Origin: a phage | Strand: one strand, 5' to 3' | Sequence record: PZ527900.1 | DNA length: 44,330 bases | In this document: piece after piece, positions 1 to 44,330 of the stretch | Numbering within the stretch: position 1 is the first letter of the stretch | Layout of the letters: the number at the start of each line of letters is the position of its first letter | Program-made: the position numbers and the translations under genes | The notes under the pieces: generated by a model | Seen by the model: only the letters and a program-made list of their open reading frames with translations | The model's database searches: none | Told to the model about the DNA's origin: nothing

Positions 1-403
1 TATCTAACCTAGGTCGAGTGCGTAGTGCTAAGGGCGTGCTCAAGGAGTTCATTCAAGATAACGGATACGTTGCCGTGATGTTAGGTGCTGGTGTGCGTAA
101 ACTGGTACACCGCTTAGTGGCTGTAGCATTTGTAGCTAATCCAGAAGGGAACCAGAGGTTAATCATAAAGACCATGTGCGCCATCACAATATGGCAGTTA
201 ACCTTGAATGGGTTACACGACAAGAGAATATCGATCACTCAAACAACATTACTACCTTCCGTTTAAGAAACGAAATAACAGGTGAAGTTGTAGAAGGGCG
301 TAATTTGGCAGCCTTCGCTAAAGAGCGAGGTTTAATTTATCCCAATCTCAATAAAGTAAATACAGGTGTGCGTCGTTCGCATAAAGGATGGGTAAAAGCA
401 TGA
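1..403 (+). CDS. HNH homing endonuclease, continuation of the ORF that starts at 44233; reading frame broken by a 1-nt indel near 148-152 (ORF pieces 18-266 and 176-403)
   Basis: Frame 0 gives VSNLGRVRS...GYVAVML...VHRLVAVAFVANPEG; the +2 frame continues EVNHKDHVRHHNMAVNLEWVTRQENIDHS, a His-Asn-His motif. Neither frame alone gives a full-length protein. Confidence 0.6.
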
Positions 404-2388
404 GCATTATTCAGAACGTTGGTTGTCCTGAGTGCATGAAAAACAACCACGATAAATCGCAGAACCACTTGATGATTTTCGAAGATGGTGCGGGTTACTG
501 CAATCGTTCACATTTCCATGACAATGGCAGACCATATTACCACAAGCCAGAAGGCGGCATTGAAATAACCGAATTACCTATTACTGGCAACATCAAATAT
601 ACACCTTCTCAATTCAAAGAGGTGGAGAAGGAAGGGAAGATAAGCGACCCTAAACTACGCGCCATCGCACTTGGCGGTATGCGTATGAAAGACCGCTGGG
701 AGGTTATGAATGAGCAAGAAAGGGCAGACCAAGAAGCAGAATGGAAACTTGATGTTGAATGGTTCCGCACGCTTAAGCGTAAGAACCTTGTTTCCAGACA
801 CATTCGCGGCGACATTTGCGCATTGTATGATGTACGTGTCGGACACGATGAAGAGGGTAGAGTCTCACGGCATTACTACCCACGCTTCGAGAAGGGTGAG
901 CTAGTAGGTGCCAAGTGCCGTACTTTACCTAAAGATTTTAAGTTTGGACACCTAGGTAAACTCTTTGGTATGCAAGACCTTTTCGGGATGAATACTTTGT
1001 CTCACGTGTTAGACAAGGGAAGACGAAAGGATTGCTTGCTTATTGTAGGTGGTGAACTTGATGCACTAGCAGCCCAGCAGATGCTACTTGATTCTGCCAA
1101 GGGCACTAAGTGGGAAGGGCAACCTTATCATGTATGGTCTGTTAACAAGGGGGAGTCTTGCCTTGAAGAAATAGTGCAGAACCGTGAACACATTGCCCAA
1201 TTCAAAAAGATTATTTGGGGTTTTGATGGAGATGAGGTAGGGCAGAAGCAGAATCAGCAAGCGGCTCGCCTGTTTCCCGGCAAATCCTATATTCTTGAGT
1301 ACCCTTCTGGTTGCAAAGATGCTAACAAGGCATTGATGGCTGGCAAGGCTAAAGAGTTTGTGGATGCTTGGTTTAATGCAAAATCATCTGATGAAGTCTT
1401 TGGTAGCCAGATTAAATCTATCGCATCTCAAAGGGATAAGTTGAAGGCTGCACGACCAGAGCAAGGGCTGTCATGGCCTTGGCCTAAGCTGAATAAGGTA
1501 ACACTGGGTATTCGTAAGAACCAGCTTATTATTGTAGGTGCAGGCTCTGGTGTAGGTAAGACCGAGTTCCTTCGTGAAGTAGTTAAGCACCTCATCGAAG
1601 AACATGGTGAATCTGTAGGTATCATTTCTACGGAAGACCCGATGGTCAAGGTATCCCGTGCTTTTATCGGTAAGTGGATTGATAAGCGCATTGAACTACC
1701 GCCAACCAACGACCCGAAAGAGGATGGATACCGCGAGGTGTTCGACTATACCGAGGAAGAAGCTAACGCTGCCATTGACTATGTAGCTGATACAGGGAAG
1801 CTGTTTGTGGCTGACCTAGAAGGTGATTATTCAATGGAGAAGGTAGAGCAGACTTGCCTTGAGTTTGAAGCTATGGGTATTTCTAATATCATCATTGATA
1901 ACTTAACGGGGATTAAACTAGATGAGCGTGCTTTTGGTGGGAAGGTTGGTGCACTTGATGAATGCGTCAAGCGGATTGGTACTATCAAAGACCGACACCC
2001 AGTTACTATATTCCTTGTATCACACCTTACACGTCCTGCGGGGAACCGCACCCAGCACGAAGAAGGTGGCGAGGTTATCCTTTCTGACTTCCGAGGCTCA
2101 GGCGCTATCGGATTCTGGGCATCTTACGCCTTGGGGATTGAGCGTAACACAAGAGCTGAAACGCTTGACGAAAGGACTACCACGTACATCTCGTGTGTCA
2201 AAGATCGCGACCAAGGTATCTTCACCGGAACCAAGATTATGCTTAAGGGTGACATTCAAACCGGTCGTTTGAGAGAACCACAGGCTAGAACAAGGTCATT
2301 TGATACAGGTGAAGCAAGGCAACAAGAAGTGCCTGATTTACCGGACACTATAGAAGAGACAACCTTTGATGATGAACAGGAGTTTTGA
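388..2388 (+). CDS. DNA primase/helicase (T7 gp4-like)
   Basis: N-terminal Cys-rich zinc ribbon (CPEC...YCNRSH), Walker A GAGSGVGKTEF, helicase motifs SHLTRPAGNRTQHEEGG and DFRGSGAIGF, acidic C-terminus ending DDEQEF. In-frame ATG at 400 is an alternative start. Confidence 0.9.
   Translation: MGKSMSIIQNVGCPECMKNNHDKSQNHLMIFEDGAGYCNRSHFHDNGRPYYHKPEGGIEITELPITGNIKYTPSQFKEVEKEGKISDPKLRAIALGGMRMKDRWEVMNEQERADQEAEWKLDVEWFRTLKRKNLVSRHIRGDICALYDVRVGHDEEGRVSRHYYPRFEKGELVGAKCRTLPKDFKFGHLGKLFGMQDLFGMNTLSHVLDKGRRKDCLLIVGGELDALAAQQMLLDSAKGTKWEGQPYHVWSVNKGESCLEEIVQNREHIAQFKKIIWGFDGDEVGQKQNQQAARLFPGKSYILEYPSGCKDANKALMAGKAKEFVDAWFNAKSSDEVFGSQIKSIASQRDKLKAARPEQGLSWPWPKLNKVTLGIRKNQLIIVGAGSGVGKTEFLREVVKHLIEEHGESVGIISTEDPMVKVSRAFIGKWIDKRIELPPTNDPKEDGYREVFDYTEEEANAAIDYVADTGKLFVADLEGDYSMEKVEQTCLEFEAMGISNIIIDNLTGIKLDERAFGGKVGALDECVKRIGTIKDRHPVTIFLVSHLTRPAGNRTQHEEGGEVILSDFRGSGAIGFWASYALGIERNTRAETLDERTTTYISCVKDRDQGIFTGTKIMLKGDIQTGRLREPQARTRSFDTGEARQQEVPDLPDTIEETTFDDEQEF
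2334..2360 (+). promoter_or_regulatory. phage RNAP promoter P12, intragenic
   Basis: GATTTACCGGACACTATAGAAGAG inside the 3' end of the primase-helicase gene; the codons encode PDLPDTIEET. Confidence 0.6.
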
Positions 2389-2549
2389 TGGAAATTATTA
2401 AACCAGTATTGAATATCGGTATTGACATCCTATTCATGCTTATGATTGCAGATTATGCTGCACGCTATGGATTCAAGAAAGCAGTGAAACTTATCATTGC
2501 ATCTGGTTTTATTATGTCAATGTTCTTTATTGTAACACGGTTTATCTAG
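2388..2549 (+). CDS. small hydrophobic protein (53 aa)
   Basis: ATG overlaps the helicase stop (TGATG); AGGAG 5 nt upstream; product MEIIKPVLNIGIDILFMLMIADYA... is membrane-like. Below the 60-aa ORF-track cutoff. Confidence 0.45.
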   Translation: MEIIKPVLNIGIDILFMLMIADYAARYGFKKAVKLIIASGFIMSMFFIVTRFI

Positions 2550-2566
2550 TGTATTTATCAGGGCTT

Positions 2567-2582
2567 GTCTCACATGCGAGAC
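2567..2582. repeat. 16-bp palindrome variant GTCTCACATGCGAGAC (copy 1 of 6, one mismatch)
   Basis: Extended stem GGGCTTGTCTCACATGCGAGACAGGCTC followed by TTATT; lies between the 53-aa ORF and gene 2622. Confidence 0.7.
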
Positions 2583-2621
2583 AGGCTCTTATTAAGTACA
2601 TTAAATAACTGGAGATTGATT

Positions 2622-3305
2622 ATGTGTAAATTAGTATTGAATGTAGGTGACAAGGTTCGTAATGTAAACAAGTATTCCCCTTACAAGGGGGAGGTCGGTG
2701 TAGTAATCAATGAAGACAAAGATATTTACTATGTACGTTACCAACAAAGCCAGGCAGAACAAGGATATCTTAAACTTAGTGCTCACAAACATCTTACAAA
2801 GATTGAAGAACCAACACATCAATGCAAGTGTGTACATGATGAGATTTGCGATAAGTGTGCTAGCCAGATGCAGAAAATGGTATTGCATCACCACATGTAC
2901 AGAGGTGGTATTCAAACCTTAGCAGAGTATATGGCAGAAAGAAAAACCACACTCAAGAAGGAGCGCCGCAATGTAATCACTGGTAAGACTCAAAGTGAAA
3001 TGATTAAGCAGTGCGGTACTGCATTAGGTGTTACACAGTTTAACACCCGTGCTCTAGGTAAATCGACAGGACAAGCTATGGTAAAGATTGGTGAAGCTAT
3101 GATGCACCCAAATGTACCTGTGCGAATCGCGGATGTGGACCATGCAATCACAGAACATGGCACACCTCGTCATGTAGCTAATAAGAACTTTGCAGCTATA
3201 GTTAATCATATTATCAAGAAGCAAGGTTTACTTGGCTTTATTGTTAATGAAGCTCATCTAGTCTACTGCCCTATCGTTACTGAAGAAACCTACGTGAATA
3301 TCTAA
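2622..3305 (+). CDS. hypothetical protein (227 aa); Cys/His-rich middle segment
   Basis: ATG at 2622 has GGAG 7 nt upstream; the ORF-track start at 2565 lies inside a palindrome hairpin and is unlikely. Segment HQCKCVHDEICDKC suggests metal binding. Confidence 0.6.
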   Translation: MCKLVLNVGDKVRNVNKYSPYKGEVGVVINEDKDIYYVRYQQSQAEQGYLKLSAHKHLTKIEEPTHQCKCVHDEICDKCASQMQKMVLHHHMYRGGIQTLAEYMAERKTTLKKERRNVITGKTQSEMIKQCGTALGVTQFNTRALGKSTGQAMVKIGEAMMHPNVPVRIADVDHAITEHGTPRHVANKNFAAIVNHIIKKQGLLGFIVNEAHLVYCPIVTEETYVNI

Positions 3306-3314
3306 GGAGTTACT

Positions 3315-3542
3315 ATGGCTACTAAAGTTTTAATATGTAAGACTGAAATAACACCTACAGGTTTAGCATATGGGGTGGTAACACCTTTTGGAGTTAAGCC
3401 TTATTTTATTAAAGAACTTGCAATTGTAGGTGCTGCTGCCTCTACATCGTTTCAGCAAGAATTGAGAGGTAAGCAGACAGAGTGGGAGTTCCGTCAGAAG
3501 AATAAAGTTGTAGGGTTTTTCATGGTGGAGGCTGAACGCTAA
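3315..3542 (+). CDS. hypothetical protein (75 aa)
   Basis: ORF with AAGGAG upstream, tightly packed with neighbours. Confidence 0.5.
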   Translation: MATKVLICKTEITPTGLAYGVVTPFGVKPYFIKELAIVGAAASTSFQQELRGKQTEWEFRQKNKVVGFFMVEAER

Positions 3543-3543
3543 T

Positions 3544-3792
3544 ATGTCTAAACACAGCCTTAAGATGTTTGATGGTCATGAAGATCTGCAAGCACAAATC
3601 ACTAACCAAGCCTTCCTGTTTGCACAGCTAACTATGGCTGAAGCAAAGAAGAATAGCCTGACGCGTGAGCAGGTTATCAAAGAGGCAACTTGGGAGCCAC
3701 ACCAAGGTAAATACATGGGCCAGAAATTAACTGTAACACGCAGTCGTGGTGCTACTCGTCGTATCAAAAACCACAGAAGTGGTGCTCGCTAG
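3544..3792 (+). CDS. hypothetical protein (82 aa)
   Basis: ORF starting 2 nt after the previous stop (translational coupling). Confidence 0.5.
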   Translation: MSKHSLKMFDGHEDLQAQITNQAFLFAQLTMAEAKKNSLTREQVIKEATWEPHQGKYMGQKLTVTRSRGATRRIKNHRSGAR

Positions 3793-3857
3793 TCGATAAG
3801 TCAAGGGTTGTCCAACGTGTTGGACAGCCTCTTTATCATATTGATCGGAGGTATTAA

Positions 3858-4010
3858 ATGACTAAGTTTACTATGCAAGACCTCATTAAACTACGTGATG
3901 AAATAGAATCACCGGAAGTTAATACAGAGTTTCACTACATTGATCCACGAGATAAACGAGAGATACCTGACTATCAGATTGAGACGGAGTTAATGTATGA
4001 AGACTATTAA
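3858..4010 (+). CDS. hypothetical acidic protein (50 aa)
   Basis: GGAGG 5 nt upstream of ATG 3858; below the ORF-track length cutoff. Confidence 0.4.
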   Translation: MTKFTMQDLIKLRDEIESPEVNTEFHYIDPRDKREIPDYQIETELMYEDY

Positions 4011-4215
4011 GCTAAGTAAGGTTTGCTCTTGCGGTAAAGGCTATCGTAGTCGTATTGATGGTAAGTGCGGACATTGCAGGTCTAAGAAAGAGGCTGCTTT
4101 GTTTGATAAGTACCACAATGAATTAGCATATAACTATCCTCATCTAACACCTAATTCTTTATTAGGGCTTGGTTATAGGGCTAAATACTTTGGGGCCATC
4201 TATGAAATCAATTGA
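3997..4215 (+). CDS. hypothetical small Cys-rich protein (72 aa)
   Basis: GGAG 7 nt upstream of ATG; CSCGKGYRSRIDGKCGHC looks like a zinc ribbon; overlaps neighbours by about 14 nt on each side. Confidence 0.4.
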   Translation: MKTIKLSKVCSCGKGYRSRIDGKCGHCRSKKEAALFDKYHNELAYNYPHLTPNSLLGLGYRAKYFGAIYEIN

Positions 4216-6748
4216 TTGGAAGAAGGAAGCAGAAGGCCGTATCCTTGTAATGGATGCGGAAGCTAAAGGTCTGCTTGACGCTATCCGCTATGGTCATCGT
4301 GAAGATGTACACATCATTTGCTGCATGGATTTGCTTACTACCGAGGAATTCTTATTCTTCGACCCTTATGAGATGCGTGACCCTGAAGCAAGGGAACGCC
4401 TGAAGGAGTGGGAAGGCCATCAAGATGGTGACTTAGTTGATGGTGTTAACTTCCTGAAGCACTGTGAAGCTATCGTGTCGCAAAACTTCCTAGGGTATGA
4501 CGGTCTTCTCTTTGAGAAAGCATTCCCTACTATCTGGAAGGGCTTTAACTATACCGAGAGGCGAGGCAAGGGCAGACTCCGCGCTGACCTGTGTCCTGTG
4601 CGAGTCATGGACACGCTGGTCATGAGCCGCCTGTTAAACCCAGACAGACGCCTTCCTCCTCAAGCATACGCCAAAGGTATGGGTAACGTCGCCCCTCACT
4701 CAATTGAAGCGCACGGCATCCGTATAGGCCGTTATAAGCCGGAGAATGAGGATTGGTCTAAGCTAACCGACCACATGGTTCACCGTGTACGTGAAGACGT
4801 GGCGATTGGTCGTGACCTTTTTCTCTGGCTATTTAACGGAGAATGGACGGAGCACAAACGCCGTGGCGTGAACAAACGTACTGGCCTAGGCATTGAGACT
4901 GCCTTCCACATGGAGTCCATTGTAGCGCTGGAGATGAGCCGTCAGGCCGAGCGCGGATTCCGTCTGGACATCGACAAAGCGTTAGCGCGATGCGAAGAAC
5001 TGGACGCTAAGATTGATGAGACAGTCGCAGCGTTCCGCCCACACATGCCTATGCGTATCAAGTCTAAACCTTTTAAACCGGAAGAAAAGAATGAAGTATG
5101 CCAACGCGCAAATGAGTATGGAGCTAGCAACAATATACCTACTGTCCTTGACCCCTCTCACTTTCTCCACGCAGAGAGACGAGGAGATCGCAAGACAGTA
5201 TGGAGTGTCACTACTAAGTCTGGTGATTGGTCGGCTAGTGTCAAGAAAGACTTTCCTCACCTTAGAGGAAACCGTAATGACACGCCAAGTATCAAGTGGG
5301 TCGGCGCTTACTCTCCCGTCACGTTTGAAGAGATTCCCTTGGGAAACCGTGACACCGTTAAGCAAGTGCTCTATGACTATGGCTGGAAAGGTGTGGAGTT
5401 CAACGATACAGAGCAAGCCTATCTTGATGAAAATGGTGTCCTACCTAAGCCTTGGAGTGGTAAGATAAATGAAAAGTCCCTTACTCTATGGCAAGAAAGA
5501 GCCGCACGTGAAGGTAAAACAGTCCCTGATTGGTGCTTGGGTATCGCTGCATGGTACATACTCGTATCCCGTCGTGGTCAGATACTCAACCGTGGTGACG
5601 TTGAAGCCTTCAACGAGAAAGGAACGTGGCCCTCTCAGGCTGGTGTACGAAAGTGTCGCGGCCTTGTACCTGTAGCATTTAACAAGGAGTTAGGAATCAA
5701 TGCGCAGCAATACTACGAGAGGTATGGGTGTTGGCCTACGTCTGACAAGGATGACGGAGAGTGGCGTGTGCCAGCTATTGCTATTAGCATTGGCACTTCT
5801 ACGTTCCGTATGCGTCATCGTAACGTGGTTAATATTCCTGCCCGTGGCTTGTATCCTTTACGTGATTTATTCATAGCAGGGAAAGGAAAGTTAATCCTTG
5901 GTTGTGATGGTGCAGGTCTTGAACTGCGTGTACTGTCTCACTTCATGAATGACCCTGAGTACCAAGATATTGTACTGCATGGTGATATCCATACTCATAA
6001 CCAGATGAAGGCCGGTCTTCCTAAGCGTGACATGGCGAAGACATTTATATATGCATTCCTCTATGGTTCTGGTATAGCTAACCTTGCAGCAGTATGTGGT
6101 GTTACTGAGGAAGAAATGAAGGAGGTTGTGGCAAGATTTGAGATTGAACTACCATCTCTTGCACGTCTTCGTGAAAATGTTATTGCACAAGGTAACAAGT
6201 TTGGCTACCTGCAAGCACCTGATGGACATTGGGGTCGCATCCGCATGTCTGGTGGTGAACTTAAAGAGCACACTATGCTTAACGTATTGCTACAGATGAC
6301 GGGTTCTTTGTGTATGAAATATGCATTGGTCAAGGCGTTTGCAGTGATGCGCAAGGAAGGTGTGGCTCTAGATAGCATGGGGAACCCTTGTGGTGTAGCT
6401 AACGTGCACGATGAGATTCAGATGGAAGTACCCGAAGATGAAGTCTTGTATCTTAACTACGACCTACCTTTCACCTTAGAGGGTTTTGAAACAGAGAAGG
6501 CTGCTGTGAAAGCAGTGTTCGATGCAGAGGAGAAACGCGTGCATGTGGACTCTGAGGGGCGCATGTGGTCTGCTGCTAACTTGGTTGAAGTGGATGCTGA
6601 TGCTGGTGTACTCCATTGCCAGCGTCGTTATCACCGTGCAGGGCATATCATTGCAGACGCCATGACTTGGGCTGGTCAGTATCTTAAGATGCGTTGCCCG
6701 ATGGCAGGCGAGTACAAGATTGGTGCAAGTTGGAAGGAGACACACTGA
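4202..6748 (+). CDS. DNA polymerase, family A (T7 gp5-like)
   Basis: Exo motif VMDAEAKGL; Pol I motif A LILGCDGAGLELRVLSHF; motif B RDMAKTFIYAFLYGSG; motif C VHDEIQMEV. Start set at the first in-frame ATG (MKSIDW...); the ORF-track start at 4169 is TTG. Confidence 0.9.
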   Translation: MKSIDWKKEAEGRILVMDAEAKGLLDAIRYGHREDVHIICCMDLLTTEEFLFFDPYEMRDPEARERLKEWEGHQDGDLVDGVNFLKHCEAIVSQNFLGYDGLLFEKAFPTIWKGFNYTERRGKGRLRADLCPVRVMDTLVMSRLLNPDRRLPPQAYAKGMGNVAPHSIEAHGIRIGRYKPENEDWSKLTDHMVHRVREDVAIGRDLFLWLFNGEWTEHKRRGVNKRTGLGIETAFHMESIVALEMSRQAERGFRLDIDKALARCEELDAKIDETVAAFRPHMPMRIKSKPFKPEEKNEVCQRANEYGASNNIPTVLDPSHFLHAERRGDRKTVWSVTTKSGDWSASVKKDFPHLRGNRNDTPSIKWVGAYSPVTFEEIPLGNRDTVKQVLYDYGWKGVEFNDTEQAYLDENGVLPKPWSGKINEKSLTLWQERAAREGKTVPDWCLGIAAWYILVSRRGQILNRGDVEAFNEKGTWPSQAGVRKCRGLVPVAFNKELGINAQQYYERYGCWPTSDKDDGEWRVPAIAISIGTSTFRMRHRNVVNIPARGLYPLRDLFIAGKGKLILGCDGAGLELRVLSHFMNDPEYQDIVLHGDIHTHNQMKAGLPKRDMAKTFIYAFLYGSGIANLAAVCGVTEEEMKEVVARFEIELPSLARLRENVIAQGNKFGYLQAPDGHWGRIRMSGGELKEHTMLNVLLQMTGSLCMKYALVKAFAVMRKEGVALDSMGNPCGVANVHDEIQMEVPEDEVLYLNYDLPFTLEGFETEKAAVKAVFDAEEKRVHVDSEGRMWSAANLVEVDADAGVLHCQRRYHRAGHIIADAMTWAGQYLKMRCPMAGEYKIGASWKETH

Positions 6749-6759
6749 GTTATACTCAA

Positions 6760-6780
6760 GGTCACTTAAGAGTGGCCTTT
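6760..6780 (+). terminator. weak hairpin plus T-tract after the DNA polymerase gene
   Basis: GGTCACTTAAGAGTGGCC (7-bp stem, 4-nt loop) followed by TTTAT; shares GAGTGGCCTTT with the post-RNAP terminator at 43781. Confidence 0.3.
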
Positions 6781-6814
6781 ATGAATAACTTATTCCTACT
6801 TATTTTGTCTAACA

Positions 6815-6840
6815 TGATTTACTGGACACTATAGAAGGAA
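6815..6840 (+). promoter_or_regulatory. phage RNAP promoter P1
   Basis: ATTTACTGGACACTATAGAAGG; one substituted block (ACTGG for AGGTG) relative to the SP6 promoter ATTTAGGTGACACTATAGAAG. Confidence 0.8.
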
Positions 6841-6903
6841 AGCCTAGGTAATCTAGGTTTATAAGGTAGTATAGGTAATTAAGTAAATATAGGAGATATA
6901 AAT

Positions 6904-7281
6904 ATGTCTATGGTAACTACTCTGGTTTTCGTAGCTCAATACTTTCGTGGTCTGGCTAATAAATTCAAGGCCAAGGCTATCAAAGCTATTGAGTCCCGCA
7001 TCGAGGCAGTACAGGAGGAGCAGGTTGAAGTTGAGGAACATCGCAGCTCTCAAATGATTGACTGCCACAATCGCTACTATGCCTCTCGTGATGACCTCAA
7101 TGCACGTCAAGTCAAAGAGGTTGAAGAGATGTTAGCACGTCACCAGCAAGAGCGTGACAACCTGAAAGCGGATTTCGAAGAGAACAAGGCATCCATTGCG
7201 CTTGTACATCAAGCTGCATCTGACAGCCTGAAGAAAGAGATTGTTATGCTGGAAATGGAGTTAGACAATCTGACCAAGTAA
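6904..7281 (+). CDS. hypothetical coiled-coil protein (125 aa)
   Basis: AGGAG 8 nt upstream; Glu/Lys/Gln-rich heptad-like sequence; lies between P1 and P2. Confidence 0.6.
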   Translation: MSMVTTLVFVAQYFRGLANKFKAKAIKAIESRIEAVQEEQVEVEEHRSSQMIDCHNRYYASRDDLNARQVKEVEEMLARHQQERDNLKADFEENKASIALVHQAASDSLKKEIVMLEMELDNLTK

Positions 7282-7302
7282 TTACTGGACACTATAGAAC
7301 AA
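7278..7302 (+). promoter_or_regulatory. phage RNAP promoter P2
   Basis: TAATTACTGGACACTATAGAAC; overlaps the stop of the preceding gene. Confidence 0.7.
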
Positions 7303-7488
7303 TAGGGCGTGGGTTTGTCAGAGACAGTAAATCCAAGGTGCTCAGTGAGCGTAAAGCCTAAGCACGTCCTATGATTGTAAAGTGTTGAACCCTATTGTGC
7401 ATCTTGCACAACCCGACTCCATCGGGCTTTCTAGTGAGTACATGCTTGTGCTCAGTACAAAGCTAACTGACAATAGGAGACTAAATAA

Positions 7489-8298
7489 ATGGCACGTGGT
7501 GATTTTGATTTTGGTGCTCAGGTTACTAAAGCTGAAGGTAAAGTATTTAAGAACCCTGAAGTTGGTGATCATGAAGCAGTAATCTCTGGTATCATTCATG
7601 TTGGTTCCTTCCAAGATATTTTTAAGAAAGGTAATACCACTGAAGTTAAGAAGCCAGCAAACTTTGTTCTTGTTAAGATTGTCTTGATGGGCGATGATGA
7701 CAAGAATGAAGATGATTCTCGCATGGAACAATGGATGCCTGTACCGCTGAAGTCTGGTGACAAGGCAACACTGACTAAGTTCCTGAATGCAGTTGACCCT
7801 AAAGAATTGCTGGGTGGCTTCGATGACTTCATTGGCGAATGTCTGACTGCAACTATGGTTGGCTCTGGAGACAAGAATGACGATGGCTCATTCAAGTATG
7901 TTAACTGGAAAGGTTTTGGTGGTATGCCAGACAAGCTGAAGAAACTTGTTATTGCTCAGGTAGAAGAAGAAGGTTTGGCTATGACAGGTCACATTACCTT
8001 CGACAAGCTGACCAAAGAAATCATTGATGACATTCCTGCTAATCTGGTACGTCAATACCTCTTGAATGAGACACCTCGTGGTAAGAACCTGTCTGTTGCT
8101 GGCTCTCACGTAGAAGCAATCATTAAAGCTGCTCGTGAAGAAGACCCAGAATGGAAGAAGGCTAAGAAGAAAGACGAAGAAGAAGATGCTACTCCGGCTA
8201 ATCGTAAATCTCTGGACACTGGTGAGTCTGTTCCACAGGAAGTACCAGAAGCGGACAATGCGCCTGCACCGGAAATGGATGAGGACGCGGAATATTAA
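7489..8298 (+). CDS. hypothetical protein with acidic C-terminal tail (269 aa); possible ssDNA-binding-type replication protein
   Basis: AGGAGA 8 nt upstream; Lys/Asp-rich; ends PEMDEDAEY (acidic tail with terminal aromatic). Function is a guess from the tail and genomic position. Confidence 0.6.
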   Translation: MARGDFDFGAQVTKAEGKVFKNPEVGDHEAVISGIIHVGSFQDIFKKGNTTEVKKPANFVLVKIVLMGDDDKNEDDSRMEQWMPVPLKSGDKATLTKFLNAVDPKELLGGFDDFIGECLTATMVGSGDKNDDGSFKYVNWKGFGGMPDKLKKLVIAQVEEEGLAMTGHITFDKLTKEIIDDIPANLVRQYLLNETPRGKNLSVAGSHVEAIIKAAREEDPEWKKAKKKDEEEDATPANRKSLDTGESVPQEVPEADNAPAPEMDEDAEY

Positions 8299-8307
8299 GG
8301 AGGACGG

Positions 8308-8526
8308 ATGAAAGTACAAATCGTAACCCTGCACTGCAAGCGTGGCATTACTACCCTCGGCGGCACAACTTTTCACTCCTTCTCTGAAGGGGAGACATAC
8401 GCCGACCTGCACTACATCTGGCGCGATGGACAGCACGTGGTGAACTACAGCGACCCAGCTACTGGGAAACGCCACGGCGTGTCGCTTCCGGCGCATGACA
8501 TTGCGCAGGTGAACACAGTTTTATAA
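8308..8526 (+). CDS. hypothetical protein (72 aa)
   Basis: Strong RBS TAAGGAGGA; followed immediately by a palindrome and promoter P3. Confidence 0.55.
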   Translation: MKVQIVTLHCKRGITTLGGTTFHSFSEGETYADLHYIWRDGQHVVNYSDPATGKRHGVSLPAHDIAQVNTVL

Positions 8527-8527
8527 A

Positions 8528-8543
8528 GTCTCACGTGTGAGAC
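8528..8543. repeat. 16-bp palindrome GTCTCACGTGTGAGAC (copy 2 of 6)
   Basis: Perfect inverted repeat starting 2 nt after the stop at 8526 and 15 nt upstream of P3. Confidence 0.8.
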
Positions 8544-8556
8544 AAATCGGTGTCCG

Positions 8557-8582
8557 GTATTTACTGGACACTATAGAAGAGA
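8557..8582 (+). promoter_or_regulatory. phage RNAP promoter P3
   Basis: TATTTACTGGACACTATAGAAGAG. Confidence 0.8.
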
Positions 8583-8630
8583 AGAATTTTAATCGGCGAT
8601 AATGCCATAACCAACAAAAGGAGAATTAAT

Positions 8631-8999
8631 ATGTTCGCTATTGAAACTATCGTAAACCGTGTTGTTAAAGGTGCTGCTCTGGTATCCGTTGAGTCTTTCA
8701 TTATCGTCGATGAAGCTGGCTCTCTGGTCGCTGGCACTAAAGCCTATGACACCCGTGAAGAAGCTCAGGCTAAGATTGACAGCATGGGTAACTTCGCTGC
8801 TGGTCTGGAGTTCGCTCGTGCTTGCTTCCCTGAGCAGGCTGACAAAGCTCAAATTGGTAAGGCTAACATCGTAGCTGAATATCTGGACTGGATTGCTGCT
8901 GGTAAACCAGTGAAAGAAGTTAAAGCTGCTGAAGAAGCTGAAGTAGTAGAAGACGTAGCTGCACCGGAAGTACCGGTAAGCGAAGAGGAGGAGTTTTGA
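8631..8999 (+). CDS. hypothetical protein (122 aa), probably highly expressed; acidic C-terminus ending EEEEF
   Basis: AAAGGAG RBS; own promoter (P3) and hairpin terminator (9058); codon choice dominated by GCT, CTG, GAA, GTT, GGT. Confidence 0.65.
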   Translation: MFAIETIVNRVVKGAALVSVESFIIVDEAGSLVAGTKAYDTREEAQAKIDSMGNFAAGLEFARACFPEQADKAQIGKANIVAEYLDWIAAGKPVKEVKAAEEAEVVEDVAAPEVPVSEEEEF

Positions 9000-9057
9000 T
9001 AATAGTAGGTGTTGCCTCTGTTAGTCCTAGTTGACTATCACGCTCACCCATCTAATG

Positions 9058-9090
9058 CCCTGTCTGCCTTAGTGTAGGCAGGGTCTTTTG
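9058..9090 (+). terminator. hairpin plus U-tract terminator
   Basis: CCCTGTCT...AGGCAGGG 8-bp stem followed by TCTTTTG; near-identical in design to the terminator after the capsid gene. Confidence 0.55.
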
Positions 9091-9115
9091 CGTAATAGTT
9101 ATTGGAGAATGAATT

Positions 9116-9388
9116 ATGCCGACTATTGAATCTCGAATTACAATGGACATTAGCTACAATGCAATCACCAGACAATACATTGGAGTGGCCTATGATTACA
9201 AAACTGGTGAGAAGCTAGTGGAGGTGAGACAATGGGATGACTATTGGTTAAGACAGAATCTCCACGATGCGGTGTCCTCCTTCTTGAAGGAGTGGCCTAC
9301 ATGCGACCAAACTTCAACTTCGGAGCTACAGTATCGGAAGACAATAATCTCATCCTGTGGCCAACTGAAGGTAATCGAATCGCTTTAA
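9116..9388 (+). CDS. hypothetical protein (90 aa)
   Basis: GGAG 8 nt upstream; overlaps the start of the exonuclease gene. Confidence 0.4.
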   Translation: MPTIESRITMDISYNAITRQYIGVAYDYKTGEKLVEVRQWDDYWLRQNLHDAVSSFLKEWPTCDQTSTSELQYRKTIISSCGQLKVIESL

Positions 9389-10329
9389 TAGACGCTGATA
9401 TGCTACCCTACATCGTAGGTTATACTATCAGTGACATGACTTATGTACGAGCTACCACTCGTGTTAAGTCAGGACAAGTCCCATCAATCAAAGATACACC
9501 TGAGTGTAAGCAAGCGTGTGACCGTGTGAACTCCTTGCTTAATTCTTGGGTGTATGCAGCAGAGTGTGATGCAGCCAAGTTATTCATGACGAAATCAGAA
9601 GCTAACTTCCGTGTCCGCCTAGCATTCACCAAGCCTTACAAGGGTCAGCGTAAGACCGAGAAGCCTCCATTTTTCTATGAATTGCGAGAGCATCTCTTAG
9701 CGGTTCATGGTGCAATCTTGGCAGATGGTGAAGAAGCAGATGACCTCATGAGCATTGCACAATGGGATAGCCACCGCCGCTTCCAGCAAGATACAGGTAA
9801 CGAGTTTCCTATCGGTAGTCCAGAGCATAAAGCATTCTCTGATACTTGCATCGTTTCCTTAGATAAGGACTTGATGATTGTTCCCGGTTGGCATCTTCAG
9901 CCGGGTCAAGAGAAGAAATGGGTAGAGCCTATGGGTTGGCTTGAGTTACGCCGCAAGGCTAATGGTCAAGTCAAAGACCTAAAAGGTGCAGGCATCATGT
10001 TTCATTACGCACAGATGGTGATTGGTGATGACATTGATAATTATGCTGGCATACCCAGTCGTGGTGCTAAATATGCCTATGACCTTCTCAAAGATTGTAA
10101 GACAGAGAAAGAGTTGTACATGGCAGTGCTTGGTGCTTACAAGGCTAAGTTCGGACATGGACAAGTTAAGATTAAGAATTACCGAGGTGGTTATCGTATC
10201 GGCAAAGCATTTGACCTGATGCTTGAATGTGGTCGCTTGGCTCACATGGCTAGGTTCAAAGGGGATATATGGCGAGCCGATAAGAACCCAATCTTGTGGG
10301 GAGATGATGCGAAATGGTTAGCAAATTAA
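9301..10329 (+). CDS. 5'-3' exonuclease, FEN-like (T7 gp6-like)
   Basis: AAGGAG 8 nt upstream of ATG 9301; N-terminal IALIDADMLPYIVGY resembles the T7 gp6 N-terminus; acidic cluster GEEADDLMSIA; sits upstream of endonuclease VII. Confidence 0.8.
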   Translation: MRPNFNFGATVSEDNNLILWPTEGNRIALIDADMLPYIVGYTISDMTYVRATTRVKSGQVPSIKDTPECKQACDRVNSLLNSWVYAAECDAAKLFMTKSEANFRVRLAFTKPYKGQRKTEKPPFFYELREHLLAVHGAILADGEEADDLMSIAQWDSHRRFQQDTGNEFPIGSPEHKAFSDTCIVSLDKDLMIVPGWHLQPGQEKKWVEPMGWLELRRKANGQVKDLKGAGIMFHYAQMVIGDDIDNYAGIPSRGAKYAYDLLKDCKTEKELYMAVLGAYKAKFGHGQVKIKNYRGGYRIGKAFDLMLECGRLAHMARFKGDIWRADKNPILWGDDAKWLAN

Positions 10330-10724
10330 AAGCATCGGAGGTGGCAGCTTATAAGAAGGAATTACTAGACAAGCAAGGGTGGAGGTGTCCACTATGCGGT
10401 GGTAGTCTCAAGGCTGTTACTCCTGTAAACCGTGTACTTGACCATGACCATGAGACAGGCTTCTGTCGTGCTGTTGTATGCCGAGGGTGCAACGGTGCAG
10501 AGGGAAAGATTAAGGGTGTTATCTCTGGTTATGGTAAGGCGGGCAATAATCGTTACTTCCAGCTTCAATGGTTAGAGCGACTGTATGAATACTGGAAGTT
10601 ACATAGTACGCCTCAGACAGATAAGTTATATCACAAACATCAAACGGAGGCAGAGAAGCGCGAGGCTAAGAACCGTAAGGCACGCCTTGCTTATGCAAGA
10701 AAGAAGGAGGTTAAAGTTGGGTAA
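10314..10724 (+). CDS. endonuclease VII-type Holliday-junction resolvase
   Basis: CPLCGG...DHDHETGFCRAVVCRGCNGAEG matches the zinc-binding H-N-H signature of the T4 endonuclease VII family. Confidence 0.8.
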   Translation: MVSKLKASEVAAYKKELLDKQGWRCPLCGGSLKAVTPVNRVLDHDHETGFCRAVVCRGCNGAEGKIKGVISGYGKAGNNRYFQLQWLERLYEYWKLHSTPQTDKLYHKHQTEAEKREAKNRKARLAYARKKEVKVG

Positions 10725-11724
10725 GCTTCGCAGCTTGTACAAAGACTCCGAGGTACTTGATGCAATCGAGCAAGCTACCGACGAGAAAGGTAATGTTAAC
10801 TACAATGAGATGGCACGTATATTATCGTGTCACCCTGTGGGTAAGAAGATTACCCGCCAATTGGCTCGATACTGGCATGGTCAATTCAAGAAGACCAAGA
10901 AGAATGGTGATTATTACCAGACTCTTCTGCAAGAAGATAAGCGTATCAAAGAAGAGCGTAAGCTCAGGACTCCTGACCGCTACGAGGATTTGGCTATTGT
11001 ACCATTGCCTGACTCGCCTCATCGAAGTGTACTGGTAATACCTGATACTCATGCACCTTATGAGCACCCAGATGCTTTAGAATTCCTTGCAGCAGTTGCA
11101 GCACGTTATCGTCCAGACACTGTGGTTCATTTGGGGGATGAGGCGGATAAACATGCCTTGTCATTCCACGATTCGGACCCAAATCTAGATAGTGCTGGCA
11201 TGGAGTTAGAAAAGGCTCGTGTCTTCATGCACAAGTTGCACAAGATGTTCCCTGTGATGCGCCTGTGTCATTCTAATCACGGCTCTATGCACTTCCGTAA
11301 GGCGAGCGCCAAAGGTATCCCTGTGCAATATCTGCGTACCTACCGTGAAGTCTTCTTCCCAAATGGAGGTGGCGACCAGTGGGATTGGCAGCACACTCAT
11401 GTACTTGAATTGCCGAACGGTGAACAGGTAGCGTTCAAGCATCAACCTGCTGGCTCTGTCCTAGCAGATGCAGCACATGAGCGTATGAATCTAGTGTGTG
11501 GACATTTGCACGGTAAGATGTCTGTGGAGTATGCACGTAATACTCATGAGCAATACTGGGCGGTGCAGGGTGGCTGTCTGATTGATGAGTCGTCTCGTGC
11601 ATTCGCCTATGGTCGTGAGTCTAAGTACAAGCCAGCATTAGGTTGTGTGGTTATTCTGGATGGTGTGCCGCACATTGTCCCGATGCAAACCAATAGTGAC
11701 AATCGCTGGATTGGCAAGATTTAG
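10693..11724 (+). CDS. calcineurin-like metallophosphatase
   Basis: Motifs VIPDTHAPYEH (DxH), HLGDEADKH (GDxxD) and HSNHG (GNH-like). Start uncertain: ATG 10693 has a weak RBS, whereas in-frame TTG 10717 has AAGGAGG 6 nt upstream. Confidence 0.7.
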   Translation: MQERRRLKLGKLRSLYKDSEVLDAIEQATDEKGNVNYNEMARILSCHPVGKKITRQLARYWHGQFKKTKKNGDYYQTLLQEDKRIKEERKLRTPDRYEDLAIVPLPDSPHRSVLVIPDTHAPYEHPDALEFLAAVAARYRPDTVVHLGDEADKHALSFHDSDPNLDSAGMELEKARVFMHKLHKMFPVMRLCHSNHGSMHFRKASAKGIPVQYLRTYREVFFPNGGGDQWDWQHTHVLELPNGEQVAFKHQPAGSVLADAAHERMNLVCGHLHGKMSVEYARNTHEQYWAVQGGCLIDESSRAFAYGRESKYKPALGCVVILDGVPHIVPMQTNSDNRWIGKI

Positions 11725-11741
11725 GTGACACTATAGAACAA
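11719..11741 (+). promoter_or_regulatory. phage RNAP promoter P4 (identical to the SP6 promoter core)
   Basis: ATTTAGGTGACACTATAGAACA; followed by hairpin GGGCAGGTAGTGGCTTGCCC at the transcript 5' end. Confidence 0.8.
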
Positions 11742-11791
11742 AGGGCAGGTAGTGGCTTGCCCTTGATTGTATAGTGAGTGGAGGAGTTAAT

Positions 11792-12130
11792 ATGTTACAG
11801 CATCATTATGACAATACCTGTATGGCCTGCTTAGGAGAAGGTGAAGGGTACCTGCATACTTGCAAAGGCCCGGTTAAGTCCAACATGTTGGACAACAATA
11901 TGGTTACTAAGCCGAAGCACTATGAGTTCTTCGAAGGTGTAGAGGCAATCACTATCATTGCCCGTAGCATGACCGAGAAGCAATTCGCTGGGTATTGCAT
12001 GGGTAACGCTTTGAAGTATCGCCTGCGTGCAGGTAAGAAATTCAACACTGAAGAAGACCTGAAGAAAGCAGACTACTACAAAGAGTTATTCCAGAAGCAT
12101 CGTCACGAATGTATTGATGAGGATATTTGA
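11792..12130 (+). CDS. DUF3310-like phage protein (112 aa)
   Basis: GGAGGAG 5 nt upstream of ATG; PKHYEF...GNALKYRLRAGKK...DLKKADYY pattern typical of the DUF3310 family (recalled). Confidence 0.55.
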   Translation: MLQHHYDNTCMACLGEGEGYLHTCKGPVKSNMLDNNMVTKPKHYEFFEGVEAITIIARSMTEKQFAGYCMGNALKYRLRAGKKFNTEEDLKKADYYKELFQKHRHECIDEDI

Positions 12131-12131
12131 T

Positions 12132-13079
12132 ATGAATATCTTTGAGTTCCTAGGGCTTCCAGAAGACCACCGCAGCCACCCATTCATGTTGGTGAAACAT
12201 CGTGGTGAAGTTCCTGAGAAGAAATTAAACTTTCCATGTTATGCACAGGTGAAACGAGATGGGATATTTAGTGCTGTTGTGGTCCGTAATGATGGTGCTG
12301 TTGCCATCTTTGGTCGTACTGGTAAAAAGCTCGCAAATGTTGAAGACTTGGAAAAGCTATTTAGTATATTTCCTGTCGGGTTGTATCTTGGTGAGTTGCA
12401 ATCTATGGCTGTTGGTGTATATCTTGAAGCTCTATCGGGAGTAGTAAACCCTAATCGTACAGAGCCACTTGATTTCATAGGGCAGCAGATTAAAGACAAC
12501 CTGTATATCGACTTCTTCGATATGTTAACCATTAAGGCATTCCATGATGGATTCACTGATGTTTCTTATCTCAAACGTTACGATGCTTTACATCGTCGCA
12601 TCGGCGCTCATCTTAGCGGGAACAACGCTATCCTTCCTATCACCCCTTGCCATAATGAGCGAGATGTTGAAGCGTTTGCGCAAGAGCAAATAGATGCAGG
12701 CCGAGAGGGTGCTGTATTTAAACTTGATGTGGAGTATGAAAGTGGGCACAAGGGCTATCGTCAAACGAAGATCGTGCGTATGGTATCTTACGACCTCACC
12801 TGCATTGGGTGGGAGGAGGGAAAAGGTAAGTATAAAGGTAAGGTAGCTAACCTCATTTTCAAATGGAAAGGAGGCAAGACAATCAAAGCTATGTTAGGTA
12901 AAGGGTGGACTCATGCAGATGCAGAACAGATGTTCCACGATATTAAACATGGCGGACGATTGAATGTCATTGGTAAAATCTTTGAAGTAAAAGGTCTTCA
13001 GGATTCAAGCAAGGGCAACATTCGTCTGCCCAAAGCGGGAGAATTAAGACATGACAAAGATGAACCAGATTTCTTTTGA
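12132..13079 (+). CDS. ATP-dependent DNA ligase
   Basis: Motif I VKRDG (adenylation Lys), motif IV REGAVFK; size and position as for T7-like ligases. Confidence 0.8.
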   Translation: MNIFEFLGLPEDHRSHPFMLVKHRGEVPEKKLNFPCYAQVKRDGIFSAVVVRNDGAVAIFGRTGKKLANVEDLEKLFSIFPVGLYLGELQSMAVGVYLEALSGVVNPNRTEPLDFIGQQIKDNLYIDFFDMLTIKAFHDGFTDVSYLKRYDALHRRIGAHLSGNNAILPITPCHNERDVEAFAQEQIDAGREGAVFKLDVEYESGHKGYRQTKIVRMVSYDLTCIGWEEGKGKYKGKVANLIFKWKGGKTIKAMLGKGWTHADAEQMFHDIKHGGRLNVIGKIFEVKGLQDSSKGNIRLPKAGELRHDKDEPDFF

Positions 13080-13266
13080 TTCCATGAAGGCAACTCGTGC
13101 CGTTGAGGTGGCAGAGGCTATCTTTGAAACTCTATCTTGTGGCATGGAAGTGCCATATAACTTACTGGCTGATGCAGAAGAACTTGGTCTTTCTGTAGAA
13201 GCTATCCAAGAGAAGGTTGACGAATTATATGGTACAGACGAAGAAGAAACCGACGATTTCATTTGA
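13051..13266 (+). CDS. hypothetical acidic protein (71 aa)
   Basis: ORF overlapping the ligase 3' end; acidic C-terminus DEEETDDFI. Confidence 0.4.
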   Translation: MTKMNQISFDSMKATRAVEVAEAIFETLSCGMEVPYNLLADAEELGLSVEAIQEKVDELYGTDEEETDDFI

Positions 13267-13399
13267 AGGAATGGAGATGCTTGAGATGATTCTCAAGCCT
13301 TCTTCTCCGAAGGTGACTAAGACTCACGAAGAGTTAATCGTAGATGAAGTGAAGCGTTACATTATGGATTGTGTTAGAGCACAACTGGTGGTCCAATGA
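13229..13399 (+). CDS. hypothetical protein (56 aa), weak
   Basis: First in-frame ATG of track ORF 13217-13399; no good RBS. Confidence 0.25.
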   Translation: MVQTKKKPTISFEGMEMLEMILKPSSPKVTKTHEELIVDEVKRYIMDCVRAQLVVQ

Positions 13400-13857
13400 T
13401 ACGTCCAGCTTCTTTCCTAGATATTCCTGAGATTATAAACCTTGGGAATAAATATGTGGAAGAGGAAGTCAAGGTGGTGGCCCATCACTCAGCCTCATGG
13501 AATGCAGAACAAAGCGCACATAACCTTTGTGTATCTCTTAGTAGAGAAGATTTATTCCTATGGGTGGCTGTAGATGAAGGGCAGATTGTAGGGTTCCTGT
13601 GGGCTGGCTATCACGAGTTGGCCCCTTGGACACCTGTAAGAGTTGCCTCTGACATTCTCTTTTACATTATACCAGAGAAGCGAGGGACACTGCTCGGTAT
13701 GCGTCTCATCAAGGCTCTTAAACAATGGGCCAATGAGAGTGAATGCTCTGAGGTTCGTCTATCTATCGCCTCTGGTATCAATGAAGAACGTGTCGGACGT
13801 ATGTATAAGCGACTTGGCTTTGAACCGTTTGGCACTGTGTATAACCTGAAGTTCTAA
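13396..13857 (+). CDS. GNAT-family N-acetyltransferase (putative)
   Basis: EKRGTLLGMRL...YKRLGFEP resembles the acetyl-CoA-binding motif A and C-terminal motif of GNAT enzymes. Confidence 0.55.
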   Translation: MIRPASFLDIPEIINLGNKYVEEEVKVVAHHSASWNAEQSAHNLCVSLSREDLFLWVAVDEGQIVGFLWAGYHELAPWTPVRVASDILFYIIPEKRGTLLGMRLIKALKQWANESECSEVRLSIASGINEERVGRMYKRLGFEPFGTVYNLKF

Positions 13858-13866
13858 GGAGATAAC

Positions 13867-14076
13867 ATGGGTGTTGTAAAGAAAGCATTTAAGGCTGTCG
13901 GTCTTGCTCAAGATGCACCACGTATTGAAGCTAAAGTCCCAGCGCAACAGCTTGAGCGTAAACCTGAGACAGAAGCTGAAGATATTCAGATTGGTGCAGG
14001 TGAGGATGACGCCACTGCATCTGCAAAAGGAAAACGGGGTCTTGTCCGTCCAGTAGCCTCTAGCTTGAAGGTGTAA
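13867..14076 (+). CDS. hypothetical small protein (69 aa) upstream of portal
   Basis: TAAGGAG RBS; same position as the small gp6.7/gp7.3-type virion proteins of T7. Confidence 0.5.
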   Translation: MGVVKKAFKAVGLAQDAPRIEAKVPAQQLERKPETEAEDIQIGAGEDDATASAKGKRGLVRPVASSLKV

Positions 14077-14077
14077 T

Positions 14078-15628
14078 ATGAAACAGAGCACAGATTTGGA
14101 GTATGGAGGTAAGCAGTCTAAGATACCTAAGCTATGGGAGAAATTCTCCAATAAACGTAGCTCTTTCCTTGATAGGGCAAAGCATTACTCCAGACTAACC
14201 TTGCCCTATCTGATGAATGACAAAGGTGATAACGAGACTTCGCAGAATGGATGGCAAGGTGTAGGTGCTCAAGCAACTAACCATCTAGCCAACAAGCTGG
14301 CGCAAGTGCTATTCCCTGCACAGCGTTCCTTCTTCCGTGTAGACTTGACTGCACAAGGTGAGAAGGTTCTTAATCAGCGTGGTCTGAAGAAGACAGAGCT
14401 AGCTACTATCTTTGCTCAAGTGGAAACACGGGCAATGAAAGAGTTAGAGCAACGTCAATTCCGGCCTGCTGTGGTAGAGGCATTCAAGCATCTTATTGTT
14501 GCTGGTAGTTGTATGCTATACAAGCCAAGTAAAGGTGCAATCAGTGCTATCCCGATGCATCATTATGTAGTTAACCGTGATACTAATGGCGACCTGTTAG
14601 ACATTATCTTGCTACAAGAGAAAGCCTTACGCACCTTTGACCCAGCTACACGTGCTGTAGTAGAGGTTGGCTTGAAAGGTAAGAAGTGCAAGGAAGATGA
14701 CAGCATTAAGCTATACACACATGCTAAGTATCTTGGTGATGGATTTTGGGAACTCAAGCAATCTGCTGATGATATTCCTGTCGGTAAGGTAAGTAAAATC
14801 AAATCAGAAAAGCTACCTTTCATTCCACTGACTTGGAAGAGAAGCTATGGTGAGGATTGGGGTCGCCCTCTTGCAGAGGATTACTCCGGCGATTTATTCG
14901 TTATCCAATTCTTATCTGAAGCGGTTGCCCGTGGTGCTGCATTGATGGCAGACATCAAGTACCTGATTCGTCCGGGTGCGCAGACTGATGTTGATCACTT
15001 TGTTAACTCTGGCACTGGTGAGGTTGTCACTGGTGTAGAAGAGGACATCCATATTGTACAGTTAGGTAAGTACGCAGACCTCACACCTATTAGCGCGGTT
15101 CTAGAGGTGTATACTCGCCGTATCGGTGTTGTCTTCATGATGGAGACAATGACACGCCGTGATGCCGAACGTGTTACTGCTGTAGAAATCCAGCGAGATG
15201 CGTTAGAGATTGAGCAGAACATGGGTGGTGTATATTCCCTCTTTGCTACTACTATGCAATCGCCAGTAGCGATGTGGGGTCTGCTGGAGGCAGGAGAGTC
15301 CTTTACTAGTGAACTAGTGGACCCTGTGATTGTCACAGGTATTGAAGCATTGGGTCGCATGGCTGAACTGGATAAGTTGGCAAACTTTGCCCAGTACATG
15401 TCGTTGCCTCTGCAATGGCCTGAGCCTGTCATAGCTGCTGTGAAATGGCCTGACTATATGGATTGGGTGCGTGGTCAAATCTCTGCTGAACTGCCATTCC
15501 TTAAATCGGCTGGAGAGATGGCACAAGAGCAGGAAGCACAGATGCAAGCACAGCAAGCACAGATGCTTGAAGAAGGTGTGGCTAAGGCCGTACCGGGTGT
15601 AATTCAACAAGAACTTAAGGAGGCGTAA
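14078..15628 (+). CDS. head-tail connector (portal) protein, T7 gp8-like
   Basis: WQGVGAQATNHLANKLAQVLFP and RDAERVTAVEIQRDALEIEQNMGGVYSLF match conserved T7 gp8 segments as recalled; 516 aa. Confidence 0.9.
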   Translation: MKQSTDLEYGGKQSKIPKLWEKFSNKRSSFLDRAKHYSRLTLPYLMNDKGDNETSQNGWQGVGAQATNHLANKLAQVLFPAQRSFFRVDLTAQGEKVLNQRGLKKTELATIFAQVETRAMKELEQRQFRPAVVEAFKHLIVAGSCMLYKPSKGAISAIPMHHYVVNRDTNGDLLDIILLQEKALRTFDPATRAVVEVGLKGKKCKEDDSIKLYTHAKYLGDGFWELKQSADDIPVGKVSKIKSEKLPFIPLTWKRSYGEDWGRPLAEDYSGDLFVIQFLSEAVARGAALMADIKYLIRPGAQTDVDHFVNSGTGEVVTGVEEDIHIVQLGKYADLTPISAVLEVYTRRIGVVFMMETMTRRDAERVTAVEIQRDALEIEQNMGGVYSLFATTMQSPVAMWGLLEAGESFTSELVDPVIVTGIEALGRMAELDKLANFAQYMSLPLQWPEPVIAAVKWPDYMDWVRGQISAELPFLKSAGEMAQEQEAQMQAQQAQMLEEGVAKAVPGVIQQELKEA

Positions 15629-16548
15629 TGTCTTTCTCATTTACTGAACCGTCAACAACTCATCCTACTGCTGAAGAGAATCCGGTAGAAACCAAGGAGG
15701 TAACAACTGATGCTGCTACTACTGATACTCCTGCTGACACTGGCACTGATGTACAAGATGACAATGCTGGTGCACAATCTGCTGAAGACACCGGAGGAGA
15801 AACCCCTGGACAGCCTTCAGAAGAAGGAAACAATGGCGGAGAGAATGGTGAATCTAAGCCAGATGATACCGCGACCGATGCTGAGGAAGTGCAATACTTC
15901 TTCGGAGAGCATGAAGTAACAGTAGACATCCCACAGGATGTGACTGATAGTCTTAAAGAGAAAGGTATTGATGCTAAGCAGGTTGCCAAGGAACTCTATG
16001 CCAAAGATGGCAAGTTTGAACTGTCCGATGTAACCAAGCAGAAGTTGTATGATGCCTTTGGCAAGTTTGCAGTAGATGCCTACTTGTCTGGTCTGAAAGC
16101 GCAGAATGAGGCCTTCTTCCTGAAGGAAGCCAATGCTGCAAAGGAACTTGAAAAAGCGAATACTCAGCGCTTCTCTGATGTTTCCAAGGAAGTTGGTGGT
16201 GAAGAAGGCTGGTCCCGCCTTGAGGCGTGGGCGCTTGAAGCACTGTCCGATGACGAACTTACGGCCTTCAATGAGGTTATGGCTTCTGGCAACCAGTACC
16301 TCCAGCAGTACGCTGTGCGCGAACTGGAGGGTCGCCGTAAGGCTGCACAAGGTGATGACAAGCCAAACCTGATTGAGCCTACTGCACCTGCTGCCGCATC
16401 GGAAGACAACGGCCCGCTTTCTCGTGAGCAATATATCCGTGAGATGATGACTCTTAGCAGTCGCTTCGGTAAGGATAAGAAGGCGGCTGCGGAATATCAG
16501 GCTCAGCTGGATGCACGCCGCCGGGCGGGTATGGCTCGCGGATTGTAA
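15628..16548 (+). CDS. capsid assembly (scaffolding) protein
   Basis: Acidic, low-complexity N-terminus; sits between portal and capsid as T7 gp9 does. Confidence 0.8.
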   Translation: MSFSFTEPSTTHPTAEENPVETKEVTTDAATTDTPADTGTDVQDDNAGAQSAEDTGGETPGQPSEEGNNGGENGESKPDDTATDAEEVQYFFGEHEVTVDIPQDVTDSLKEKGIDAKQVAKELYAKDGKFELSDVTKQKLYDAFGKFAVDAYLSGLKAQNEAFFLKEANAAKELEKANTQRFSDVSKEVGGEEGWSRLEAWALEALSDDELTAFNEVMASGNQYLQQYAVRELEGRRKAAQGDDKPNLIEPTAPAAASEDNGPLSREQYIREMMTLSSRFGKDKKAAAEYQAQLDARRRAGMARGL

Positions 16549-16552
16549 TTCA

Positions 16553-16578
16553 GTATTTACTGGACACTATAGAAGGGA
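16553..16578 (+). promoter_or_regulatory. phage RNAP promoter P5 (capsid promoter)
   Basis: TATTTACTGGACACTATAGAAGGGAGA. Confidence 0.8.
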
Positions 16579-16627
16579 GAAATATCTCCCTAAATTATCA
16601 ATTTGATTTATAAGGAGACCATAATAC

Positions 16628-17830
16628 ATGTCTACACCGAATACTCTGACTAACGTTGCTGTATCCGCATCTGGTGAGGTTGACAGCCTTCTTATTGAGA
16701 AGTTTAATGGTAAGGTCAATGAGCAGTACATGAAAGGTGAGAACATTCTTTCCTACTTTGATGTACAGACCGTAACTGGTACAAACACTGTTAGTAATAA
16801 ATATTTAGGCGAGACTGAGTTGCAGGTGTTAGCACCGGGTCAGTCTCCTAATGCTACCCCGACTCAGGCAGATAAAAACCAGCTGGTAATTGATACCACT
16901 GTTATTGCCCGTAACACTGTGGCACATATCCATGATGTGCAAGGTGACATTGATAGCCTGAAACCTAAGCTGGCTATGAACCAAGCCAAGCAACTTAAGC
17001 GTCTGGAAGATCAGATGGCAATTCAGCAGATGCTGTTGGGTGGTATTGCTAACACCAAAGCAAAGCGCAATAAGCCTCGTGTAAAAGGTCATGGCTTCTC
17101 TATCAACGTCAACATTACTGAGAGCGAAGCACTTTCTAACCCACAGTATGTCATGGCTGCTGTGGAGTATGCTCTGGAACAACAGCTTGAGCAGGAAGTG
17201 GATATCTCTGATGTAGCTATTCTGATGCCATGGAAATTCTTCAATGCGCTGCGTGATGCAGATCGCATTGTAGATAAGACTTACACTATTAGTCAGTCTG
17301 GTAGTACGGTACAAGGCTTTGTATTGTCTTCTTACAATTGCCCTGTTATCCCGTCTAACCGTTTCCCAACCTTTGCACAAGGTGCAGCCCACCACCTGTT
17401 ATCTAATGCAGATAACGGGTATCGCTATGACCCGACAGCAGAGATGAATGGTGCAGTTGCTGTACTGTTTACAGCGGATGCGTTGTTAGTCGGTCGTACC
17501 ATTGATGTAACTGGCGACATCTTCTATGAGAAGAAAGAGAAGACCTACTACATCGATACCTTCATGGCAGAGGGTGCAATCCCAGACCGCTGGGAAGCTG
17601 TGTCTGTAGTTACAACCAAACGCAACACCACCACTGGTGTGGCTGAGGCTGGTGGTACTGATCACGCCACCGTTCTGTCTCGTGCACAGCGCAAGGCTGT
17701 ATACGTCAAGAGTGCAAACCCTACAGCAGCTGCAGTCGCTGCGAGCCTGCCTGCTGAAGACTTGGTTGCTGCCGTTCGTGCTGTAATTGCTAAGGACATT
17801 AAACCTGCTGCGATGACAACTGCTGTGTAA
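16628..17830 (+). CDS. major capsid protein
   Basis: 400 aa; own promoter and terminator; AAGGAG RBS; position between scaffold and tail tube genes. Confidence 0.9.
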   Translation: MSTPNTLTNVAVSASGEVDSLLIEKFNGKVNEQYMKGENILSYFDVQTVTGTNTVSNKYLGETELQVLAPGQSPNATPTQADKNQLVIDTTVIARNTVAHIHDVQGDIDSLKPKLAMNQAKQLKRLEDQMAIQQMLLGGIANTKAKRNKPRVKGHGFSINVNITESEALSNPQYVMAAVEYALEQQLEQEVDISDVAILMPWKFFNALRDADRIVDKTYTISQSGSTVQGFVLSSYNCPVIPSNRFPTFAQGAAHHLLSNADNGYRYDPTAEMNGAVAVLFTADALLVGRTIDVTGDIFYEKKEKTYYIDTFMAEGAIPDRWEAVSVVTTKRNTTTGVAEAGGTDHATVLSRAQRKAVYVKSANPTAAAVAASLPAEDLVAAVRAVIAKDIKPAAMTTAV

Positions 17831-17838
17831 TACCTATG

Positions 17839-17872
17839 CCCTATCTACCTTGCGTAGGTAGGGTTCTTTTTG
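17839..17872 (+). terminator. hairpin plus U-tract terminator after the capsid gene
   Basis: CCCTATCT...AGGTAGGG stem followed by TTCTTTTTG. Confidence 0.6.
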
Positions 17873-17884
17873 TTAGGAGGATTC

Positions 17885-18622
17885 ATGCCTGTAATTAAAC
17901 AAACCAGTAAAGTCGGATCCCTGATGGAAGATGTGGCATTCCAGATTATTGATAGTAAACTTGAAGCGGTCAACTTGTGTATGCGAGCTATTGGTCGTGA
18001 GGGTGTGGATTCTCTCGACTCAGGCGATCTTGATGCAGAAGATGCAAGTAAGATGATTGATATTGTGTCCCAGAGATTTCAATATAATAAGGGTGGTGGT
18101 TGGTGGTTCAATCGCGAACCTAACTGGCAGCTTGCACCGGACACCAACGGCGAGGTGAACCTGCCCAATAATTGCCTTGCTGTGTTGCAGTGCTATGCTT
18201 TAGGTGAGAAGAAAGTACCTATGACTATGCGAGCAGGTAAGCTCTACTCTACATGGAGTCACACCTTTGATATGCGTAAGCATGTTAATGCCAATGGTAT
18301 GTTGCGTCTTACCTTACTTACCTTACTCCCGTATGAGCACCTACCAACCAGTGTGATGCAGGCAATTGCGTATCAGGCTGCTGTAGAGTTTATTGTGTCT
18401 AAGGATGCAGATAAGACTAAGCTGGCTACTGCACAGCAAATTGCTACGCAACTCCTTATGGATGTGCAATCAGAACAAATGTCGCAGAAGCGATTGAACA
18501 TGCTTGTACATAACCCCACCCAACGCCAGTTTGGTATCATGGCTGGTGGTTCACAGAATGTACCTGCTTACTCTCATTCACCTTATGACAGTTGGACACT
18601 TCGTCCGTGGGAGGACCGTTAA
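17885..18622 (+). CDS. tail tubular protein A (T7 gp11-like)
   Basis: TAGGAGGA RBS; AVNLCMRAIGREGVDSLD and GGGWWFN correspond to T7 gp11 segments as recalled. Confidence 0.85.
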   Translation: MPVIKQTSKVGSLMEDVAFQIIDSKLEAVNLCMRAIGREGVDSLDSGDLDAEDASKMIDIVSQRFQYNKGGGWWFNREPNWQLAPDTNGEVNLPNNCLAVLQCYALGEKKVPMTMRAGKLYSTWSHTFDMRKHVNANGMLRLTLLTLLPYEHLPTSVMQAIAYQAAVEFIVSKDADKTKLATAQQIATQLLMDVQSEQMSQKRLNMLVHNPTQRQFGIMAGGSQNVPAYSHSPYDSWTLRPWEDR

Positions 18623-21024
18623 TGGAAGTACAAGGTTCATTAGGCAGACAAATTCAAGGTATAAGCCAGCAACCACCAGCAGTGCGTTTGGATGGACAGT
18701 GCACATCCATGGTTAATATGGTACCTGATGTAGTAAATGGTACACAATCACGCATGGGTACAACTCATATTGCAAAGCTACTTGATGCAGGCACGGATGA
18801 TATGGCTACTCATCATTATCGCAGAGGTGATGGTGATGAAGAGTACTTCTTCACGTTAAAGAAGGGGCAGGTGCCTGAGATATTTGATAAGCGTGGGCGC
18901 AAGTGTAATGTTACCTCACAAGATGCACCTATGACTTATTTGTCTGAGGTGGTAAACCCAAGAGAAGATGTTCAATTCATGACGATAGCTGATGTTACTT
19001 TCATGCTTAACCGTAGGAAAGTAGTTAAAGCTAGTGACAGAAAGTCACCTAAAGTTGGAAACAAAGCCATTGTGTTTTGTGCATATGGTCAGTATGGTAC
19101 ATCTTATTCCATTGTAATTAATGGTGCCAACGCTGCTAGTTTTAAAACACCAGATGGTGGAAGTGCAGAACAGGTTGAACAAATTCGAACGGAACATATC
19201 ACTTCGGAATTGTATTCTAAGTTGCAGCAATGGAGTGGTGTGGGTGACTATGAGATACAAAGAGATGGTACTAGTATATTTATCGAGAGACGGGATGGCA
19301 CCAGCTTTACAATAACAACTACCGATGGTGCAAAAGGGAAAGACTTAGTGGCTATCAAGAATAAGGTCAGCTCTACCGACCTCCTTCCTTCTCGTGCACC
19401 TGAAGGCTATAAAGTACAAGTGTGGCCTACTGGAAGTAAGCCTGAGGCCCGTTACTGGCTACAAGCTGAGCCTAAAGAGGGAAACCTCGTATCTTGGCAA
19501 GAGACAGTAGCTGCGGATGTCTTACTCGGTTTTGATAAAGGCACAATGCCTTACATCATTGAACGGACAGGTATCATTGATGGCATAGCTCAATTCAAGA
19601 TAAGACAAGGGGATTGGGAAGATCGTAAAGTAGGGGATGACCTGACTAACCCTATGCCATCCTTTATTGATGAGGAAGTACCTCAGACAATCGGTGGGAT
19701 GTTCATGGTGCAGAACCGCTTATGCTTTACAGCAGGTGAGGCTGTTATTGCATCTCGTACTTCCTACTTCTTTGACTTCTTTCGTTACACAGTTATCTCA
19801 GCTTTAGCCACCGACCCTTTCGATATTTTCTCCGATGCGAGTGAGGTTTACCAATTAAAGCACGCAGTGACGCTGGATGGTGCTACTGTGCTGTTCTCTG
19901 ACAAATCACAATTCATCTTGCCGGGAGATAAGCCACTAGAGAAATCCAATGCTTTACTAAAACCTGTAACTACCTTTGAAGTGAACAATAAGGTTAGGCC
20001 AGTTGCCACTGGTGAATCTGTGATGTTCGCCACAAATGATGGTGCATACTCTGGTGTACGAGAGTTTTATACCGATTCTTATAGTGACACTAAGAAGGCA
20101 CAGGCGATAACTAGTCACGTGAACAAGCTCATCGAAGGTAATATCATAGGTATGGAAGCTAGTACCAATGTTAACCGCTTGCTTGTTACTACAGATAAGT
20201 ACCGTAACATAATCTACTGCTATGATTGGTTATGGCAAGGCACAGACCGTGTTCAATCAGCGTGGCATGTGTGGGAGTGGCCTTTGGGTACAAAGGTACG
20301 AGGAACGTTTTATTCCGGTGAATTGCTTTACCTGCTTCTTGAACGAGGTGATGGCGTCTATCTAGAGAAGATGGATATGGGTGATGCCTTAACATATGGA
20401 CTAAATGACCGTATCCGTATGGACAGGCAAGCAGAGTTAATATTCCGTCATTTCAAAGAGGAGGATGAGTGGGTGTCTGAACCTCTTCCTTGGAAACCAA
20501 CTAATCCAGAGTTACTGGATTGCATCTTAATAGATGGGTGGGATTCCTATAAAGGTGGCTCGTTCTTATTCAGGTACAACCCTGGAGATAACACTCTCAC
20601 CACTACCTTTGATATGCATGATGAGAGTCACGTAAAAGCAAAGGTTATTGTGGGACAGATTTATCCTCAGGAATTTGAACCTACACCTGTTGTTATCAGA
20701 GATAATCAAGAGCGAGTATCGTATATTGATGTTCCGGTGGTAGGCTTGGTTCATCTTAATCTTGATATGTACCCAGACTTCTCGGTAGAAGTTAAGAATG
20801 TTAAGAGTGGTAAAGTGCGCAAAGTATTGGCGTCAAACCGTATAGGCGGTGCTCTCAACAATACAGTAGGTTATGTTGAACCGAGAGAAGGTGTCTTCAG
20901 GTTTCCACTGAGAGCCAAGAGTACGGATGTTACTTGTCGTATTATTGTAGAGTCACCCCACACATTCCAGCTTCGTGATATTGAATGGGAAGGAAGTTAC
21001 AATCCAACAAGAAGGGGGGTATAA
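18622..21024 (+). CDS. tail tubular protein B (T7 gp12-like)
   Basis: N-terminal GISQQP, ADVTFMLNRRKVV and C-terminal WEGSYNPTRRG match T7 gp12 landmarks; ATG overlaps the previous stop. Confidence 0.9.
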   Translation: MEVQGSLGRQIQGISQQPPAVRLDGQCTSMVNMVPDVVNGTQSRMGTTHIAKLLDAGTDDMATHHYRRGDGDEEYFFTLKKGQVPEIFDKRGRKCNVTSQDAPMTYLSEVVNPREDVQFMTIADVTFMLNRRKVVKASDRKSPKVGNKAIVFCAYGQYGTSYSIVINGANAASFKTPDGGSAEQVEQIRTEHITSELYSKLQQWSGVGDYEIQRDGTSIFIERRDGTSFTITTTDGAKGKDLVAIKNKVSSTDLLPSRAPEGYKVQVWPTGSKPEARYWLQAEPKEGNLVSWQETVAADVLLGFDKGTMPYIIERTGIIDGIAQFKIRQGDWEDRKVGDDLTNPMPSFIDEEVPQTIGGMFMVQNRLCFTAGEAVIASRTSYFFDFFRYTVISALATDPFDIFSDASEVYQLKHAVTLDGATVLFSDKSQFILPGDKPLEKSNALLKPVTTFEVNNKVRPVATGESVMFATNDGAYSGVREFYTDSYSDTKKAQAITSHVNKLIEGNIIGMEASTNVNRLLVTTDKYRNIIYCYDWLWQGTDRVQSAWHVWEWPLGTKVRGTFYSGELLYLLLERGDGVYLEKMDMGDALTYGLNDRIRMDRQAELIFRHFKEEDEWVSEPLPWKPTNPELLDCILIDGWDSYKGGSFLFRYNPGDNTLTTTFDMHDESHVKAKVIVGQIYPQEFEPTPVVIRDNQERVSYIDVPVVGLVHLNLDMYPDFSVEVKNVKSGKVRKVLASNRIGGALNNTVGYVEPREGVFRFPLRAKSTDVTCRIIVESPHTFQLRDIEWEGSYNPTRRGV

Positions 21025-21752
21025 TGGCTATAGGCTCAGCTGTTATGGCTGGTATGTCTTCTATTGGTAGTATGTTTGCAGGTAGCGGTGCAGCAGCCAC
21101 TGCTGGTGGTGCTGCCGCAACAGCAGGTGGTGGAGGTATGCTAGGTTCACTTGGCGGATTCTTAAGCGGCTCCACTGGTGGCTTCTCTAATGCTGGCCTT
21201 CTTGGTGCTGGTCTTCAAGGGTTAGGCTTAATTGGAGATTTCTTTGGTGGAAGTGATGAAGCCAAGGCTATGAAGAAGGCACAAAAGGAGCAATGGCGGC
21301 AGCAACTTATTGCTACACAAGAGGCATACAAGACAGTAGCAGATGCAGAGCGCTCTGCTGCTAAACAGTATCATGCAGATGCAATAAGCAATCAGGCTTC
21401 ACTGCTTCAGCAGCGAGCACAGGTTGCATTACTTGCTGGCGCTACTGGTACTGGTGGTAACTCTGTATCTTCTATGCTGAATGACTTAGCAGCAGAAGGC
21501 GGGAGAAACCAGAGTACAATTATTGATAACTATGAGAATCAGAAAATTAATTTCACCAATCAGCTTAAGTCTATTCAACGTGGTGGACAGATGCAGATGC
21601 GTGAGTTTAAGAAGCCTTCTGCCGTAAGTACCTTGGTTCAAGGTATTCCAAGTCTGGCCTCTGCCTATGTAACTGGTAGTAAGTCTGGCATGGCTTTAGG
21701 TAAAGCTCTAACTGATTCTCGTACATATTCATCTGGAACAAGGGGTATTTAA
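21024..21752 (+). CDS. internal virion protein (Gly-rich N-terminus)
   Basis: Position after tail tube B; Gly/Ala-rich N-terminus typical of ejected core proteins. Confidence 0.65.
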   Translation: MAIGSAVMAGMSSIGSMFAGSGAAATAGGAAATAGGGGMLGSLGGFLSGSTGGFSNAGLLGAGLQGLGLIGDFFGGSDEAKAMKKAQKEQWRQQLIATQEAYKTVADAERSAAKQYHADAISNQASLLQQRAQVALLAGATGTGGNSVSSMLNDLAAEGGRNQSTIIDNYENQKINFTNQLKSIQRGGQMQMREFKKPSAVSTLVQGIPSLASAYVTGSKSGMALGKALTDSRTYSSGTRGI

Positions 21753-24700
21753 TGGCAATTGAGCGGCAAGCAGTACAAGGTCTGCCACAAGTGCAGGCCA
21801 CTTCTCCTAATGTCATGACCTTTGCACCTCAGCGAGTTGGAGGTGTGGAGGCTGGCGTGGCTTCTACCTCCGGTAGTCGATTTATCGAAGATCTTATTCG
21901 AGCAGCGAGTAGTGTAGCTGATGTTACTACTGGTATCCTTAATCAGAAGATTGAGGAAGATAAGGTTGTTCAAATGGAACGGGCATATAATGGATTGATG
22001 CCTTCTGAGGATGCAACTCGTGGTGGCGCTCGTGCTAACATGCTTGTCAAAGCTCAACTGCTAGCTAATGATGAAGCAGCACGAATGAAAGACATGGCTA
22101 CTCGTTTCCAAGGAACGGATGACGAGTGGACACAACTCATGGTAGACTCTCGTAATGATATGCAGAACAAGCTGTTCCAGCAATACCCTGAGTTGCAAGG
22201 TGACAAAGATACAATGCGTATGGTCACTAACGTATTCCAAGAGCAGCAGCCTCAGATTTGGGCTACACGAACCCAGCATAAACTTGAACGGGAACAAGCT
22301 GATCGTGAAGATACCTTTGATGGAAGAGTGGCATCCACTTGGGATTCTAACCTTGACCCAGAAGCATCCGGTTATGCACTACAAGAGCGTATTCGTGAAG
22401 GTCTAACTCAAGGGTTATTGCCAGAGCAGATGCACAAGAAGTTAGTAGATAGGGCTATTTCTCTTGCACAAAGCGGTGATATCAGCATGGCTAAAGCCTT
22501 GAAGTATGTTAAGGATGACAAGGGTGTTTCTGTGTATGCGAAGAATCCGCAGCTTATCACAGCTATCACTAATGGTAATGCAGCTTGGGCTAGAAATAAT
22601 GTAGCTGATGTAACTCGTATGTCTTTCGAAGTTAAAGAGTCCTACCTTGCAGGTGATTTAACTGATGAAGAATTACTGGAGCGAGCACAACATATTAATA
22701 GTCTGACAGGTAACTCTGTGTTCTCTAACTCAGAACTTGAAGGGTTAATGCGCCAACGAGCGAAGCAGAATGCAGAGCTAGGTGCAATGCAAGATATGCG
22801 CCGTGAACTTTACTCGGACCGTATGATTGGTCTTCAAGGTAAATCGGATAAAGAAAAGAAAGCATATGTTGATCTTATCAAGCAAGACAGTCAACTCTAT
22901 GCAGACCAGCAGATTAAACAGCGGGGTCTTGACCCTTACAGCCAAGAAGCTGAAGCTATTCGTGGTGCTATAGAAGTTCAACGCCTCCAGTTTATGAACT
23001 CCAAAGGCTTAGTGGATGACACTTTTGAGTCTCGTATCAAAGCTATGGAATCCATGCTATCACCTGAGCACTTTGCTAAAGGTGAACCACAAGAGTTAAT
23101 GACTATTCGTCAATTGTGGGAGCAGTTACCAGAAGAGAGCCGAGGTGTCTTTGGTGACACAGTTAATGGCTATATGGATAACTACAACACTGCATTGCAG
23201 ATGGGTGAGACACCTTTGCAGGCTGCAAGGTTTGCCCGTGAAGCACAGCAGAAGTTCTCCCGTACTGAGAAAGAAACTAAGAAGTTCAACGCAGCTATTG
23301 GAGACGCCTTGGATACCGTGTCCGGTGCTGGGTGGTTTGATGGTAAGAAAGAGGTGTCTGACTTAGGTAAAGCTATTGCAGAAGAAGAATTACGAGCTAA
23401 GGCCAACATGTTGTGGTCCAGTGGTATGCGTAACATGGATTCCCTCAAGAAGGCTTTAATTACTTGGGGGAATAAACGCTACACTCAATCAGAGGATGCA
23501 AAGATCTCCGGTGGGTATTTTATCAAAGGTGATTATACCTCTGCATCTGATATGCTTATGTCCGTTGGGAAAGGGGTAAACCCTACTGATGTACCACTGG
23601 CTCTTGGTCGGTATGTAGAAGAACAGATGCCAGAGTTGAAGAAGGAACTTCAAGAGTGGGAGACTAAGAAGGACGTGTACATTGATTATAATGAACAGAA
23701 AGGCACTTTCGTAATTCGTGCTGGTGCCGCAGGTCGGCCTCTTTCTGGGGTAATCCCTATAACCTCCTTGGACACCACTTCCTTGTTGGATTCTGCTTAC
23801 AAGAAGAAAGTAGAAGAACGAGATAAAGGTGAATATGTACATCCATATCGTACAGATATTGGCACACAAGAGCCTATGCCTGCTAAACCAACTGCCAAAG
23901 ATATTGGTAAGTTTGGACTAGCTAACTTCCTCATGTCTTCTGCTTTCGCCTCTGGTGAGAGTCTCCCTTCTAACTTCGAAATTAACTATCGAGGAAATAT
24001 GCAACAATTCTATGATAAATTGGCTATGGATGAGAATAAAGACAAAGTTGGCTTTAATAGTGCAACTGGTACTTTTACTCCATACAAAGATGCTCACGGG
24101 GAATCTATCGGCTACGGTCATTTCTTGACGGAGGAAGAGAAGCGGAACGGGTACATTAAGATAGGAGATGAACTAGTCCCATATCGAGGGTCTATGTCTC
24201 AGCTTACAGAGAGCAAAGCTCGTGCTCTTATGGAGCAAGATGCTAAGAAGCATGTGCCCCCTACTCGTGACTGGAAGATTCCGTTTGACCAGATGCACCC
24301 TGCACAGCAACGTGGCTTGATGGATTTAACCTACAATTTAGGTAAGGGTGGAATCCAGAACTCACCGCGTGCTCTTGCTGCATTCAAAGCTGGTAAACTT
24401 ACGGAAGGTTTTATCGAAATGCTGGGCACTGCATCAAGTGAAGGTAAGCGTATTCCGGGCCTACTGAAGCGACGAGCCGAGGCTTACAACATGGCATCTG
24501 CTGGTGGTGTACCAAAGATTACCGAAGTAGAGACTCGTGAGGATGGTTCTATGTGGGTTAAGTTTGGTGGACCCATGCCAGCAGGCTCTGTCTCTGCGTG
24601 GACTCATAAACGTATTGGTGCGGATGGTTGGTATCAGGTTTATGAGGCTGCACCTACTAAGCTGGCTAAAGGTGCCAAAGTAGGTAAAGTTAAGTTGTAG
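21752..24700 (+). CDS. internal virion protein with lysozyme-like segment
   Basis: 982 aa; C-terminal PYKDAHGESIGYGHFLT resembles the T4 lysozyme YKDTEGYYTIGIGHLLT region. Confidence 0.8.
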   Translation: MAIERQAVQGLPQVQATSPNVMTFAPQRVGGVEAGVASTSGSRFIEDLIRAASSVADVTTGILNQKIEEDKVVQMERAYNGLMPSEDATRGGARANMLVKAQLLANDEAARMKDMATRFQGTDDEWTQLMVDSRNDMQNKLFQQYPELQGDKDTMRMVTNVFQEQQPQIWATRTQHKLEREQADREDTFDGRVASTWDSNLDPEASGYALQERIREGLTQGLLPEQMHKKLVDRAISLAQSGDISMAKALKYVKDDKGVSVYAKNPQLITAITNGNAAWARNNVADVTRMSFEVKESYLAGDLTDEELLERAQHINSLTGNSVFSNSELEGLMRQRAKQNAELGAMQDMRRELYSDRMIGLQGKSDKEKKAYVDLIKQDSQLYADQQIKQRGLDPYSQEAEAIRGAIEVQRLQFMNSKGLVDDTFESRIKAMESMLSPEHFAKGEPQELMTIRQLWEQLPEESRGVFGDTVNGYMDNYNTALQMGETPLQAARFAREAQQKFSRTEKETKKFNAAIGDALDTVSGAGWFDGKKEVSDLGKAIAEEELRAKANMLWSSGMRNMDSLKKALITWGNKRYTQSEDAKISGGYFIKGDYTSASDMLMSVGKGVNPTDVPLALGRYVEEQMPELKKELQEWETKKDVYIDYNEQKGTFVIRAGAAGRPLSGVIPITSLDTTSLLDSAYKKKVEERDKGEYVHPYRTDIGTQEPMPAKPTAKDIGKFGLANFLMSSAFASGESLPSNFEINYRGNMQQFYDKLAMDENKDKVGFNSATGTFTPYKDAHGESIGYGHFLTEEEKRNGYIKIGDELVPYRGSMSQLTESKARALMEQDAKKHVPPTRDWKIPFDQMHPAQQRGLMDLTYNLGKGGIQNSPRALAAFKAGKLTEGFIEMLGTASSEGKRIPGLLKRRAEAYNMASAGGVPKITEVETREDGSMWVKFGGPMPAGSVSAWTHKRIGADGWYQVYEAAPTKLAKGAKVGKVKL

Positions 24701-24717
24701 TACCTAACTCAAGGCTT

Positions 24718-24733
24718 GTCTCACATGTGAGAC
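24718..24733. repeat. 16-bp palindrome GTCTCACATGTGAGAC (copy 3 of 6)
   Basis: Perfect palindrome; extended stem GGCTTGTCTCACATGTGAGACAGGTC followed by TTTAT. Confidence 0.8.
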
Positions 24734-24764
24734 AGGTCTTTATGATAGGCACTATGGAGGAACT

Positions 24765-27700
24765 ATGGAACAAGATATTAAAAATAATTGGGCTGGTTAT
24801 GTCCAGTCCACTCCTGAGCCGTTTTCTATTGAGGCGGCTCCGGTATCGGCTCCTACGATACGCCAGCGTAATGAGTTACAAGAGCAAGTTCTTGAAGCTA
24901 AAGCTGACGCGGACATCCTAGGGGCTGTGGGTGCTGCCTTCCAGAATGAGTGGCTGGCATTTGGAGGCAAGCGGTGGTATGACCGTGCCACCGCAGATTT
25001 CACACCTCAACCTGATTTTGAAATCCAGCCAGATAGACGTGAAGCACTTCGCTTCAAATATGGTACGGATATGATGCAGAAAATCACAGATGGTGTTCGC
25101 TCTGAGGATGAATTAAACTTCCGTATTCAGAATGCAGATGAAGACCTTGAGCGCAATAAACGTATTGCTCAGGCAGGCTGGGCGGGGTCTGTGGCAACGA
25201 TTGGCGCCGCTGTGCTTGACCCTGTTGGCTGGGTTGCCTCTATCCCAACTGGTGGTGCAGCTAAGGTGGGGCTTGTAGGACGTGCTGTTCGTGGTGCCAT
25301 TGCTGCTGGTGTGAGCAATGCCGCTATTGAATCCGTATTGGTACAAGGTGACATGACCCGTGATTTAGATGACATTATGGTAGCACTAGGCTCCGGTATG
25401 GCGATGGGTGGTGTTATTGGCGCTGTGGCACGTGGTAGGGCTACTAAACTCAGCGAGCAAGGCGACGATACGGCTGCTAGTGTTGTGCGAAGTGCAGACG
25501 CTGGGGACCGATATGTACGTGCCGTTGCCGATGACAGCATCGGTGCAATGCGTGTTAAGGGAGAAGAGGTGCTCACTGAGGGTGCATTTGATGTATCCAG
25601 TAAAGGTGAAGACTTGTTAAAAACATTGCAGCGAGAGGGTAATGCGATTGACATGACACCGCGCCGATGGGCCGGAACTATGTCTGCCCTTGGGACTGTC
25701 GTGCATTCCTCGCAGGATGCTAGTGTACGTGGCCTAGGTGCTCGCCTATTTGAATCACCACAAGGCTTAGGTATGCAGAAAGCATCTGCTAGTCTAATGC
25801 AGAATACCAACTTGAACCGTTTAAAGTCTGCTGATATGAACCGTTTTAATGATGGATTTGACTTATGGCTCAAAGAGAACAACATCAATCCGGTTGCAGG
25901 GCACACTAACTCTCACTATGTGCAGCAATACAATGAGCAGGTATGGGAGGCTGTTCGTATTGGCATGGATGAGTCCACACCTGAATCCATCCGCATGGCA
26001 GCTGAGGGGCAGCAGACTATGTACAGAGAAGCACTGGCTTTACGTCAACGCTCTGGTGAAGCTGGCTTTGAAAAGGTCAAGGCTGACAACAAGTATATGC
26101 CTGATATATTTGATAGTATGAAAGCCAGACGTCAGTTCGATATGCACGATAAAGAAGATATAATCGAACTCTTCTCTCGTGCCTATCAAAATGGTGCTCG
26201 TAAGATTCCAAAAGAAGCAGCAGATGAGATCGCACGAGCACAAGTGAATCGTGTTGCTGATGCTACCTTAACTGGAAGGCTTAGTTTTGAAAGGGCTATG
26301 TCCGGTCAGACTAAGGCGGAGTATGAAGCTATCATGCGTAAGGCTGGCTTTAGCGATGAAGAGATTGAAAAGATGGTAGAAGCTCTGGATAACAAAGAAA
26401 CCAGAGATAATATCTCTAATCGCGCTAAGATGAGTCTAGGGTTAGATGTTACTCAAGAATATAATGGTATTCGTATGCGTGACTTCATGAATACCAACGT
26501 AGAGGAGTTAACTGATAACTACATGAAGGAGGCAGCAGGTGGTGCTGCATTGGCTCGCCAAGGGTTCTCTACCTACCAGGCTGCACTTAATGCAATTGAC
26601 CTTGTTGAGCGAAATGCGCGTAACGCAGCTAAGAGCAGTAAAGAGAGTTTGGCGTTAGACGAAGAGATTCGTCAGATGCGAGAAGGTCTTCGCTTGATTA
26701 TGGGTAAATCTATTGATGCAGACCCACAAGCCCTGTCTACTAAGATGATGCGGCGTGGGCGCGACATTACAGGTGTGCTTCGCTTAGGGCAGATGGGGTT
26801 TGCACAGTTAGGTGAACTTGCTAACTTCATGGGTGAGTTTGGTATTGCTGCAACCACAATGGCTTTAGGTAAGCAATTTCGCTTTACCTCTAAGGCATTA
26901 CGCAATGGCGATGGCTTCTTCCGAGACAAGAACTTAGCAGAAGTAGAGCGAATGGTTGGCTATATTGGTGAGGACAACTGGCTGACAACGAAGGGAGCAC
27001 GTCCAGATGAGTTCGGTGACGTGACAACCATTCGTGGTGCTATGGCTCACTTTGACCAATCGATGAACTCAATTCGTCGTGCTCAGACCAACCTGTCCCT
27101 CTTCCGCATGGCTCAGGGTTCTCTGGAACGAATGACCAATAGGCAAATAGCCTTGTCTTTCATCGACCACCTTGAAGGTAAGAAGATTATCCCTCAGAAG
27201 AAACTGGAGGAGCTTGGTCTTACTCAGGAGTTCATGAGCCGTCTACAGAAACACTATGATGCTAACTCTAAAGGCTCAGGGTTGCTTGGCTTTGATACAA
27301 TGCCTTATGCCATGGGTGAGACTCTAGCTAATGCTATTCGTCGTAAGTCAGGTCTAATCATTCAACGTAACTTCATTGGTGATGAAGGTATCTGGATGAA
27401 CAAAGCCCTAGGCAAGACCTTTGCACAGCTTAAGTCCTTCTCTTTGGTGTCTGGTGAGAAGCAATTCGGTCGAGGCATTCGCCACGATAAGATTGGCCTA
27501 GCTAAGAAGACAGCCTTTGGCTTTGCTTTAGGTTCAATCGTGTATGCAGCGAAAGCCTACGTGAACTCTATTGGGAGAGAAGACCAAGATGAATATCTGG
27601 AAGAGAAGTTATCGCCTAAAGGGTTAGCCTTTGGTGCGATGGGTGTAATGAGTACAACTGCTGTATTTAGTCTAGGCGGAGATTTCTTAGGTGGCCTAGG

Positions 27701-27950
27701 TGTTCTGCCTTCCGAACTCATTCAATCACGTTATGAAGCAGGCTTCCAAAGTAAAGGTCTGATTGACCAAATACCTCTGGTTGGCGTTGGTGCAGATGCA
27801 GTAAATCTGGCTAACTCAATCAAGAAGTATGCAGAAGGTGACACAGAGGGTGTAGATGTAGCTAGGCGAGCACTTCGTCTTGTGCCACTGACTAATGTAA
27901 TAGGTGTCCAAAACGCATTGCGTTATGGCTTAGATGAACTGGAGGATTGA
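24765..27950 (+). CDS. internal virion protein (large ejection/core protein, gp16-like position)
   Basis: 1061 aa; GGAGG RBS; last of three large genes between tail tube B and the adaptor. Confidence 0.8.
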   Translation: MEQDIKNNWAGYVQSTPEPFSIEAAPVSAPTIRQRNELQEQVLEAKADADILGAVGAAFQNEWLAFGGKRWYDRATADFTPQPDFEIQPDRREALRFKYGTDMMQKITDGVRSEDELNFRIQNADEDLERNKRIAQAGWAGSVATIGAAVLDPVGWVASIPTGGAAKVGLVGRAVRGAIAAGVSNAAIESVLVQGDMTRDLDDIMVALGSGMAMGGVIGAVARGRATKLSEQGDDTAASVVRSADAGDRYVRAVADDSIGAMRVKGEEVLTEGAFDVSSKGEDLLKTLQREGNAIDMTPRRWAGTMSALGTVVHSSQDASVRGLGARLFESPQGLGMQKASASLMQNTNLNRLKSADMNRFNDGFDLWLKENNINPVAGHTNSHYVQQYNEQVWEAVRIGMDESTPESIRMAAEGQQTMYREALALRQRSGEAGFEKVKADNKYMPDIFDSMKARRQFDMHDKEDIIELFSRAYQNGARKIPKEAADEIARAQVNRVADATLTGRLSFERAMSGQTKAEYEAIMRKAGFSDEEIEKMVEALDNKETRDNISNRAKMSLGLDVTQEYNGIRMRDFMNTNVEELTDNYMKEAAGGAALARQGFSTYQAALNAIDLVERNARNAAKSSKESLALDEEIRQMREGLRLIMGKSIDADPQALSTKMMRRGRDITGVLRLGQMGFAQLGELANFMGEFGIAATTMALGKQFRFTSKALRNGDGFFRDKNLAEVERMVGYIGEDNWLTTKGARPDEFGDVTTIRGAMAHFDQSMNSIRRAQTNLSLFRMAQGSLERMTNRQIALSFIDHLEGKKIIPQKKLEELGLTQEFMSRLQKHYDANSKGSGLLGFDTMPYAMGETLANAIRRKSGLIIQRNFIGDEGIWMNKALGKTFAQLKSFSLVSGEKQFGRGIRHDKIGLAKKTAFGFALGSIVYAAKAYVNSIGREDQDEYLEEKLSPKGLAFGAMGVMSTTAVFSLGGDFLGGLGVLPSELIQSRYEAGFQSKGLIDQIPLVGVGADAVNLANSIKKYAEGDTEGVDVARRALRLVPLTNVIGVQNALRYGLDELED

Positions 27951-28912
27951 TGAGTTATACTTTCACAGAACATACAGCCGACGGCACGCAAGTCACCTAT
28001 CCCTTTAGCTTTGCTGGTAGGGATAAAGGTTATCTTCGTGCCTCAGATGTGATAGTGGAATTTCTCCAAGCGGGGGCTTGGACAGAAGTAACATCTGGTT
28101 GGCAACTATCTGGTACACACCAGATTACTTTTGATGTGGCACCAGTCGAGGGTTTGAAGTTCCGTATTCGAAGAGAAGTACAAAAGGAATATCCATATGC
28201 AGAGTTTGACCGTGGTGTTGCTCTGGATATGAAGTCCTTGAATGGCTCCTTTATTCACATTCTAGAGATCACCCAAGAGATTCTAGATGGGTTTTATCCA
28301 GAAGGTTACTTCGTTAAGCAGAATGTATCATGGGGTGGTAATAAAATTACAAACCTTGCAGACGGCACAGAGCCTAATGATGCAGTAAATAAGGGACAGC
28401 TTGATGCCATTGATAAGAAGCATACAGACTGGAATAACCAGCAAGACTTAGCTATTGCAGGCATCAAGGCAGGTTTAACTTCAGGTGTTGCACATCGCAC
28501 AGTACCTTGGTTTACTACAGCGGCTGGTGGCGAGACTGTGATTCGCCCACCTTATATCTTTGATGATGCACTAGTTTATCTGAATGGAGTCTTGCAGCAC
28601 GAATTAGCCAAGGCTGTTACTGTGGCTAATAGTACAATTACTTTTGCAGAACCACTAGTGCGTGGTACAGAAGTGTACGTGCTTATTGGTAGTCGTACTG
28701 CAACATCTGCACCAAACGCCTTCATTGAGTTTAATAAAGACCTAGAAGAGGGCACACGGGAAGTAAACCTTGGCGTGGCATTTAAGCATATTGATGTGTA
28801 CCTTGATGGCTTGTTTCAGCCTATGTCTACATATCAAATTAATGGCAGTGTAATCACTTTCTCGGAGGGTGTACCTGCTTGCCACATGTCTGTTAATGTG
28901 ATTACTGCATAG
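27950..28912 (+). CDS. tailspike adaptor protein (T7 gp17 N-terminal-domain homologue)
   Basis: YPFSFAGRDKGYLRASDV and NKITNLADGTEPNDAVNKGQL parallel the T7 gp17 N-terminus (FNIPFEYLAR, RRIVNLANAVDDRDAVPFGQL); ATG overlaps the upstream stop. Confidence 0.85.
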   Translation: MSYTFTEHTADGTQVTYPFSFAGRDKGYLRASDVIVEFLQAGAWTEVTSGWQLSGTHQITFDVAPVEGLKFRIRREVQKEYPYAEFDRGVALDMKSLNGSFIHILEITQEILDGFYPEGYFVKQNVSWGGNKITNLADGTEPNDAVNKGQLDAIDKKHTDWNNQQDLAIAGIKAGLTSGVAHRTVPWFTTAAGGETVIRPPYIFDDALVYLNGVLQHELAKAVTVANSTITFAEPLVRGTEVYVLIGSRTATSAPNAFIEFNKDLEEGTREVNLGVAFKHIDVYLDGLFQPMSTYQINGSVITFSEGVPACHMSVNVITA

Positions 28913-28920
28913 GAGGTGCA

Positions 28921-29115
28921 ATGATTAACTCCGAACTGGTAGACAATGGGATGAAGCTGGCGCCACCTGCATTAGTCTCAGGTGGGTACTTCCTCGGTAT
29001 CAGTTGGGATAATTGGGTGTTAATAGCAACATTCATTTATACCGTGTTGCAAATAGGGGACTGGTTTTATAATAAGTTCAAGATTTGGAGGAAGAAGCGT
29101 GAGCGTACACAATAA
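28921..29115 (+). CDS. class II holin (T7 gp17.5-like)
   Basis: ISWDNWVLIATFIYTVLQIG parallels T7 holin LSLNEWFYVAAIAYTVVQIG; one transmembrane segment and a basic C-terminus. Confidence 0.75.
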   Translation: MINSELVDNGMKLAPPALVSGGYFLGISWDNWVLIATFIYTVLQIGDWFYNKFKIWRKKRERTQ

Positions 29116-29401
29116 ACATGCAGCTACAGAAGATGAGGTTGGCATCCTACATGGTGCTATTACCAAGATGTTCAACAAGAAAGCACAGGCAATACTGGAC
29201 ACTATAGAAGGGGACCCAGATGCAGCACTAGCTTTGGTATCCGGTAAGGATATTGGTGCCATGTGTAAGTGGGTTCTTGACAATGGAATTACAGCCACAC
29301 CTGCTGCACAGCAGGAAGAATCCAAGCTGTCTAAGCGCCTCAAGGCTATCCGAGAGGCATCCAGTGGCAAGATTATTCATTTTACAAAAGAGGATAACTA
29401 A
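29099..29401 (+). CDS. terminase small subunit (by position)
   Basis: 100-aa ORF directly upstream of the large terminase; GTG start with GGAGG upstream. Contains promoter P6. Confidence 0.6.
   Translation: MSVHNKHAATEDEVGILHGAITKMFNKKAQAILDTIEGDPDAALALVSGKDIGAMCKWVLDNGITATPAAQQEESKLSKRLKAIREASSGKIIHFTKEDN
29188..29214 (+). promoter_or_regulatory. phage RNAP promoter P6, intragenic
   Basis: AATACTGGACACTATAGAAGGGG inside the small terminase gene; the codons encode ILDTIEGD. Confidence 0.6.
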
Positions 29402-31299
29402 TGGCTAAGGCAAGAGAATCACAAGCGGAGGCTCTTGCCAGATGGGAGATGCTACAGGAATTACAGCAGACCTTTCCTTATACAGCGGAAGGTTTGCTCC
29501 TCTTTGCAGACACAGTTATTCATAACTTGATTGCAGGCAACCCTCATCTGATTCGTATGCAGGCTGATATATTGAAGTTCCTATTCTATGGACACAAGTA
29601 TCGCCTCATCGAAGCGCCCCGTGGTATCGCTAAAACTACATTATCAGCAATCTATACAGTCTTCCGTATCATCCATGAACCACATAAGCGTATCATGGTT
29701 GTATCTCAAAACGCCAAGCGAGCAGAGGAAATCGCTGGCTGGGTGGTGAAAATCTTCCGTGGCCTAGACTTCCTTGAGTTTATGCTACCGGATATCTACG
29801 CAGGGGACCGTGCCTCTGTTAAGGCATTTGAGATTCATTACACCCTACGTGGCAGTGACAAGTCGCCTTCTGTATCTTGTTACTCGATCGAAGCAGGTAT
29901 GCAGGGTGCTCGTGCTGATATTATCTTAGCGGACGATGTTGAGTCGATGCAGAATGCTCGTACCGCCGCAGGCCGTGCATTGCTTGAGGAGTTGACCAAG
30001 GAGTTTGAATCTATCAACCAGTTTGGTGATATTATCTACCTTGGTACCCCTCAGAACGTAAACTCTATCTACAACAACCTGCCTGCTCGTGGCTACTCGG
30101 TTCGCATCTGGACTGCACGTTACCCTTCAGTGGAGCAGGAGCAATGTTATGGTGACTTCCTTGCACCTATGATTGTGCAAGATATGAAGGACAACCCAGC
30201 ACTTCGCTCAGGTTATGGTTTGGACGGTAACAGCGGAGCACCTTGTGCCCCTGAAATGTATGATGATGACGTCCTTATTGAGAAGGAAATCTCGCAGGGT
30301 GCTGCTAAGTTCCAGCTCCAATTCATGCTTAACACTCGCATGATGGATGCTGACCGCTACCCTCTACGGCTGAATAACCTTATCTTTACCTCATTCGGTA
30401 CGGAGGAAGTCCCTGTGATGCCTACATGGAGCAATGACTCTATTAACATCATTGGCGATGCACCTAAGTATGGCAACAAGCCTACAGACTTCATGTATAG
30501 ACCTGTGGCCCGTCCCTATGAATGGGGTGCTGTTACTCGCAAGATCATGTATATTGACCCAGCGGGTGGCGGTAAGAACGGAGATGAAACGGGTGTAGCG
30601 ATTGTCTTCCTGCACGGAACATTCATTTATGTGTATCAGTGCTTCGGTGTACCGGGCGGATACCGAGAATCGTCCCTGAATCGCATTGTGCAGGCCGCAA
30701 AGCAGGCAGGGGTTAAAGAGGTATTCATTGAGAAGAACTTTGGTCATGGCGCGTTTGAGGCCGTAATTAAGCCGTACTTTGAACGGGAGTGGCCTGTCAC
30801 TCTGGAGGAGGATTACGCCACAGGACAGAAGGAATTGCGTATCATTGAGACGCTGGAGCCACTCATGGCGGCGCACAGGCTCATCTTTAATGCCGAGATG
30901 GTCAAGTCTGACCTTGAGTCAGTACAGCACTATCCACTTGAACTACGCATGTCCTACAGCCTTTTCAATCAAATGTCGAACATCACGATTGAGAAGAACA
31001 GCCTCCGGCATGATGACCGCTTAGACGCGCTGTATGGCGCTATACGGCAATTAACTTCTCAGATAGACTATGACGAGGTTACACGGATTAATCGCCTCAG
31101 AGCGCAGGAGATGCGCGATTACATCCAAGCCATGAACACACCTCACCTACGCAGGGCAATGCTCTATGGGGATTATGGAACTGAGCGAAGAGTGACCAAC
31201 ACCTCTGTAGCGATGCAGCAGCGGGTTTACGGTCGGAACTACCGGAATAAGTCCTCCAATAGAAATACAATTTCTGCAAGGATTTCAAGGACTTATTAA
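29401..31299 (+). CDS. terminase large subunit (T7 gp19-like)
   Basis: 632 aa; ATPase P-loop-like PRGIAKTT and Walker B ADIILADDVES; C-terminal nuclease region. Confidence 0.9.
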   Translation: MAKARESQAEALARWEMLQELQQTFPYTAEGLLLFADTVIHNLIAGNPHLIRMQADILKFLFYGHKYRLIEAPRGIAKTTLSAIYTVFRIIHEPHKRIMVVSQNAKRAEEIAGWVVKIFRGLDFLEFMLPDIYAGDRASVKAFEIHYTLRGSDKSPSVSCYSIEAGMQGARADIILADDVESMQNARTAAGRALLEELTKEFESINQFGDIIYLGTPQNVNSIYNNLPARGYSVRIWTARYPSVEQEQCYGDFLAPMIVQDMKDNPALRSGYGLDGNSGAPCAPEMYDDDVLIEKEISQGAAKFQLQFMLNTRMMDADRYPLRLNNLIFTSFGTEEVPVMPTWSNDSINIIGDAPKYGNKPTDFMYRPVARPYEWGAVTRKIMYIDPAGGGKNGDETGVAIVFLHGTFIYVYQCFGVPGGYRESSLNRIVQAAKQAGVKEVFIEKNFGHGAFEAVIKPYFEREWPVTLEEDYATGQKELRIIETLEPLMAAHRLIFNAEMVKSDLESVQHYPLELRMSYSLFNQMSNITIEKNSLRHDDRLDALYGAIRQLTSQIDYDEVTRINRLRAQEMRDYIQAMNTPHLRRAMLYGDYGTERRVTNTSVAMQQRVYGRNYRNKSSNRNTISARISRTY

Positions 31300-31320
31300 T
31301 TACTGGACACTATAGAAGGA
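31296..31320 (+). promoter_or_regulatory. phage RNAP promoter P7
   Basis: TAATTACTGGACACTATAGAAGGA overlapping the terminase stop codon. Confidence 0.75.
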
Positions 31321-31455
31321 AGGCCAAGAGAATAAGAGAATAATAAGGATAATATAGGTTAACCTAGGTTATATAGGTATGCCTTAGTATGGGTGTACTC
31401 CTGTACACCCTATTCCTTACTTCCTTACTATAGTTAACTATGAATAGGAGATATG

Positions 31456-31734
31456 ATGGCTAACGAATATAGTGATCAGCCACTTACAGGCCGATACGAT
31501 AGAAAACAGGTACAACCAGTTAGTGAACACTTAATGGTTCCAAGTGTTAACACTGACATTGAACTATATAATCCAGCAAAACAAGCTAGTGTTATTAATG
31601 ACACAACAAAGTCTGGCAAGCAGCTTGGAGCTATGATTGTAACAGGAATGGGTGTCCTGATGCTAGCTCGTGGAGGTGAACCAACAAGCAAGTGGGACCA
31701 GACAAAGACAGCAGAGATTATTGTTCCAGCCTAA
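31456..31734 (+). CDS. hypothetical protein, paralogue A of a 3-gene family
   Basis: GGAG upstream; shares motif SGKQxGAM(I/V)V...P..(K)WD with the next two genes. Confidence 0.55.
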   Translation: MANEYSDQPLTGRYDRKQVQPVSEHLMVPSVNTDIELYNPAKQASVINDTTKSGKQLGAMIVTGMGVLMLARGGEPTSKWDQTKTAEIIVPA

Positions 31735-31749
31735 CAAGAGGAGAAAGAT

Positions 31750-32037
31750 ATGCCTAAGTATGGAGATGCAAGCACTGTAACAGGACAGTCATTCCGTGTT
31801 AAAGATGTTCAAACGATTGCAACTGCACTGCCACTACCTGTTGTAGCAGAAGCAGACCTTAAATCCAAAGCGCACCCAATTAACATCCACCATCTTTCTG
31901 GTAAACAAAAAGGTGCTATGGTTGCGGTACAGAAGGTGGATGGATCGCTATATATCGCTGTAGCACGAGATGCACTTCCTGAGTCACCTTGGGATGCCAC
32001 GACCATGAATGTTGATGCTGTTACCCCAGCGGAGTGA
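31750..32037 (+). CDS. hypothetical protein, paralogue B
   Basis: AGAGGAGA RBS; LSGKQKGAMVAV...PESPWDAT. Confidence 0.55.
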   Translation: MPKYGDASTVTGQSFRVKDVQTIATALPLPVVAEADLKSKAHPINIHHLSGKQKGAMVAVQKVDGSLYIAVARDALPESPWDATTMNVDAVTPAE

Positions 32038-32722
32038 TACTATCGTGTTAGGTATTACAGGACAACGAGGCGTAAGCCACAGAGCTAAGGTTGCCACGGA
32101 AGTGGCTCCTATTGTTGATATCTCAGAAGTATCTGACGTTAACTCTTATCTAAACCAAAAGTACCTATCAGGTAAACAGGAAGGATATATTGTTCTAACT
32201 AAGAAAGGCTCACGTCACTCATTGTATGCTGCAACAGGCCCTAAGCCAGAAGACAAGTGGTTGCCTTTAGAGCAAGCAATTCTACCGGATTCAAGTGCGT
32301 TAGAGTTAATTGACACCATCAATACTGAAGTTGCAAGTGCAAGCGATACGGTAGAAGTTAATGTAACAAAAGAAAGAACTGTGTGTATCCAGACACCTAT
32401 GAAAGATCTGGCAGGTACTACAGTTTACAGGCAAGAATTGACTGCTAACATTAACCTAACCATTAATGAAAACGGAAGCCCAAGCGATACAGTTAAATTA
32501 AACATATCCATTCCTAATTTGCCAGGAACATCTAGTGGGTCTTACTATACAGTGGATAATGTGCTGTGTACCTCTTTTGGTGGTGACAGTCCCGTTGTTG
32601 CTAATATAGATGTTGATAAGGCTAACACTAACTTGATTGCTGTTACACTCCGTAAAGAGACGGCAACAGATATCAAGCTGTCTCTGGTGATTAGGTGGTC
32701 AATGCCCGTGGAGGTAGTATAG
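32009..32722 (+). CDS. hypothetical protein, paralogue C with beta-rich C-terminal extension
   Basis: LSGKQEGYIVL...PEDKWLPL; C-terminal half has the internal repeat SASDTVEVNVT / SPSDTVKLNISI. Start uncertain (ATG 32009 or 32015, or GTG 32045). Confidence 0.5.
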   Translation: MLMLLPQRSDTIVLGITGQRGVSHRAKVATEVAPIVDISEVSDVNSYLNQKYLSGKQEGYIVLTKKGSRHSLYAATGPKPEDKWLPLEQAILPDSSALELIDTINTEVASASDTVEVNVTKERTVCIQTPMKDLAGTTVYRQELTANINLTINENGSPSDTVKLNISIPNLPGTSSGSYYTVDNVLCTSFGGDSPVVANIDVDKANTNLIAVTLRKETATDIKLSLVIRWSMPVEVV

Positions 32723-33066
32723 TGCTTAACAAATACTTCAAGCGTAAAGAATTTTCTTGCCGTTGTGGATGCGGTACATCTACTGTTGATGCTGAGTTAC
32801 TACAGGTAATCACAGATGTGCGTGAGCACTTTGGTGCTCCTGTAGTTATCACCTCTGGTCATCGCTGTGCCAAGCACAATGCCAACGTGGGCGGAGCTAA
32901 GAACTCCATGCATCTTACTGGTAAGGCTGCTGACATTAAGGTGTCTGGCATCTTACCCTCTGAAGTGCATAAGTATCTTACTGATAAGTATCAAGGCAAG
33001 TATGGTATTGGTAAGTATAATTCCTTCACACATATTGATGTACGAGATGGGTATGCACGATGGTAA
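32719..33066 (+). CDS. endolysin, peptidase M15 family (zinc D-Ala-D-Ala carboxypeptidase-like)
   Basis: SGHRCAKHN...MHLTGKAADI...FTHIDVRD is the M15 zinc-binding signature; GTG start with GGAGG 5 nt upstream. Confidence 0.65.
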   Translation: MVLNKYFKRKEFSCRCGCGTSTVDAELLQVITDVREHFGAPVVITSGHRCAKHNANVGGAKNSMHLTGKAADIKVSGILPSEVHKYLTDKYQGKYGIGKYNSFTHIDVRDGYARW

Positions 33067-33173
33067 GATGTGTTGAGTGGTGTGAACGCATGGTTGCTAA
33101 GGCTTCAGAGGAGGCAACTATGAGGATTGGCAGAACTACTCTGATTTGTTAGCTCAATGGAAGGGGAGATGCA

Positions 33174-33323
33174 ATGAAAAAGCTGTTTAAGTCTAAGAAA
33201 GTGGTAGGTGCAATGATTGCACTAGTGATTGCCCTTGTTTCTGTAGGTCTTGGCGTAGACCTTGGTGAAGGTACGGAAGGTTCCGTCACTGACGTGGTAT
33301 GCCAAGTAATTACCTGTGAATAA
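33174..33323 (+). CDS. small membrane protein (49 aa), lysis-associated by position
   Basis: AAGGGGAG RBS; basic N-terminus, one transmembrane segment (VVGAMIALVIALVSVGLGV), acidic C-terminus. Confidence 0.4.
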   Translation: MKKLFKSKKVVGAMIALVIALVSVGLGVDLGEGTEGSVTDVVCQVITCE

Positions 33324-33537
33324 GGTGCTTGAGGTGGTGGCAGGCCTTATTGGCCTGCTGCTTGCCGCTAAGAAGAAGAAGGAAGAGAAGGAGGCACAAA
33401 GTGAGGCGAATCATGCTAGCGACAATCCTGCTGATTGGTTCGCTGACCACTTCAGGGTGTCAGACGGCGTTACCAGAAAGTCCAAAGGTGAAGCCTCTGA
33501 AGCCGACGCTGACGGCAGTTTACGAGGTGGACGATAA
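33316..33537 (+). CDS. putative i-spanin-like protein (short)
   Basis: Hydrophobic N-terminus VLEVVAGLIGLLLAA followed by charged region; contains an embedded lipoprotein ORF in the +1 frame. Start uncertain. Confidence 0.3.
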   Translation: MNKVLEVVAGLIGLLLAAKKKKEEKEAQSEANHASDNPADWFADHFRVSDGVTRKSKGEASEADADGSLRGGR

Positions 33538-33610
33538 GGTTTGCTTCAGTAAGCCTGACGCTACAAAATTAGGTTTGTATATTCTTTCGCTAGAACGCGG
33601 ATATAATTAA
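33401..33610 (+). CDS. putative o-spanin (outer-membrane lipoprotein, Rz1-like), embedded or overlapping
   Basis: GTG start with AAGGAGG 7 nt upstream gives MRRIMLATILLIGSLTTSGCQ, a signal peptide with a lipobox-like Cys. Confidence 0.45.
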   Translation: MRRIMLATILLIGSLTTSGCQTALPESPKVKPLKPTLTAVYEVDDKVCFSKPDATKLGLYILSLERGYN

Positions 33611-33639
33611 TACATAGCTTTATGTATCAAGGTCTTACG

Positions 33640-33662
33640 ATTTACTGGACACTATAGAAGAG
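33640..33662 (+). promoter_or_regulatory. phage RNAP promoter P8 (tailspike cassette)
   Basis: GATTTACTGGACACTATAGAAGAG. Confidence 0.8.
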
Positions 33663-33742
33663 ATAAAGATAGTGCCGTTCTTTTGAGCGGCCTATTACTA
33701 GCCAATCTTCATAGGGAGGGTTGGGAAGTAATAGGAGATAAC

Positions 33743-35665
33743 ATGGCTAGTATCACTAAACCCAGGACAACAGGTATTATTCATAAAGACACATCTTTAT
33801 ACGAATACCTAGAATCCTACTCTACAAAAGGTGCAGTACAACCAGAGCAGTTTGGTGCAGACAACAAGGGTATTACATATTCTACAGAAGCACTGCGTTC
33901 TACATTCGTATTTGCTAAAGAGCATGGTATGAGGGTAGTAGGTTCCGGTGTCTATCTTGTAGATGGCTCAATAGAGACACATGGTGTACCTTTTGACCTC
34001 TCTGCTGCAACATTAAAACTTGATGGTGCTAAGATGGGAGGTGGCGTGAAGACGCTACTCATTACAGACGAAGAAACACAAGTTATACCTAATTTTGACT
34101 TAGGTGGGATGGTGAAAGGTCAGTCTGGTACTTTGACGCTTGCAACTTATGATGAGTGCTCTGTAGGTATCGACTCAACTGAACCGGCTTATCTTCGTGC
34201 AATTACACCTTCATATACTTTGTATAAGAAGGATATACTTGTTATCAATAAGAATGTACATCGTCTTACTCCTGCATTCTATGATATTACTTCTCCTGTA
34301 ACATTGACAGTTAGACCACTACGTCAAGAGATACATTGTAAGCTGCCTAAGTTCGTATTACATACAACTCCATCGGGTAGGTTTGGTTCTCTAGTGTATG
34401 TTGCTCGAAACAATGTAAAATTATCTGGTGGTTACGTGGATTCTGACACGATGAGTGTTGCTCTTTCCAGAAATATTCTTGAATCATTCATTCGTGCAGA
34501 GAAGTGTGCATTTTTGACTGTACTAGATGTACACTCAAAGATGAGCCCACTAGACAGCGGATACCAGGTTGTAGTAGACCAAGTACACGGTCTTACTATG
34601 GAACGATGCACGGACCAAACAGGGTGGAGGTTACAGGATGGTAACTACTTCCGCAATACGATGATTCGTGATTGCCAAGGAAGGGGTATAGGTGGTCATG
34701 CTATGACTTACAACTATTCTGTTGAGAACTTCACTAATTGCTATAATGGTATTCATCTTACTGGTGAGGGTTACTTGAGTGTCAAGAACATCCGCAATGT
34801 AGACTATGGTGGTAACTTGAAAGATGGTGGTATAGTTAAGATTCGTGAAGACTATGGTACAAGCTGGGATGGTGATATTTATATTGATGGCGTAGATATT
34901 CTGGTACAACCTGTGACTGGTTCACCTGATGCACTTTCTGTGCTTCTTATGTGGGCATCCTACACTGGGACACAGGACTATACGCAGGAAAGCGTACAAT
35001 GGGGTAAGTCTGTTACTGTCAAGAATGTACACATAACCAACCGTACATCAAATCGTATCAACTTGACACCTGTGGAATGGAAAACATCTCTTGCTCAGAA
35101 CGTTACACCTCCCTCTCAGATCAACGTAGATACAGTAACTATGTCTGGTGTCGGTGATGTGCGAGTATTACCTCTTGGGTTTGATTTATATTCAGATGCT
35201 AAAGTGGCACAAGTCACTACCATCATGAATGTATCCAATATCGATAACAAGTTAGGTACGGTGGATATAGCTCAATCTATTGCAGATGGCACTAAACCTA
35301 ATATCCGTAATGCTATTGTGCGTAACATTAGCAATTACCGTGGACTCGGTTTAACCCTAAGTGTTCCCGATAAATGCTACACTTATGTTAAGGACAGTGT
35401 TGTAAACTTTATAAATGGTGCAGCTAAGGATGAAGGTAAGCACTACTTTTATAATTGTCGAATGACAGGCACTGAGTTTAGCACTAACCAAGGTTTTAAC
35501 CACTTTTACAATTGCCATTTTGATACCGCTAAAGCGGACTTCAAGGTAGGTACAAGGGTTACTGTAGGTTGTCATATTAATAATGGTGCGGCTATTACAG
35601 GCGGTGGCGGTGGGGTTACTTCTGCTGCTGCATTATGGTCCTATAAGGACTCCACTTATGCTTAA
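33743..35665 (+). CDS. tailspike protein 1, pectate-lyase-like beta-helix (probable polysaccharide depolymerase)
   Basis: N-terminal VQPEQFGADNKGITYSTEALRS is typical of pectate-lyase-type tailspikes; Gly/Asn/Val/Thr-rich repetitive composition; no T7 gp17-like N-terminal anchor. Confidence 0.75.
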   Translation: MASITKPRTTGIIHKDTSLYEYLESYSTKGAVQPEQFGADNKGITYSTEALRSTFVFAKEHGMRVVGSGVYLVDGSIETHGVPFDLSAATLKLDGAKMGGGVKTLLITDEETQVIPNFDLGGMVKGQSGTLTLATYDECSVGIDSTEPAYLRAITPSYTLYKKDILVINKNVHRLTPAFYDITSPVTLTVRPLRQEIHCKLPKFVLHTTPSGRFGSLVYVARNNVKLSGGYVDSDTMSVALSRNILESFIRAEKCAFLTVLDVHSKMSPLDSGYQVVVDQVHGLTMERCTDQTGWRLQDGNYFRNTMIRDCQGRGIGGHAMTYNYSVENFTNCYNGIHLTGEGYLSVKNIRNVDYGGNLKDGGIVKIREDYGTSWDGDIYIDGVDILVQPVTGSPDALSVLLMWASYTGTQDYTQESVQWGKSVTVKNVHITNRTSNRINLTPVEWKTSLAQNVTPPSQINVDTVTMSGVGDVRVLPLGFDLYSDAKVAQVTTIMNVSNIDNKLGTVDIAQSIADGTKPNIRNAIVRNISNYRGLGLTLSVPDKCYTYVKDSVVNFINGAAKDEGKHYFYNCRMTGTEFSTNQGFNHFYNCHFDTAKADFKVGTRVTVGCHINNGAAITGGGGGVTSAAALWSYKDSTYA

Positions 35666-35747
35666 GGATGTCGCGGCGTAAGCCGCGCTTCTACGCAACT
35701 TTTCTTAAAGGTTATCATGGTGGTAGCCTTTCAGAAAAGGAGATTAC

Positions 35748-37340
35748 ATGTTACAGCGTTTAACCTCTAAGTTAGTAAAATATAATGACGGGAATCTTAA
35801 AGACTACCTAGACCTACAACGTAATGGGTTATCAGAAGGTAATGTAGATACTATTGGTTTCTACTTGAACTTTGGTTCATTCAAGGTAAATAAAGATGCC
35901 ACATTCATTGCATCTGGTGGTCTGATTCCTGGAGGCTATGACAGGGTGGATAGAAGTTTCTCTGAGGGATATAGGTATGAATATGGTGCCCTTAAGATGC
36001 AAAAGTATTGCTTTGGTATATTTGAGGATGCTTGTGTGCTTGCTGCCATAGCAGGTAGTAGGTCAAAGGAAAATGCGACACAAATACTTGGGGCGGGTAC
36101 TGGTGCAGATGTTGCTAAATACAACAATATAGACACAGCAGCCACATTCTTTGAAAACGTAGCTCAACCTGCATATCTTCGTTCTGACACTGCCATCTTC
36201 ACACAAACTACTGCATCTGGTATTTCTGTTCCAGAAAAGATGAGATACAACATGGTAGCTATGGTTGTTAACGGTGAGAAGCGCTGGTATGGTCTTATTA
36301 AATCATGGACTCAAGACAGCATCACAGTAGACGGGTGGTATGAAGCTAAGACAGCTAAAGCGTCATTACCTTCAGGTACACTACTGATTCAACCTCAGTT
36401 GCGAGTGTGGGCGTCTAATATGCTTGTTGATATACCAGCTAATTCTGATGCGGAGTCTGCTGTTGGTCTTGAGACTATGGTTACATTGCAAAAAAGAGGT
36501 GTTGGTGCAAACACCCAAATCTACAAGGCTATCAATAACAATGTCATAGGCGAAAGGGCAGATTCAGCATATGAAAGTGTTGGCTTATTTGCTACCGGAT
36601 ATAGAGCAACACAAGGTTGTGTAGAAGGTTTTAAGTCTGAAGCTTCTAGCAATTCAGGCTTTATCTCGGTGCAAGACCAGATTGGATTACGTGTACTAAA
36701 CCCAGTAGTTAATGCCTTTCAAATTGATAACGCAGACCATACTAACCTCTTTATCGATGCAGGTGGTTCTATCATGCAGCAGTCTAAGAAGGCCGCCGGG
36801 TCTGTCGTGGCATCTTTTGGTCCAAACCCAGCGGCAGGTCTTACTGTCTATGCAAGAGGTGGTGGTGGTGCAAATGGTGCAGCTACTGTCGTTACAGTAG
36901 GTAAGGATGTAGACACTGGTCGCTCTATTAATGCTGGCGGTACTATAAACGCATCAGGTGCAGACTACGCTGAATATATGGTTAAGTCCGAAGGTTGTCC
37001 GGTGATTAATAAAGGGGATGTGTGTGGTGTAAATAGTGATGGAGAGCTAACAATGGTCTTTGATGATGCAATCTCCTTTGTTGTTAAATCAACAGACCCT
37101 GGGTTAGTAGGGGGTGACATCCATGAAGACTTAACTAAAGTGGACCGTATCGCATTCTGTGGAAGGGTTCCTGTAAATGTTGCTGGCAAAGCAGGTGACT
37201 ATATTATTCCTATCAGAAAGGATGATGGCTCTATTGGTGCTGTTTCTGTGCACGAACCAACCTTCGCGCAATACAAACTTGCTGTAGGTAGGGTATGGTC
37301 TTCTGGAGAAGAAACTATTATTGCAGTTAAAGTGTGCTGA
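35748..37340 (+). CDS. tailspike or tail fibre protein 2 with C-terminal autochaperone-like domain
   Basis: AAGGAG RBS; C-terminal GADYAEYMVKSEG...GDVCGVNSDGEL resembles the ADYAEY signature of autoproteolytic intramolecular chaperone domains. Confidence 0.7.
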   Translation: MLQRLTSKLVKYNDGNLKDYLDLQRNGLSEGNVDTIGFYLNFGSFKVNKDATFIASGGLIPGGYDRVDRSFSEGYRYEYGALKMQKYCFGIFEDACVLAAIAGSRSKENATQILGAGTGADVAKYNNIDTAATFFENVAQPAYLRSDTAIFTQTTASGISVPEKMRYNMVAMVVNGEKRWYGLIKSWTQDSITVDGWYEAKTAKASLPSGTLLIQPQLRVWASNMLVDIPANSDAESAVGLETMVTLQKRGVGANTQIYKAINNNVIGERADSAYESVGLFATGYRATQGCVEGFKSEASSNSGFISVQDQIGLRVLNPVVNAFQIDNADHTNLFIDAGGSIMQQSKKAAGSVVASFGPNPAAGLTVYARGGGGANGAATVVTVGKDVDTGRSINAGGTINASGADYAEYMVKSEGCPVINKGDVCGVNSDGELTMVFDDAISFVVKSTDPGLVGGDIHEDLTKVDRIAFCGRVPVNVAGKAGDYIIPIRKDDGSIGAVSVHEPTFAQYKLAVGRVWSSGEETIIAVKVC

Positions 37341-37341
37341 T

Positions 37342-37485
37342 ATGCCATTAGTGAGGTCAGTAAAGCAAAGTGCTGTACGCCAGAATACAGAAGAACTCAT
37401 CAAGTCAGGACGTGACCCTAAGCAGGCTTATGCTATTGCTAAGGACGTACAACGTCGTGCCTTGAAGAGGCCTTCTGCATCTTAA
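37342..37485 (+). CDS. possible small basic protein (47 aa), weak
   Basis: ORF without a convincing RBS. Confidence 0.2.
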   Translation: MPLVRSVKQSAVRQNTEELIKSGRDPKQAYAIAKDVQRRALKRPSAS

Positions 37486-37496
37486 AGGAGATTGAT

Positions 37497-37872
37497 ATGG
37501 AAACGTGGGTAACTATTCCTGGCTACCCACGGTATCAAGTGCCTACTCATGGACGTGTCAAATCGCTCATTGGTAATCACAAGATACTGAAGCCGGGCAA
37601 GTCAAAGAGTGGGTATTTAAATGTAGTTCTTAGTAACGAGGGAGGCAAGAGGACATTCCGTGTGCATCGCTTGGTTGCACTATGTCACTTGCCTAACCCT
37701 CATAACCTTCCCCTTAGTGAACCACAAGGATGAAGACAAGGCACATAATCATGTAGACAACTTAGAGTGGTGTACTGAAGAGTACAATCTAAAGTATTCA
37801 CGTGACTATGACAGGTCTTCTCTTAGTGTAACCCAAGGGAAGAAGAAGGTATGGCTTCCAGTTGACCTGTAA
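37497..37872 (+). CDS. second HNH homing endonuclease; frame broken by +1 C in a C4 run near 37710 (ORF pieces 37497-37733 and 37660-37872)
   Basis: AAGGAG RBS; N-part WVTIPGYPRYQV...HRLVALCHLPNP, C-part VNHKDEDKAHNHVDNLEWCTEEYN in the +1 frame. Confidence 0.6.
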
Positions 37873-38249
37873 CATTTAGGTAACAAAGTCAAAATTTTGA
37901 TATAGGCGTGTGTGGGGTGTCTCGGCCTCGGCCTCGCCGGGTTGTCCCCGTATGGGGTCGCTCGGCGGTTGGCTTGGGAATTGGTCTAGGCTGGTCCGTC
38001 TTCGACGGGTAGGCCGAGGCTTGCCTTGTACTCGCTTAGTGGTACACAAGGAGGGTGCCTAGGAAGCGCTAGGGCACGCCTTAGTATTGGACAAGGTGAT
38101 TGCCTTAGTGCAACCGCTTAGGGCTTACACAGGGCCATTCTGGGCCTTTATGGGCTATTGACAGGGTGGGCGGGTGTGGGCTATCTGTTCGTTTCGCCTA
38201 GCGGCTCAACTCAGCTCACTCCGCTTGCGCTACGTTCACTCGCTCACGT

Positions 38250-38380
38250 GTACCTTAGGTTATTCCTTGATGGATAGCCTAGGTTGGCCTTAGTTGATTG
38301 CCTTGGTATCAACCTTAGTTCTTATCTTAGTAACAACTTAGTAATGTACCTTAGTTAGTCTTAGTGTCAGACCTTAGTGA
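38250..38380. repeat. array of short direct repeats (C/T)CTTAGT at roughly 10-13 bp spacing
   Basis: At least nine copies in about 120 bp, with more scattered between 38079 and 38600; analogous to the CCTAAAG repeats at the T7 left end. Confidence 0.6.
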
Positions 38381-38524
38381 TTGCATAGCTAAAGCTATAA
38401 GATGCAAATATGTCGCGGTCGGTAGACCGCTAAGAAGAGTAATAGTAATAAGATGCAGCAGGAGGAACACCAGAACCCTAACAAACCTAACCTATCCTAG
38501 TCTTGTATCTATTGCTTTTCCTTA

Positions 38525-38540
38525 GTCTAACATGTGAGAC
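38525..38540. repeat. 16-bp palindrome variant GTCTAACATGTGAGAC (copy 4 of 6, one mismatch)
   Basis: Lies about 35 nt upstream of the candidate host promoter. Confidence 0.5.
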
Positions 38541-38573
38541 AACCTAGATTTGTCTTAGTGAGGTAACTTAGTG

Positions 38574-38602
38574 TTGACAAGGTAACATTAGTATAATACT
38601 AT
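38574..38602 (+). promoter_or_regulatory. candidate host sigma70 early promoter
   Basis: TTGACA, 17-nt spacer, TACTAT (a TATAAT also overlaps the spacer). Confidence 0.45.
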
Positions 38603-38746
38603 GCATCACGTAGGCGGTGCCGAGGCACCTAGTAGCCAGCTAGTAAGGCGTATGAAGAGACTAGTGCTTACATTGCTCTTTAACAATTTGCTTAGTGTAA
38701 CCTATGTATGCCGTGGTTAATTACTTATTAAAATGAGGAATTAGCT

Positions 38747-38929
38747 ATGACATTAAATAACCGTGAACTATCCGTTCTCTTCACTCTGTTATGCTACATG
38801 ATTCGTAACAACGAATTACTTACAGATGATGAGTTAGCCTTGTATCACCGCTTTCTTGACGAAGGTTGGACCGATACAGTAAACCAGAAACGTGACTTGA
38901 TGAAGGAGTTAAGCAATGTATCAGCATGA
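38747..38929 (+). CDS. early hypothetical protein (60 aa)
   Basis: TGAGGA RBS 7 nt upstream; first ORF after the genome-end region. Confidence 0.5.
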   Translation: MTLNNRELSVLFTLLCYMIRNNELLTDDELALYHRFLDEGWTDTVNQKRDLMKELSNVSA

Positions 38930-39140
38930 GGTTTTCTTCGAATCAGCTAAAGAAGTTATTCGCTTGCATGATGATATGAAGTTAGCAGACATGGATGTTG
39001 GCTTGACCAGCTTCCTGCTGGATTACAACATGGAATATCACCGCGTTACCTTGGTATCTGAGTATGACCATCAAACGATTACCGAGTATCTAGGTAGTGA
39101 AGACTATGATTACGACCAAGTAATCACAACAACCCTATAA
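38916..39140 (+). CDS. early hypothetical acidic protein (74 aa)
   Basis: AAGGAG RBS; overlaps the previous ORF by 14 nt. Confidence 0.5.
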   Translation: MYQHEVFFESAKEVIRLHDDMKLADMDVGLTSFLLDYNMEYHRVTLVSEYDHQTITEYLGSEDYDYDQVITTTL

Positions 39141-39148
39141 ATTAACTA

Positions 39149-39177
39149 TTGACAGCCACGGCATACAAGGTTACATT
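39149..39177 (+). promoter_or_regulatory. candidate second host sigma70 promoter
   Basis: TTGACA, 17-nt spacer, TACATT, upstream of the ocr-like gene. Confidence 0.35.
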
Positions 39178-39318
39178 GAGCACCAAGACGGCGACGTCTC
39201 AAAACATCCACCGCTCTTTAACAATTTGGACAAAGCTTCTTAGTCTGGCGAGGTTAGACCTAGGGTATTCTTTTGAGTACCCTATAATGTAACCTAACTA
39301 ACTAATGAGGATTAAATC

Positions 39319-39654
39319 ATGGAACGTAACGCAAACGCTTATTACAATCTGCTGGCTGCAACTGTTGAAGCCTTCAACGAGCGTATTCAGTCCGATGGTA
39401 TCCGTGAAGGTGATGATTATTCTGATGCATTACATGAGGTTGTTGATAGCAACGTGCCGCACTACTATCATGAAATTTTCACGGTGATGGCAGCCGACGG
39501 GATTGATATTAGTTTTGAGGATGAAGGTTTGATTCCTGACACGAAGGATGTAACCAAGATTCTACAAGCTCGCATCTATGAGGCGCTTTATAATGATGTA
39601 CCGAATGACAGCAATGTAGTTTGGTATGAAGACGAGGAAGAAGAGGAAGAATAA
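39319..39654 (+). CDS. ocr: Ocr-like DNA-mimic anti-restriction protein (T7 gp0.3 homologue)
   Basis: [47 protein letters not shown] closely parallels T7 Ocr as recalled ([47 protein letters not shown]); strongly acidic, ends EDEEEEEE. Confidence 0.85.
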   Translation: [111 protein letters not shown]

Positions 39655-39655
39655 G

Positions 39656-39769
39656 ATGGAAAAGCAATATAACTTCATCTTTTCGGATGGTGTAACCCTG
39701 AAGTGTTCCTTGCGATTTGCCCAGATTCGTGAGGAAGTGCTAGGAACTACATACAAGTTATTTAGCTGA
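39656..39769 (+). CDS. possible small early protein (37 aa)
   Basis: GAGGAAG RBS 6 nt upstream; its 3' end overlaps promoter-like element P9. Confidence 0.3.
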   Translation: MEKQYNFIFSDGVTLKCSLRFAQIREEVLGTTYKLFS

Positions 39770-39782
39770 CACTATAAGAGAG
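39758..39782 (+). promoter_or_regulatory. variant phage promoter P9 (A at +1)
   Basis: ATTTAGCTGACACTATAAGAG: SP6-like -17 to -1 with C at -11 and AGAG instead of GAAG start; followed by a 7-bp hairpin. Confidence 0.45.
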
Positions 39783-39849
39783 GATTTAACAGGGCGTTAC
39801 TTGTTAGCGCCCGATTAAGTTTATCTCAATAAACCAAATAGGTGAATAT

Positions 39850-40734
39850 ATGACTACTGAAAACACCCTCGTTTCTGTTCGTGAAGCTGCAACCGCTGAA
39901 ATCAAGCAACACTTAGACAATATCGGCACTTCTTACATCAAAGTTGGCGCTTGTCTGAATGAATTACGTGGTGACTTCGAAGGTCAAAAAGACTTTTTAG
40001 CTTATGTAGAATCAGAGTTCGGCATTAAGAAAGCACAATGTTACAAGCTGATGAGCGTAGCGCGTGTCTTTGAAGGTGACGAACGCTTCAAAGGTGTGGC
40101 TATGCGTGTAATGCTGGTGCTTGTTCCTTTCGCTGATGAAAGTATCATTATGGAGAAGGCCGCAGAACTTGCCGCAGATGGCAAGCTGGACACTGCCGCC
40201 GTAAACGCCTTGATTGAGCCTAAGAAAGAGCCAAAGACTGAGACGATACAATCTAAGCCTGAGCCAGTAAAACCGCAGGAGAACGCGACTGAGGACGCAG
40301 AATCACAGGAAACGCAAGCGCCGCAGGCAGTTCCGCCAGCTATCGAGTCAGATGCCGATGAAGCCTCACCATGGGAAGAGGAAAGCAAGACGGAAGCACC
40401 GAAGGCCGCGCCACGGGATAACACGGCTAACACTGAAAACGCCGCTATCGCGGGATTATTGGCACAAATTAAAGCACTGACGGAGCAGTTGCAGGCAGCT
40501 AATGACCGCATCGCCTCTTTAAGTAGCGCACGCGAAAGCAAGAAGGCAGCAGCGCCTATGCTTCCACAATTCAAATCATCTTGCTTCTACGCTCGCTTGG
40601 GTTTGAGTGCTGAGGAAGCAACGAAGAAGACCGCAGTAAACAAGGCACGCCGTGAACTGGTCAAGCTGGGATACGGTGAAGGCCATGAGGCATGGGCCTT
40701 AATCTCTGAGGCAGTAGAAGAATTGACTAAGTAA
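39850..40734 (+). CDS. early protein of unknown function (294 aa): folded N-domain, acidic/Pro-rich disordered linker, helical C-domain
   Basis: Linker EPKKEPKTETIQSKPEPVKPQENATEDAESQETQAPQAVPPAIESDADE; C-terminal FYARLGLSAEEATKKTAVNKARRELVKLGY resembles the start of a J-domain but lacks HPD. No kinase motifs. Confidence 0.65.
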   Translation: MTTENTLVSVREAATAEIKQHLDNIGTSYIKVGACLNELRGDFEGQKDFLAYVESEFGIKKAQCYKLMSVARVFEGDERFKGVAMRVMLVLVPFADESIIMEKAAELAADGKLDTAAVNALIEPKKEPKTETIQSKPEPVKPQENATEDAESQETQAPQAVPPAIESDADEASPWEEESKTEAPKAAPRDNTANTENAAIAGLLAQIKALTEQLQAANDRIASLSSARESKKAAAPMLPQFKSSCFYARLGLSAEEATKKTAVNKARRELVKLGYGEGHEAWALISEAVEELTK

Positions 40735-40797
40735 TCTTATCGGTGGTATTCTTCCTGAGTACCACCTCTTAAGGTTTCTTTCACTGGAGTAAGTATT

Positions 40798-41139
40798 ATG
40801 TGTGGCAAACGCGGCAGACCTGTTAATCAGGAGAATGAAAAGCTAAGACAAGCCGCCAAAGAGCGAGGTGATAAGGTATATGACTCTATACAACCATGTA
40901 AACACGGGCATATAGCCCGCTTGGTATCAGACAATAGGTGCCACGCCTGTAAACTTCAAAAGGCTAAAAGGTACAGAGATGCTATGAATCTGGAGCAGAA
41001 AGAAAAGCAAATGGCACACGTCAGGGCTTACATGAAGAAGCGGTATGATAGTGATCCTGCTTTTCGTAAGTATCAAATTGTAAACAGCGAAATCAACCGC
41101 CACCTACGCGCACTGAATAAACTACTAGATATGGAGTAA
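40798..41139 (+). CDS. early hypothetical basic protein with Cys/His cluster (113 aa)
   Basis: GGAG RBS; [18 protein letters not shown] may bind zinc; directly upstream of RNAP. Confidence 0.55.
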
Positions 41140-41144
41140 ACAAG

Positions 41145-43772
41145 ATGCAAGATTTACATGCTATCCAGCTTCAATTAGAGGAAGAGATGTTTAACGGCGG
41201 TATTCGTCGCTTTGAAGCAGACCAACAGCGACAAATTGCATCAGGTAATGAGTCTGATACGGCTTGGAATCGCCGCCTATTGTCTGAATTAATCGCGCCG
41301 ATGGCTGAAGGTATTCAGGCATACAAGGAAGAGTATGAAGGTAAAAGAGGTCGTGCACCGCGTGCCCTTGCTTTCATTAACTGCGTAGAAAACGAAGTGG
41401 CAGCATATATCACGATGAAAATCGTAATGGATATGCTTAACACTGATGTTACCTTGCAGGCCATTGCCATGAATGTAGCGGACCGCATCGAAGACCAAGT
41501 GCGCTTCAGTAAGCTAGAAGGTCACGCCGCAAAATACTTTGAGAAAGTGAAGAAGTCGCTTAAGGCAAGTAAGACTAAGGCATATCGCCATGCGCACAAT
41601 GTAGCAGTAGTGGCTGAAAAGTCTGTAGCTGACCGTGACGCGGATTTCTCCCGCTGGGAGGCATGGCCCAAAGACACCTTGTTGCAAATAGGTACTACCT
41701 TGCTGGAAATCTTGGAGAATAGCGTATTCTTCAACGGGCAGCCTGTTTTCCTTCGTACCTTGCGCACTAACGGCGGCAAACATGGTATTTATTACTTACA
41801 AACTAGCGAACACGTAGGTGAATGGATAACGGCCTTCAAAGAGCACGTAGCGCAACTGAGTCCTGCCTATGCACCTTGCGTTATCCCTCCGCGTCCTTGG
41901 GTGTCTCCTTTTAATGGCGGTTTTCACACCGAGAAGGTAGCAAGCCGTATCCGTCTAGTTAAAGGCAACCGTGAGCACGTCCGTAAGCTGACCAAAAAGC
42001 AAATGCCAGCGGTATACAAGGCTGTTAACGCCTTACAGGCCACTAAATGGCAAGTCAATAAGGAAGTATTGCAGGTTGTTGAAGATGTTATTCGTCTCGA
42101 CCTTGGTTATGGTGTGCCTTCATTTAAGCCACTCATCGACCGCGAGAACAAGCCAGCTAATCCCGTGCCGTTAGAGTTCCAGCATCTAAGAGGCCGTGAA
42201 CTTAAAGAGATGCTAACGCCGGAACAATGGCAAGCCTTCATTAACTGGAAAGGCGAGTGCACCAAGCTGTATACCGCTGAGACTAAGCGCGGCAGCAAAT
42301 CGGCGGCAACCGTCCGCATGGTCGGGCAGGCCCGTAAATACAGCCAGTTTGACGCTATATACTTCGTGTATGCACTGGACAGCCGCAGCCGCGTCTACGC
42401 GCAATCTAGCACGCTCTCCCCGCAATCAAACGATTTAGGCAAGGCATTGCTCCGCTTTACCGAAGGGCAACCGCTAGATAGCGCTGAGGCGCTTAAATGG
42501 TTTTTGGTGAACGGGGCTAATAGCTGGGGTTGGGATAAGAAAACTTTTGACGTGCGCACCGCTAACGTGCTGGAGGGTGAGTTCCAAGATATGTGCCGCG
42601 ACATTGCAGCCGACCCGCTGACCTTCACTCAATGGGTGAATGCCGATTCGCCTTATGGCTTCCTTGCATGGTGCTTTGAATATGCGCGTTATCTGGATGC
42701 ACTGGATGAAGGTAAGCAAGACCAATTCATGACACACCTACCCGTCCATCAAGATGGTAGTTGCTCTGGTATCCAGCACTATAGCGCGATGTTACGCGAT
42801 GAAGTAGGTGCGAAAGCGGTAAACCTTAAGCCGTCCGACGAGCCGCAAGACATTTACGGTGCGGTTGCGCAGGTTGTTATACAGAAGAATTACGCCTACA
42901 TGAATGCAGACGATGCAGTAACTTTCACATCTGGCAGCGTCACCCTTACAGGTGCGGAATTGCGTAGCATGGCTAGCGCATGGGATATGATTGGAATCAC
43001 TCGCGGCTTAACCAAAAAGCCGGTTATGACCTTGCCATATGGTTCCACCCGCTTAACCTGCCGTGAGTCGGTTATTGATTACATCGTTGATTTGGAAGAA
43101 AAAGAGGCACAAAGGGCTATTGCAGAAGGGCGGACGGCGAATCCGGTGCACCCTTTTGATAATGACCGTAAAGACTATCTGACACCGGGCGCAGCTTATA
43201 ACTATATGACAGCCTTAATTTGGCCTTCAATCTCTGAAGTTGTTAAAGCCCCTATAGTGGCGATGAAAATGATTCGCCAGCTTGCACGATTTGCAGCTAA
43301 AAGAAATGAAGGGTTAGAATACCCCTTACCTACTGGTTTCATCTTGCAACAAAAGATCATGGCAACTGATATGCTACGCGTTTCTACTTGCTTGATGGGT
43401 GAAATCAAGATGAGTCTACAGATTGAAACGGATGTAGTGGATGAAACGGCAATGATGGGCGCTGCGGCCCCTAACTTTGTTCACGGGCATGATGCTAGTC
43501 ACCTTATCCTGACTGTATGTGACCTCGTGGATAAAGGTATTACATCCATTGCAGTTATTCATGACTCTTTTGGCACTCATGCAGGCCGCACCGCAGACCT
43601 GCGGGATAGCTTAAGGGCAGAAATGGTAAAAATGTATCAAGGTCGTAATGCCCTGCAAAGCCTGCTAGATGTACATGAAGAGCGTTGGCTAGTAGATACC
43701 GGCATCCAAGTGCCGGAGCAAGGGGAGTTTAACCTTGAAGAGATCTTAGTTTCTGACTATTGCTTCGCATAA
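41145..43772 (+). CDS. single-subunit DNA-directed RNA polymerase (SP6/T7 family)
   Basis: 875 aa; [42 protein letters not shown] and C-terminal ...DYCFA; N-terminus [32 protein letters not shown] matches SP6 RNAP as recalled. Confidence 0.95.
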
Positions 43773-43780
43773 TATTGATA

Positions 43781-43810
43781 GGCCATTCCTTCGGGAGTGG
43801 CCTTTTCTTT
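43781..43810 (+). terminator. rho-independent-type terminator after the RNAP gene (candidate early terminator)
   Basis: GGCCATTCC-TTCG-GGAGTGGCC (9-bp stem, UUCG loop) followed by TTTTCTTT. Confidence 0.6.
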
Positions 43811-43844
43811 ACCTGCTACCTGTAACATTTCATTAACATAAAGT

Positions 43845-43860
43845 GTCTCACATGTGAGAC
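43845..43860. repeat. 16-bp palindrome GTCTCACATGTGAGAC (copy 5 of 6)
   Basis: Directly abuts promoter P10. Confidence 0.8.
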
Positions 43861-43862
43861 TT

Positions 43863-43887
43863 ATATTTACCGGACACTATAGGAGAG
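43863..43887 (+). promoter_or_regulatory. phage RNAP promoter P10
   Basis: ATTTACCGGACACTATAGGAGAG. Confidence 0.7.
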
Positions 43888-44021
43888 AACCGTCGGAGAC
43901 GGGAGAGAGAAGGGAAGGTAAAGGATATAAAGGAAGTAATAAGTATTAAAGGTTATATAGGTTTACCTAGGAATACCTATTACCTTCTTCCTTCCTCTTA
44001 TTACTACTTAGAGGAAGGGCA
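43888..44021. other. AT-rich, purine-then-pyrimidine skewed segment between tandem promoters; candidate primary replication origin
   Basis: GA-rich left half (GGGAGAGAGAAGGGAAGGTAAAGG...), CT-rich right half (ACCTTCTTCCTTCCTCTTATTAC); contains AGGTTATATAGGT. Confidence 0.35.
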
Positions 44022-44037
44022 GACCTAGGTTGTCTCA
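44022..44037. repeat. 16-bp palindrome GTCTCACATGTGAGAC (copy 6 of 6)
   Basis: Directly abuts promoter P11. Confidence 0.8.
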
Positions 44038-44050
44038 CATGTGAGACTTG

Positions 44051-44076
44051 GTATTTACCGGACAGTATAGATAAGA
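44051..44076 (+). promoter_or_regulatory. phage RNAP promoter P11 (variant CAGTATAG)
   Basis: TATTTACCGGACAGTATAGATAAG, with C to G at -5 relative to the consensus. Confidence 0.5.
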
Positions 44077-44100
44077 CTAACTTACTTTGGAGATTTAACC

Positions 44101-44229
44101 ATGCGTAACTTTGAGAAGATGACCCGTAAAGCTAAGCGTTTCGACATGGAAGAGGGGCAGACGAAAGGCAAGAAGCTGAATAAACCTGTCCGTGACCGTG
44201 CATCTAAACGCGCAGCGTGGGAGTTCTAA
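44101..44229 (+). CDS. T7 gene 1.1-like small basic protein (42 aa)
   Basis: GGAG 8 nt upstream; MRNFEKMTRKAKRF...KGKKLNKPVRDRASKRAAWEF matches the size, position after tandem promoters, and sequence pattern of T7 gp1.1 as recalled. Confidence 0.6.
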   Translation: MRNFEKMTRKAKRFDMEEGQTKGKKLNKPVRDRASKRAAWEF

Positions 44230-44232
44230 GTT

Positions 44233-44330
44233 ATGGAATTGTGGCGCAACATAGAAGGTCATGAAGGTTATGAGGTATCTAACCTAGGTCGAGTGCGTAG
44301 TGCTAAGGGCGTGCTCAAGGAGTTCATTCA
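44233..44330 (+). CDS. N-terminus of the HNH homing endonuclease that continues at window position 1
   Basis: ATG 3 nt after the previous stop; MELWRNIEGHEGYEVSNLGRVRS... is in frame with ORF 18-266 through the 55-nt overlap. Confidence 0.6.
   Translation, partial: MELWRNIEGHEGYEVSNLGRVRSAKGVLKEFI
44276..44330. other. 55-nt duplicate of window positions 1-55 (circular-assembly overlap)
   Basis: Exact identity of the last 55 nt with the first 55 nt, inside a coding sequence. Confidence 0.9.

Follow-up and report, generated by a model that had tools for sequence, protein, structure and literature searches.

The stretch of DNA considered here (record PZ527900.1; 44,330 nucleotides, called the window) contains two free-standing genes, HNH1 and HNH2, whose predicted products are NUMOD4-HNH homing endonucleases of the I-HmuI-like type, and each of them is interrupted by a frameshift of a single nucleotide. 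The window holds the whole genome of a podovirus that resembles SP6 and K1-5 (Molineuxvirinae, closest to Vectrevirus), with Escherichia phage PSK8 as its best overall match (91.9% identity over 87% of a 23-kb query) and about 89% identity to K1-5 and its relatives. HNH1 is located between gp8 and the primase/helicase gene, and HNH2 follows the tail-spike module near the right genome end. Positions 1-55 are identical to 44276-44330, exactly 55 nt, which would be an assembler overlap left in a circular contig by a de Bruijn-graph assembler with k = 55, and which indicates short-read de Bruijn assembly. Given this duplicate, the unique unit is 44,275 bp and the sequence is permuted, and it is because of the circular permutation of the contig that the window begins inside HNH1. 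The physical ends of the genome probably lie near 37.9-38.3 kb. The two loci are made up as follows.

44233..44330, + strand: 5' end of HNH1, encoding MELWRNIEGHEGYEVSNLGRVRS..., set by alignment with the start codons of BP12B and GRNsp03 (44276-44330 duplicates 1-55)
1..266, + strand: HNH1 zero frame continued, NUMOD4 through G64 (147-149)
within 1..266, + strand: HNH1 out-of-frame tail of 37 codons, ending at the premature stop TAA 264-266
147..153, + strand: HNH1 frameshift site GGGAACC, one base short between 151 and 152 (three intact orthologs aligned)
152..403, + strand: HNH1 catalytic and C-terminal part in the -1 frame, PEVNHKDHVRHHNMAVNLEW... (ortholog and I-HmuI alignments)
37497..37733, + strand: HNH2 zero-frame ORF of 78 aa, NUMOD4 through P72, then 6 out-of-frame codons and TGA 37731-37733
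37710..37713, + strand: HNH2 frameshift site, CCCC where the orthologs have CCC (ortholog alignment)
37714..37872, + strand: HNH2 catalytic and C-terminal part in the +1 frame, LVNHKDEDKAHNHVDNLEW..., stop TAA 37870-37872

The true start of HNH1 is the ATG at 44233, three bases past the stop of the gp8 homolog (44101-44229), and the gene crosses the contig junction to end at TGA 401-403, which overlaps the primase/helicase start codon (ATG 400-402, as ATGA), likewise in BP12B. For alignment, 44233-44275 was joined to 1-403 and compared by MAFFT with three intact ORFs of 447 nt, those annotated in the Salmonella phages BP12B and GRNsp03 and the corresponding gene of Lelliottia phage phD2B. One 1-nt gap was found in the window, at GGGAA-CCAGAGG, where BP12B and GRNsp03 read GGGAAGCC and phD2B reads GGGAAACC. 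The missing base is the third of codon 65 (Lys), between window positions 151 and 152, and the codon that it completed was AAA or AAG; the run affected was therefore at most 3 nt long, or there was none. When the repaired protein was searched against the window with tblastn, residues 1-64 and 53-148 were found in different frames (E 6e-39 and 4e-53), and PEVNHKDHVRHHNMAVNLEW... lies in the -1 frame, whose open stretch extends over 140-403. By alignment with I-HmuI the predicted catalytic histidine is H70 (CAT 164-166). Since the frameshift ends upstream translation at 266, the primase would no longer be translationally coupled to HNH1, if it ever was. The primase may have a ribosome binding site of its own in the AAGGA at 384-388, upstream of its start.

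The HNH2 locus extends over 37497-37872, and the region 37338-38000 was aligned with the sequences of Sem1 and of two LI10P3 assemblies, in all three of which the gene is an unbroken ORF of 375 nt. Exactly one extra C is present in the window, which reads CTTCCCCTTAG with CCCC at 37710-37713, where the orthologs read CTTCCCTTAG with CCC. Residues 1-73 and 71-124 of the repaired protein fall in different frames (tblastn, E 8e-68), and the predicted catalytic histidine, by homology, is H76 (CAC 37723-37725). In the genome as given, the HNH motif of neither gene is in frame with its start codon.

These alignments with three intact orthologs of each gene, together with the tblastn frames, uphold the central claim of a preliminary description of this DNA, namely that both genes are broken by single-nucleotide frameshifts, HNH1 being one base short in GGGAACC (the gap between 151 and 152) and HNH2 having one extra C near 37710. 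The comparison with related phages that it proposed turned up intact ORFs for both genes (447 nt for HNH1, 375 nt for HNH2). Its placing of both changes in homopolymer runs strictly fits HNH2, where C3 became C4; in HNH1 the run was at most three nucleotides (AAA) or absent (AAG). It had also placed HNH1 at 1-403, which does contain the frame switch but is only the 3' 90% of a gene that begins at 44233.

The repaired proteins, 148 aa for HNH1 and 124 aa for HNH2, consist of NUMOD4 followed by HNH_3. NUMOD4 (PF07463) was detected in both, in HNH1 with E 1.5e-10 and 41.6 bits against a cut-off of 23.4, and in HNH2 with E 1.5e-9 and 38.4 bits. HNH_3 (PF13392) reached 26.3 bits in the repaired frame of HNH1, against a cut-off of 24.8; in repaired HNH2 its 16.4 bits lie under the Pfam cut-off, and the VNHKD...NHVDNLEW motif is present nonetheless. 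Repaired HNH2 is also 94-97% identical to annotated intact HNH orthologs. The closest well-described counterpart is I-HmuI (PDB 1U3E), of the NUMOD4/HNH_3 nicking homing endonucleases, with which HNH1 aligns over residues 4-100 (E 2e-13), and the VNHKD...NLEW of repaired HNH1 aligns with the DHKD...NLRW of I-HmuI. In both systems an N-terminal NUMOD4 sheet is followed by the HNH motif. I-HmuI differs in being intron-encoded and 174 aa long with a C-terminal helix-turn-helix region, whereas the putative enzymes HNH1 and HNH2 are free-standing, shorter (148 and 124 aa) and frameshifted before the catalytic histidine.

Both genes have a patchy distribution. HNH1 is found in 3 of the 89 phage records that match the gp8-primase region (only BP12B, GRNsp03 and phD2B), HNH2 in 6 of the 79 that match the right-end region, and neither in K1-5 or PSK8. 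The gp8/primase slot (window 44230-403) was compared with that of other loci (L094, L095, L097 and L102), and in ten metagenomic or SRA contigs with an identical gp8 it was either empty or held other inserts, these being a 162-aa HNH, a 118-aa HNH or an unrelated 72-aa ORF. In LL11 the slot holds a different HNH that is 42% identical, and there are at least 4 different inserts at this place among the relatives. A 220-nt spacer at the slot in contig L095 was considered as a decayed HNH remnant and set aside, as an unrelated 72-aa ORF lies there. From their sequence and neighbourhood, HNH1 and HNH2 would thus be typical homing endonuclease genes, that is, mobile inserts, in insertion hot spots. 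Among 50,697 phage records, the close homologs of both genes are all single-piece ORFs.

Other features of the genome were recorded alongside these loci. The tail-spike genes at 33683-35665 and 35748-37340 share only an N-terminal adaptor with K1-5 gp46, and beyond that adaptor no match to the K1-5 and PSK8 spikes was found, which points to a swapped host-range module as the probable nature of this pair. SP6-type phage promoters (ATTTAsskGACACTATAGrAGA with at most 3 mismatches) gave 11 matches, all on the + strand, and the candidate at 44053 would drive the gp8-HNH1-primase block. A 16-nt perfect palindrome, GTCTCACATGTGAGAC, occurs in 7 copies with at most 2 mismatches, where 0.01 would be expected; several of these are located 5-16 nt upstream of SP6-type promoters (43865, 44053 and 8559), and the palindrome may form a hairpin, mark a processing site or serve as something like an operator. 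The positions are as follows.

2336, 6817, 7280, 8559, 11719, 16555, 31298, 33640, 39760, 43865 and 44053, + strand: matches to the SP6-type promoter consensus
999, 2567, 8528, 24718, 38525, 43845 and 44032: copies of the palindrome GTCTCACATGTGAGAC with at most 2 mismatches

As a check on the remainder of the sequence, all annotated K1-5 and PSK8 proteins were searched with tblastn against the circularised window. Every protein common to the window and K1-5/PSK8 was recovered as one full-length HSP in one frame, among them RNA polymerase, primase/helicase, DNA polymerase, portal, capsid, tail, internal virion proteins and terminase, in agreement with the earlier statement that the large essential genes are all intact. 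The genes verified in this manner total 35,929 nt and contain 1,287 homopolymers of at least 3 nt, 193 of at least 4 and 27 of at least 5, none of which is disturbed. The HNH genes amount to 822 nt with 36 runs of at least 3, and the chance that two random indels would both fall in those 822 nt is 5e-4 by length, or about 7e-4 when counted by runs of at least 3. Single-base gaps number 62 between the window and K1-5 and 57 between PSK8 and K1-5, so that 1-nt indels are not over-represented in this assembly. The two tail spikes, which have no close reference, are uninterrupted ORFs of 660 and 530 codons (3.6 kb), and for want of such a reference they could not have been rescued by reference-based polishing. 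Indels confined to genes with a dispensable product are the pattern of selection and not of sequencing noise. One candidate for a third frameshift, at 11774-12130, is homologous to the 'nucleotide kinase' of K1-5 and PSK8 and matches K1-5 only from residue 80; it was rejected, as its ORF is intact and its N-terminus different; that N-terminus is shorter and Cys-rich, MLQHHYDNTCMACLGEGEGYLHTCKG....

Once repaired, the genes themselves appear to be under full constraint. Comparison with the orthologs in the repaired frame gives a dN/dS of 0.08-0.13 for the whole genes and of 0.04-0.08 for the parts downstream of the shifts, and no second lesion is present in the repaired frame of either gene. 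The amino acids specific to the window all lie upstream of the shifts (residues 17, 24, 27, 56 and 59 in HNH1, and 16 and 49 in HNH2), so that neither dN/dS nor window-unique changes downstream of the shifts give any sign of relaxed selection after disruption. With no relaxed selection and no further lesion, the indels must be either very young or an artefact that is absent from the DNA. Searches for an independent copy of the phage lineage by exact-protein look-ups (the 78-aa HNH2 fragment, a tail spike, a gp48-like protein and the RNA polymerase) found none, and exact DNA patterns across either site, with 0 or 1 extra base, recovered only BP12B, in IMG/VR, and nothing in JGI metagenomes or GTDB genomes.

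The second of these possibilities, that both genes are intact and that a short run was given the wrong length in the consensus at each site (AAA as AA, and CCC as CCCC), is the form in which the sequencing-error alternative of the preliminary description would have to hold. The flawlessness of each gene in the repaired frame, with its low dN/dS downstream of the shifts and the lack of window-specific amino-acid changes there, is the main point in its favour, and it is also in keeping with single-base length changes in or beside short runs and with a 55-mer overlap that would also fit SPAdes on Ion Torrent data. Such errors, however, are expected at random or in long runs, yet the 193 runs of at least 4 and the 27 of at least 5 in 35.9 kb are correct, no run of more than 3 nt is involved at HNH1, 1-nt gaps are not in excess over those of an independent genome pair, and the unique tail spikes (3.6 kb without a close reference) are intact ORFs. 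With a chance of only about 5e-4 that both errors would strike the HNH genes, miscounting is disfavoured statistically and is an unlikely explanation, though the foremost of the rivals.

The decay of similar genes has also been described in other phages. The T5 genes hegJ (with two point deletions) and hegG and the T4 pseudogene mobA are degenerate HNH genes, and hegJ and hegG are degenerate in one T5 strain (ATCC 11303-B5) and intact in others (PMC2248197). As in the present genome, these are small HNH genes between conserved phage genes in a phage that is otherwise intact, and they are intact in some isolates while bearing point deletions or insertions in others (PMC2248197). They differ in that the host here is an SP6/K1-5-like podovirus, both homing endonuclease genes are hit at once, and HNH1 and HNH2 have a single lesion each, at homologous codons, with no further decay. 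More generally, homing endonuclease genes are described as passing through a life cycle of invasion, fixation (saturation), degeneration and loss (PMC5009752), with which these cases agree.

Closer at hand, HNH2 orthologs clustered at 90% identity form a group of 13, and two of these are truncated. P0131 (97 aa, on a 30-kb contig from Logan/ENA) ends in ...DNLECALKSTI*, and the deletion of one G from GAGTGGTGT in ortholog DNA would yield DNLECVLKSTI*; judged from the protein tail only, P0131 thus appears to be an independent frameshift by a 1-nt deletion, at codon 90-91. P0129 (89 aa, on contigs of at most 44 kb) ends after ...VDNL, by a nonsense mutation or at the contig end. Both truncations, at residues 89-90, are inside the HNH motif and elsewhere than the lesions in the window. 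A split between NUMOD4 and HNH of the kind seen in the window was found in 0 of 91 related loci (IMG/VR and other contigs).

The preferred reading, to which a probability of about 0.75 is given, is that both frameshifts are genuine, very recent and inactivating, and that they represent ordinary decay of homing endonuclease genes with no new mechanism. In a lineage that already carried the element, the nuclease would no longer have been under selection, and with no selection to retain it, replication-slippage indels in short runs would have been tolerated here and nowhere else in the genome. The single-base indels, a loss in HNH1 (-1 nt) and a gain in HNH2 (+1 nt), each precede the catalytic histidine by 4-5 codons, and because they lie ahead of it only N-terminal NUMOD4 fragments would be translated and no ββα-metal nuclease. 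The predicted products have 64 native and 37 junk residues for HNH1, and 72 native and 6 junk residues for HNH2. What was seen directly comprises the indels, the domain content, the intact state of the rest of the genome, the intact orthologs and the independent P0131 frameshift; that the indels are in the phage DNA and not just in the consensus, and that they are neutral and not selected, we infer. The preliminary description had offered sequencing error, decay and dosage-limiting frameshifting without ranking them, and of the three it is decay that is favoured by the confinement of the lesions to the genome's only two selfish, dispensable genes, the clean assembly and the P0131 frameshift.

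One feature of the two lesions sits uneasily with simple neutral decay. The HNH1 and HNH2 proteins are only about 41% identical, and their lesions fall at the same aligned position, with K65/P66 of HNH1 aligned with L71/P72 of HNH2, 4-5 codons ahead of the catalytic histidine. The breakpoints, each marked by a slash, are these.

HNH1, ...NPEGK/PEVNHKD: the last base is lost from the codon ahead of the conserved Pro
HNH2, ...NPHNLP/LVNHKD: a base is gained within the Pro codon

Both lesions keep the full NUMOD4 ORF and remove the full HNH motif, and the chance of hitting the same codon to within one is roughly 2-3%, a post hoc estimate with n = 2. Two NUMOD4/HNH splits in one genome at the same homologous codon are an unexplained coincidence that counts against simple neutral decay, and the shared position is the only hint of anything past it.

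An adaptive, parallel knock-out would account for the coincidence if nuclease activity were selected against, for example because it harmed the phage itself or the host or was costly to express, or if the NUMOD4 fragment were itself selected for. The two shifts at a homologous codon, which spare NUMOD4 and remove HNH, the 2-3% chance of such an agreement, the youth of both lesions and the rarity of such splits elsewhere (0 of 91 loci) all fit this. The coincidence was, however, noticed after the fact with n = 2, any function of isolated NUMOD4 fragments is purely putative, P0131 and P0129 break elsewhere, at residues 89-90, and the shared site may simply reflect short runs (GGGAAACC and CTTCCCTT) that coincide with the conserved Pro codon. 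An adaptive knock-out is accordingly held to be quite improbable. Even less credence is given to a fuller version, in which both indels are real and non-neutral and have turned the HNH proteins into nuclease-less NUMOD4 DNA-binding fragments, perhaps with a trickle of HNH2 (about 1% or less) made by a slip at CCC-C. If this were true, the frameshift would not be a step in the decay of a selfish nuclease but a switch, favoured by selection, by which it is tamed.

The trickle itself deserves separate comment. On reading the HNH2 sequence, the inserted C creates CCC-C, where a +1 slip of tRNA-Pro from 37710-12 to 37711-13 would re-pair perfectly and regenerate the exact wild-type ...NLPLVNHKD, although a CCC-C of this kind would be an automatic by-product of any C inserted into a C-run. 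CCC-C is known to be shift-prone; when most favourably placed, it gives +1 frameshifting of up to about 1% in E. coli (PMC4519876). A little full-length HNH2, about 1% or less, is physically plausible, and at this CCC-C site only. There is also a precedent for a 'savior' indel with compensatory frameshifting in the thymidine kinase of HSV (PMC5009743). The G-run mutants of that gene and the CCC-C studied with sufB2/m1G37 resemble the present case in the homopolymer indel and in a slip that, for HNH2, regenerates the wild type at about 1% or less (PMC5009743, PMC4519876). The present case differs in that the runs are 2-4 nt and not 7, the HNH1 site is not slippery and the frameshifts are not conserved in the orthologs, and any importance of a trace product would here be conjectural.

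Such precedents, with the perfect +1 re-pairing at CCC-C and its known shift-prone nature, are what could be said for the proposal of the preliminary description that ribosomal frameshifting yields a little full-length nuclease and that the indels act as dosage limiters. The remaining evidence runs against it. At HNH1, the zero-frame codons CCA GAA GGG AAC CAG make -1 re-pairing impossible throughout 140-157, and no X XXY YYZ heptamer is present at the site. The two sites would need shifts in opposite directions, -1 in HNH1 and +1 in HNH2, and the next zero-frame codons, CAG in HNH1 and CUU in HNH2, are neither stop nor rare; the CUU is no hungry codon either. No SD-like stimulator lies upstream of either site, and the 80 nt downstream fold no better than shuffled sequences (z -1.25 for HNH1 and -0.99 for HNH2), as do windows of 141 nt (z +0.15 and -0.62). 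None of the close orthologs has a frameshift at these sites, all being plain ORFs, and the frameshift is thus no conserved decoding feature. In prfB (+1), dnaX (-1) and the tail-assembly chaperone G/GT (-1), two overlapping ORFs in different frames likewise encode one protein, but there a defined slippery sequence and a stimulator are present and conserved, whereas HNH1 has no slippery sequence, HNH2 has the shift-prone CCC-C, and at neither site is there a stimulator or conservation among orthologs. Programmed frameshifting was therefore rejected, there being no slippery site in HNH1, no stimulator and no conservation among orthologs, and dosage control by recoding is hardly credible. Transcriptional slippage was likewise discarded, as RNA polymerase slippage needs far longer runs than the 2-4 nt available here.

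The finding would be of wider interest only if selection, whether for DNA-binding fragments without nuclease activity or for leaky expression, had placed both lesions at the same point, which the present results do not demonstrate. For the annotation of this genome, it means that both loci are best entered as HNH homing endonuclease pseudogenes with a frameshift, or marked for verification at the level of the reads, and not as four small hypothetical ORFs.

Follow-up and report, generated by a model that had tools for sequence, protein, structure and literature searches.

Can a promoter for a phage-encoded RNA polymerase reside inside a coding sequence, and does it then constrain the peptide read from the same DNA? 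This question is raised by two sites, P12 and P6, that the first-pass annotation had noticed within the primase/helicase gene and the small terminase gene of the DNA studied here (PZ527900.1). The window, by which we mean the whole stretch of 44,330 nucleotides that was analysed, is a circularly permuted genome of an SP6-like phage, a K1-5/K1E-like Vectrevirus.

The phage RNA polymerase, its promoters and two sites inside genes

The genome encodes a single-subunit RNA polymerase (RNAP) that is 98% identical to its K1-5 counterpart and 85% identical to that of SP6. This gene, the two embedded sites and the genes that hold them are positioned as follows.

41145..43772, + strand: gene for the cognate single-subunit RNA polymerase (Pfam RNA_pol and RPOL_N)
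388..2388, + strand: primase/helicase gene, 666 aa (PHROG 239, E=1.7e-186, residues 3-649; Pfam DnaB_C, residues 361-608)
2336..2358, + strand: P12, predicted promoter of 23 bp (−17 to +6), +1 = G at 2353; helicase codons 650-657
29099..29401, + strand: small terminase gene (terS), T7 gp18 family (PF11123, E=3.9e-16; PHROG 891, E=1.7e-23)
29190..29212, + strand: P6, promoter-like site of 23 bp, +1 = G at 29207; terS codons (A) I L D T I E G

The promoter consensus of this genome, ATTTACTGGACACTATAGAAGAG, spans roughly 23 bp from −17 to +6. We searched the window with a 23-position weight matrix that was trained only on the 10 non-embedded sites, P12 and P6 being left out, and recovered exactly 12 promoter-like 23-mers, all of them on the + strand. 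The lowest-scoring of the 12 reached 23.9 bits, compared with 4.8 bits for the best non-site 23-mer on either strand; the maxima obtained from shuffled sequences (n=50) had a mean of 6.1 bits, the largest being 19.9. The core GGACACTATAGAAG occurs in seven exact and five near copies, again all on the + strand, with exact copies at 2343 and 29197. When up to three mismatches were allowed, 12 matches were found against 4.2 expected, a number reached in none of 100 shuffles. Matches in a scan for sigma-70 promoters, by comparison, were no more numerous than in shuffled sequences.

All 12 sites are co-oriented with the genes, and two of them, P12 and P6, lie wholly within ORFs. For the promoters at 7280 and 31298, 2 nt belong to the TAA of the preceding gene as well; for that at 11719 the overlap is 6 nt. 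Tandem promoters at 43865 and 44053 follow the RNAP gene and are separated by an AT/purine-rich spacer.

P12 and P6 have the same initial sequence, GAAG, with the G at +1; with SP6 RNAP, GAA is the +1 to +3 sequence that gives the highest activity (PMC7429497). Judged by their sequence, P12 and P6 are probably recognition sites for the phage-encoded SP6/K1-5-type single-subunit RNAP that are situated inside coding sequence. We infer initiation at these sites, its strength and its effect on gene expression, since the literature that could be searched yielded no transcriptomic or transcription start site papers on Molineuxvirinae, and neither transcripts nor mapped 5' ends from this phage or a relative of it.

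The site in the primase/helicase gene and its counterparts among relatives

P12 (ATTTACCGGACACTATAGAAGAG) scores 38.8 bits, the third best value in the genome, and matches the consensus at 22 of 23 positions. It is located wholly inside the primase/helicase ORF (388..2388), in its final 53 nt, and the last base of the stop codon is positioned 35 nt downstream of its +1 (2353). Read in frame, the codons GAT TTA CCG GAC ACT ATA GAA GAG specify DLPDTIEE; the dual coding that had been proposed for this site, with D-T-I-E as the in-frame peptide, was thus borne out. The conserved domain match of the helicase stops at residue 649, and the P12-coded residues lie beyond it in an acidic tail (residues 650-666) whose final residues are ..DDEQEF.

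We compared the helicase tail across the promoter specificity classes represented by the window/K1-5, SP6/K1-ULIP33, Pm5460, PP1, phD2B and Era103. A syntenic site is present in all eight whole genomes, which cover at least five specificity classes, and in each case it follows the phage's own consensus. Scored with a matrix derived from each genome's own other promoters, the sites reach 28-38 bits, but only about 3-20 bits under the matrices of the other classes; the +1 is found 35 nt before the end of the ORF in five of the eight genomes. The peptides encoded by the tail vary among the relatives (DLPDTIEE, ELGDTIEE, ELETTIEE, DLGRTIEQ, EIGATIEQ, ELPPSIEEE), and they do so together with the promoter consensus of each phage. 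This co-variation lends strong support to the earlier proposal that P12 constrains the encoded peptide. The site has been lost in one SP6-like contig (IMG/VR), and variants of P12 carry T at −7 (K1-5) or A at −10 (two loci). Among Vectrevirus sequences, synonymous positions show no greater conservation in P12 than elsewhere in the 3' end of the helicase gene (p = 0.46). The comparison of these genomes identifies P12 as an old, syntenic feature.

Two of the positional homologues deserve a closer description. In the Proteus phage vB_PmiP_Pm5460 (KP890822), a promoter at 8915-8937 in the primase/helicase gene is annotated in GenBank, as predicted by PHIRE. Like P12, it has its +1 35 nt before the end of the ORF, shares the reading frame, and has a gene 9.5-like ORF and then a hairpin downstream; unlike P12, it conforms to the consensus AATTAGAGACCACTATAGAAGAA and encodes ELETTIEE. 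In SP6, the group's type phage, the site (8411-8433; AATTAGGTGACACTATAGAAGAG) lies in gene 10, the primase/helicase gene, and encodes ELGDTIEE. Its −12 to −7 segment reads GGTGAC, in contrast to C(T/C)GGAC in the phage studied here, and its +1 is positioned 29 nt before the end of the ORF. The SP6 records are without promoter features, as are the GenBank entries for K1-5, K1E, ACG-C91, PP1, phD2B, Era103 and K1-ULIP33; only that of Pm5460 contains them.

Phage T7 provides a further precedent. Its class II promoter phi4c (gene 4; RefSeq NC_001604) is, like P12, a promoter for a single-subunit RNAP that lies wholly in the primase/helicase coding sequence. It departs from the consensus where the reading frame demands it, with CTAAAG in place of CTATAG, and a TAG stop codon is thereby avoided; phi4c and phi1.1A begin with CAAT instead of TAAT, as P6 does. 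The position of phi4c is not homologous to that of P12, since its +1 (12671) is 594 nt from the end of gene 4 (13265) as opposed to 35 nt for P12, and polymerase specificity and reading frame differ as well. T7 gp4 has an acidic tail that ends in F, as does the helicase of this phage. A related economy of overlapping signals is seen at T7 phi1.3, 1.5, 1.6, 2.5, 4.3, 9 and 17, where the preceding gene's stop codon supplies the TAA at −17 to −15, but there only a stop codon is shared and not sense codons as in P12 and P6. The embedded layout has precedents in T7 and among the relatives of this phage, and the present genome is an ordinary, well-supported case of it. What we add, modestly, is that peptide and promoter co-vary across genera; in the accessible literature, we found no statement on such co-evolution at the helicase tail.

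A broader reading, to which we lean slightly, is that throughout the SP6-like subfamily the helicase tail is a passive read-out of promoter specificity. Each switch in RNAP specificity (at least five classes) would have forced three to five matching residue changes in a replisome protein, and these would have been tolerated because the promoter has just one frame that is open as well as acidic. In parallel, embedded promoters (in terS of Vectrevirus, and in gene 10/11 and gp36 of SP6-like phages) would have been born repeatedly, in the same frame, on D/E-x-I-E sequences.

The site in the small terminase gene

P6 (CAATACTGGACACTATAGAAGGG) scores 23.9 bits, the lowest value of the 12 sites; it matches the consensus at 19 of 23 positions and is off consensus at −17, −16 and −15. 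The 23-mer ends at 29212, so that the end given in the first-pass annotation (29214) lies 2 nt too far. P6 is located wholly inside ORF 29099..29401, the homologue of SP6 gene 40, within the conserved domain of the small terminase. Its codons ATA CTG GAC ACT ATA GAA GGG specify ILDTIEG, and the in-frame D-T-I-E and the dual coding claimed for this second site were therefore also confirmed. Two further features bear on its possible role.

29401..31299, + strand: large terminase gene (TerL; PHROG 17672, E=1.9e-241) with its own GAGGA ribosome-binding site at 29390-29394
31298..31320, + strand: next promoter after P6 (matrix scan), with a 2-nt overlap with the TerL stop codon

All 17 Vectrevirus terS alleles that we inspected retain the P6 core, exactly or with one mismatch, and it is missing from every relative outside Vectrevirus (Zindervirus, Klebsiella, Proteus, Pectobacterium, Lelliottia and Erwinia relatives). 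Fourteen of these alleles, including some that are only 80% identical in their flanks, carry the exact core ATACTGGACACTATAGAAG, while each of the remaining three differs at one core position. At this place, sister clades encode ILDAIE with non-promoter codons, and Thr in place of Ala is found only in the promoter-bearing clade. Given the peptide and the codon usage of the genome, the set of codons at P6, which includes two rare ATA codons, has a probability of 2.9e-4. The claim that P6, too, constrains its peptide is supported by the Thr for Ala exchange and by the improbable codons, although more weakly than for P12; the ancestral ILDAIE was already close.

Synonymous diversity amounts to 0.097 within P6 and 0.261 outside of it, and of 75 blocks, the one with the core is the least diverse at synonymous sites. 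One of five synonymous sites in the core is variable, compared with 47 of 69 outside (one-sided p = 0.049, a marginal value obtained with 16 distinct alleles); with the first 14 alleles the same test had not been significant (p = 0.18). A burst of substitutions at the core between Vectrevirus and the outgroups was not seen, there being no excess divergence (p = 0.11 and 0.74), and we dropped the claim of demonstrable positive selection for the creation of P6, since divergence was not concentrated in the core. The sequence data are at most suggestive of selection that maintains P6.

Could P6 instead be a fortuitous near-consensus match produced by drift, which may fire weakly but is unselected and without a role for the terminase genes, so that P12 would be the only real selected promoter? 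We consider this unlikely, but it is the alternative with the most in its favor. P6 has the lowest score, with three upstream mismatches; the Klebsiella-phage outgroup sequence ATCCTTGACGCTATCGAGG already matches at 14 of 19 core positions; excess divergence is absent and the conservation tests just described are marginal; none of the GenBank records listed annotates a promoter at this position; and relatives contain further borderline embedded matches, for instance at 29393 in SP6 and at 27167 in K1-ULIP33. Against this stands the rarity of the match, since a score of 23.9 bits should turn up about 0.006 times in a genome (2^-23.9 x 88,660 positions) and was attained in none of the 50 shuffles. 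Moreover, the exact core persists in terS alleles despite many synonymous differences in their flanks, and its block is the least diverse of all. With a full −13 to +4 core and a cognate RNAP, firing would be expected whether the site is selected or not.

Our preferred reading of P6 is that of an internal late promoter of more recent origin, acquired by the Vectrevirus lineage. It could have arisen through about 5-8 mostly synonymous substitutions together with the Ala to Thr exchange, on a terS sequence that was already core-like. P6 transcripts would start 194 nt before the TerL ATG (29401), in about 12.6 kb of late genes otherwise without a promoter. No complete gene other than TerL lies between P6 and the next promoter, at 31298, which serves the genes beyond TerL, and the main contribution of P6 would thus be additional TerL transcripts. 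Its deviations from −17 to −15 probably make P6 weaker than the other promoters. A role of the terS site as a pac site was set aside: pac sites of headful phages are located in terS, whereas T7/SP6-type phages package from direct terminal repeats, and the records of the relatives annotate terminal repeats.

The proposed role of P12 and what the embedded sites mean

The DNA downstream of P12 contains the following features.

2377..2381, + strand: AGGAG Shine-Dalgarno sequence of gene 9.5, read in the sequence; located in the helicase codons Q-E-F and 6 nt upstream of the gene 9.5 ATG (2388)
2388..2549, + strand: gene 9.5 homologue, 53-aa hydrophobic protein (PHROG 15806, E=2.4e-36); K1E has its annotated gene 9.5 in this position too
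2560..2589, + strand: strong hairpin right after gene 9.5 (−24.7 kcal/mol, z = −6.6)
3805..3830, + strand: hairpin between gene 11 and 11.5/12/DNA polymerase (terminator-like scan; −16.5 kcal/mol, z = −4.4)
4169..6748, + strand: DNA polymerase ORF (ORF list)

The first-pass annotation had P12 boosting the small genes before the DNA polymerase gene, and P6 giving TerL and the genes downstream an additional transcript start; both roles are plausible, with the refinement made above for P6 and a further one for P12. In our proposal, P12 would be an ancient middle-class promoter that occupies the acidic C-terminal tail of the primase/helicase, a segment under little constraint. With G2353 as the first transcribed nucleotide, the 35-nt leader, which is unstructured (−2.6 kcal/mol), would hold the gene 9.5 ribosome-binding site built of helicase codons. 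The ATG of gene 9.5 overlaps the helicase TGA (TGATG), making it the first gene of a P12 transcript, which would extend over genes 9.5, 10, 10.5 and 11. The matrix scan of this genome found P12 to be the only phage promoter between 44053 and 6817; it therefore probably drives not only the small genes but also the DNA polymerase gene, provided that the hairpins at 2560 and 3805 are leaky. The first of these, whose downstream tail is U-poor, could be a terminator or a processing site, and the Pm5460 record has a terminator at the equivalent place. It follows P12 by about 200 nt here, but by only about 50 nt in K1-5-type genomes, and could terminate much of the P12 output; the second is in the path of any P12 transcript to the polymerase gene. 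Helicase residues 650-657 would be whatever the promoter spells in its one usable acidic frame, because the DNA is selected as a promoter, and the tail peptide would have changed along whenever promoter specificity changed in evolution.

T7 uses RNAP promoters at origins, such as phi1.1A/B and secondary origins, and P12 might likewise act mainly in DNA replication, its transcripts priming or activating an origin. Its place between the helicase and polymerase genes would suit such a function, as would a strong hairpin 50-200 nt past the promoter that might limit mRNA output. We regard this as improbable, given that the tandem promoters at 43865 and 44053 are the more T7-like origin candidate, that the leader offers gene 9.5 a well-placed ribosome-binding site and start codon, and that P12 is the sole promoter upstream of the polymerase gene.

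Finally, the notion that the shared DNA reflects a functional D-T-I-E motif required by both proteins, the promoter likeness being secondary, draws on the presence of these residues in both proteins (DTIE occurs only at P12 and P6 in the proteome of roughly 12,300 codons) and again in gene 10 of relatives, but it is scarcely credible and was rejected on the grounds of co-variation and codon usage: the helicase-tail peptide is not conserved and tracks the promoter (DTIE, TTIE, RTIE, ATIE, AGIE, PSIE), small terminases of sister clades have DAIE, AAVE, DVIE or KEIE, the choice of codons given the peptide has a probability of 1.6e-4 to 2.9e-4, and the match extends past DTIE both upstream (Leu and Pro/Leu codons; in P12 also Asp) and downstream.

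P12 and P6 have practical consequences. Promoter scans of T7/SP6-like phages should cover more than intergenic DNA, given that in this genome the sole phage promoter upstream of the DNA polymerase operon lies within the helicase gene. Engineering that recodes, codon-optimises or C-terminally tags the primase/helicase or the small terminase would silently destroy a promoter; K1-5, K1E and SP6 serve as chassis, and K1E RNAP is employed in expression systems (PMC6412113). The current understanding of how these phages work is unchanged by these sites. For evolution, the helicase-tail site offers a clean natural example of regulatory DNA that dictates protein sequence through several specificity switches.

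Predicted promoters of the window and the two sites inside genes

Over most of its length the window is ~91% identical to K1E, K1-5 and many other genomes of Vectrevirus (Autographiviridae, Molineuxvirinae, SP6 group). The same 55 bases stand at both of its ends (1-55 = 44276-44330), an overlap of k-mer size that marks the window as a circularly permuted assembly, of unique length 44,275 bp, rather than the natural linear genome bounded by terminal repeats. Its single-subunit RNA polymerase (RNAP) is 98% identical to that of K1-5 and 85% identical to that of SP6. The following features are referred to below.

388..2388, + strand: primase/helicase ORF, holding all of P12 (PHROG 239, E = 1.7e-186; Pfam DnaB_C)
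2560-2589: strong hairpin after gene 9.5 (-24.7 kcal/mol)
4169-6748, + strand: DNA polymerase ORF
17838-17864: terminator-like hairpin after the major capsid gene
29099..29401, + strand: small terminase (terS) ORF, T7 gp18 family, holding all of P6 (PF11123; PHROG 891)
29401..31299, + strand: large terminase (TerL) ORF, next after terS (profile match)
41145-43772, + strand: single-subunit RNAP gene (Pfam RNA_pol and RPOL_N domains)

A search of both strands for the 14-mer GGACACTATAGAAG yielded exact copies at 2343, 6824, 8566, 16562, 29197, 31305 and 33647, and copies with one to three mismatches at 7287, 11726, 39767, 43872 and 44060. All 12 matches lie on the + strand; chance would give 4.2, and in 100 shuffles the count always stayed below 12. 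With a weight matrix of 23 positions (-17 to +6) made from the ten non-embedded sites only, P12 (2336-2358, + strand; predicted +1 at G2353) scored 38.8 bits and ranked third in the genome, while P6 (29190-29212, + strand; predicted +1 at G29207) scored 23.9 bits, the lowest of the twelve sites. The best 23-mer beyond these twelve reached 4.8 bits on either strand; in 50 shuffled genomes the top score was 6.1 bits on average and 19.9 at most.

The first-pass annotation had placed both sites inside coding sequences and had read their cores as DTIE. Both points hold: each site lies wholly within its ORF, and the codons are GAT TTA CCG GAC ACT ATA GAA GAG (P12) and, in the same frame, ATA CTG GAC ACT ATA GAA GGG (P6). 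Across the long ORFs of the + strand (~12,300 codons), DTIE has no third occurrence. One of the three frames of ATTTACTGGACACTATAGAAGAG is closed by CTA TAG; the other two spell F-T-G-H-Y-R-R or the acidic L-L/P-D-T-I-E-E. The acidic frame is used by every embedded site that we found in eight genomes (helicase tail, terS, gene 10/11 and SP6-type gp36). The earlier observation is real, and its interpretation is essentially right.

Several further arrangements were seen. Promoters 7280 and 31298 (named by start coordinate) overlap the TAA stop of the preceding gene by 2 nt and promoter 11719 extends 6 nt over an ORF end, a layout seen at the homologous positions of every one of the eight genomes compared. 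The palindrome GTCTCACATGTGAGAC (43846-43861, 44035-44050) stands a few bases 5' of each of the tandem promoters after the RNAP gene, which are separated by an AT/purine-rich spacer; Era103 and Pm5460 also have similar palindromes ahead of promoters. We take this layout to recall the T7 phi1.1A/B origin region. An HNH-type homing-endonuclease-like ORF (44234-44330, continuing into 56-403) separates the gene 8 homologue from the primase/helicase gene; it reads EGYEVSNLGRVRS and then, in a different frame, VNHKDHVRHHNMAVNLEWVTRQEN, and a frameshift apparently divides it into ORFs 18..266 and 176..403.

The helicase-tail site P12

We derived the promoter consensus of each of eight phages de novo from its whole genome and scored the helicase-tail 23-mer with a matrix built from that phage's other promoters.

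Table. Helicase-tail 23-mers, encoded peptides and own-matrix scores
Window: ATTTACCGGACACTATAGAAGAG, DLPDTIEE, 38.1 bits
K1-5: ATTTACCGGATACTATAGAAGAG, DLPDTIEE, 30.0 bits
SP6: AATTAGGTGACACTATAGAAGAG, ELGDTIEE, 35.2 bits
K1-ULIP33: ATTTAGGTGACACTATAGAACAA, DLGDTIEQ, 37.1 bits
Pm5460: AATTAGAGACCACTATAGAAGAA, ELETTIEE, 38.3 bits
PP1: ACTTAGGGCGGACTATAGAACAA, DLGRTIEQ, 36.4 bits
phD2B: AAATAGGGGCTACTATAGAACAG, EIGATIEQ, 31.6 bits
Era103: AATTACCACCCAGCATAGAAGAA, ELPPSIEE, 28.3 bits

Scored with the matrices of different specificity classes, these 23-mers reached no more than about -13 to 20 bits. In 5/8 genomes the distance from +1 to the ORF end is 35 nt, and metagenomic relatives carry further tail variants (e.g., PIVAGIEE from GGCGGGTATAGAAGAG). 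Sequence comparison indicates that the P12 site is old and syntenic and that the helicase-tail peptide follows promoter class. The proposal that the promoter constrains the peptide is thereby strongly supported at P12, since the tail co-varies with each phage's own consensus across the eight genomes. The homologue in one relative is already annotated: the GenBank record of Pm5460 has a PHIRE-predicted promoter at exactly this site.

P12 encodes helicase residues 650-657, and the conserved domain match stops at residue 649. The window's helicase tail is acidic (ending DDEQEF), like the Phe-terminated tail of T7 gp4. The acidic tail of T7 gp4 contacts DNA polymerase. A tail needing only acidity and flexibility would explain why it hosts a promoter that, in its usable frame, encodes peptides rich in Asp and Glu.

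Single core changes occur in the helicase-tail site of K1-5 and two other loci. The site appears to be dispensable, judged by one SP6-like contig that lacks it (IMG/VR 2706795336_000001, 3300-3870; tail PEEGEVTGADETQEF). This contig has an HNH-like ORF directly 3' of the helicase gene, and its embedded gene 11 site (ATTTAGGTGACACTATAGGTG) is nearer consensus than that of SP6 (TATTACGTGACACTATAGGTG), which may compensate for the lost promoter.

A P12 transcript would start at G2353 with a leader of 35 nt, predicted to be unstructured, in which the helicase codons CAG GAG provide AGGAG (2377-2381). Gene 9.5, whose ATG (2388) shares bases with the helicase TGA, encodes a hydrophobic protein (53 aa; PHROG 15806 match). 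Between hairpin 2560-2589 and the DNA polymerase gene lie genes 10, 10.5 and 11, then a second hairpin (3805-3830) and two small ORFs. The matrix scan found no phage promoter besides P12 between 44053 and 6817. An additional embedded promoter-like site is present in gene 10/11 of K1-5 (L057, 9010-9032), nine other Vectrevirus loci, SP6 (L059, 9112-9134) and K1-ULIP33; its Vectrevirus form, ATTTTGCCGACACTATAGAAGGT, likewise encodes D-T-I-E. The site is missing from the window, where gene 10 is a divergent allele (AACTTTGCAGCTATAGTTAATCA, ~3180-3206), so that P12 is here the last predicted promoter before the polymerase gene.

The related strong hairpins GGCTTGTCTCACATGCGAGACAGGC and GTCCAACRTGTTGGAC (8 matches vs. 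0.4 expected; e.g., 2560-2589, 3810-3825, 11878-11893) occur 3' of gene 9.5, ahead of the genes that lead up to DNA polymerase, and elsewhere; K1-5-type genomes have one only ~50 nt 3' of the P12 start site. They are candidate terminators or RNase III sites.

Origin and conservation of the terS site P6

Of 17 terS alleles compared within Vectrevirus, 14 contain ATACTGGACACTATAGAAG unchanged, some of them being only 80% identical to the window across the surrounding 91 nt; the other three each have one core difference. The outgroups were Zindervirus (SP6, SE29), K1-ULIP33-type and other Klebsiella phages, Pm5460, PP1, phD2B and Era103. None of them has a terS site of at least 12 bits, and the peptide at this position is ILDAIE, ILAAVE, ILDVIE or similar, in non-promoter codons. 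P6 therefore appears to be young; by parsimony it was gained at the base of Vectrevirus. Relative to its core of 19 positions, the closest outgroup sequences have 5-8 differences, each of them synonymous except a G to A (Ala to Thr).

That P6, too, constrains its peptide is supported less strongly. The Thr and promoter codons occur only in Vectrevirus, and the codon set has a probability of 2.9e-4 given the peptide and genome codon usage, because two rare ATA codons are used. Synonymous conservation is marginal: within Vectrevirus terS, synonymous diversity is 0.097 inside P6 vs. 0.261 outside, the block with the P6 core being the lowest of 75, and 1/5 synonymous positions vary in the core vs. 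47/69 elsewhere (one-sided p = 0.049; p = 0.18 in an earlier run with fewer alleles). Divergence from the outgroups showed no concentration in the core. Selective maintenance of P6 is thus suggested by these sequences, not decisively.

P6 deviates from consensus at -17, -16 and -15 (CAA, not ATT or AAT). T7 phi4c and phi1.1A likewise start CAAT, not TAAT. Upstream promoter positions matter less to T7-type polymerases.

Known systems and proposed late transcription

T7 phi4c (CAATCCGACTCACTAAAGAGAGA) is annotated in RefSeq inside gene 4, the primase/helicase gene, and is thus embedded like P12; in seven T7 promoters the TAA at -17 to -15 is the stop codon of the preceding gene, an overlap shared by the window at 7280 and 31298. 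Embedded phage-RNAP promoters are therefore of a known kind. The terS site carries no promoter feature in any of the GenBank records listed. Two points may be new: the co-variation, made explicit here, of helicase tail and promoter class, and the assignment of the terS site's origin to the Vectrevirus stem. As an embedded RNAP promoter with predicted initiation, P12 is well supported and P6 plausible.

Promoter-like sites of 22-30 bits occur in the SP6-type phages SP6 (L059, 29393-29415) and K1-ULIP33 (L063, 30316-30338 and 27167-27189), deep within internal virion protein and tail genes and in the same frame; Vectrevirus has none there.

The nearest promoter 5' of P6 is 16555, ahead of the major capsid gene, and the ~11.3 kb after the hairpin that follows this gene (tail, internal virion, holin and terS genes) contain no promoter. 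The predicted +1 of P6 lies 194 nt 5' of the ATG of TerL, a gene with a GAGGA ribosome-binding site of its own; the promoter that comes next, 31298, shares bases with the TerL stop codon. The extra message from P6 would hence be specific to TerL. In other lineages the internal late sites are different (e.g., in gp36 of SP6 and K1-ULIP33) or absent. Internal late promoters seem to have been gained independently in different lineages, and these differing sites fit a picture of lineage-specific add-on promoters.

Follow-up and report, generated by a model that had tools for sequence, protein, structure and literature searches.

A conserved palindrome family in SP6-like phages and the early protein gp6 as its candidate DNA-binding partner

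Gene expression in T7-type phages is governed by polymerase switching, genome entry, terminators and RNase III sites, and to our knowledge the textbook account of these phages includes no sequence-specific DNA-binding regulator. The RNase III sites of T7 (R0.3, R1.1, R4.7, R13 and others) are hairpins with an internal loop that lie between genes, shortly before ribosome-binding sites. Many dispersed palindromes, some of them promoter-proximal, are found in the KorB system of the IncP plasmid RK2, where the OB operator is TTTAGCSGCTAAA and KorB possesses a ParB-type CTPase domain and a KorA partner. In the ParB/Spo0J system, the half-site of the parS palindrome is TGTTNCAC. The PeSL cassettes of T4-type phages and bacterial REP elements are further examples of short palindromes repeated between genes, in some cases together with promoters.

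The stretch of DNA analysed here (the window, 44,330 nucleotides) is a circularly permuted K1-5/K1E-like (Vectrevirus) genome with all genes in the same direction. It contains nine copies of a palindrome with the consensus GTC[TC][CA]AC[AG][CT]GT[GT][AG]GAC (Table 1), all on the transcribed strand. Each copy consists of two inverted 8-base half-sites, GTCYMACR, which abut in this phage. An exact search with GTCTCACRTGYGAGAC returned five sites (2567, 8528, 24718, 43845 and 44032) and none in shuffled sequence; when up to three mismatches were allowed, 14 strand-matches were found versus 1.1 expected, in agreement with the first-pass annotation, which had considered the recurrence to be far beyond chance. 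That annotation had listed six copies. The repeat is real and enriched, but the copies at 999, 3810 and 11878 had been missed; four of the coordinates were recovered by the exact search, the copy placed at 44022 lies at 44032, and the sequence at 38525 is one mismatch off the pattern ascribed to it. The six had been described as perfect and always intergenic. Only those at 24718, 43845 and 44032 are perfect, the 8528 copy having a G/T centre and the 2567 copy an A/C mismatch, and two copies of the family (999 and 11878) are intragenic.

Table 1. Palindrome copies and associated features in the window.
Feature	Position	Strand	Sequence	Context
Palindrome	999..1014		GTCTCACGTGTTAGAC	Inside primase/helicase gene 400-2388; in-frame S-H-V-L-D
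Class A RNA hairpin	2547..2603	+		RNAfold -33.4 kcal/mol on +, -19.2 on -; covariation in alignment A3
Palindrome	2567..2582		GTCTCACATGCGAGAC	Between helicase region and gene 10; class A, tip of hairpin 2547-2603
Class A RNA hairpin	3792..3845	+		Around 3810 copy; -27.6 kcal/mol on +, -16.4 on -
Palindrome	3810..3825		GTCCAACGTGTTGGAC	Intergenic; variant arm type, class A
Palindrome	8528..8543		GTCTCACGTGTGAGAC	Core only; 2 nt past gp17 stop codon, 15 nt before phage promoter
Phage RNA polymerase promoter	8559..8581	+	ATTTACTGGACACTATAGAAGAG	
Palindrome	11878..11893		GTCCAACATGTTGGAC	Inside gene 11792-12130 (similar to T7 gp1.7; kinase gene); in-frame S-N-M-L-D
Class A RNA hairpin	24695..24757	+		Around 24718 copy; -29.9 kcal/mol on +, -23.2 on -
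Perfect palindrome	24718..24733		GTCTCACATGTGAGAC	Between two large internal virion protein genes; class A
Left-end copy	38525..38540		GTCTAACATGTGAGAC	33 nt upstream of first sigma-70-like early promoter (TTGACA at 38574)
gp6 (294 aa)	39850..40734	+		Candidate palindrome-binding protein
Perfect palindrome	43845..43860			Past RNA polymerase gene terminator, 4 nt before phage promoter
Phage promoter	43865..43887	+	ATTTACCGGACACTATAGGAGAG	
Perfect palindrome	44032..44047			5 nt before second phage promoter of origin-like region
Phage promoter	44053..44075	+	ATTTACCGGACAGTATAGATAAG	

The surroundings of the copies were largely as first described: two of them adjoin the promoters of the origin-like region, one precedes a promoter by 15 nt, and the copies at 2567 and 24718, to which that at 3810 can be added, are extended into longer stems. 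The palindrome is found upstream of only 3 of the 12 phage promoters of the window, and the palindrome-promoter spacing differs (0, 4, 5 and 15 nt), which argues against one fixed protein-polymerase contact. Relative to the origin-like region with twin promoters that follows the RNA polymerase gene, seven of the nine copies are located between about -5.5 and +12 kb, and two of them flank this region directly.

The motif was detected in all SP6-like phages examined, with 4-11 copies each at syntenic sites, and this includes every relative with a helicase identity of at least 66%. Phage SP6 carries 11 copies, and at six sites the sequence is GTCTAAC...GTTGGAC, corresponding to U-G wobble on the + strand; the earlier impression that neither T7 nor SP6 has an equivalent therefore remains valid for T7, where the search revealed no recurrent palindrome, but not for SP6. 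More distant Pseudomonas, Vibrio and Pectobacterium phages contain related versions of the motif. In Proteus phages, the same arms surround a 3-nt centre, and Achelous-like, Vibrio phi-A318-like and PP99-like phages have GTCTCAC-N3-GTGAGAC or GTCTAGTAYACTAGAC; the half-sites are one base apart in some lineages, and the outer GTC...GAC is invariant across all of them. Among the individual sites, the 999 copy is syntenic in 25 distinct relatives, the 11878 copy has an SP6 counterpart at 17752, the 3810 site has GTCTCAC arms in K1E and CrRp3, and the left-end copy was found in every relative examined, its two half-sites varying independently. These comparisons indicate that the motif family is real and old.

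Three of the copies (2567, 3810 and 24718, class A) cap sense-strand hairpins of about 60 nt, and the remaining six have no extended stem. The hairpin at 2547-2603 consists of a lower stem of 10 bp, an internal loop and an upper stem of 13 bp capped by the palindrome, and it is followed by the Shine-Dalgarno sequence of the next gene. In alignment A3, comprising 30 sequences, 96% of the positions concerned are paired and compensatory changes are seen in 13 of the 24 pairs; the alignment has a covariation score of 0.49, versus 0.18 for shuffled alignments (none of 500 reached 0.49), and slid partners scored no higher than 0.125. The + strand forms the more stable structure in 65 of 66 cases, with means of -27.2 and -17.1 kcal/mol for the + and - strands, respectively. 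The Rfam 15 scan of the whole window gave no matches at the gathering threshold. The properties of a T7-type RNase III site (a hairpin of about two turns, an internal loop and conserved RNA structure) were found in class A only. Like T7 R-sites, class A hairpins are intergenic, have an asymmetric internal loop (their length is about 23 bp) and precede ribosome-binding sites closely, their positions including one that follows the primase/helicase gene and the late region; they differ in being capped by a conserved palindrome, whereas the R-sites are not known to share a conserved apical sequence. It is most likely that class A hairpins are RNase III-type processing or stability elements. An RNase III-type hairpin had been among the options first considered for the palindrome, and the RNA structure is well supported for these three copies of nine but does not extend to the other six.

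The core-only copies, which are located before three phage promoters, at the left end and inside the helicase and kinase genes, seem to be of a different nature. A hairpin-breaking mismatch at positions 4/13 or 5/12 occurs in 42 of 156 distinct core-only contexts versus 1 of 60 extended copies. The half-sites are limited to the types TC, TA and CA, combined as single-step hybrids; no TC/CA double hybrids were met among the copies compared, an absence that might also stem from a degree of selection for self-complementarity. The centre is invariably R-Y in the 16-mer or A-N-T in the 17-mer, so the symmetry extends through bases that are unable to pair in a hairpin. Since hairpin-breaking mismatches are tolerated and the symmetry passes through the centre, core-only copies behave like double-stranded DNA sites.

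The intragenic copies point to constraint on the DNA as well. In the 999 copy, synonymous positions are frozen (Val GTG in 25/25 and Asp GAC in 25/25) and flanking codons are free to vary; the T at position 12 keeps the helicase frame free of a TGA stop. The copy within the RNA polymerase gene of relatives occupies the same position in the 16-bp and 17-bp lineages, where different amino acids are encoded. Judging by these patterns, intragenic copies are under nucleotide-level selection. Two observations are less favourable to an operator: the coding copies are all in one reading frame, which an operator model does not predict, and three presumed operators coincide with RNA hairpins in all lineages.

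The candidate for the binding protein is gp6, which T7 lacks and every lineage with the motif encodes (at 33-50% identity in distant lineages). Its predicted structure starts with a helix-turn-helix domain resembling ParB/KorB and continues through a disordered, acidic linker and a long helix to a small C-terminal domain. The similarity to the ParB/KorB DNA-binding domain is at the level of the fold, with Foldseek E-values above 0.3; a comparison with solved structures gave no sequence-level match, and the Pfam scan of gp6 gave no match at threshold. In the Pfam scans of gp6 and four orthologues, the CTP-binding ParBc domain (GxxRxxA) was not found even at E up to 5, and the gp6 model has the helical DNA-binding-like domain at its very start.

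The arm sequence of the palindrome is tracked by residue 66 of gp6, which occupies the sixth position of the predicted recognition helix. This residue is K in all seven lineages with GTCTCAC arms, among them the K1-5 clade, which is nested among N-type phages; it is N wherever the arms are GTCCAAC, H in SP6, which has a mix of GTCTAAC and GTCCAAC, and R in the GTCTAGT lineage. No exceptions were encountered in about 70 loci, some of them on viral and metagenome contigs that were retrieved only once the rule had been formulated. When nine conserved proteins were compared (about 3,080 aligned columns), the two groups were separated only by gp6 residue 66 and one conservative L/M column of the exonuclease, both uniform in all GTCTCAC lineages and different in GTCCAAC lineages. 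The correlation rests on some three to four coupled changes and may in part reflect phylogenetic inertia. K-type genomes also retain one or two GTCCAAC sites (3810 and 11878 in the window).

The half-site TGTCTCAC, with the usual flanking T and A included, matches the parS half-site at 7 of 8 positions, the eighth being N. However, the halves of the palindrome are 2-3 extra central bases apart as compared with parS, the exact 16-bp palindromic parS TGTTNCACGTGAAACA is absent from the window and the relatives searched, and gp6 lacks the N-terminal CTP-binding domain of ParB. No ParA-like gene was noticed among the annotated genes of K1-5, K1E and SP6, and partition is not an obvious need for a phage that persists neither as a plasmid nor as a prophage. 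The distribution of sites fits the KorB-type layout, and the covariation of gp6 with its sites supports the pairing. At the same time, OB is unrelated to the palindrome, neither a CTPase domain nor a KorA partner was detected for gp6, and the replicon is not a plasmid but a strictly lytic phage of the T7 supergroup, in which repression is putative.

It seems that the element is a double-stranded DNA operator bound by a dimer of the early protein gp6, a reading to which we assign a probability of about 0.55. The site of a dimeric regulator, one of the options originally put forward, is the interpretation best supported for the whole family by the half-site behaviour, symmetry, intragenic constraint and gp6 covariation. 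The dimer would contact the palindrome via two N-terminal ParB/KorB-type helix-turn-helix domains, which the flexible acidic linker would connect to a dimerisation module consisting of a coiled-coil and the C-terminal part. Each genome would have about ten operators, clustered around the origin-like region and located upstream of the left-end early host-type promoters, immediately upstream of three phage promoters, inside the helicase and other genes, and at three gene boundaries. By analogy with KorB of RK2 and ParB/parS, bound gp6 may modulate the promoters next to it, organise or mark the genome during replication, or do both. Once transcribed, the palindrome at each of the three gene boundaries also forms the apical stem of the hairpin before the next ribosome-binding site, and one sequence would carry both a DNA and an RNA signal.

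According to one alternative, all copies are hairpins of the sense transcript acting in processing, stability or pausing, with the sequence kept by an RNA-binding factor or nuclease specific for the apical stem-loop. The three structured copies per genome with their conserved G-U pairs, the location of every copy on the transcribed strand of unidirectional genes and the U-G wobble at the six SP6 sites agree with this. Nevertheless, C-A, C-T or A-G mismatches, stably inherited per site, break the 6-bp stem in 27% of core-only contexts, and C7 and G10 are invariant though unable to pair across the symmetric 2-nt centre. A copy upstream of the first early promoter, copies within the RNA polymerase and helicase genes, the lack of a matching Rfam family and the covariation of the arms with a residue of a DNA-binding-type fold likewise make this alternative unlikely. 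A role in replication, with the palindromes extruded near the origin on single-stranded or supercoiled DNA as hairpins or cruciforms for loading, priming or nicking, would account for the clustering around the origin-like region, and the invariant GTC...GAC recalls GTC, the recognition sequence of T7 primase. It is rendered improbable by the very short length of a 16-bp palindrome with a 2-nt centre, the frequent mismatches between halves, a wobble orientation (T-G versus C-A) not sorted by side of the presumed origin and the lack of conservation of the bases 5' of GTC, which a T7-type primase copies; moreover, SP6 primase reportedly recognises GCA, not GTC.

It is quite improbable that the copies, placed before promoters and between genes, are terminators or insulators for the RNA polymerase of the phage or the host. 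A consensus scan flagged 3805-3830, 43845-43860 and 44032-44047 as terminator-like, the record of Proteus phage Pm5460 annotates the homologous post-helicase hairpin as a rho-independent terminator, and putative terminators after genes of unknown function are listed for the SP6 group (PMC4837284). Yet the T-rich tails seen at 43845 and 44032 belong to the promoters, whose upstream ends are A+T-rich, the copies at 2567, 24718, 8528, 999, 11878 and 38525 were not flagged, and the motif family as a whole lacks the G+C-rich stem directly followed by a U tract that defines an intrinsic terminator. Clear G+C-rich terminators (43780-43803, 17838-17864 and 9057-9084) lack the motif, copies inside the helicase and kinase genes and, in relatives, the RNA polymerase gene cannot terminate efficiently, and sequences of terminator hairpins are not normally conserved across phages with a polymerase identity of only 42-75%. 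The terminator-antiterminator option raised initially is not supported, in view of the same ordinary terminators and the copies inside essential genes. Least probable of all is a recombination linker or self-spreading repeat with no function of its own, like REP elements or the promoter-stem-loop cassettes of T4-type phages, even if copies are located at module boundaries and the same site switches en bloc between GTCTCAC and GTCCAAC in close relatives, as if by conversion between copies. Unlike PeSL and REP, the copies are syntenic over very large distances rather than mobile or scattered, and those in frame within genes are not insertions (16 is no multiple of 3) and have synonymous positions under selection. 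Centre length or arm type shifts genome-wide in concert, together with gp6 residue 66, and a transposase or RAYT-like gene is absent.

The operator reading may be part of a larger scheme, which we put forward tentatively, at slightly less than even odds: a previously unrecognised circuit in SP6-like and neighbouring groups of the T7 supergroup, where an early protein of the ParB/KorB fold (gp6 in K1-5, gp7 in SP6) would read about ten co-evolving operators, residue 66 (K/N/H/R) would set which arm sequence is recognised, and three operators would have been co-opted as apical stems of RNA hairpins. The proposed one-residue/two-base specificity code is amenable to swap tests. Phages of the SP6/K1-5 group widely serve as RNA polymerase sources and in therapy against K1 E. 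coli, Klebsiella, Salmonella and Erwinia, and genome engineering calls for caution in view of nine short sites, two of them intragenic, selected at the nucleotide level. If the scheme is true, a function would be assigned to a conserved "hypothetical" early gene, and an operator network with its own early DNA-binding protein would constitute a new layer of control or genome organisation in the SP6/K1-5 group.

Nine copies of the palindrome family are present in the window. The first-pass annotation had listed six, described as a perfect palindrome that is always intergenic. Its exact 16-bp pattern was found at five sites, with a chance expectation of none; four of these had been positioned correctly, the fifth had been entered as 44022 by a slip, and the sixth listed copy is present but differs from the pattern by one mismatch. 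Three copies had been overlooked, two of them inside genes, and the symmetry is perfect in three copies only. The association with promoters was borne out at three sites; the remaining nine of the 12 phage promoters of type ATTTACYGGACACTATAGRAGAG have no palindrome. On the whole, the original observation is real and stronger than was first stated.

Positions of palindrome copies and associated features (window coordinates unless a phage or locus is named)
Feature	Position	Remarks
Palindrome copy	999	inside primase/helicase gene; overlooked earlier
Palindrome copy, class A	2567	exact pattern
Palindrome copy, class A	3810	arms GTCCAAC/GTTGGAC; overlooked earlier
Palindrome copy	8528	exact pattern; 15 nt upstream of promoter 8559
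Palindrome copy	11878	inside another gene; arms GTCCAAC/GTTGGAC; overlooked earlier
Palindrome copy, class A	24718	exact pattern
Palindrome copy	38525	one mismatch
Palindrome copy	43845	exact pattern; 4 nt upstream of promoter 43865
Palindrome copy	44032	exact pattern; 5 nt upstream of promoter 44053
Decayed copy, RNA polymerase gene	42560-42575	CGCTAACGTGCTGGAG
Class A 3′ arms	2590-2615, 24740-24765	conserved element
Promoter-like segment	24742-24762	ATGATAGGCACTATGGAGGA, in class A 3′ arm
gp6	39850-40734	294 aa
gp16	7489-8298	
gp18	8631-8999	
Promoter upstream of gp6	39760	ATTTAGCTGACACTATAAGAGAG
Hairpin upstream of gp6	39792-39812	small, G+C-rich
Terminator-like hairpin	43780-43803	after RNA polymerase gene
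Terminator-like hairpin	17838-17864	after capsid gene
Terminator-like hairpin	9057-9084	after gp18
Non-coding transcript	43882-44031	~150 nt
Identical ends	1-55, 44276-44330	
ORF across assembly junction	44266-44330 into 56-266	starts MELWRNIEGHEGYEVSNLGRVRS
Same-frame intragenic copies, relatives	L008 5622; L009 5800, 21301	
Second palindrome, PP99-like L164	7939-7956, 8017-8034, 16305-16322	examples
T7 (L167) palindrome	66-82, 39843-39859	GTCAACCTTCGGTTGAC, once per terminal repeat

The window is a complete, circularly permuted genome of 44,330 bases: its ends are identical over 55 bases, so it represents a circularised assembly of a linear genome, and alignment with K1-5 places the physical left end near 37,970. 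All genes lie on the + strand. The phage is K1-5/K1E-like and belongs to Vectrevirus, in the Molineuxvirinae, which form the SP6 branch within the T7 supergroup; identity to K1-5 and K1E is about 90% across most of the window. The ORF crossing the assembly junction carries a NUMOD4/HNH-type homing-endonuclease signature and is placed between gene 8 and the primase/helicase gene, where K1-5 has no such ORF.

The conservation proposed as a check was found: the copies occupy the same places in K1-5 and K1E. The site equivalent to 3810 reads GTCCAAC in the window and K1-5 and GTCTCAC in K1E and CrRp3. A de novo near-palindrome scan of Molineuxvirinae (SP6, Citrobacter CrRp3, Klebsiella K44PH129C1, cp4 and F4M1D, Pectobacterium PP1 and Erwinia phiEa100) revealed in every genome a single dominant family, GTC[TC][CA]AC[AG][CT]GT[GT][AG]GAC, with 8-11 syntenic copies per genome. 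The syntenic sites comprise one at the left end, ahead of the early host-type promoters, two that follow the terminator of the RNA polymerase gene and precede a phage promoter each, and others past the helicase region, ahead of the small genes that precede the DNA polymerase gene, ahead of the gp18 promoter and between the two large internal virion protein genes. Further sites lie within the primase/helicase gene, within a kinase or ligase-region gene and, in many lineages, within the gene for RNA polymerase. The same pattern was found in 27 viral contigs collected via the helicase gene; an exact-pattern scan of viral contigs gave mostly single chance matches and was uninformative beyond the ~44-kb relatives. 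In Proteus phage Pm5460 the arms are unchanged around a 3-nt centre, TGTCCAAC-A[ACG]T-GTTGGACA. Distant relatives, with helicases 42-47% identical, carry comparable repeats at equivalent kinds of position: GTCTCAC-N3-GTGAGAC in Pseudomonas phage Achelous and its relatives and in Vibrio phage phi-A318 and two further lineages, and GTCTAGTAYACTAGAC in Pectobacterium phage PP99 and its relatives. It is close to certain that a conserved, functional family of cis-elements exists.

The T7 genome contains no recurrent palindrome; its sole palindrome of the GTC...GAC kind has arms similar to GTCCAAC/GTTGGAC. In the PP99-like Pectobacterium phages (genomes L160, L164 and L165) a second recurrent palindrome, GTACTAGT-NN-GCTAGTAC, often lies beside the GTCTAGTAYACTAGAC repeat, and its arms equal those of the E. 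coli trp operator (GTACTAGTTAACTAGTAC).

Three sites per genome belong to class A, in which the palindrome core forms the tip of a ~60-nt hairpin. Its lower stem of 10 bp and its upper stem of 13 bp are separated by a small, asymmetric internal loop, a 4-nt loop closes the upper stem, and the hairpin ends a few bases upstream of the Shine-Dalgarno sequence of the next gene. In an alignment of 30 diverse class A sequences, 96% of cells were paired and compensatory changes were found in 13 of 24 pairs; the covariation score was 0.49 versus 0.18 for shuffled alignments (0/500 as high) and at most 0.125 with slid partners. Because of conserved G-U pairs, the + strand fold is far more stable, in 65 of 66 cases (mean −27.2 versus −17.1 kcal/mol on the − strand). 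Covariation and strand asymmetry together indicate that class A is a sense-RNA structure. In architecture and placement these hairpins resemble the RNase III sites of T7, and the earlier suggestion of an RNase III-type hairpin may by this analogy suit the class A subset, but not the remaining, core-only copies, which are not hairpin-like. The class A 3′ arm carries a conserved CATTAA(C/A)TAA or GGCACTATGGAGG just ahead of the Shine-Dalgarno sequence, also at homologous sites in relatives, and a segment of one such arm has the appearance of a degenerate phage promoter.

The core-only copies do not behave as hairpins. A stem-breaking mismatch at positions 4/13 or 5/12 occurs in 42 of 156 distinct core-only contexts versus 1 of 60 in class A, and asymmetric versions are stably inherited at particular sites. 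The half-sites are restricted to three types (TC, TA and CA at arm positions 4-5), paired as single-step hybrids; C7 and G10 are invariant, though unable to pair across the 2-nt centre, and the centre is always purine-pyrimidine in the 16-mer or A-N-T in the 17-mer. The element is therefore most simply described as GTCYMACR repeated in inverted orientation, the spacer being 0 or 1. The core is preceded by T in 165 and followed by A in 182 of 216 contexts. Sorting of the T-G and C-A variants by side of the origin, as a strand test, was not clean.

The copies inside genes are selected at the nucleotide level. That in the helicase gene reads S-[H/N]-V-L-D, and GTG and GAC are the only codons used for its Val and Asp in 25 distinct contexts, with Ser TCT or TCC and Leu TTA or TTG, while adjacent Asp, Gly, Thr and Arg codons vary freely. 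The H/N residue switches along with the arm type of the genome, and K1-5-type phages have TTAGAC instead of TGAGAC, so that no TGA stop arises in the helicase frame. In the RNA polymerase gene, the copy holds the same position in 16-bp and 17-bp lineages with different residues (...RVSNVLD... versus ...RVSRCET...); it is intact in PP1, phiEa100, Achelous, phi-A318 and several contigs and decayed in the window. All the intragenic copies, which lie in at least four unrelated genes and include window copies 999 and 11878, share one frame, G|TCN NAC NNG TTR GAC (S-[H/N]-[V/M]-L-D). This preference is not predicted by an operator model; it could simply follow from which of the three possible translations can be tolerated.

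Several other roles were considered. A terminator function had been proposed at first, and single hairpins in relatives have been annotated as putative rho-independent terminators, both in the Pm5460 genome and in PMC4837284; the clear terminator-like hairpins of the window, G+C-rich with a T run, lack the motif, and a terminator role does not fit the palindromes. The invariant GTC ends recall the recognition site of T7 primase, but the copied 5′ flank is not conserved, and SP6 primase reportedly uses GCA. There is a likeness between the right arm with the following A (TTGGACA) and the K1-5-type promoter at positions −11 to −6, but it is missing in phiEa100, Achelous and phi-A318, and the partial-promoter reading was rejected. 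As a host transcription-factor operator, the motif is not known to match any of the CRP, LexA, PurR, DeoR, FadR, MetJ, SlmA, matS or RutR sites, and the recurrence of the same arms in Escherichia, Erwinia, Pseudomonas and Vibrio phages points to a phage factor.

A change of arm type or of centre length affects all copies of a genome at once, which implies a factor that reads the sequence. Proteins common to all motif-bearing lineages and missing from T7 include gp6, gp16, gp17 and gp18. The early protein gp6 has its gene immediately ahead of that for RNA polymerase. The Pfam scan of gp6 gave no domain at threshold, its orthologues matching DUF3102 weakly (Achelous, E 0.009; phiEa100, E 0.16), and a J-domain-like appearance of its C-terminus had no Pfam support. 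Searches of gp6, gp16 and gp18 against PDB by sequence yielded no match, nor did scans with Pfam and PHROG reveal a DNA-binding domain in ten small conserved proteins. In an AlphaFold2 model of gp6, built from an alignment of 54 sequences, residues 10-122 form a helical N-domain predicted with confidence (pLDDT about 90). It is followed by an acidic, disordered linker of 65 residues, a long helix (192-234) and, at the C-terminus, a small helical domain; Foldseek ranked ParB/KorB-type proteins, weakly. The gp6 gene is directly preceded by a phage-type promoter and a hairpin, so it may be transcribed by both host and phage polymerases. gp18 (…SEEEEF) and gp16 (…EMDEDAEY) each have an acidic tail whose last residue is aromatic, similar to those by which T7 gp2.5 and gp4 dock on DNA polymerase; gp16 is probably an SSB, judging by its acidic tail, and gp18 could be a further partner in the replisome.

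In the predicted recognition helix of gp6, I-K-K-A-Q-C-Y-X-L-M, residue 66 (X) follows the arm sequence. Lysine accompanies GTCTCAC in the K1-5, Erwinia phiEa100 and Pseudomonas Achelous clades, the Vibrio phi-A318 lineage, locus L195 and the metagenome lineages L227 and L228; asparagine accompanies GTCCAAC in the Klebsiella K44/cp4 and F4M1D groups, PP1, Proteus Pm5460 and many contigs; SP6, with histidine in the counterpart gp7, has a mix of GTCTAAC and GTCCAAC; and the PP99 lineage, with arginine (and W63), has GTCTAGT. The rule has zero exceptions at about 70 loci, including viral and metagenome contigs recovered with gp6 and fetched after it was formulated; locus L204 gave a weak partial gp6-like match and lacks the relevant genome part. 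Judged by all its other genes, the K1-5 clade falls within the N-type phages, which indicates at least two coupled switches of residue and arm, in addition to those of SP6 and PP99, and K-type genomes retain one or two GTCCAAC "fossil" sites. When nine conserved proteins were aligned (about 3,080 columns), only two columns, gp6-66 and a conservative L/M position in the exonuclease, are uniform in all GTCTCAC lineages yet different in GTCCAAC lineages.

We consider that the palindromes are the operator set of gp6, a predicted dimeric DNA-binding protein of ParB/KorB fold, with a probability of about 0.55. The dimeric regulator suggested initially would suit one layer of the copies, with an RNase III-type hairpin fitting another. 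About ten sites are clustered round the origin-like region, some abutting promoters and some intragenic, a layout most similar to KorB/OB of RK2 and ParB/parS, and, once its flanking T is included, the half-site (TGTCTCAC) comes close to that of parS, TGTTNCAC. Unlike ParB, gp6 has no CTPase domain and is therefore not, strictly speaking, a ParB family member. Between the two origin-region promoters, in the place that the R1.1 RNase III site and origin occupy in T7, lies a non-coding transcript that begins with a small hairpin, CCGTCGGAGACGG, followed by purine-rich GAGAGAGAAGGGAAGG, able to pair with the downstream pyrimidine run CCTTCTTCCTTCCTCTT; its fold scores only slightly above shuffled sequence (z −1.9). 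The literature search, which did not include the two primary SP6/K1-5 genome papers, where an earlier mention is possible, found no description of the repeat family, the 16-mers or gp6, and the paper on the phi-A318 genome is silent on the motif.

As an operator-binding protein, gp6 would tolerate 0 or 1 central spacer bases owing to its long flexible linker. Three of its operators would coincide with putative RNA processing hairpins, which may indicate that a perfect palindrome, once transcribed, lends itself to seeding a long stem. Candidate functions of gp6 binding would be the tuning of the early promoters and of the phage promoters flanking the origin, the marking or organising of replicating DNA, or both.

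What the first reader, a model, noticed from the sequence alone, without database searches (positions are those of the whole stretch)
6840..6903. Promoter-proximal leaders share an AGGT(T/A)RTATAGGT element and CCTAGGT motifs
The leaders after P1 (6840-6903), P7 (31320-31452) and P10 (43888-44021) are AT-rich, carry CCTAGGT and TATAGGT motifs, and the latter two share the 13-mer AGGTTATATAGGT. The P7 leader also contains the hairpin GGGTGTAC-TCCT-GTACACCC (31391-31410). These may be RNase III-type processing sites, translational control elements, or secondary origins.
Basis: seen in the sequence. Interest (0 to 1): 0.45.

Follow-up and report, generated by a model that had tools for sequence, protein, structure and literature searches.

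The report
Phased repeat arrays after phage promoters
Three stretches just downstream of phage-polymerase promoters in this SP6-like phage carry a strand-specific array of 'TAGGTA' repeats spaced 9-10 bases apart, conserved at the same places across the whole phage subfamily; they most likely mark transcription-started replication origins like those of T7, but that is inferred from position and composition, not shown.

Summary
The window is a circularly permuted genome of a K1E/K1-5-like (SP6-group) podophage. The CCTAGGT and TATAGGT motifs are units of a 9-10-nt periodic array, roughly (A/C)TAGGTA(A/G)T. The array lies on the + strand only and starts at +1 of three of the twelve phage promoters. 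Arrays occur nowhere else in the window. They occur at the syntenic leaders in every Molineuxvirinae relative examined. More distant relatives keep the architecture and the period but use other unit sequences.

The shared element is not a T7-type RNase III site. A covariance model that recovers six further T7 sites finds none in the leaders, but does find one at 6746-6797, just upstream of P1.

Two of the three sites match T7's replication promoters. P10/P11 lie between the RNA polymerase gene and the gp1.1 homologue, like phi1.1A/B. P7 follows the large terminase gene, like phiOR. The three arrays are also the three least stable DNA duplex segments of the genome.

Best reading (about 0.35): transcription-activated origins. 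Rivals are a 5'-UTR RNA module, protein-bound iterons, and neutral slippage. The conserved period and its locking to +1 remain unexplained.

The parts
6817..6834 (+). Phage promoter P1 (ATTTACTGGACACTATAG; +1 = 6834)
6834..6903 (+). g15 leader. The array has AGG cores at +3, +13, +22, +31, +40 and +58; the last is the Shine-Dalgarno AGGAG. The ATG is at 6904. Predicted unstructured.
31298..31315 (+). Phage promoter P7, directly after the large terminase gene (+1 = 31315)
31315..31381 (+). g41 leader. Purine-rich, C-poor array in phase from +1, with canonical TAGGT units at 31344-31381.
31382..31388 (+). Conserved CCTTAGT block (AGGTAYGCCYTAGT in all genera) between the array and the hairpin
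31391..31410 (+). GC hairpin GGGTGTAC-TCCT-GTACACCC; the stem is kept by compensatory changes across genera
31411..31432 (+). Pyrimidine-rich (G-free) tract that can pair with the 5' purine-rich start of the leader or with the SD region
43865..43882 (+). Phage promoter P10, the first of a tandem pair after the RNA polymerase gene (+1 = 43882)
43890..43902 (+). Small 5' hairpin CCGTC-GGA-GACGG; compensatory changes in relatives (CCATC/GATGG, CCTTC/GAAGG, CCCTC/GAGGG)
43903..43971 (+). g8 leader purine-rich array (AGG cores at 43911, 43916, 43922, 31, 50, 59, 69). No C in 43901-43960. Ends at the CCTAGG centre.
43972..44008 (+). Pyrimidine-rich arm complementary to the array (18-nt arms, 83% complementary)
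44053..44070 (+). Phage promoter P11 (variant GGACAGTATAG), the second of the tandem pair
44101..44229 (+). Gene 8, homologue of T7 gp1.1 (Pfam Phage_1_1, E 1e-15); anchors the synteny with the T7 primary origin
6746..6797 (+). Adjacent to the array, not part of it: T7-type RNase III-like hairpin (70.6 bits), 25 nt upstream of P1

Best explanation
The three leaders are copies of one promoter-coupled module. It consists of a phage promoter, then from +1 a purine-rich, C-poor, easily melted array of 9-10-nt units with an AGGTA core. In the two long copies a hairpin and a pyrimidine-rich tract follow.

The most likely function is that of T7's 'replication promoters'. Transcription by the phage RNA polymerase opens this weakest part of the duplex. 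The purine-rich transcript stays annealed to its pyrimidine-rich template and is handed to the phage DNA polymerase as a primer. The helicase-primase loads on the displaced array strand.

On this reading P10/P11 would be the primary origin, and P7 and the clade-specific P1 would be secondary origins.

Shown here: the array, its conservation, its position, its composition and its duplex instability.

Inferred: any role in replication, the R-loop step and the hand-off.
For: 1. Synteny.
- P10/P11 are tandem promoters between the RNA polymerase gene and a gp1.1 homologue, exactly as T7 phi1.1A/phi1.1B are.
- P7 directly follows the large terminase gene, as T7 phiOR does.
- In T7, phi1.1A/B are the primary origins and phiOR and phi6.5 are secondary origins. 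A phiOR plasmid origin depends on T7 RNA polymerase and on loss of RNase H (PMC8373140).

2. Duplex stability. The three arrays are ranks 1, 2 and 3 among the least stable 50-bp duplex windows of the whole genome, z +3.4 to +3.8. They include the two C-poorest 60-nt windows. In eight genomes they are always less stable than average, z +1.9 to +4.2.

3. Anchoring. The array is tied to the transcription start (AGG at +3, +13, +22, +32 and so on), not to the ribosome-binding site, which lies 0, about 70 or about 150 nt away.

4. Strand specificity and conservation.
- In ten genomes, all arrays of at least 4 units are on the + strand and in these leaders.
- 24 of 25 and 27 of 30 close loci are positive, against 5 of 104 distant loci.

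5. Copy number varies among close relatives (about 2, 4 and 6.5 copies of a 27-nt unit). This fits an element whose function tolerates changes in length.

6. T7 phiOR also starts purine-rich and then turns AT-rich.
Against: - There are no replication data of any kind.
- The T7 origin model needs only a promoter and AT-rich DNA. It does not predict a conserved AGGTA core, a 9-10-nt period, or phase locking to +1.
- In the Erwinia and Klebsiella F4M1D-type phages the arrays are only mildly AT-rich (GC 0.35-0.43, ranks 12-95). The motif, not AT content, is what is conserved.
- The computed advantage of RNA:DNA hybrid over DNA duplex is top-ranked only at the start of the g8 leader in the window. 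Elsewhere it is unremarkable, and T7's own origins are not outliers by this measure either. The parameters were recalled from memory.
- The leaders contain hairpins with compensatory changes, which points to RNA-level constraints.
- In the g15 leader the array merges with the Shine-Dalgarno sequence.
- GC skew is uninformative.
Confidence: 0.35

Rival explanations
1. The module acts as RNA, as a 5'-UTR cassette. The 5'-terminal purine-rich segment pairs with the downstream pyrimidine tract. This sequesters the 5' end and forms a 15-20-bp helix, which could be an RNase III substrate with the topology of T7 R1.1. The unstructured AGGUA array and the hairpins would tune mRNA stability, processing or translation of the first gene.
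For: - The small 5' hairpin in the g8 leader and the GC hairpin in the g41 leader are kept by compensatory changes.
- g8 leaders fold better than dinucleotide shuffles in 5 of 7 genomes (z -2.3 to -4.2). g41 leaders do so in some (PM85 -3.0, F4M1D -3.7).
- MFE structures pair +1..+20 with the CU tract in the window, PM85, K44 and phD2B.
- In T7 the R1.1 hairpin lies between phi1.1A and phi1.1B, with a purine-rich 5' arm starting at +1 and a CCUUCUUCC 3' arm.
- Promoter-proximal RNase III sites are known in T7 (PMC6938266).
- In the g15 leader the last unit is the SD itself (ATAGGAGAT).
Against: - The T7-type RNase III model finds no site in any leader, even with filters off.
- g15 leaders have no partner arm and are unstructured.
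- RNAalifold supports only the two small hairpins, not the long helix.
- Purine/pyrimidine arms pair in many registers by composition alone, so pairing is weak evidence.
- Arrays can be far longer than the pyrimidine tract (about 150 nt against about 12 nt in phiEa1H).
- AGGT is strongly preferred over better anti-SD matches such as GGAG, which argues against ribosome recruitment.
- The window's own leaders fold no better than shuffles (z -0.5 to -1.8).
Confidence: 0.3
2. The units are iterons: binding sites for an unidentified protein, phage-encoded and co-evolving with the lineage. The protein coats the DNA, or the displaced strand or the RNA, just downstream of three promoters. It would act as a timing operator or roadblock, or as a loader for the replisome.
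For: - Regular direct repeats, 3 to 16 per site, in one orientation.
- The period of 9-10 nt is kept while the unit sequence changes between lineages: AGGTA type, AGAGCGTACT, AGAGAGTAT, AAGAAATAAT, AGTAGCCCT. This is what a co-evolving protein-site pair would give.
- The phase relative to +1 is fixed.
- The core does not covary with the promoter specificity region (-12 to -8), which differs between genera.
Against: - No candidate protein was found. The genes next to the arrays (g8, g15, g41/g42) have no DNA-binding annotation.
- Information outside the 5-6-nt core is low.
- A spacing of about 9.5 nt does not match the B-DNA helical repeat.
- Individual cores mutate freely among close strains.
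- Phase conservation may simply reflect common descent of the leaders.
Confidence: 0.15
3. The array has no function of its own. The leader is a slippage-prone, low-complexity spacer that travels with a duplicated promoter cassette. Its look reflects reiteration of the promoter's initiation region (TATAG plus the initial transcribed sequence) and a bias against coding-like sequence.
For: - Recent tandem expansions occur with identical 27-nt copies, and copy number varies between close relatives.
- Units resemble promoter positions -4..+5. In phiEa1H the unit is clearly a copy of TATAG plus the initial transcribed sequence.
- The core is built from sequences rare in enterobacterial coding DNA (CTAG, AGG, ATA). 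This last point is my own knowledge, not tested here.
Against: - The core, period, strand and phase are conserved across genera whose proteins are only 59-83% identical, with RNAP and TerL at 42-55% identity for the wider architecture.
- Arrays are confined to 3 of the 12 promoters.
- A neutral microsatellite would not keep AGGTA from Escherichia to Erwinia phages.
Confidence: 0.1

Closest known systems
T7 primary origin (phi1.1A/phi1.1B plus AT-rich region) and secondary origin phiOR
   Same: - Tandem phage promoters between the RNA polymerase gene and gene 1.1.
- A further promoter right after the large terminase gene.
- Downstream DNA that is AT-rich and easily melted.
- No initiator protein is needed in T7.
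(PMC8373140)
   Different: - Here the easily melted region lies between the two promoters, not after both.
- It is a phased 9-10-nt array with a conserved AGGTA core.
- T7 has only loose CTTAAG repeats and no AGGTA array.
- Origin activity has not been tested here.
T7 RNase III processing sites (R1.1, R1.3 and others)
   Same: - Promoter-proximal position.
- In the two long leaders, a purine-rich 5' arm starting near +1 that pairs with a CU-rich 3' arm, placed between tandem promoters like R1.1.
   Different: - The leaders lack the conserved upper stem AAGGUC...GAGUGGCCUU and score nothing with the model.
- The g15 leader has no second arm.
- The real T7-type hairpin is at 6746-6797, outside the leaders.
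Iteron arrays of plasmid and phage origins and partition sites (for example lambda ori, R1 parC)
   Same: Several direct repeats at regular spacing in one orientation, next to an easily melted region.
   Different: - The units are much shorter (5-6 informative bases).
- The period of about 9.5 nt is below a helical turn.
- No cognate protein is known.
- The array lies inside a transcribed leader.
This comparison rests on my own knowledge.
Translational enhancer and stabiliser leaders (T7 gene 10 epsilon; STAB-SD type elements)
   Same: - A/U-rich leader carrying short SD-like cores (AGGU, UAAGG).
- In the g15 leader the array abuts the true SD.
   Different: - Two of the three arrays are 70-150 nt from the ribosome-binding site.
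- The leader of the major capsid gene has no array.
- AGGT is preferred over stronger SD variants.
Short repeat arrays next to the T7 terminal repeats (SRL/SRR, CCTAAAG type; my own knowledge)
   Same: This phage group also has a short repeat (CCYTAGT) clustered on the + strand near the left end, and one copy of it sits in every g41 leader.
   Different: - The motif differs and the spacing is irregular (10-35 nt).
- The function is also unknown.

Membership tests
T7-type RNase III processing site | Hairpin of about 50-60 nt with two stems around an internal loop and the conserved AAGGUC...GAGUGGCCUU upper stem | tested here: not met
   Covariance model R1 recovers six T7 sites that were not in its training set. 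I identified these sites from my own knowledge of the T7 map. The model gives no match in 6834-6903, 31315-31452 or 43882-44052 at E<=10 with filters off. It does match 6746-6797 (70.6 bits), which is outside the leader.
T7-type RNase III processing site | Stable double-stranded RNA of about two helical turns | tested here: inconclusive
   g15 leaders are unstructured. g8 and g41 leaders can form purine/pyrimidine helices (z down to -4.2 in relatives, but -0.5 to -1.8 in the window). There is no covariation support for the long helix.
T7-type RNase III processing site | Cleavage by host RNase III | not testable with these tools
   Needs RNA end mapping in rnc+ and rnc- hosts.
T7-type transcription-activated replication origin | Phage RNA polymerase promoter reading into the element | tested here: met
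   Promoters at 6817, 31298 and 43865 (plus 44053) match the consensus with 0-1 mismatch.
T7-type transcription-activated replication origin | AT-rich, easily melted DNA immediately downstream of the promoter | tested here: met
   Ranks 1-3 among the least stable 50-bp windows of the genome. Weaker but positive in other genera.
T7-type transcription-activated replication origin | Genomic position equivalent to phi1.1A/B (RNAP-gene 1.1) and phiOR (after the large terminase gene) | tested here: met
   Gene order. Gene 8 is a Pfam Phage_1_1 member.
T7-type transcription-activated replication origin | Primase recognition site on the displaced strand | tested here: inconclusive
   The SP6 primase site is reported as 5'-GCA-3' (my own knowledge). 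A GGGCAGAC block follows the g8 leader in the Escherichia and Salmonella phages but not in the Klebsiella or Proteus relatives.
T7-type transcription-activated replication origin | DNA synthesis actually initiates there | not testable with these tools
   Needs marker-frequency analysis, origin-plasmid assays or in vitro initiation.
Iteron array bound by a specific protein | Three or more direct repeats at regular spacing | tested here: met
   3-16 units. Spacing counts were 9 nt: 89, 10 nt: 116, 8 nt: 18 and 11 nt: 10, in 45 distinct arrays.
Iteron array bound by a specific protein | A cognate binding protein | not tested
   No candidate was identified. Neighbouring genes have no nucleic-acid-binding annotation.
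Translational enhancer / SD-like standby site | Placed next to the ribosome-binding site it serves | tested here: not met
   True for 1 of 3 leaders (g15). The array ends about 70 nt (g41) and about 150 nt (g8, with a promoter in between) from the SD.

The most novel reading that the evidence does not exclude
The promoter-phased 9-10-nt units are a new kind of origin iteron for phages that use a single-subunit RNA polymerase. Each unit pairs a GG anchor with an A/U spacer and mimics the promoter's initiation region. The array would then set periodic points where short transcripts are released, or re-anneal, as primers. Alternatively it is read by a still unknown, lineage-co-evolving factor that couples promoter firing to replisome loading.
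Probability: 0.15. Interest if true: 0.75.

Novelty: new variant of a known kind. Interest (0 to 1): 0.5.

Why it matters
SP6-group phages supply a standard laboratory RNA polymerase and are used as therapeutic and capsule-specific phages. As far as I could check, their replication origins have never been mapped.

This analysis gives three precise, conserved and easily mutated candidate elements, and a clear prediction for the primary origin (43.9 kb, between the RNA polymerase gene and gene 8).

It also shows that a promoter-locked 9-10-nt periodicity persists in relatives whose repeat sequence has changed completely. No current model of T7-type origins, RNase III sites or leaders explains that regularity.

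If the arrays prove to be origin elements, they would refine how transcription primes replication in this large phage family. If they act as RNA, they define a widespread leader module.

Tried and rejected
- Rfam scan of the whole window: no family at gathering threshold.
- GC skew: positive throughout and dominated by the single coding strand, so it gives no origin signal.
- RNA:DNA against DNA:DNA stability profile (R-loop proneness): only the start of the g8 leader is an outlier, and T7's known origins are not, so the measure does not discriminate.
- RNA polymerase decoy: rejected because the array core stays AGGTA while the promoter specificity region (-12 to -8) differs between genera.
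- CsrA, Hfq or TRAP-like RNA-binding motifs: considered from memory. The GGA or A-R-N patterns are not consistently present, so I did not pursue them.
- DnaA box resemblance in the phiEa1H unit (TTATCCAGG): not shared by other genera.
- Recombination-linker idea: similarity breakpoints with relatives fall inside gene 41 or upstream of P1, not at the arrays.
- Autoregulation by the adjacent gene: g8, g15 and g41/g42 show no DNA-binding family.
- Literature: nine searches found no description of these arrays. The two genome papers most likely to mention them are not held: Dobbins 2004 (PMC374404) and Scholl 2004. Prior description therefore cannot be excluded.

Full report
**What the window is.** The window is about 90% identical over most of its length to K1E/K1-5-type phages (Vectrevirus, Molineuxvirinae, the SP6 group). 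Its first 55 nt repeat its last 55 nt, so it is a circularly permuted assembly of a 44,275-bp genome. All genes run on the + strand.
- Landmarks are the primase-helicase gene (388-2388), DNA polymerase (4169-6748), major capsid (16628-17830), large terminase (29401-31299) and RNA polymerase (41145-43772).
- Gene 8 (44101-44229) is a Pfam Phage_1_1 member, that is, a homologue of T7 gp1.1.
- Twelve phage promoters match ATTTACYGGACASTATAG.
A twelfth promoter, P11, lies at 44053.

**Checking the observation.**
- The degenerate 13-mer AGGTWRTATAGGT occurs three times in the genome, once in each leader, against 0.01 expected.
- CCTAGGT is enriched (16 against 5.4 expected). Two of the 16 are the assembly overlap.
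- TATAGGT is not enriched overall (6 against 5.7), but four of its six copies are in the leaders.
- The hairpin at 31391-31410 is real.

**What the motifs are.** Splitting the leaders before each AGG shows that the motifs are units of a periodic array, for example ctaggtaat ctaggttta taaggtagt ataggtaat.
- With a core of [ACT][ACT]AGG[TA] at 8-11-nt spacing, arrays of three or more units occur in the window only at 6844, 31344 and 43948, and never on the - strand.
- Random Markov-1 sequence gave 0.125 such arrays, and none with four units.
- In 45 distinct arrays from relatives, the spacing is 9 nt (89 cases) or 10 nt (116), and rarely 8 (18) or 11 (10).
- The consensus is about (A/C)TAGGTA(A/G)T, with little information outside TAGGTA.
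- Only 3 of the 12 promoters have an array. The other leaders are short and mostly carry a simple hairpin.

**Conservation.** I compared nine complete relatives: K1-5, K1E, R4596, SP6, Proteus PM85, Klebsiella K44PH129C1 and F4M1D, Lelliottia phD2B and Erwinia phiEa1H.
- In these genomes every array of four or more units lies on the + strand in one of the same three syntenic leaders.
- The leaders after the RNA polymerase gene and after the large terminase gene carry arrays in all of them. The leader after the DNA polymerase gene carries one only in the SP6/K1-5/K44/phD2B clade.
- Among IMG/VR contigs, 24 of 25 loci with an RNA polymerase C-terminus at 59% identity or more have an array of at least three units. 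So do 27 of 30 loci with terminase at 63% identity or more.
- Only 5 of 104 more distant loci do, and T7 has none.
- Copy number varies between close relatives. A 27-nt triple unit is present about 2, 4 and 6.5 times in three Erwinia phages.

**Architecture of the three leaders.**
- g41 leader: promoter; +1 GAAGGAGGCC; array; a conserved block AGGTAYGCCYTAGT; a GC-rich hairpin; a G-free pyrimidine tract; SD. The hairpin stem changes by compensatory substitutions: GGGTGTAC/GTACACCC, GGGAGGTA/TACCTCCC, GGGTACTC/GAGTACCC, CCCCTCT/AGAGGGG.
- g8 leader: promoter; a small hairpin CCGUC-GGA-GACGG; array ending at a CCTAGG centre; a pyrimidine-rich arm complementary to the array; a 16-bp palindrome; the second promoter; gene 8. 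The small hairpin covaries as CCAUC/GAUGG, CCUUC/GAAGG and CCCUC/GAGGG.
- g15 leader: the array runs straight into the SD, whose context ATAGGAGAT looks like one more unit.

**Period and phase.**
- The AGG cores sit at almost the same distances from +1 in all leaders and genera. The positions are +3, +13, +22, +32, +42, +52 and +61 in the g15 and g41 leaders, and +30, +40, +50, +59, +68, +78 and +87 in the g8 leaders. These are two samplings of one lattice of about 9.6 nt. Common descent of the leaders may account for part of this.
- More distant relatives (terminase 46-55% identical, including the Vibrio phi-A318 contig) keep the same layout after the terminase gene. The layout is promoter, purine-rich C-poor tandem array, hairpin, pyrimidine tract and SD, sometimes with a second promoter.
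- Their unit sequences differ: AGAGCGTACT, AGAGAGTAT, AAGAAATAAT, AGTAGCCCT, TCCTAGTAGC. The periods are again 9 or 10, or multiples of these.
- In each lineage the unit resembles the promoter's own initiation region (TATAG plus the first transcribed bases). In phiEa1H the unit is plainly a copy of it.
- The array core does not follow the promoter's specificity region (-12 to -8), which differs between genera.

**Is it an RNase III site?**
- The window's leaders fold no better than shuffled sequence (z -0.9 to -1.4 with the tool; -0.5 to -1.8 in my runs).
- g15 leaders are essentially unstructured in four genomes.
- g8 leaders fold significantly in five of seven genomes (z -2.3 to -4.2). g41 leaders do so in some. 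In these structures the purine-rich 5' part pairs with the pyrimidine tract.
- Consensus folding supports only the two small hairpins.
- While reading T7 for comparison, I found that window 6746-6797, just upstream of P1, aligns with T7 R1.1 and R1.3. The invariant positions are AAGGTC...GAGTGGCCTT, and it folds into the same two-stem shape.
- A covariance model built from these four sequences recovered T7 hits at 1429-1483, 18503-18578, 13857-13905, 36818-36871, 856-903 and 3102-3153. From my knowledge of the T7 map these are R0.5, R6.5, R4.7, R18.5, R0.3 and R1, none of which was in the training set.
- In the window, with filters off, the model finds 6746-6797 (70.6 bits) and weak candidates at 39250-39301 and 24699-24758. 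It finds nothing in the three leaders.
- The shared element is therefore not a T7-type RNase III site. Another kind of double-stranded substrate in the two long leaders is not excluded.

**Why origins are the leading reading.**
- In T7, replication starts at phi1.1A/phi1.1B and, if these are deleted, at secondary origins such as phiOR and phi6.5. Every T7 origin needs a phage promoter, and a phiOR plasmid origin works through T7 RNA polymerase when RNase H is removed (PMC8373140).
- The T7 record places phi1.1A and phi1.1B between gene 1 and gene 1.1, and phiOR just after gene 19. P10/P11 and P7 occupy exactly these positions.
- The three arrays are the first, second and third least stable 50-bp duplex segments of the whole genome. 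They include its two C-poorest 60-nt windows. In the other genera they are less extreme but always on the unstable side.
- The array is tied to the promoter, not to the ribosome-binding site.
- Against this reading, AT-richness is not what is conserved, and the T7 model does not call for a motif, a period or a phase.
- An RNA:DNA hybrid-stability profile did not single out the arrays, or T7's own origins. GC skew is uninformative.

**Verdict.**
- The finding is a real, subfamily-wide, promoter-locked repeat module.
- I put transcription-activated origin function at about 0.35, an RNA leader role at about 0.30, protein-bound iterons at about 0.15, and neutral slippage at about 0.10.
- None of these explains the conserved 9-10-nt period.
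- I found no description of the arrays in the searchable literature. I could not read the two original SP6/K1-5 genome papers, so prior mention cannot be excluded.

Noticed in passing
window 6746-6797: T7-type RNase III-like hairpin right after the DNA polymerase stop codon and 25 nt upstream of P1. It aligns with T7 R1.1 and R1.3 (AAGGTC...GAGTGGCCTT invariant) and has the same two-stem fold, z -3.1. It is conserved in SP6, K1-5, K1E and R4596.
   Followed up: yes
window 999, 2567, 8528, 24718, 38525, 43845, 44032: The 16-bp palindrome GTCTCACRTGTGAGAC occurs seven times against 0.04 expected. Three copies sit 5-15 nt upstream of promoters (8559, 43865, 44053). Relatives carry GTCCAACGTGTTGGAC or GTCTCACACGTGAGAC at the same places, so the symmetry is kept. 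It could be an operator, a hairpin stop for the phage polymerase, or the upper stem of a processing site (24699-24758 gives a weak RNase III model hit).
   Followed up: partly
window 38079-38526 (also 31382): CCYTAGT repeats are clustered on the + strand near the presumed left genome end (7 copies), with one copy in the g41 leader. The same pattern is seen in K1-5, K1E, SP6, PM85 and K44PH129C1. It recalls the short repeats next to the T7 terminal repeat.
   Followed up: partly
window 1-55 and 44276-44330: The first 55 nt are identical to the last 55 nt. This is an assembly overlap of a circularly permuted genome, so motif counts in these stretches are duplicated.
   Followed up: yes
window 11719-11736: One promoter has the exact SP6 consensus ATTTAGGTGACACTATAG, whereas the others are of the K1-5 type ATTTACTGGACACTATAG.
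   Followed up: no
window 43780-43803 and 17838-17868: Two hairpin-plus-T-run terminators. One follows the RNA polymerase gene directly and is probably the early terminator for the host polymerase. The other follows the major capsid gene, in the position of T7 Tphi.
   Followed up: no
window 44233 through the window end to about 250; also 37497-37733: Two HNH/homing-endonuclease-like ORFs. The first (102 aa, with the EGYEVSNLGRVRS motif) lies between gene 8 and the primase-helicase gene and is present in only a few relatives (LL11, Mt1B1_P10, BP12B).
   Followed up: partly
window 39250-39301 and 24699-24758: Weak matches to the T7-type RNase III model (17.5 and 17.3 bits, E about 0.04-0.05). 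The second lies in the same intergenic position as stronger hits in SP6 (39.9 bits), PM85 (36.9) and K44PH129C1 (24).
   Followed up: partly
L120 71-246, L008 40650-40791, L119: In Erwinia phages the g41 array is a perfect 27-nt tandem repeat (GTCTATAGGTAGGCCCAGGTTATCCAG) with about 2, 4 and 6.5 copies in three close relatives, so it behaves as a variable-number repeat.
   Followed up: partly

Follow-up and report, generated by a model that had tools for sequence, protein, structure and literature searches.

The window (the whole stretch of DNA analysed here, 44,330 nucleotides, record PZ527900.1) is a circularly permuted Vectrevirus genome, K1E/K1-5-like with approximately 90% nucleotide identity, and encodes its own single-subunit RNA polymerase. 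The polymerase is 97-98% identical to the enzymes of K1E, K1-5 and PSK8, 86% identical to that of SP6 and 35% identical to that of T7. Twelve phage promoters were found, although 11 had been counted in an earlier reading made from the letters of the DNA (the sequence-only reading). All of them lie on the + strand, co-oriented with the genes, and their slots correspond one by one to those of K1E, K1-5 and PSK8. The features are collected in Table 1.

Table 1. Promoters and related features of the window (promoter sequences are divided before position +1)
Feature	Sequence to -1	Sequence from +1	Coordinates	Strand	Remarks
Promoter	ATTTACCGGACACTATA	GAAGAG	2336..2358	+	inside primase/helicase gene 3' end
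Promoter remnant	AACTTTGCAG (3-nt gap) CTATAG		3186..3201	+	gene-10-internal slot of K1E, K1-5, SP6
Consensus promoter	ATTTACTGGACACTATA	GAAGGA	6817..6839	+	3' of DNA polymerase gene
Promoter	AATTACTGGACACTATA	GAACAA	7280..7302	+	TAA stop of ORF 6904..7281 at -18..-16
Consensus promoter	ATTTACTGGACACTATA	GAAGAG	8559..8581	+	
SP6-identical promoter	ATTTAGGTGACACTATA	GAACAA	11719..11741	+	gene 22/gene 23 junction
Gene 23, nucleotide kinase family			11792..12130	+	short 112-aa allele
Consensus promoter	ATTTACTGGACACTATA	GAAGGG	16555..16577	+	5' of major capsid gene
Promoter	CAATACTGGACACTATA	GAAGGG	29190..29212	+	within small terminase gene
Promoter	AATTACTGGACACTATA	GAAGGA	31298..31320	+	large terminase TAA stop (31297-31299) at -18..-16
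Consensus promoter	ATTTACTGGACACTATA	GAAGAG	33640..33662	+	5' of tail spike gene
Variant promoter, A at +1	ATTTAGCTGACACTATA	AGAGAG	39760..39782	+	5' of gene 6 and RNA polymerase gene
RNA polymerase gene, single-subunit			41145..43772	+	875 aa
Specificity loop, 29 residues			43356..43442	+	by alignment with T7, SP6
Promoter	ATTTACCGGACACTATA	GGAGAG	43865..43887	+	first of two tandem promoters
Variant promoter, G at -5	ATTTACCGGACAGTATA	GATAAG	44053..44075	+	5' of gene 8 and primase/helicase gene

The motif ATTTACYGGACACTATAG has six exact matches in the window (2336, 6817, 8559, 16555, 33640 and 43865), whereas 0.00 are expected by chance. When up to three mismatches were allowed, 12 matches were detected against 0.05 expected, exclusively on the + strand. 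The sequence-only reading had stated that nine promoters between 6815 and 44076 share an 18-mer. Only six match it. Nine promoters do share ACYGGACACTATAG, namely the six exact sites and those at 7280, 31298 and 29190, but this count needs the site at 2336, which is outside that range. The promoters at 7280 and 31298 (AATTAC..) and at 29190 (CAATAC..) have ACYGGACACTATAG alone in common with the exact six. The A at -16 in the 7280 promoter is present because the stop codon of the overlapping ORF covers this position.

The promoter set has the core GACACTATAG at -9 to +1, an AT-rich stretch at -17 to -13 and CYG at -12 to -10. G at -9 and A at -8 are found in all 12 promoters, C at -12 together with G at -10 in 10, and C or T at -11 in 11. 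The difference from SP6 in one block, which had been reported before, is real, and its position is corrected here to -12 to -10, where CYG stands against GGT in SP6. Candidate promoters at 24740-24757 and 25363-25380 were dropped as weak matches, the former overlapping a ribosome-binding site. Core matches on the minus strand, at 43252 and 4470, were dropped as well; both are without the upstream half and inside genes.

Three promoters (11719, 39760 and 44053) are outside the ACYGGACACTATAG group. Those at 39760 (ATTTAGCTGACACTATA followed by A at +1) and 44053 (containing GGACAGTATAG) are variants just as described previously. Both are also present in K1E, K1-5, PSK8 and NTNC80A; the 39760 variant occupies the same slot in these phages, and SP6 has AGTTATGTGACACTATAA there. 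The TGA stop codon of the gene 4 homologue (39767-39769) coincides with positions -10 to -8 of the 39760 promoter. After the polymerase gene, a terminator-like hairpin (43780-43803) is followed by the tandem promoters at 43865 and 44053. The gene-10-internal promoter, which is present in K1E, K1-5 and SP6, was destroyed in the window by a 3-nt deletion.

The three deviant sites might reflect graded strength, in which GGT (11719), GCT with A at +1 (39760) and CAGTATAG (44053), as weaker or stronger promoters, time early and middle expression, as T7 class II promoters do relative to class III. All three lie in the early and DNA-metabolism region, exact consensus sites stand 5' of the capsid and tail spike genes, and the conservation of the 39760 and 44053 variants among the relatives suggests selection for those sequences. 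However, the exact consensus sites 6817 and 8559 are also within the DNA-metabolism (early/middle) region, and overlapping stop codons account for part of each deviation.

The site at 11719 had been called identical to the SP6 promoter, and our search agrees: ATTTAGGTGACACTATAG occurs only once in the window, at 11719-11736, and every base of the site from -17 to +3 agrees with the SP6 consensus. Its transcribed start is GAACAA, whereas the classical one is GAAGAG. A BLAST search of the phage collection with 76 nt around 11719 gave no identical record (best 94.7%). At this gene 22/gene 23 slot, the sequence is ATTTAGTTGA in K1E-type relatives and ATTTAAGTGA in SP6, one base different from the window in each case. 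Read from individual loci, the block of the slot is GTT in K1E, K1-5, PSK8 and 12 IMG/VR contigs, AGT in SP6 and eight IMG/VR contigs, and GGT in the window, the IMG/VR contig L007, PST_H2, NTNC80A and the genome of the enzyme "RNAP No. 2049". Close relatives have either T or G at -11 of the slot, and in every lineage compared -12 is a purine and -10 is T. The 11719 promoter is a one-base variant of a conserved slot, and a K1E-type polymerase probably reads it normally.

A strong 5' hairpin is located at +6 to +29 of the 11719 promoter. The slot, the start GAACA(A/G)AGGG and the hairpin after it are kept in the SP6, K1E-type, Proteus PM93 and Klebsiella VLCpiA2a lineages, and the -9 to +1 core of the 11719 site is perfect. 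These observations argue against an unused, decaying promoter-like sequence, as does the transcription from the same sequence by a relative's enzyme in vitro (PMC13029058). Although the gene-10-internal slot was indeed lost in this genome, we consider a silent relic at 11719 very improbable.

The sequence-only reading overlooked that 11719 is a conserved slot over a stop codon and on a mosaic junction. The TAG stop codon of gene 22 (11722-11724) forms positions -14 to -12 of the promoter, with its last base at -12, and SP6 and PM93 have TAA at the same promoter positions. The stop codon was considered as a hard constraint at -14 to -12, and this idea was dropped: with the consensus C at -12, gene 22 would gain only four codons before it ends at the TAG inside CTATAG. 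The constraint on the 11719 promoter is soft.

The 11719 promoter sits on the mosaic junction itself. On its 5' side, the identity of the window to Vectrevirus relatives is 87-100%, and to L007, whose polymerase is of the SP6 type, it is only approximately 67-92% (mostly 70-85%). From the promoter onward, the window and L007 share a 112-aa gene 23 allele that is absent from the other relatives compared, and the similarity between the two shifts abruptly at the promoter. The N-terminal part of gene 23 is common only to the window and L007 among the sequences examined, with 71-82% identity by 60-column window. The gene 22 3' end is K1E-like in the window and of the L007/PST_H2 type in NTNC80A. 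That L007 is the same phage as the window was rejected because its contig (L043) carries an SP6-type loop and has a DNA polymerase of only 82% identity.

A point mutation from T to G at -11 in place, with a coincidental SP6 identity and without exchange, would produce the same 11719 sequence. The site is a single base from the K1E-type sequence, its flanks from -60 to +50 are K1E/PSK8-like, and the L007 identity in the shared N-terminal part of gene 23 is only moderate. In contrast, GGT co-occurs with the rare gene 23 allele of a contig with an SP6-type polymerase, and the similarity to L007 changes abruptly at the promoter. Furthermore, NTNC80A and the RNAP No. 2049 genome carry several GGT promoters in different slots, for which one mutation is insufficient. 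A mutation in place is possible but doubtful.

The specificity loop of the window polymerase was aligned with those of SP6, K1-5 and K1E. It is identical to the loop of K1E and K1-5, as in a cognate polymerase of the K1E type. Between the window polymerase and SP6, the sole non-conservative change in the loop is S747 (codon TCT at 43383-43385) against R746 of SP6, aligned with T7 N748; K755 and S757 (T7 R756 and Q758) are unchanged. Other promoter-contact elements also differ between the SP6 and K1E types (R68/K68, D177/E177 and N192/G192). In T7, N748 is hydrogen-bonded to the -11 base (PMC8874028), and N748D is the key change towards T3 specificity (PMC11880802). When residue combinations of K1E or SP6 were grafted into T7 RNA polymerase, no activity was observed, and the authors noted that K1E and SP6 do not follow the T7-derived rules (PMC11880802). 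Since these grafts are inactive and the rules are not followed, the assignment of contacts by alignment (32-35% identity) is uncertain. A search of the PDB gave only T7 and mitochondrial enzymes and no SP6-type polymerase structure; therefore, the promoter contacts were inferred by alignment.

We also compared loops and promoters across genomes. All 13 genomes or loci whose loop is of the S-type have the consensus C[CT]GGACAC, and all seven with the SP6 loop have GGTGACAC-type promoters. In these phylogenetically non-independent genomes, the -11 base is C in 62, T in 56 and G in five promoters of the S-type, and G in 55 and A in three of the 58 promoters of the SP6 type. NTNC80A, a Vectrevirus with the same specificity loop, has three GGT promoters, and the RNAP No. 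2049 genome has two. Further loop/promoter pairs exist in other genera. PM93 and VLCpiA2a combine Arg at the N748-aligned position with A or T at -11; Arg is thus not invariably paired with G there.

The enzyme RNAP No. 2049 has been assayed in vitro. Its genome has the same promoter set as the window, from which an S-type loop is inferred. Its activity was 3.5% of the T7 reference on the SP6 promoter and approximately 2% on its own consensus, on templates that also differ at +6, and the initially transcribed sequence alone changed activity up to 5-fold (PMC13029058). On a promoter matching the PM93 consensus, it was 0.18% (PMC13029058); this third template is the consensus that we found for Proteus phage PM93 (Acadevirus). 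Swapping the block had a smaller effect on activity than changes at +2 to +5, which took it from 2% to 10.6% (PMC13029058).

The sequence-only reading had offered relaxed specificity of the polymerase in the block or graded promoter strength. The former is supported: it agrees with the -11 base, which is C, T and occasionally G in K1E types and almost invariably G in SP6 types, with Ser against Arg at the N748-aligned residue, with the GGT promoters of NTNC80A and with the activities of RNAP No. 2049. Graded strength for temporal control through the block is not supported and is unlikely: GGT is not weaker than the consensus in the sole available measurement, the +2 to +5 changes outweighed the block swap, and close relatives differ at -11 in the same slot.

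Taken together, we favor, with a probability of about 0.72, a reading in which 12 cognate promoters stand in K1E/K1-5 slots, the consensus shift is linked to S747, and GGT was acquired with the gene 23 allele and is tolerated. The 12 sites would serve the phage's own polymerase. The family consensus ATTTACYGGACACTATAGAAG departs from SP6 at -12 to -10, likely via S747 in place of SP6 R746. N748 reads -11/-10 in T7; where the aligned residue is Arg, G at -11 is almost invariant, and Ser goes with C or T, with G tolerated. The 11719 site would represent an old promoter slot in its local version; T to G at -11 is all that separates it from the slot in other K1E-type phages, and the window enzyme would initiate at 11736. 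Most probably, the GGT variant arrived with the gene 23 allele, which also occurs in phages whose polymerase is of the SP6 type. It may persist because the S747 polymerase would be roughly as active on SP6-type promoters as on its own.

As a tentative extension, Ser may be a naturally relaxed reader of -11, and compatibility may be one-way: K1E-type enzymes would use SP6-type promoters, whereas SP6-type enzymes would not use CYG promoters. If so, promoter-bearing modules could flow from SP6-like to K1E-like phages without re-tuning. This would account both for the GGT promoters scattered over the window, NTNC80A and the RNAP No. 2049 genome and for the lack of CYG in SP6-type genomes.

The promoter system is the ordinary set of a K1E/K1-5-like coliphage, and the observation is real and largely known. 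Its practical value is small, in that an apparent oddity in a standard K1E-like genome is explained. The K1E promoter/polymerase pair is in use as an expression tool (PMC6412113). K1E-type polymerases in such systems probably cross-read standard SP6 promoters, which matters for orthogonality. The -11 asymmetry and the promoters on mosaic junctions provide a modest example of polymerase/promoter pairs that diverge yet permit gene exchange.

The closest known systems include K1E and K1-5 (Vectrevirus). They have the same consensus and slots as the window, the same conserved variants (GCT with A at +1 in front of gene 5/6, and CAGTATAG 3' of the polymerase gene), and polymerases with an identical loop. 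They differ in GTT instead of GGT at the gene 22/23 slot and in the gene-10-internal promoter lost in the window; K1E has 13 sites against 12, with its weak CACTATGG match at 14583 left out of the count. NTNC80A and the RNAP No. 2049 genome are likewise of the K1E type and mix CYG with SP6-identical GGT promoters (three and two, respectively, against one in the window), one of them at the gene 22/nucleotide kinase slot. SP6 (Zindervirus) shares the core at -9 to +1, an identical AT-rich -17 to -13 and orthologous slots, and its own orthologue of the 11719 site, ATTTAAGTGA, is unlike the SP6 consensus. The SP6 type combines Arg with G at -11 (55 of 58), whereas the window combines Ser with C or T (11 of 12) and is not a classical SP6 system, having ATTTAGGTGACACTATAG with G at -11 at one of 12 sites. 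In the T7/T3 N748D switch, a single aligned loop residue likewise goes with changed bases around -11/-10 in two polymerase/promoter pairs that are alike in other respects. However, T7 and T3 are mutually exclusive, whereas the K1E-type Ser enzyme appears to accept an SP6-type promoter.

The window was scanned for ATTTACYGGACACTATAG, and six exact matches were found against 0.00 expected in shuffled sequences. When up to three mismatches were allowed, 12 matches were detected against 0.05 expected, all (12/12) on the + strand (Table). Looser scans of the window yielded nothing convincing in the way of further promoters. The sequence-only reading had counted 11 promoters, nine of them sharing one motif. 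The genome scan gives 12; ACYGGACACTATAG is indeed present in nine sites, while the quoted 18-mer occurs in only six, and one of the nine, at 2336, lies outside the range that had been assigned to them. The claim that one promoter is identical to that of SP6 was confirmed, as the SP6 18-mer ATTTAGGTGACACTATAG occurs once in the window, and the two variants were also as described (39760, GCTGA with A at +1; 44053, CAGTATAG). The block that differs is -12 to -10, which is CYG in the window and GGT in SP6. Strong hairpins (-12 to -17 kcal/mol) lie 5-15 nt after several promoters, at the predicted 5' end of the transcript. T7 late promoters are likewise trailed by 5' hairpins; those of the window are probably RNA stabilisers or processing signals.

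Table. Coordinates of the features (window positions unless another genome or relative is named)
Feature	Position	Strand or size
Promoters (-17)	2336, 6817, 7280, 8559, 11719, 16555, 29190, 31298, 33640, 39760, 43865, 44053	+
SP6 18-mer	11719-11736	
5' transcript hairpins	11741-11764, 16574-16591, 33668-33696, 39783-39821	
Remnant of lost gene 10-internal promoter	3186-3201	
Gene 23	11792-12130	112 aa
Gene 23, relative L001	19170-19709	
Gene 23, relative L002	17861-18364	
Gene 23, relative L109	20218-20664	
GGT promoters, NTNC80A	14869, 20145, 32196	
GTCTCACATGTGAGAC palindromes	24718-24733, 43845-43860, 44032-44047	16 nt
HNH endonuclease, two frames	37497-37733, 37660-37872	
Probable genome ends and terminal repeat	37920-38183	~260 bp
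Extra ORF	40798-41139	113 aa
RNA polymerase gene	41145-43772	
Identical window ends	1-55, 44276-44330	55 nt

The polymerases of the window, K1E, K1-5, PSK8, SP6 and T7 were aligned, as the sequence-only reading had proposed for the specificity loop. The loop is the same in the four K1E-type enzymes (window, K1E, K1-5 and PSK8), and differs from that of SP6 by D742E, S747R, E753D, I760V and V764I. The sole non-conservative difference is S747/R746, which is aligned with T7 N748; at the counterparts of T7 R746, R756 and Q758, the two types do not differ. The T7 residue N748 makes a hydrogen bond to the base at -11, and the key substitution that shifts T7 toward T3 promoters is N748D (PMC8874028; PMC11880802). 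Further promoter-contact differences between the SP6 and K1E types are R68/K68, D177/E177 and N192/G192, which correspond to T7 R96, E207 and E222. The residue and base clusters of K1E and SP6 have already been set out separately, and these clusters gave no activity when grafted into T7 polymerase (PMC11880802). Therefore, the contact rules derived from T7 may not hold in every detail for these enzymes. No structure of an SP6-type polymerase was found in the PDB.

To pair loops with promoters, 74 IMG/VR loci with 10-kb flanks were fetched by DNA polymerase, and the promoters of each were discovered de novo. The S-type loop (Ser at the T7 N748 position) was accompanied by a C[CT]GGACAC consensus in 13/13 genomes or loci, and the SP6 loop by GGTGACAC-type promoters in 7/7. 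The loop of Proteus phage PM93 (..RTMLMGDIRMSLQ) pairs with RAGACCAC, that of the Klebsiella lineage VLCpiA2a with [GC]TGGCGAG, that of VyarbaL with CCACCCAG, and that of locus L041, which has F in place of K where T7 has R756, with TGTAGCAC. PM93 and VLCpiA2a possess Arg at the T7 N748 position, yet have A or T at -11. Bases were counted in 123 promoters from S-type and 58 from SP6-type genomes, which are not phylogenetically independent: C88/G34/T1 versus G35/C9/T7/A7 at -12, C62/T56/G5 versus G55/A3 at -11, and G82/T27/C10/A4 versus T38/G11/A8/C1 at -10. These counts point to -11 as the base that discriminates the two promoter types. With the same dependence among genomes, GGT is occasional in S-type genomes, whereas CYG never appears in SP6-type ones.

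Activities are available for RNAP No. 2049, an SP6-family polymerase whose genome carries the window-type promoter set, of which GATTTAGGTGACACTATAGAACAA precedes the nucleotide kinase gene (PMC13029058). In an aptamer assay relative to a T7 reference, it gave 3.5% on the SP6 promoter, ~2% on its own consensus and 0.18% on a third promoter, and changes at +2 to +5 shifted the activity between 1.5% and 10.6% (PMC13029058). The third promoter matches the consensus that we found for PM93 (Acadevirus). Thus, the block swap is roughly neutral for this enzyme, and the initially transcribed sequence matters more for strength. Graded strength through the -12 to -10 block, one half of the earlier interpretation, is therefore unsupported; the other half, relaxed specificity at -11, has the better support. 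The S747-type polymerase of the window probably uses the SP6-identical site at 11719 normally.

Site 11719 is located where gene 22 (metallophosphoesterase) ends, and is followed by gene 23 (nucleotide kinase family) and the ligase gene. The same slot has GTT (ATTTAGTTGACACTATAGAACAAAGG) in K1E, K1-5, PSK8 and 12 IMG/VR contigs, AGT (ATTTAAGTGA..) in SP6 and eight contigs, and GGT (ATTTAGGTGA..) in the window, contig L007, Zindervirus PST_H2, Vectrevirus NTNC80A and the RNAP No. 2049 genome (PMC13029058). Thus, a single base separates the window from each of the other two forms, -11 in the case of the K1E type and -12 in that of the SP6 orthologue. The TAG stop of gene 22 forms promoter positions -14 to -12, where SP6 and PM93 have TAA. 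This overlap helps to explain the purine at -12 despite the lineage consensus C, although the constraint is soft because C there adds only four codons. At promoter 39760, the TGA stop of the gene 4 homologue begins with the T at -10.

Upstream of promoter 11719, the window is 87-100% identical to its Vectrevirus relatives, whereas its identity to L007 is ~67-92% (mostly 70-85%); beginning at the promoter, L007 is equally close or closer. Among the relatives compared, the 112-aa gene 23 allele (MLQHHY...) is common to the window and L007 alone; the others have 146-179 aa with unrelated N-terminal halves and the C-terminal 80 residues in common. These 80 residues are nearly invariant while the N-terminal half is swapped across relatives, and the window's protein matches the kinase profiles in their C-terminal half only. 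Promoter 11719 thus coincides with a module boundary. The contig of L007, from which L043 also comes, encodes an SP6-type polymerase and has GGT/GGG promoters. NTNC80A has three GGT promoters despite an S747 polymerase 97.7% identical to that of the window, and the RNAP No. 2049 genome has two. Therefore, SP6-consensus promoters are scattered over several K1E-type genomes. The SP6-identical site is a one-base variant of a conserved promoter slot, overlapping a stop codon and lying on a mosaic junction.

By megablast of both halves, the window matched ~150 SP6-group phages, best of all Vectrevirus genomes (K1E, K1-5, PSK8 and many more), with ~88-92% identity across most of the length. The gene order is that of K1E, circularly permuted, with the primase/helicase gene at the window start. 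The starting bases of K1E and SP6 map to ~37920-38183, as do the final bases of K1E and K1-5; this interval therefore probably contains the physical ends, along with a direct terminal repeat that the assembly would have collapsed to a single copy. The identical window ends are the overlap left when the contig was assembled as a circle, so that 44275 nt are unique. An HNH homing endonuclease, split into two overlapping frames, lies immediately left of where the genome end is predicted; both pieces match phrog_59 and phrog_959, and the split probably reflects either a frameshifted pseudogene or an error in sequencing. An extra ORF separates gene 6 from the RNA polymerase gene, which are only 64 nt apart in K1E and K1-5; it matches nothing but PHROG families without known function, and these weakly.

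K1E, K1-5, PSK8 and SP6 were scanned by the same procedure, and each window promoter has an orthologue that shares both its slot and its peculiarities. Ahead of gene 5/6, K1E, K1-5 and PSK8 have ATTTAGCTGACACTATAA as in the window, whereas SP6 has AGTTATGTGACACTATAA; in all three, as in the window, two promoters follow the polymerase gene, and the second is ATTTACCGGACAGTATAG. The AATTAC.. form is found in the two slots with a TAA stop codon over -18 to -16, and the CAATAC.. promoter is within the small terminase gene. A perfect palindrome, GTCTCACATGTGAGAC, is present in three copies, two of them 4-5 nt upstream of the tandem promoters past the polymerase gene and the third between genes 35 and 36. 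There are 4-6 intergenic copies in K1E, K1-5, PSK8 and NTNC80A and none in SP6; it may be a hairpin signal or a protein-binding site. The gene 10-internal promoter of K1E, K1-5, SP6 and NTNC80A is lost in the window, where 3 nt of its GACACTATAG core are deleted in frame. The observation that started this analysis is real, but what it describes is a promoter repertoire already known from K1E-type phages, here in a new Vectrevirus genome, and the K1E promoter/polymerase pair is already in use as an expression tool (PMC6412113).

Follow-up and report, generated by a model that had tools for sequence, protein, structure and literature searches.

Gene 18 is very probably a dedicated single-gene transcription unit, and the sequence gives it the strongest predicted-expression signals in the phage genome. 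As for its product, the best single reading, which we offer tentatively, is that gp18 is a predicted abundant replication accessory protein that would dock through its C-terminal tail.

The window, i.e., the whole stretch of 44,330 nucleotides that was analyzed (PZ527900.1), is ~94% identical to Escherichia phages K1-5 and K1E around gene 18, and we assign it by this similarity to a K1-5/K1E-like coliphage (Vectrevirus, Molineuxvirinae, SP6 group). It contains a near-complete genome, circularly permuted relative to K1-5, with the RNA polymerase gene at positions 41145 to 43772 and the DNA polymerase gene at positions 4169 to 6748. Gene 18 (8631 to 8999, plus strand) starts with an ATG, encodes 122 amino acids, and is the homolog of K1-5/K1E gene 18 and of SP6 gp20; its homologs are annotated as "hypothetical" in all records listed. 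The locus always lies in the replication module, with gp16 adjoining it or one small ORF away and the exonuclease downstream. Leaving aside the 2004 genome papers (Scholl et al.; Dobbins et al.), we found nothing in the searchable literature on the function of gene 18, nor any transcriptome or proteome data for it.

The gene is preceded by an SP6-type phage RNA polymerase promoter at positions 8559 to 8579 (plus strand), which matches the consensus ATTTACTGGACACTATAGAAG at 21 of 21 positions. Allowing up to three mismatches, nine sites for this consensus were found in the window, while none were expected from shuffled sequences, and this motif also lies ahead of the capsid gene. A preliminary description of this region had given gene 18 a promoter of its own, numbered P3. 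The dedicated promoter is indeed there, as an exact consensus site for an SP6-type phage RNA polymerase, but the numbering has to be revised, since it is the fourth and not the third in window order. No sigma-70-like site was detected upstream of or near gene 18. By analogy with SP6, we infer that transcription of the unit starts at G8576. The 55-nt 5' leader (8576 to 8630, plus strand) bears the Shine-Dalgarno sequence AAGGAG (8618 to 8623), located 7 nt before the ATG.

Fifteen nucleotides away from the promoter lies a perfect palindrome of 16 bp, GTCTCACGTGTGAGAC (8528 to 8543, plus strand), which begins 2 nt past the gp17 stop codon. Both the palindrome and the promoter are invariant in K1-5 and K1E, and in five genomes a copy of the palindrome is found directly 5' of the promoter for gp18. 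Palindromes of this type, 16 to 17 bp long and of the form GTC(T/C)(C/A)AC-N2-3-GT(G/T)(A/G)GAC, are present in 3 to 9 copies per genome in most SP6-like genomes. Only 0.08 copies would be expected by chance in the window, which harbors further copies at positions 3810, 11878, 24718, 43845, and 44032, plus copies with mismatches at positions 999, 2567, and 38525. Two mutually compensated variants occur there, TCTCAC/GTGAGA and TCCAAC/GTTGGA. One palindrome variant, GTCCAACGTGTTGGAC, is included in the stem of the terminator at positions 3805 to 3830, the fourth strong terminator, lying downstream of an 82-aa ORF (3544 to 3792) with a basic C terminus and a relatively high codon adaptation index (CAI) of 0.44. 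The palindrome may bind a protein or form a short hairpin in the RNA. An Rfam scan of positions 8200 to 9400 gave no significant match.

At its 3' end, the ORF is closed by four tandem in-frame stop codons, TGA TAA TAG TAG (8997 to 9008, plus strand), the first three of which are kept in K1-5 and K1E. An intrinsic terminator follows on the plus strand (hairpin at 9057 to 9084, element extending to 9090), made of an 11-bp stem with six G:C pairs, a 6-nt loop, and then CTTTTG. With a dG of −17.8 kcal/mol, this hairpin agrees with the earlier proposal that the gene has its own terminator, and a terminator after this unknown gene was already noted in SP6 and UAB_Phi78 (PMC4837284). It is a near-copy of the capsid hairpin at positions 17838 to 17864, two base pairs being changed on both sides, with G:C in place of A:T. 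We regard the gene 18 and capsid terminators as sequence paralogs with compensated pair changes. The SP6 t5 terminator stops SP6 RNA polymerase with ~85% efficiency in vitro, and the t5 template sequence published in the same study contains the same hairpin (PMC11347151), t5 being orthologous to the capsid hairpin. The ~85% figure refers to this ortholog of the capsid copy, and the gene 18 hairpin is a predicted terminator of the same type.

The combination of a promoter, a single ORF, and a strong terminator was found only twice in the window, at gene 18 and at the capsid gene (promoter at 16555, gene at 16628 to 17830, terminator at 17838 to 17864). The major capsid gene is thus the only one with a comparable unit, as had been claimed before. 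The other two strong terminators lie after the RNA polymerase gene and after a three-gene group, respectively. We detected no phage promoter (≤3 mismatches) between positions 8559 and 16555, and genes 19 to 31 must therefore be served by polymerases that read through the terminator of gene 18. The terminator thus probably doubles as an attenuator of transcription into genes 19 to 31. The ~7.4 kb past gene 18 harbor the exonuclease, endonuclease VII, phosphoesterase, ligase, portal, and scaffold genes.

We then compared the codon usage of gene 18 with that of the other genes. Its E. coli CAI of 0.663 ranks first among 39 genes, followed by gp16 with 0.49; the capsid gene has a value of 0.43. 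This index was computed with Sharp-Li weights, and we checked it with measures that need no outside reference set. Gene 18 again ranked first, with a capsid-referenced CAI of 0.770 (1 of 38) and the lowest effective number of codons (Nc of 32.9, 1 of 38). The codons, previously said to look optimal, therefore take the first rank by all three measures. The start region is the third least structured (dG of −4.1 compared to a median of −9.8). Regarding the ribosome binding site, which had been called strong, the canonical AAGGAG and its 7-nt spacing were confirmed, but the site is good rather than exceptional, as its SD:anti-SD energy ranks only 10th among 29 genes. When the window was compared with K1-5 and K1E, the promoter, leader, terminator, and palindrome were essentially invariant, while the ORF showed many synonymous differences.

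To see how far the unit extends beyond the window, we looked at other phages. A tblastn search recovered a gene 18 homolog in 213 phage records, the hosts of which include Escherichia, Klebsiella, Vibrio, Salmonella, Proteus, Pseudomonas, Erwinia, Pectobacterium, Marinomonas, and Aeromonas. The unit itself was compared in a sample of eight genomes from Molineuxvirinae and Colwellvirinae. A strong hairpin with a U-tract (dG of −18 to −24), resembling the capsid terminator of the respective genome, follows the homolog in 8/8 genomes, and the genome's own phage-promoter motif is located directly 5' of it in seven of the eight. In seven genomes, the homolog ranks first to third among 35 to 42 genes for capsid-like codon usage. 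The arrangement of promoter, gene, and terminator and the biased codon usage thus recur in 7 to 8 related phages from eight host genera. With all sequence proxies in agreement and the pattern conserved, the description of gene 18 as a dedicated unit that looks highly expressed holds.

Two related genomes showed additional features at this locus. In Vibrio phage phi-A318 (L005), the published annotation places the phage promoter phiA54 before the gp18 homolog, and we found after the homolog, at positions 15303 to 15350, a strong terminator (GCCCTGCCGCACTAGATGCGGTGGGGC and then TTATTTTTG) that is absent from the published annotation. Past that terminator, ~1 kb is unannotated, at the position expected for the exonuclease gene. 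Klebsiella phage RCIP0053 (L009) harbors, at positions ~23590 to 23700, a tRNA-like candidate with a GGTTCAAGTCC T-arm, just 5' of the promoter of the gp18 homolog.

We next turned to the protein. gp18 has a mass of 13.0 kDa and a pI of 4.3, and it is predicted to consist of three parts. Codons 1 to 95 (8631 to 8915, plus strand) encode a folded domain, modeled as a β-hairpin (residues 3 to 13 and 16 to 26) and helices spanning residues 42 to 51, 55 to 65, and 71 to 89, with a pLDDT of ~93 across residues 1 to 95 in the AF2 model. This domain is net acidic by residue count and almost invariant among close relatives, and K37, G58, A64, K77, N79, A82, W87, and G91 are near-invariant. Codons 96 to 115 (8916 to 8975, plus strand) correspond to a disordered linker of variable length, rich in Ala, Glu, Val, and Pro. 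The pLDDT drops to 54 to 60 in the C-terminal part (residues 101 to 122), and among 32 close homologs, indels are confined to the linker. The third part is the C-terminal tip VSEEEEF (codons 116 to 122; 8976 to 8996, plus strand), which is acidic and ends with an aromatic residue. S117 and E119 to F122 are invariant in 32/32 close homologs. Among more diverse members (30 to 50% identity), 18 of 22 still have an acidic run with an aromatic residue in the terminal position or beside it, and an aromatic residue is found within the last three positions in 19/19 loci; natural exceptions to the aromatic tip number three or four.

When 1.84 billion representative proteins were searched exhaustively, only 26 relatives of gp18 were recovered, all of similar size. 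A candidate homolog of 2,546 aa, P0145, was rejected as a low-complexity artifact. gp18 belongs to PHROG 4429, a family of unknown function, and neither its sequence nor its family profile matched Pfam, NCBIfam, PADLOC, or PDB sequences. This is in agreement with the preliminary description, which saw no recognizable motif other than an acidic tail; the tail turned out to be more specific than that, namely a conserved acidic tip with an aromatic end that is common to the helicase-primase and gp16. Structure prediction, which had been recommended there, yielded a confident AF2 fold with no characterized neighbor. Searches of the PDB and of the predicted viral structures in BFVD returned no meaningful structural neighbor, and the fold did not resemble known DNA-binding or replisome proteins. 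In particular, the model, a β-hairpin plus three helices, contains no OB-fold core and has no SSB-like neighbors.

The two other proteins with such a tail are the helicase-primase (388 to 2388; DnaB_C and Toprim domains), which ends with FDDEQEF, and gp16 (7489 to 8298), which ends with DEDAEY. The latter is an unannotated protein of 269 aa assigned to PHROG 862, a family of unknown function, and in all genomes that we looked at, it is encoded beside gp18 or close to it. The gp16 gene has its own promoter at position 7280 and the second-highest CAI in the genome. In its AF2 model, the core has a pLDDT of >90, and most of the PDB matches are SSBs with an OB fold (PrgE, RPA subunits, SsbA, and PriB), all of them weak individually (best E = 1.6e-3). 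From this model, gp16 is probably the phage's missing ssDNA-binding protein, of the OB-fold type. If so, the logic of the T7 tails plausibly applies here.

Helicase, gp16, and gp18 all end with acidic and aromatic residues in 19/19 distinct loci. A strict filter for acidic-plus-aromatic tails was passed by 43 of 582 non-overlapping ORFs, and 37 of these 43 were helicase, gp16, or gp18. Furthermore, the gp18 tip resembles the helicase tip of its own genome more than those of other genomes (p = 0.0035 for a set of 11 clade representatives and p = 0.0022 for 12), and the same within-genome test gave p = 0.002 to 0.008 for gp16 and helicase. In Aeromonas phage HJG, for instance, the three tips read GASY, EAAY, and DAAY, all ending with A-[A/S]-Y. 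The co-variation is lost when HJG, BD1, and Alpheus are left out (p = 0.23); it reflects few evolutionary events, in about three lineages. We found no co-loss of the tails: gp18 is without an aromatic tip in three lineages, and the adjacent gp16 keeps its tail. Going by these three natural tail-less variants, which come from contigs of ~1 kb that were each seen once and may contain sequencing errors, the gp18 tip is dispensable in some lineages.

Two other products encoded in the window have C termini of related composition. The ATP-dependent DNA ligase (12114 to 13079) ends with DFF in the window and with D-F in 8/10 genomes, and a 71-aa ORF at positions 13051 to 13266, in the replication/metabolism region, ends with DEEETDDFI and has no match in Pfam. 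The C termini of the helicase-primase and the ligase suggest a common docking code across four replication proteins, i.e., helicase, SSB, gp18, and possibly ligase.

The replication-module context, the adjacency of gp16 and gp18, the three-part design of gp18, and the common tail together lead to the reading of gp18 as a tail-docking accessory protein. Combining the expression unit and the role of the protein, we propose the following as the best explanation overall, at a likelihood somewhat short of even. The phage RNA polymerase would fire from the consensus promoter near G8576, and the short open leader and its AAGGAG would load ribosomes onto the most codon-optimized ORF of the genome. Translation would end at the tandem stops, and the capsid-type hairpin would release most polymerases at ~9090, giving a stable transcript of ~515 nt in large excess. 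A minority of read-through transcripts would supply genes 19 to 31, including those for the exonuclease, endonuclease, ligase, portal, and scaffold. The protein would then act as an abundant accessory factor at the replication fork, its tip docking on a receptor common to the helicase and gp16 tails. This receptor would most likely be the phage DNA polymerase, with the ssDNA cleft of gp16 as an alternative, and the folded domain would supply some stoichiometric activity. Several points count against docking: the natural variants that lack the tip, the dependence of the co-variation on about three lineages, a fold unlike known DNA-binding or replisome proteins, and the individually weak matches behind the SSB assignment of gp16. 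Nor is it evident why an adaptor should be expressed more strongly than all other phage proteins. It is rather unlikely, in our view, that gp18 represents a new, lineage-wide class of stoichiometric component of SP6-like replisomes, with a novel fold, top abundance, and docking to the polymerase by its tail. Within such a class, it might be a polymerase accessory or processivity factor or else a non-OB DNA-coating protein; in T7, the processivity factor is host thioredoxin.

The main rival to a docking accessory protein, unlikely though it seems, is an inhibitor for host takeover. gp18 would stoichiometrically neutralize an abundant host protein, e.g., a nucleoid-associated one, as a functional analog of T7 gp5.5. 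Gene 18 occupies the map interval of T7 gene 5.5, from DNA polymerase to exonuclease, its extreme predicted expression would suit the titration of an abundant target, and gp18 is small and acidic. However, homology to T7 gp5.5, gp5.3, gp5.7, gp5.9, and gp2 is absent (hhalign probability of <2%), and the gp18 tip resembles those of the phage's own helicase and gp16 and tends to track the helicase tip within a genome. The features of the family are, moreover, kept across phages of eight host genera, which also argues against a host target.

Less probable again is an abundant nucleic-acid-coating protein with a new fold, which would bind either ssDNA without an OB fold or dsDNA in a histone-like manner, by analogy with φ29 p5 or p6. 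The acidic tail would control DNA binding by the protein itself and the hand-off to the polymerase. This proposal shares ground with the best explanation, to which it adds a definite activity for the folded domain. It fits the size of gp18, its predicted abundance, and its place in the replication module; K37, K77, and W87 are among the nearly invariant residues, and the arrangement of domain, linker, and acidic tip is that of SSBs. The folded domain is nevertheless net acidic, it has neither structural similarity to DNA-binding folds nor homology to φ29 p5 or p6, and gp16 is already SSB-like.

It is improbable that gp18 serves as a decoy, i.e., an abundant SSB-like, acidic, Phe-ended peptide that competes with host SSB, whose C terminus is DDDIPF, for SSB-interacting enzymes, or that buffers or jams sensors of phage replisome proteins. 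Such a competitor would require very high expression, and the gp18 tip is conserved and carried on a flexible linker. Yet the tip lacks the I-P-F signature, in HJG it turns into AAY together with the tip of the phage helicase, and a near-invariant folded domain would be superfluous for a simple decoy. Very improbable is a regulator of the phage RNA polymerase that replaces T7 gp3.5, an amidase-type lysozyme that inhibits T7 RNA polymerase. We noticed no gp3.5 homolog in the replication module, and an accumulating product could act as a timer that shifts the balance of transcription and replication, but the likeness of the gp18 tail points to replisome proteins. Equally improbable is an ordinary class II gene whose codon bias is noise of a short ORF and whose hairpin is mainly an mRNA stabilizer or attenuator: the ORF does have only 122 codons and an unexceptional SD strength, but the top-three codon-bias ranks in seven independent genomes, the recurrence of promoter and terminator in 7 to 8 genomes, and the in vitro efficiency of the paralogous terminator argue against it.

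SP6, K1-5, and K1E are classic model phages relevant for therapy, and the RNA polymerase of SP6 is routinely used in the laboratory. What is, by its predicted signals, apparently their most strongly expressed gene has no assigned function in any of its 213 phage genomes. If gp18 docks by its tail, the SP6-group replisome would be the textbook T7 model plus one abundant subunit, and the acidic, aromatic-ended tip would be the docking code of helicase, SSB, gp18, and possibly ligase. The cassette is also predicted to be a natural module for high expression by SP6-type polymerases, being both compact and conserved, and efforts to engineer or minimize SP6-group phages have an obvious target in gene 18. 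The architecture of the cassette is itself known, being of the T7 gene 10/Tφ type. With regard to the searchable literature, the 2004 genome papers aside, four points appear to be new: the codon bias that tops the genome and is conserved in two subfamilies, the paralogous relationship between the terminators of gene 18 and the capsid gene, the three-part design of gp18, and the membership of its tip in the tail class of helicase and putative SSB.

Comparison with known phage systems places these findings as follows. We rejected gp18 as a DNA mimic of the Ocr type, as it has no match to the Pfam ocr family, is transcribed from a phage promoter, and lies in the replication module. The genuine Ocr homolog is encoded elsewhere, in the early region (39319 to 39654; 111 aa; Pfam PF08684, E = 1.7e-30), and ends with EDEEEEEE. 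φ29 p6 (histone-like, dsDNA binding) and p5 (SSB) are replication proteins of 12 to 13 kDa, similar in size to gp18; both have been reported as very abundant, and the C-terminal region of p6 is acidic. The φ29 lineage is unrelated, and hhalign gave probabilities of only 0.8% for p5 and 0.3% for p6.

In T7, we found no homology of gp18 to gp2, gp2.5, gp4, gp4.3, gp4.5, gp4.7, gp5.3, gp5.5, gp5.7, gp5.9, or gp6.5. T7 gp5.5 (DUF2675) is an abundant class II protein that binds H-NS and tRNA. It is small and, like gp18, encoded between DNA polymerase and exonuclease, but it ends with VREVF, without an acidic aromatic-ended tail, and the hhalign probability is 0.1%. The tail of gp18, SEEEEF, is similar in kind to those of T7 gp2.5 (SSB; EADEDGDF) and gp4 (helicase-primase; SNDTDF), as given in the T7 genome record. 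These two T7 tails bind basic patches of the T7 DNA polymerase (PMC12339929). The body of gp18, in contrast, contains no OB fold or helicase domain, gp18 has no T7 homolog, and some natural variants are without the tip.

The expression unit finds its closest counterpart in the T7 cassette φ10-gene 10-Tφ. Like gene 18, it consists of a consensus promoter for the phage RNA polymerase, a single codon-biased ORF, and a class I hairpin with partial read-through. We know of no second cassette of this kind in the T7 class II region. The difference lies in the cargo, which in the gene 18 unit is a small, non-structural protein of the replication module instead of the capsid protein.
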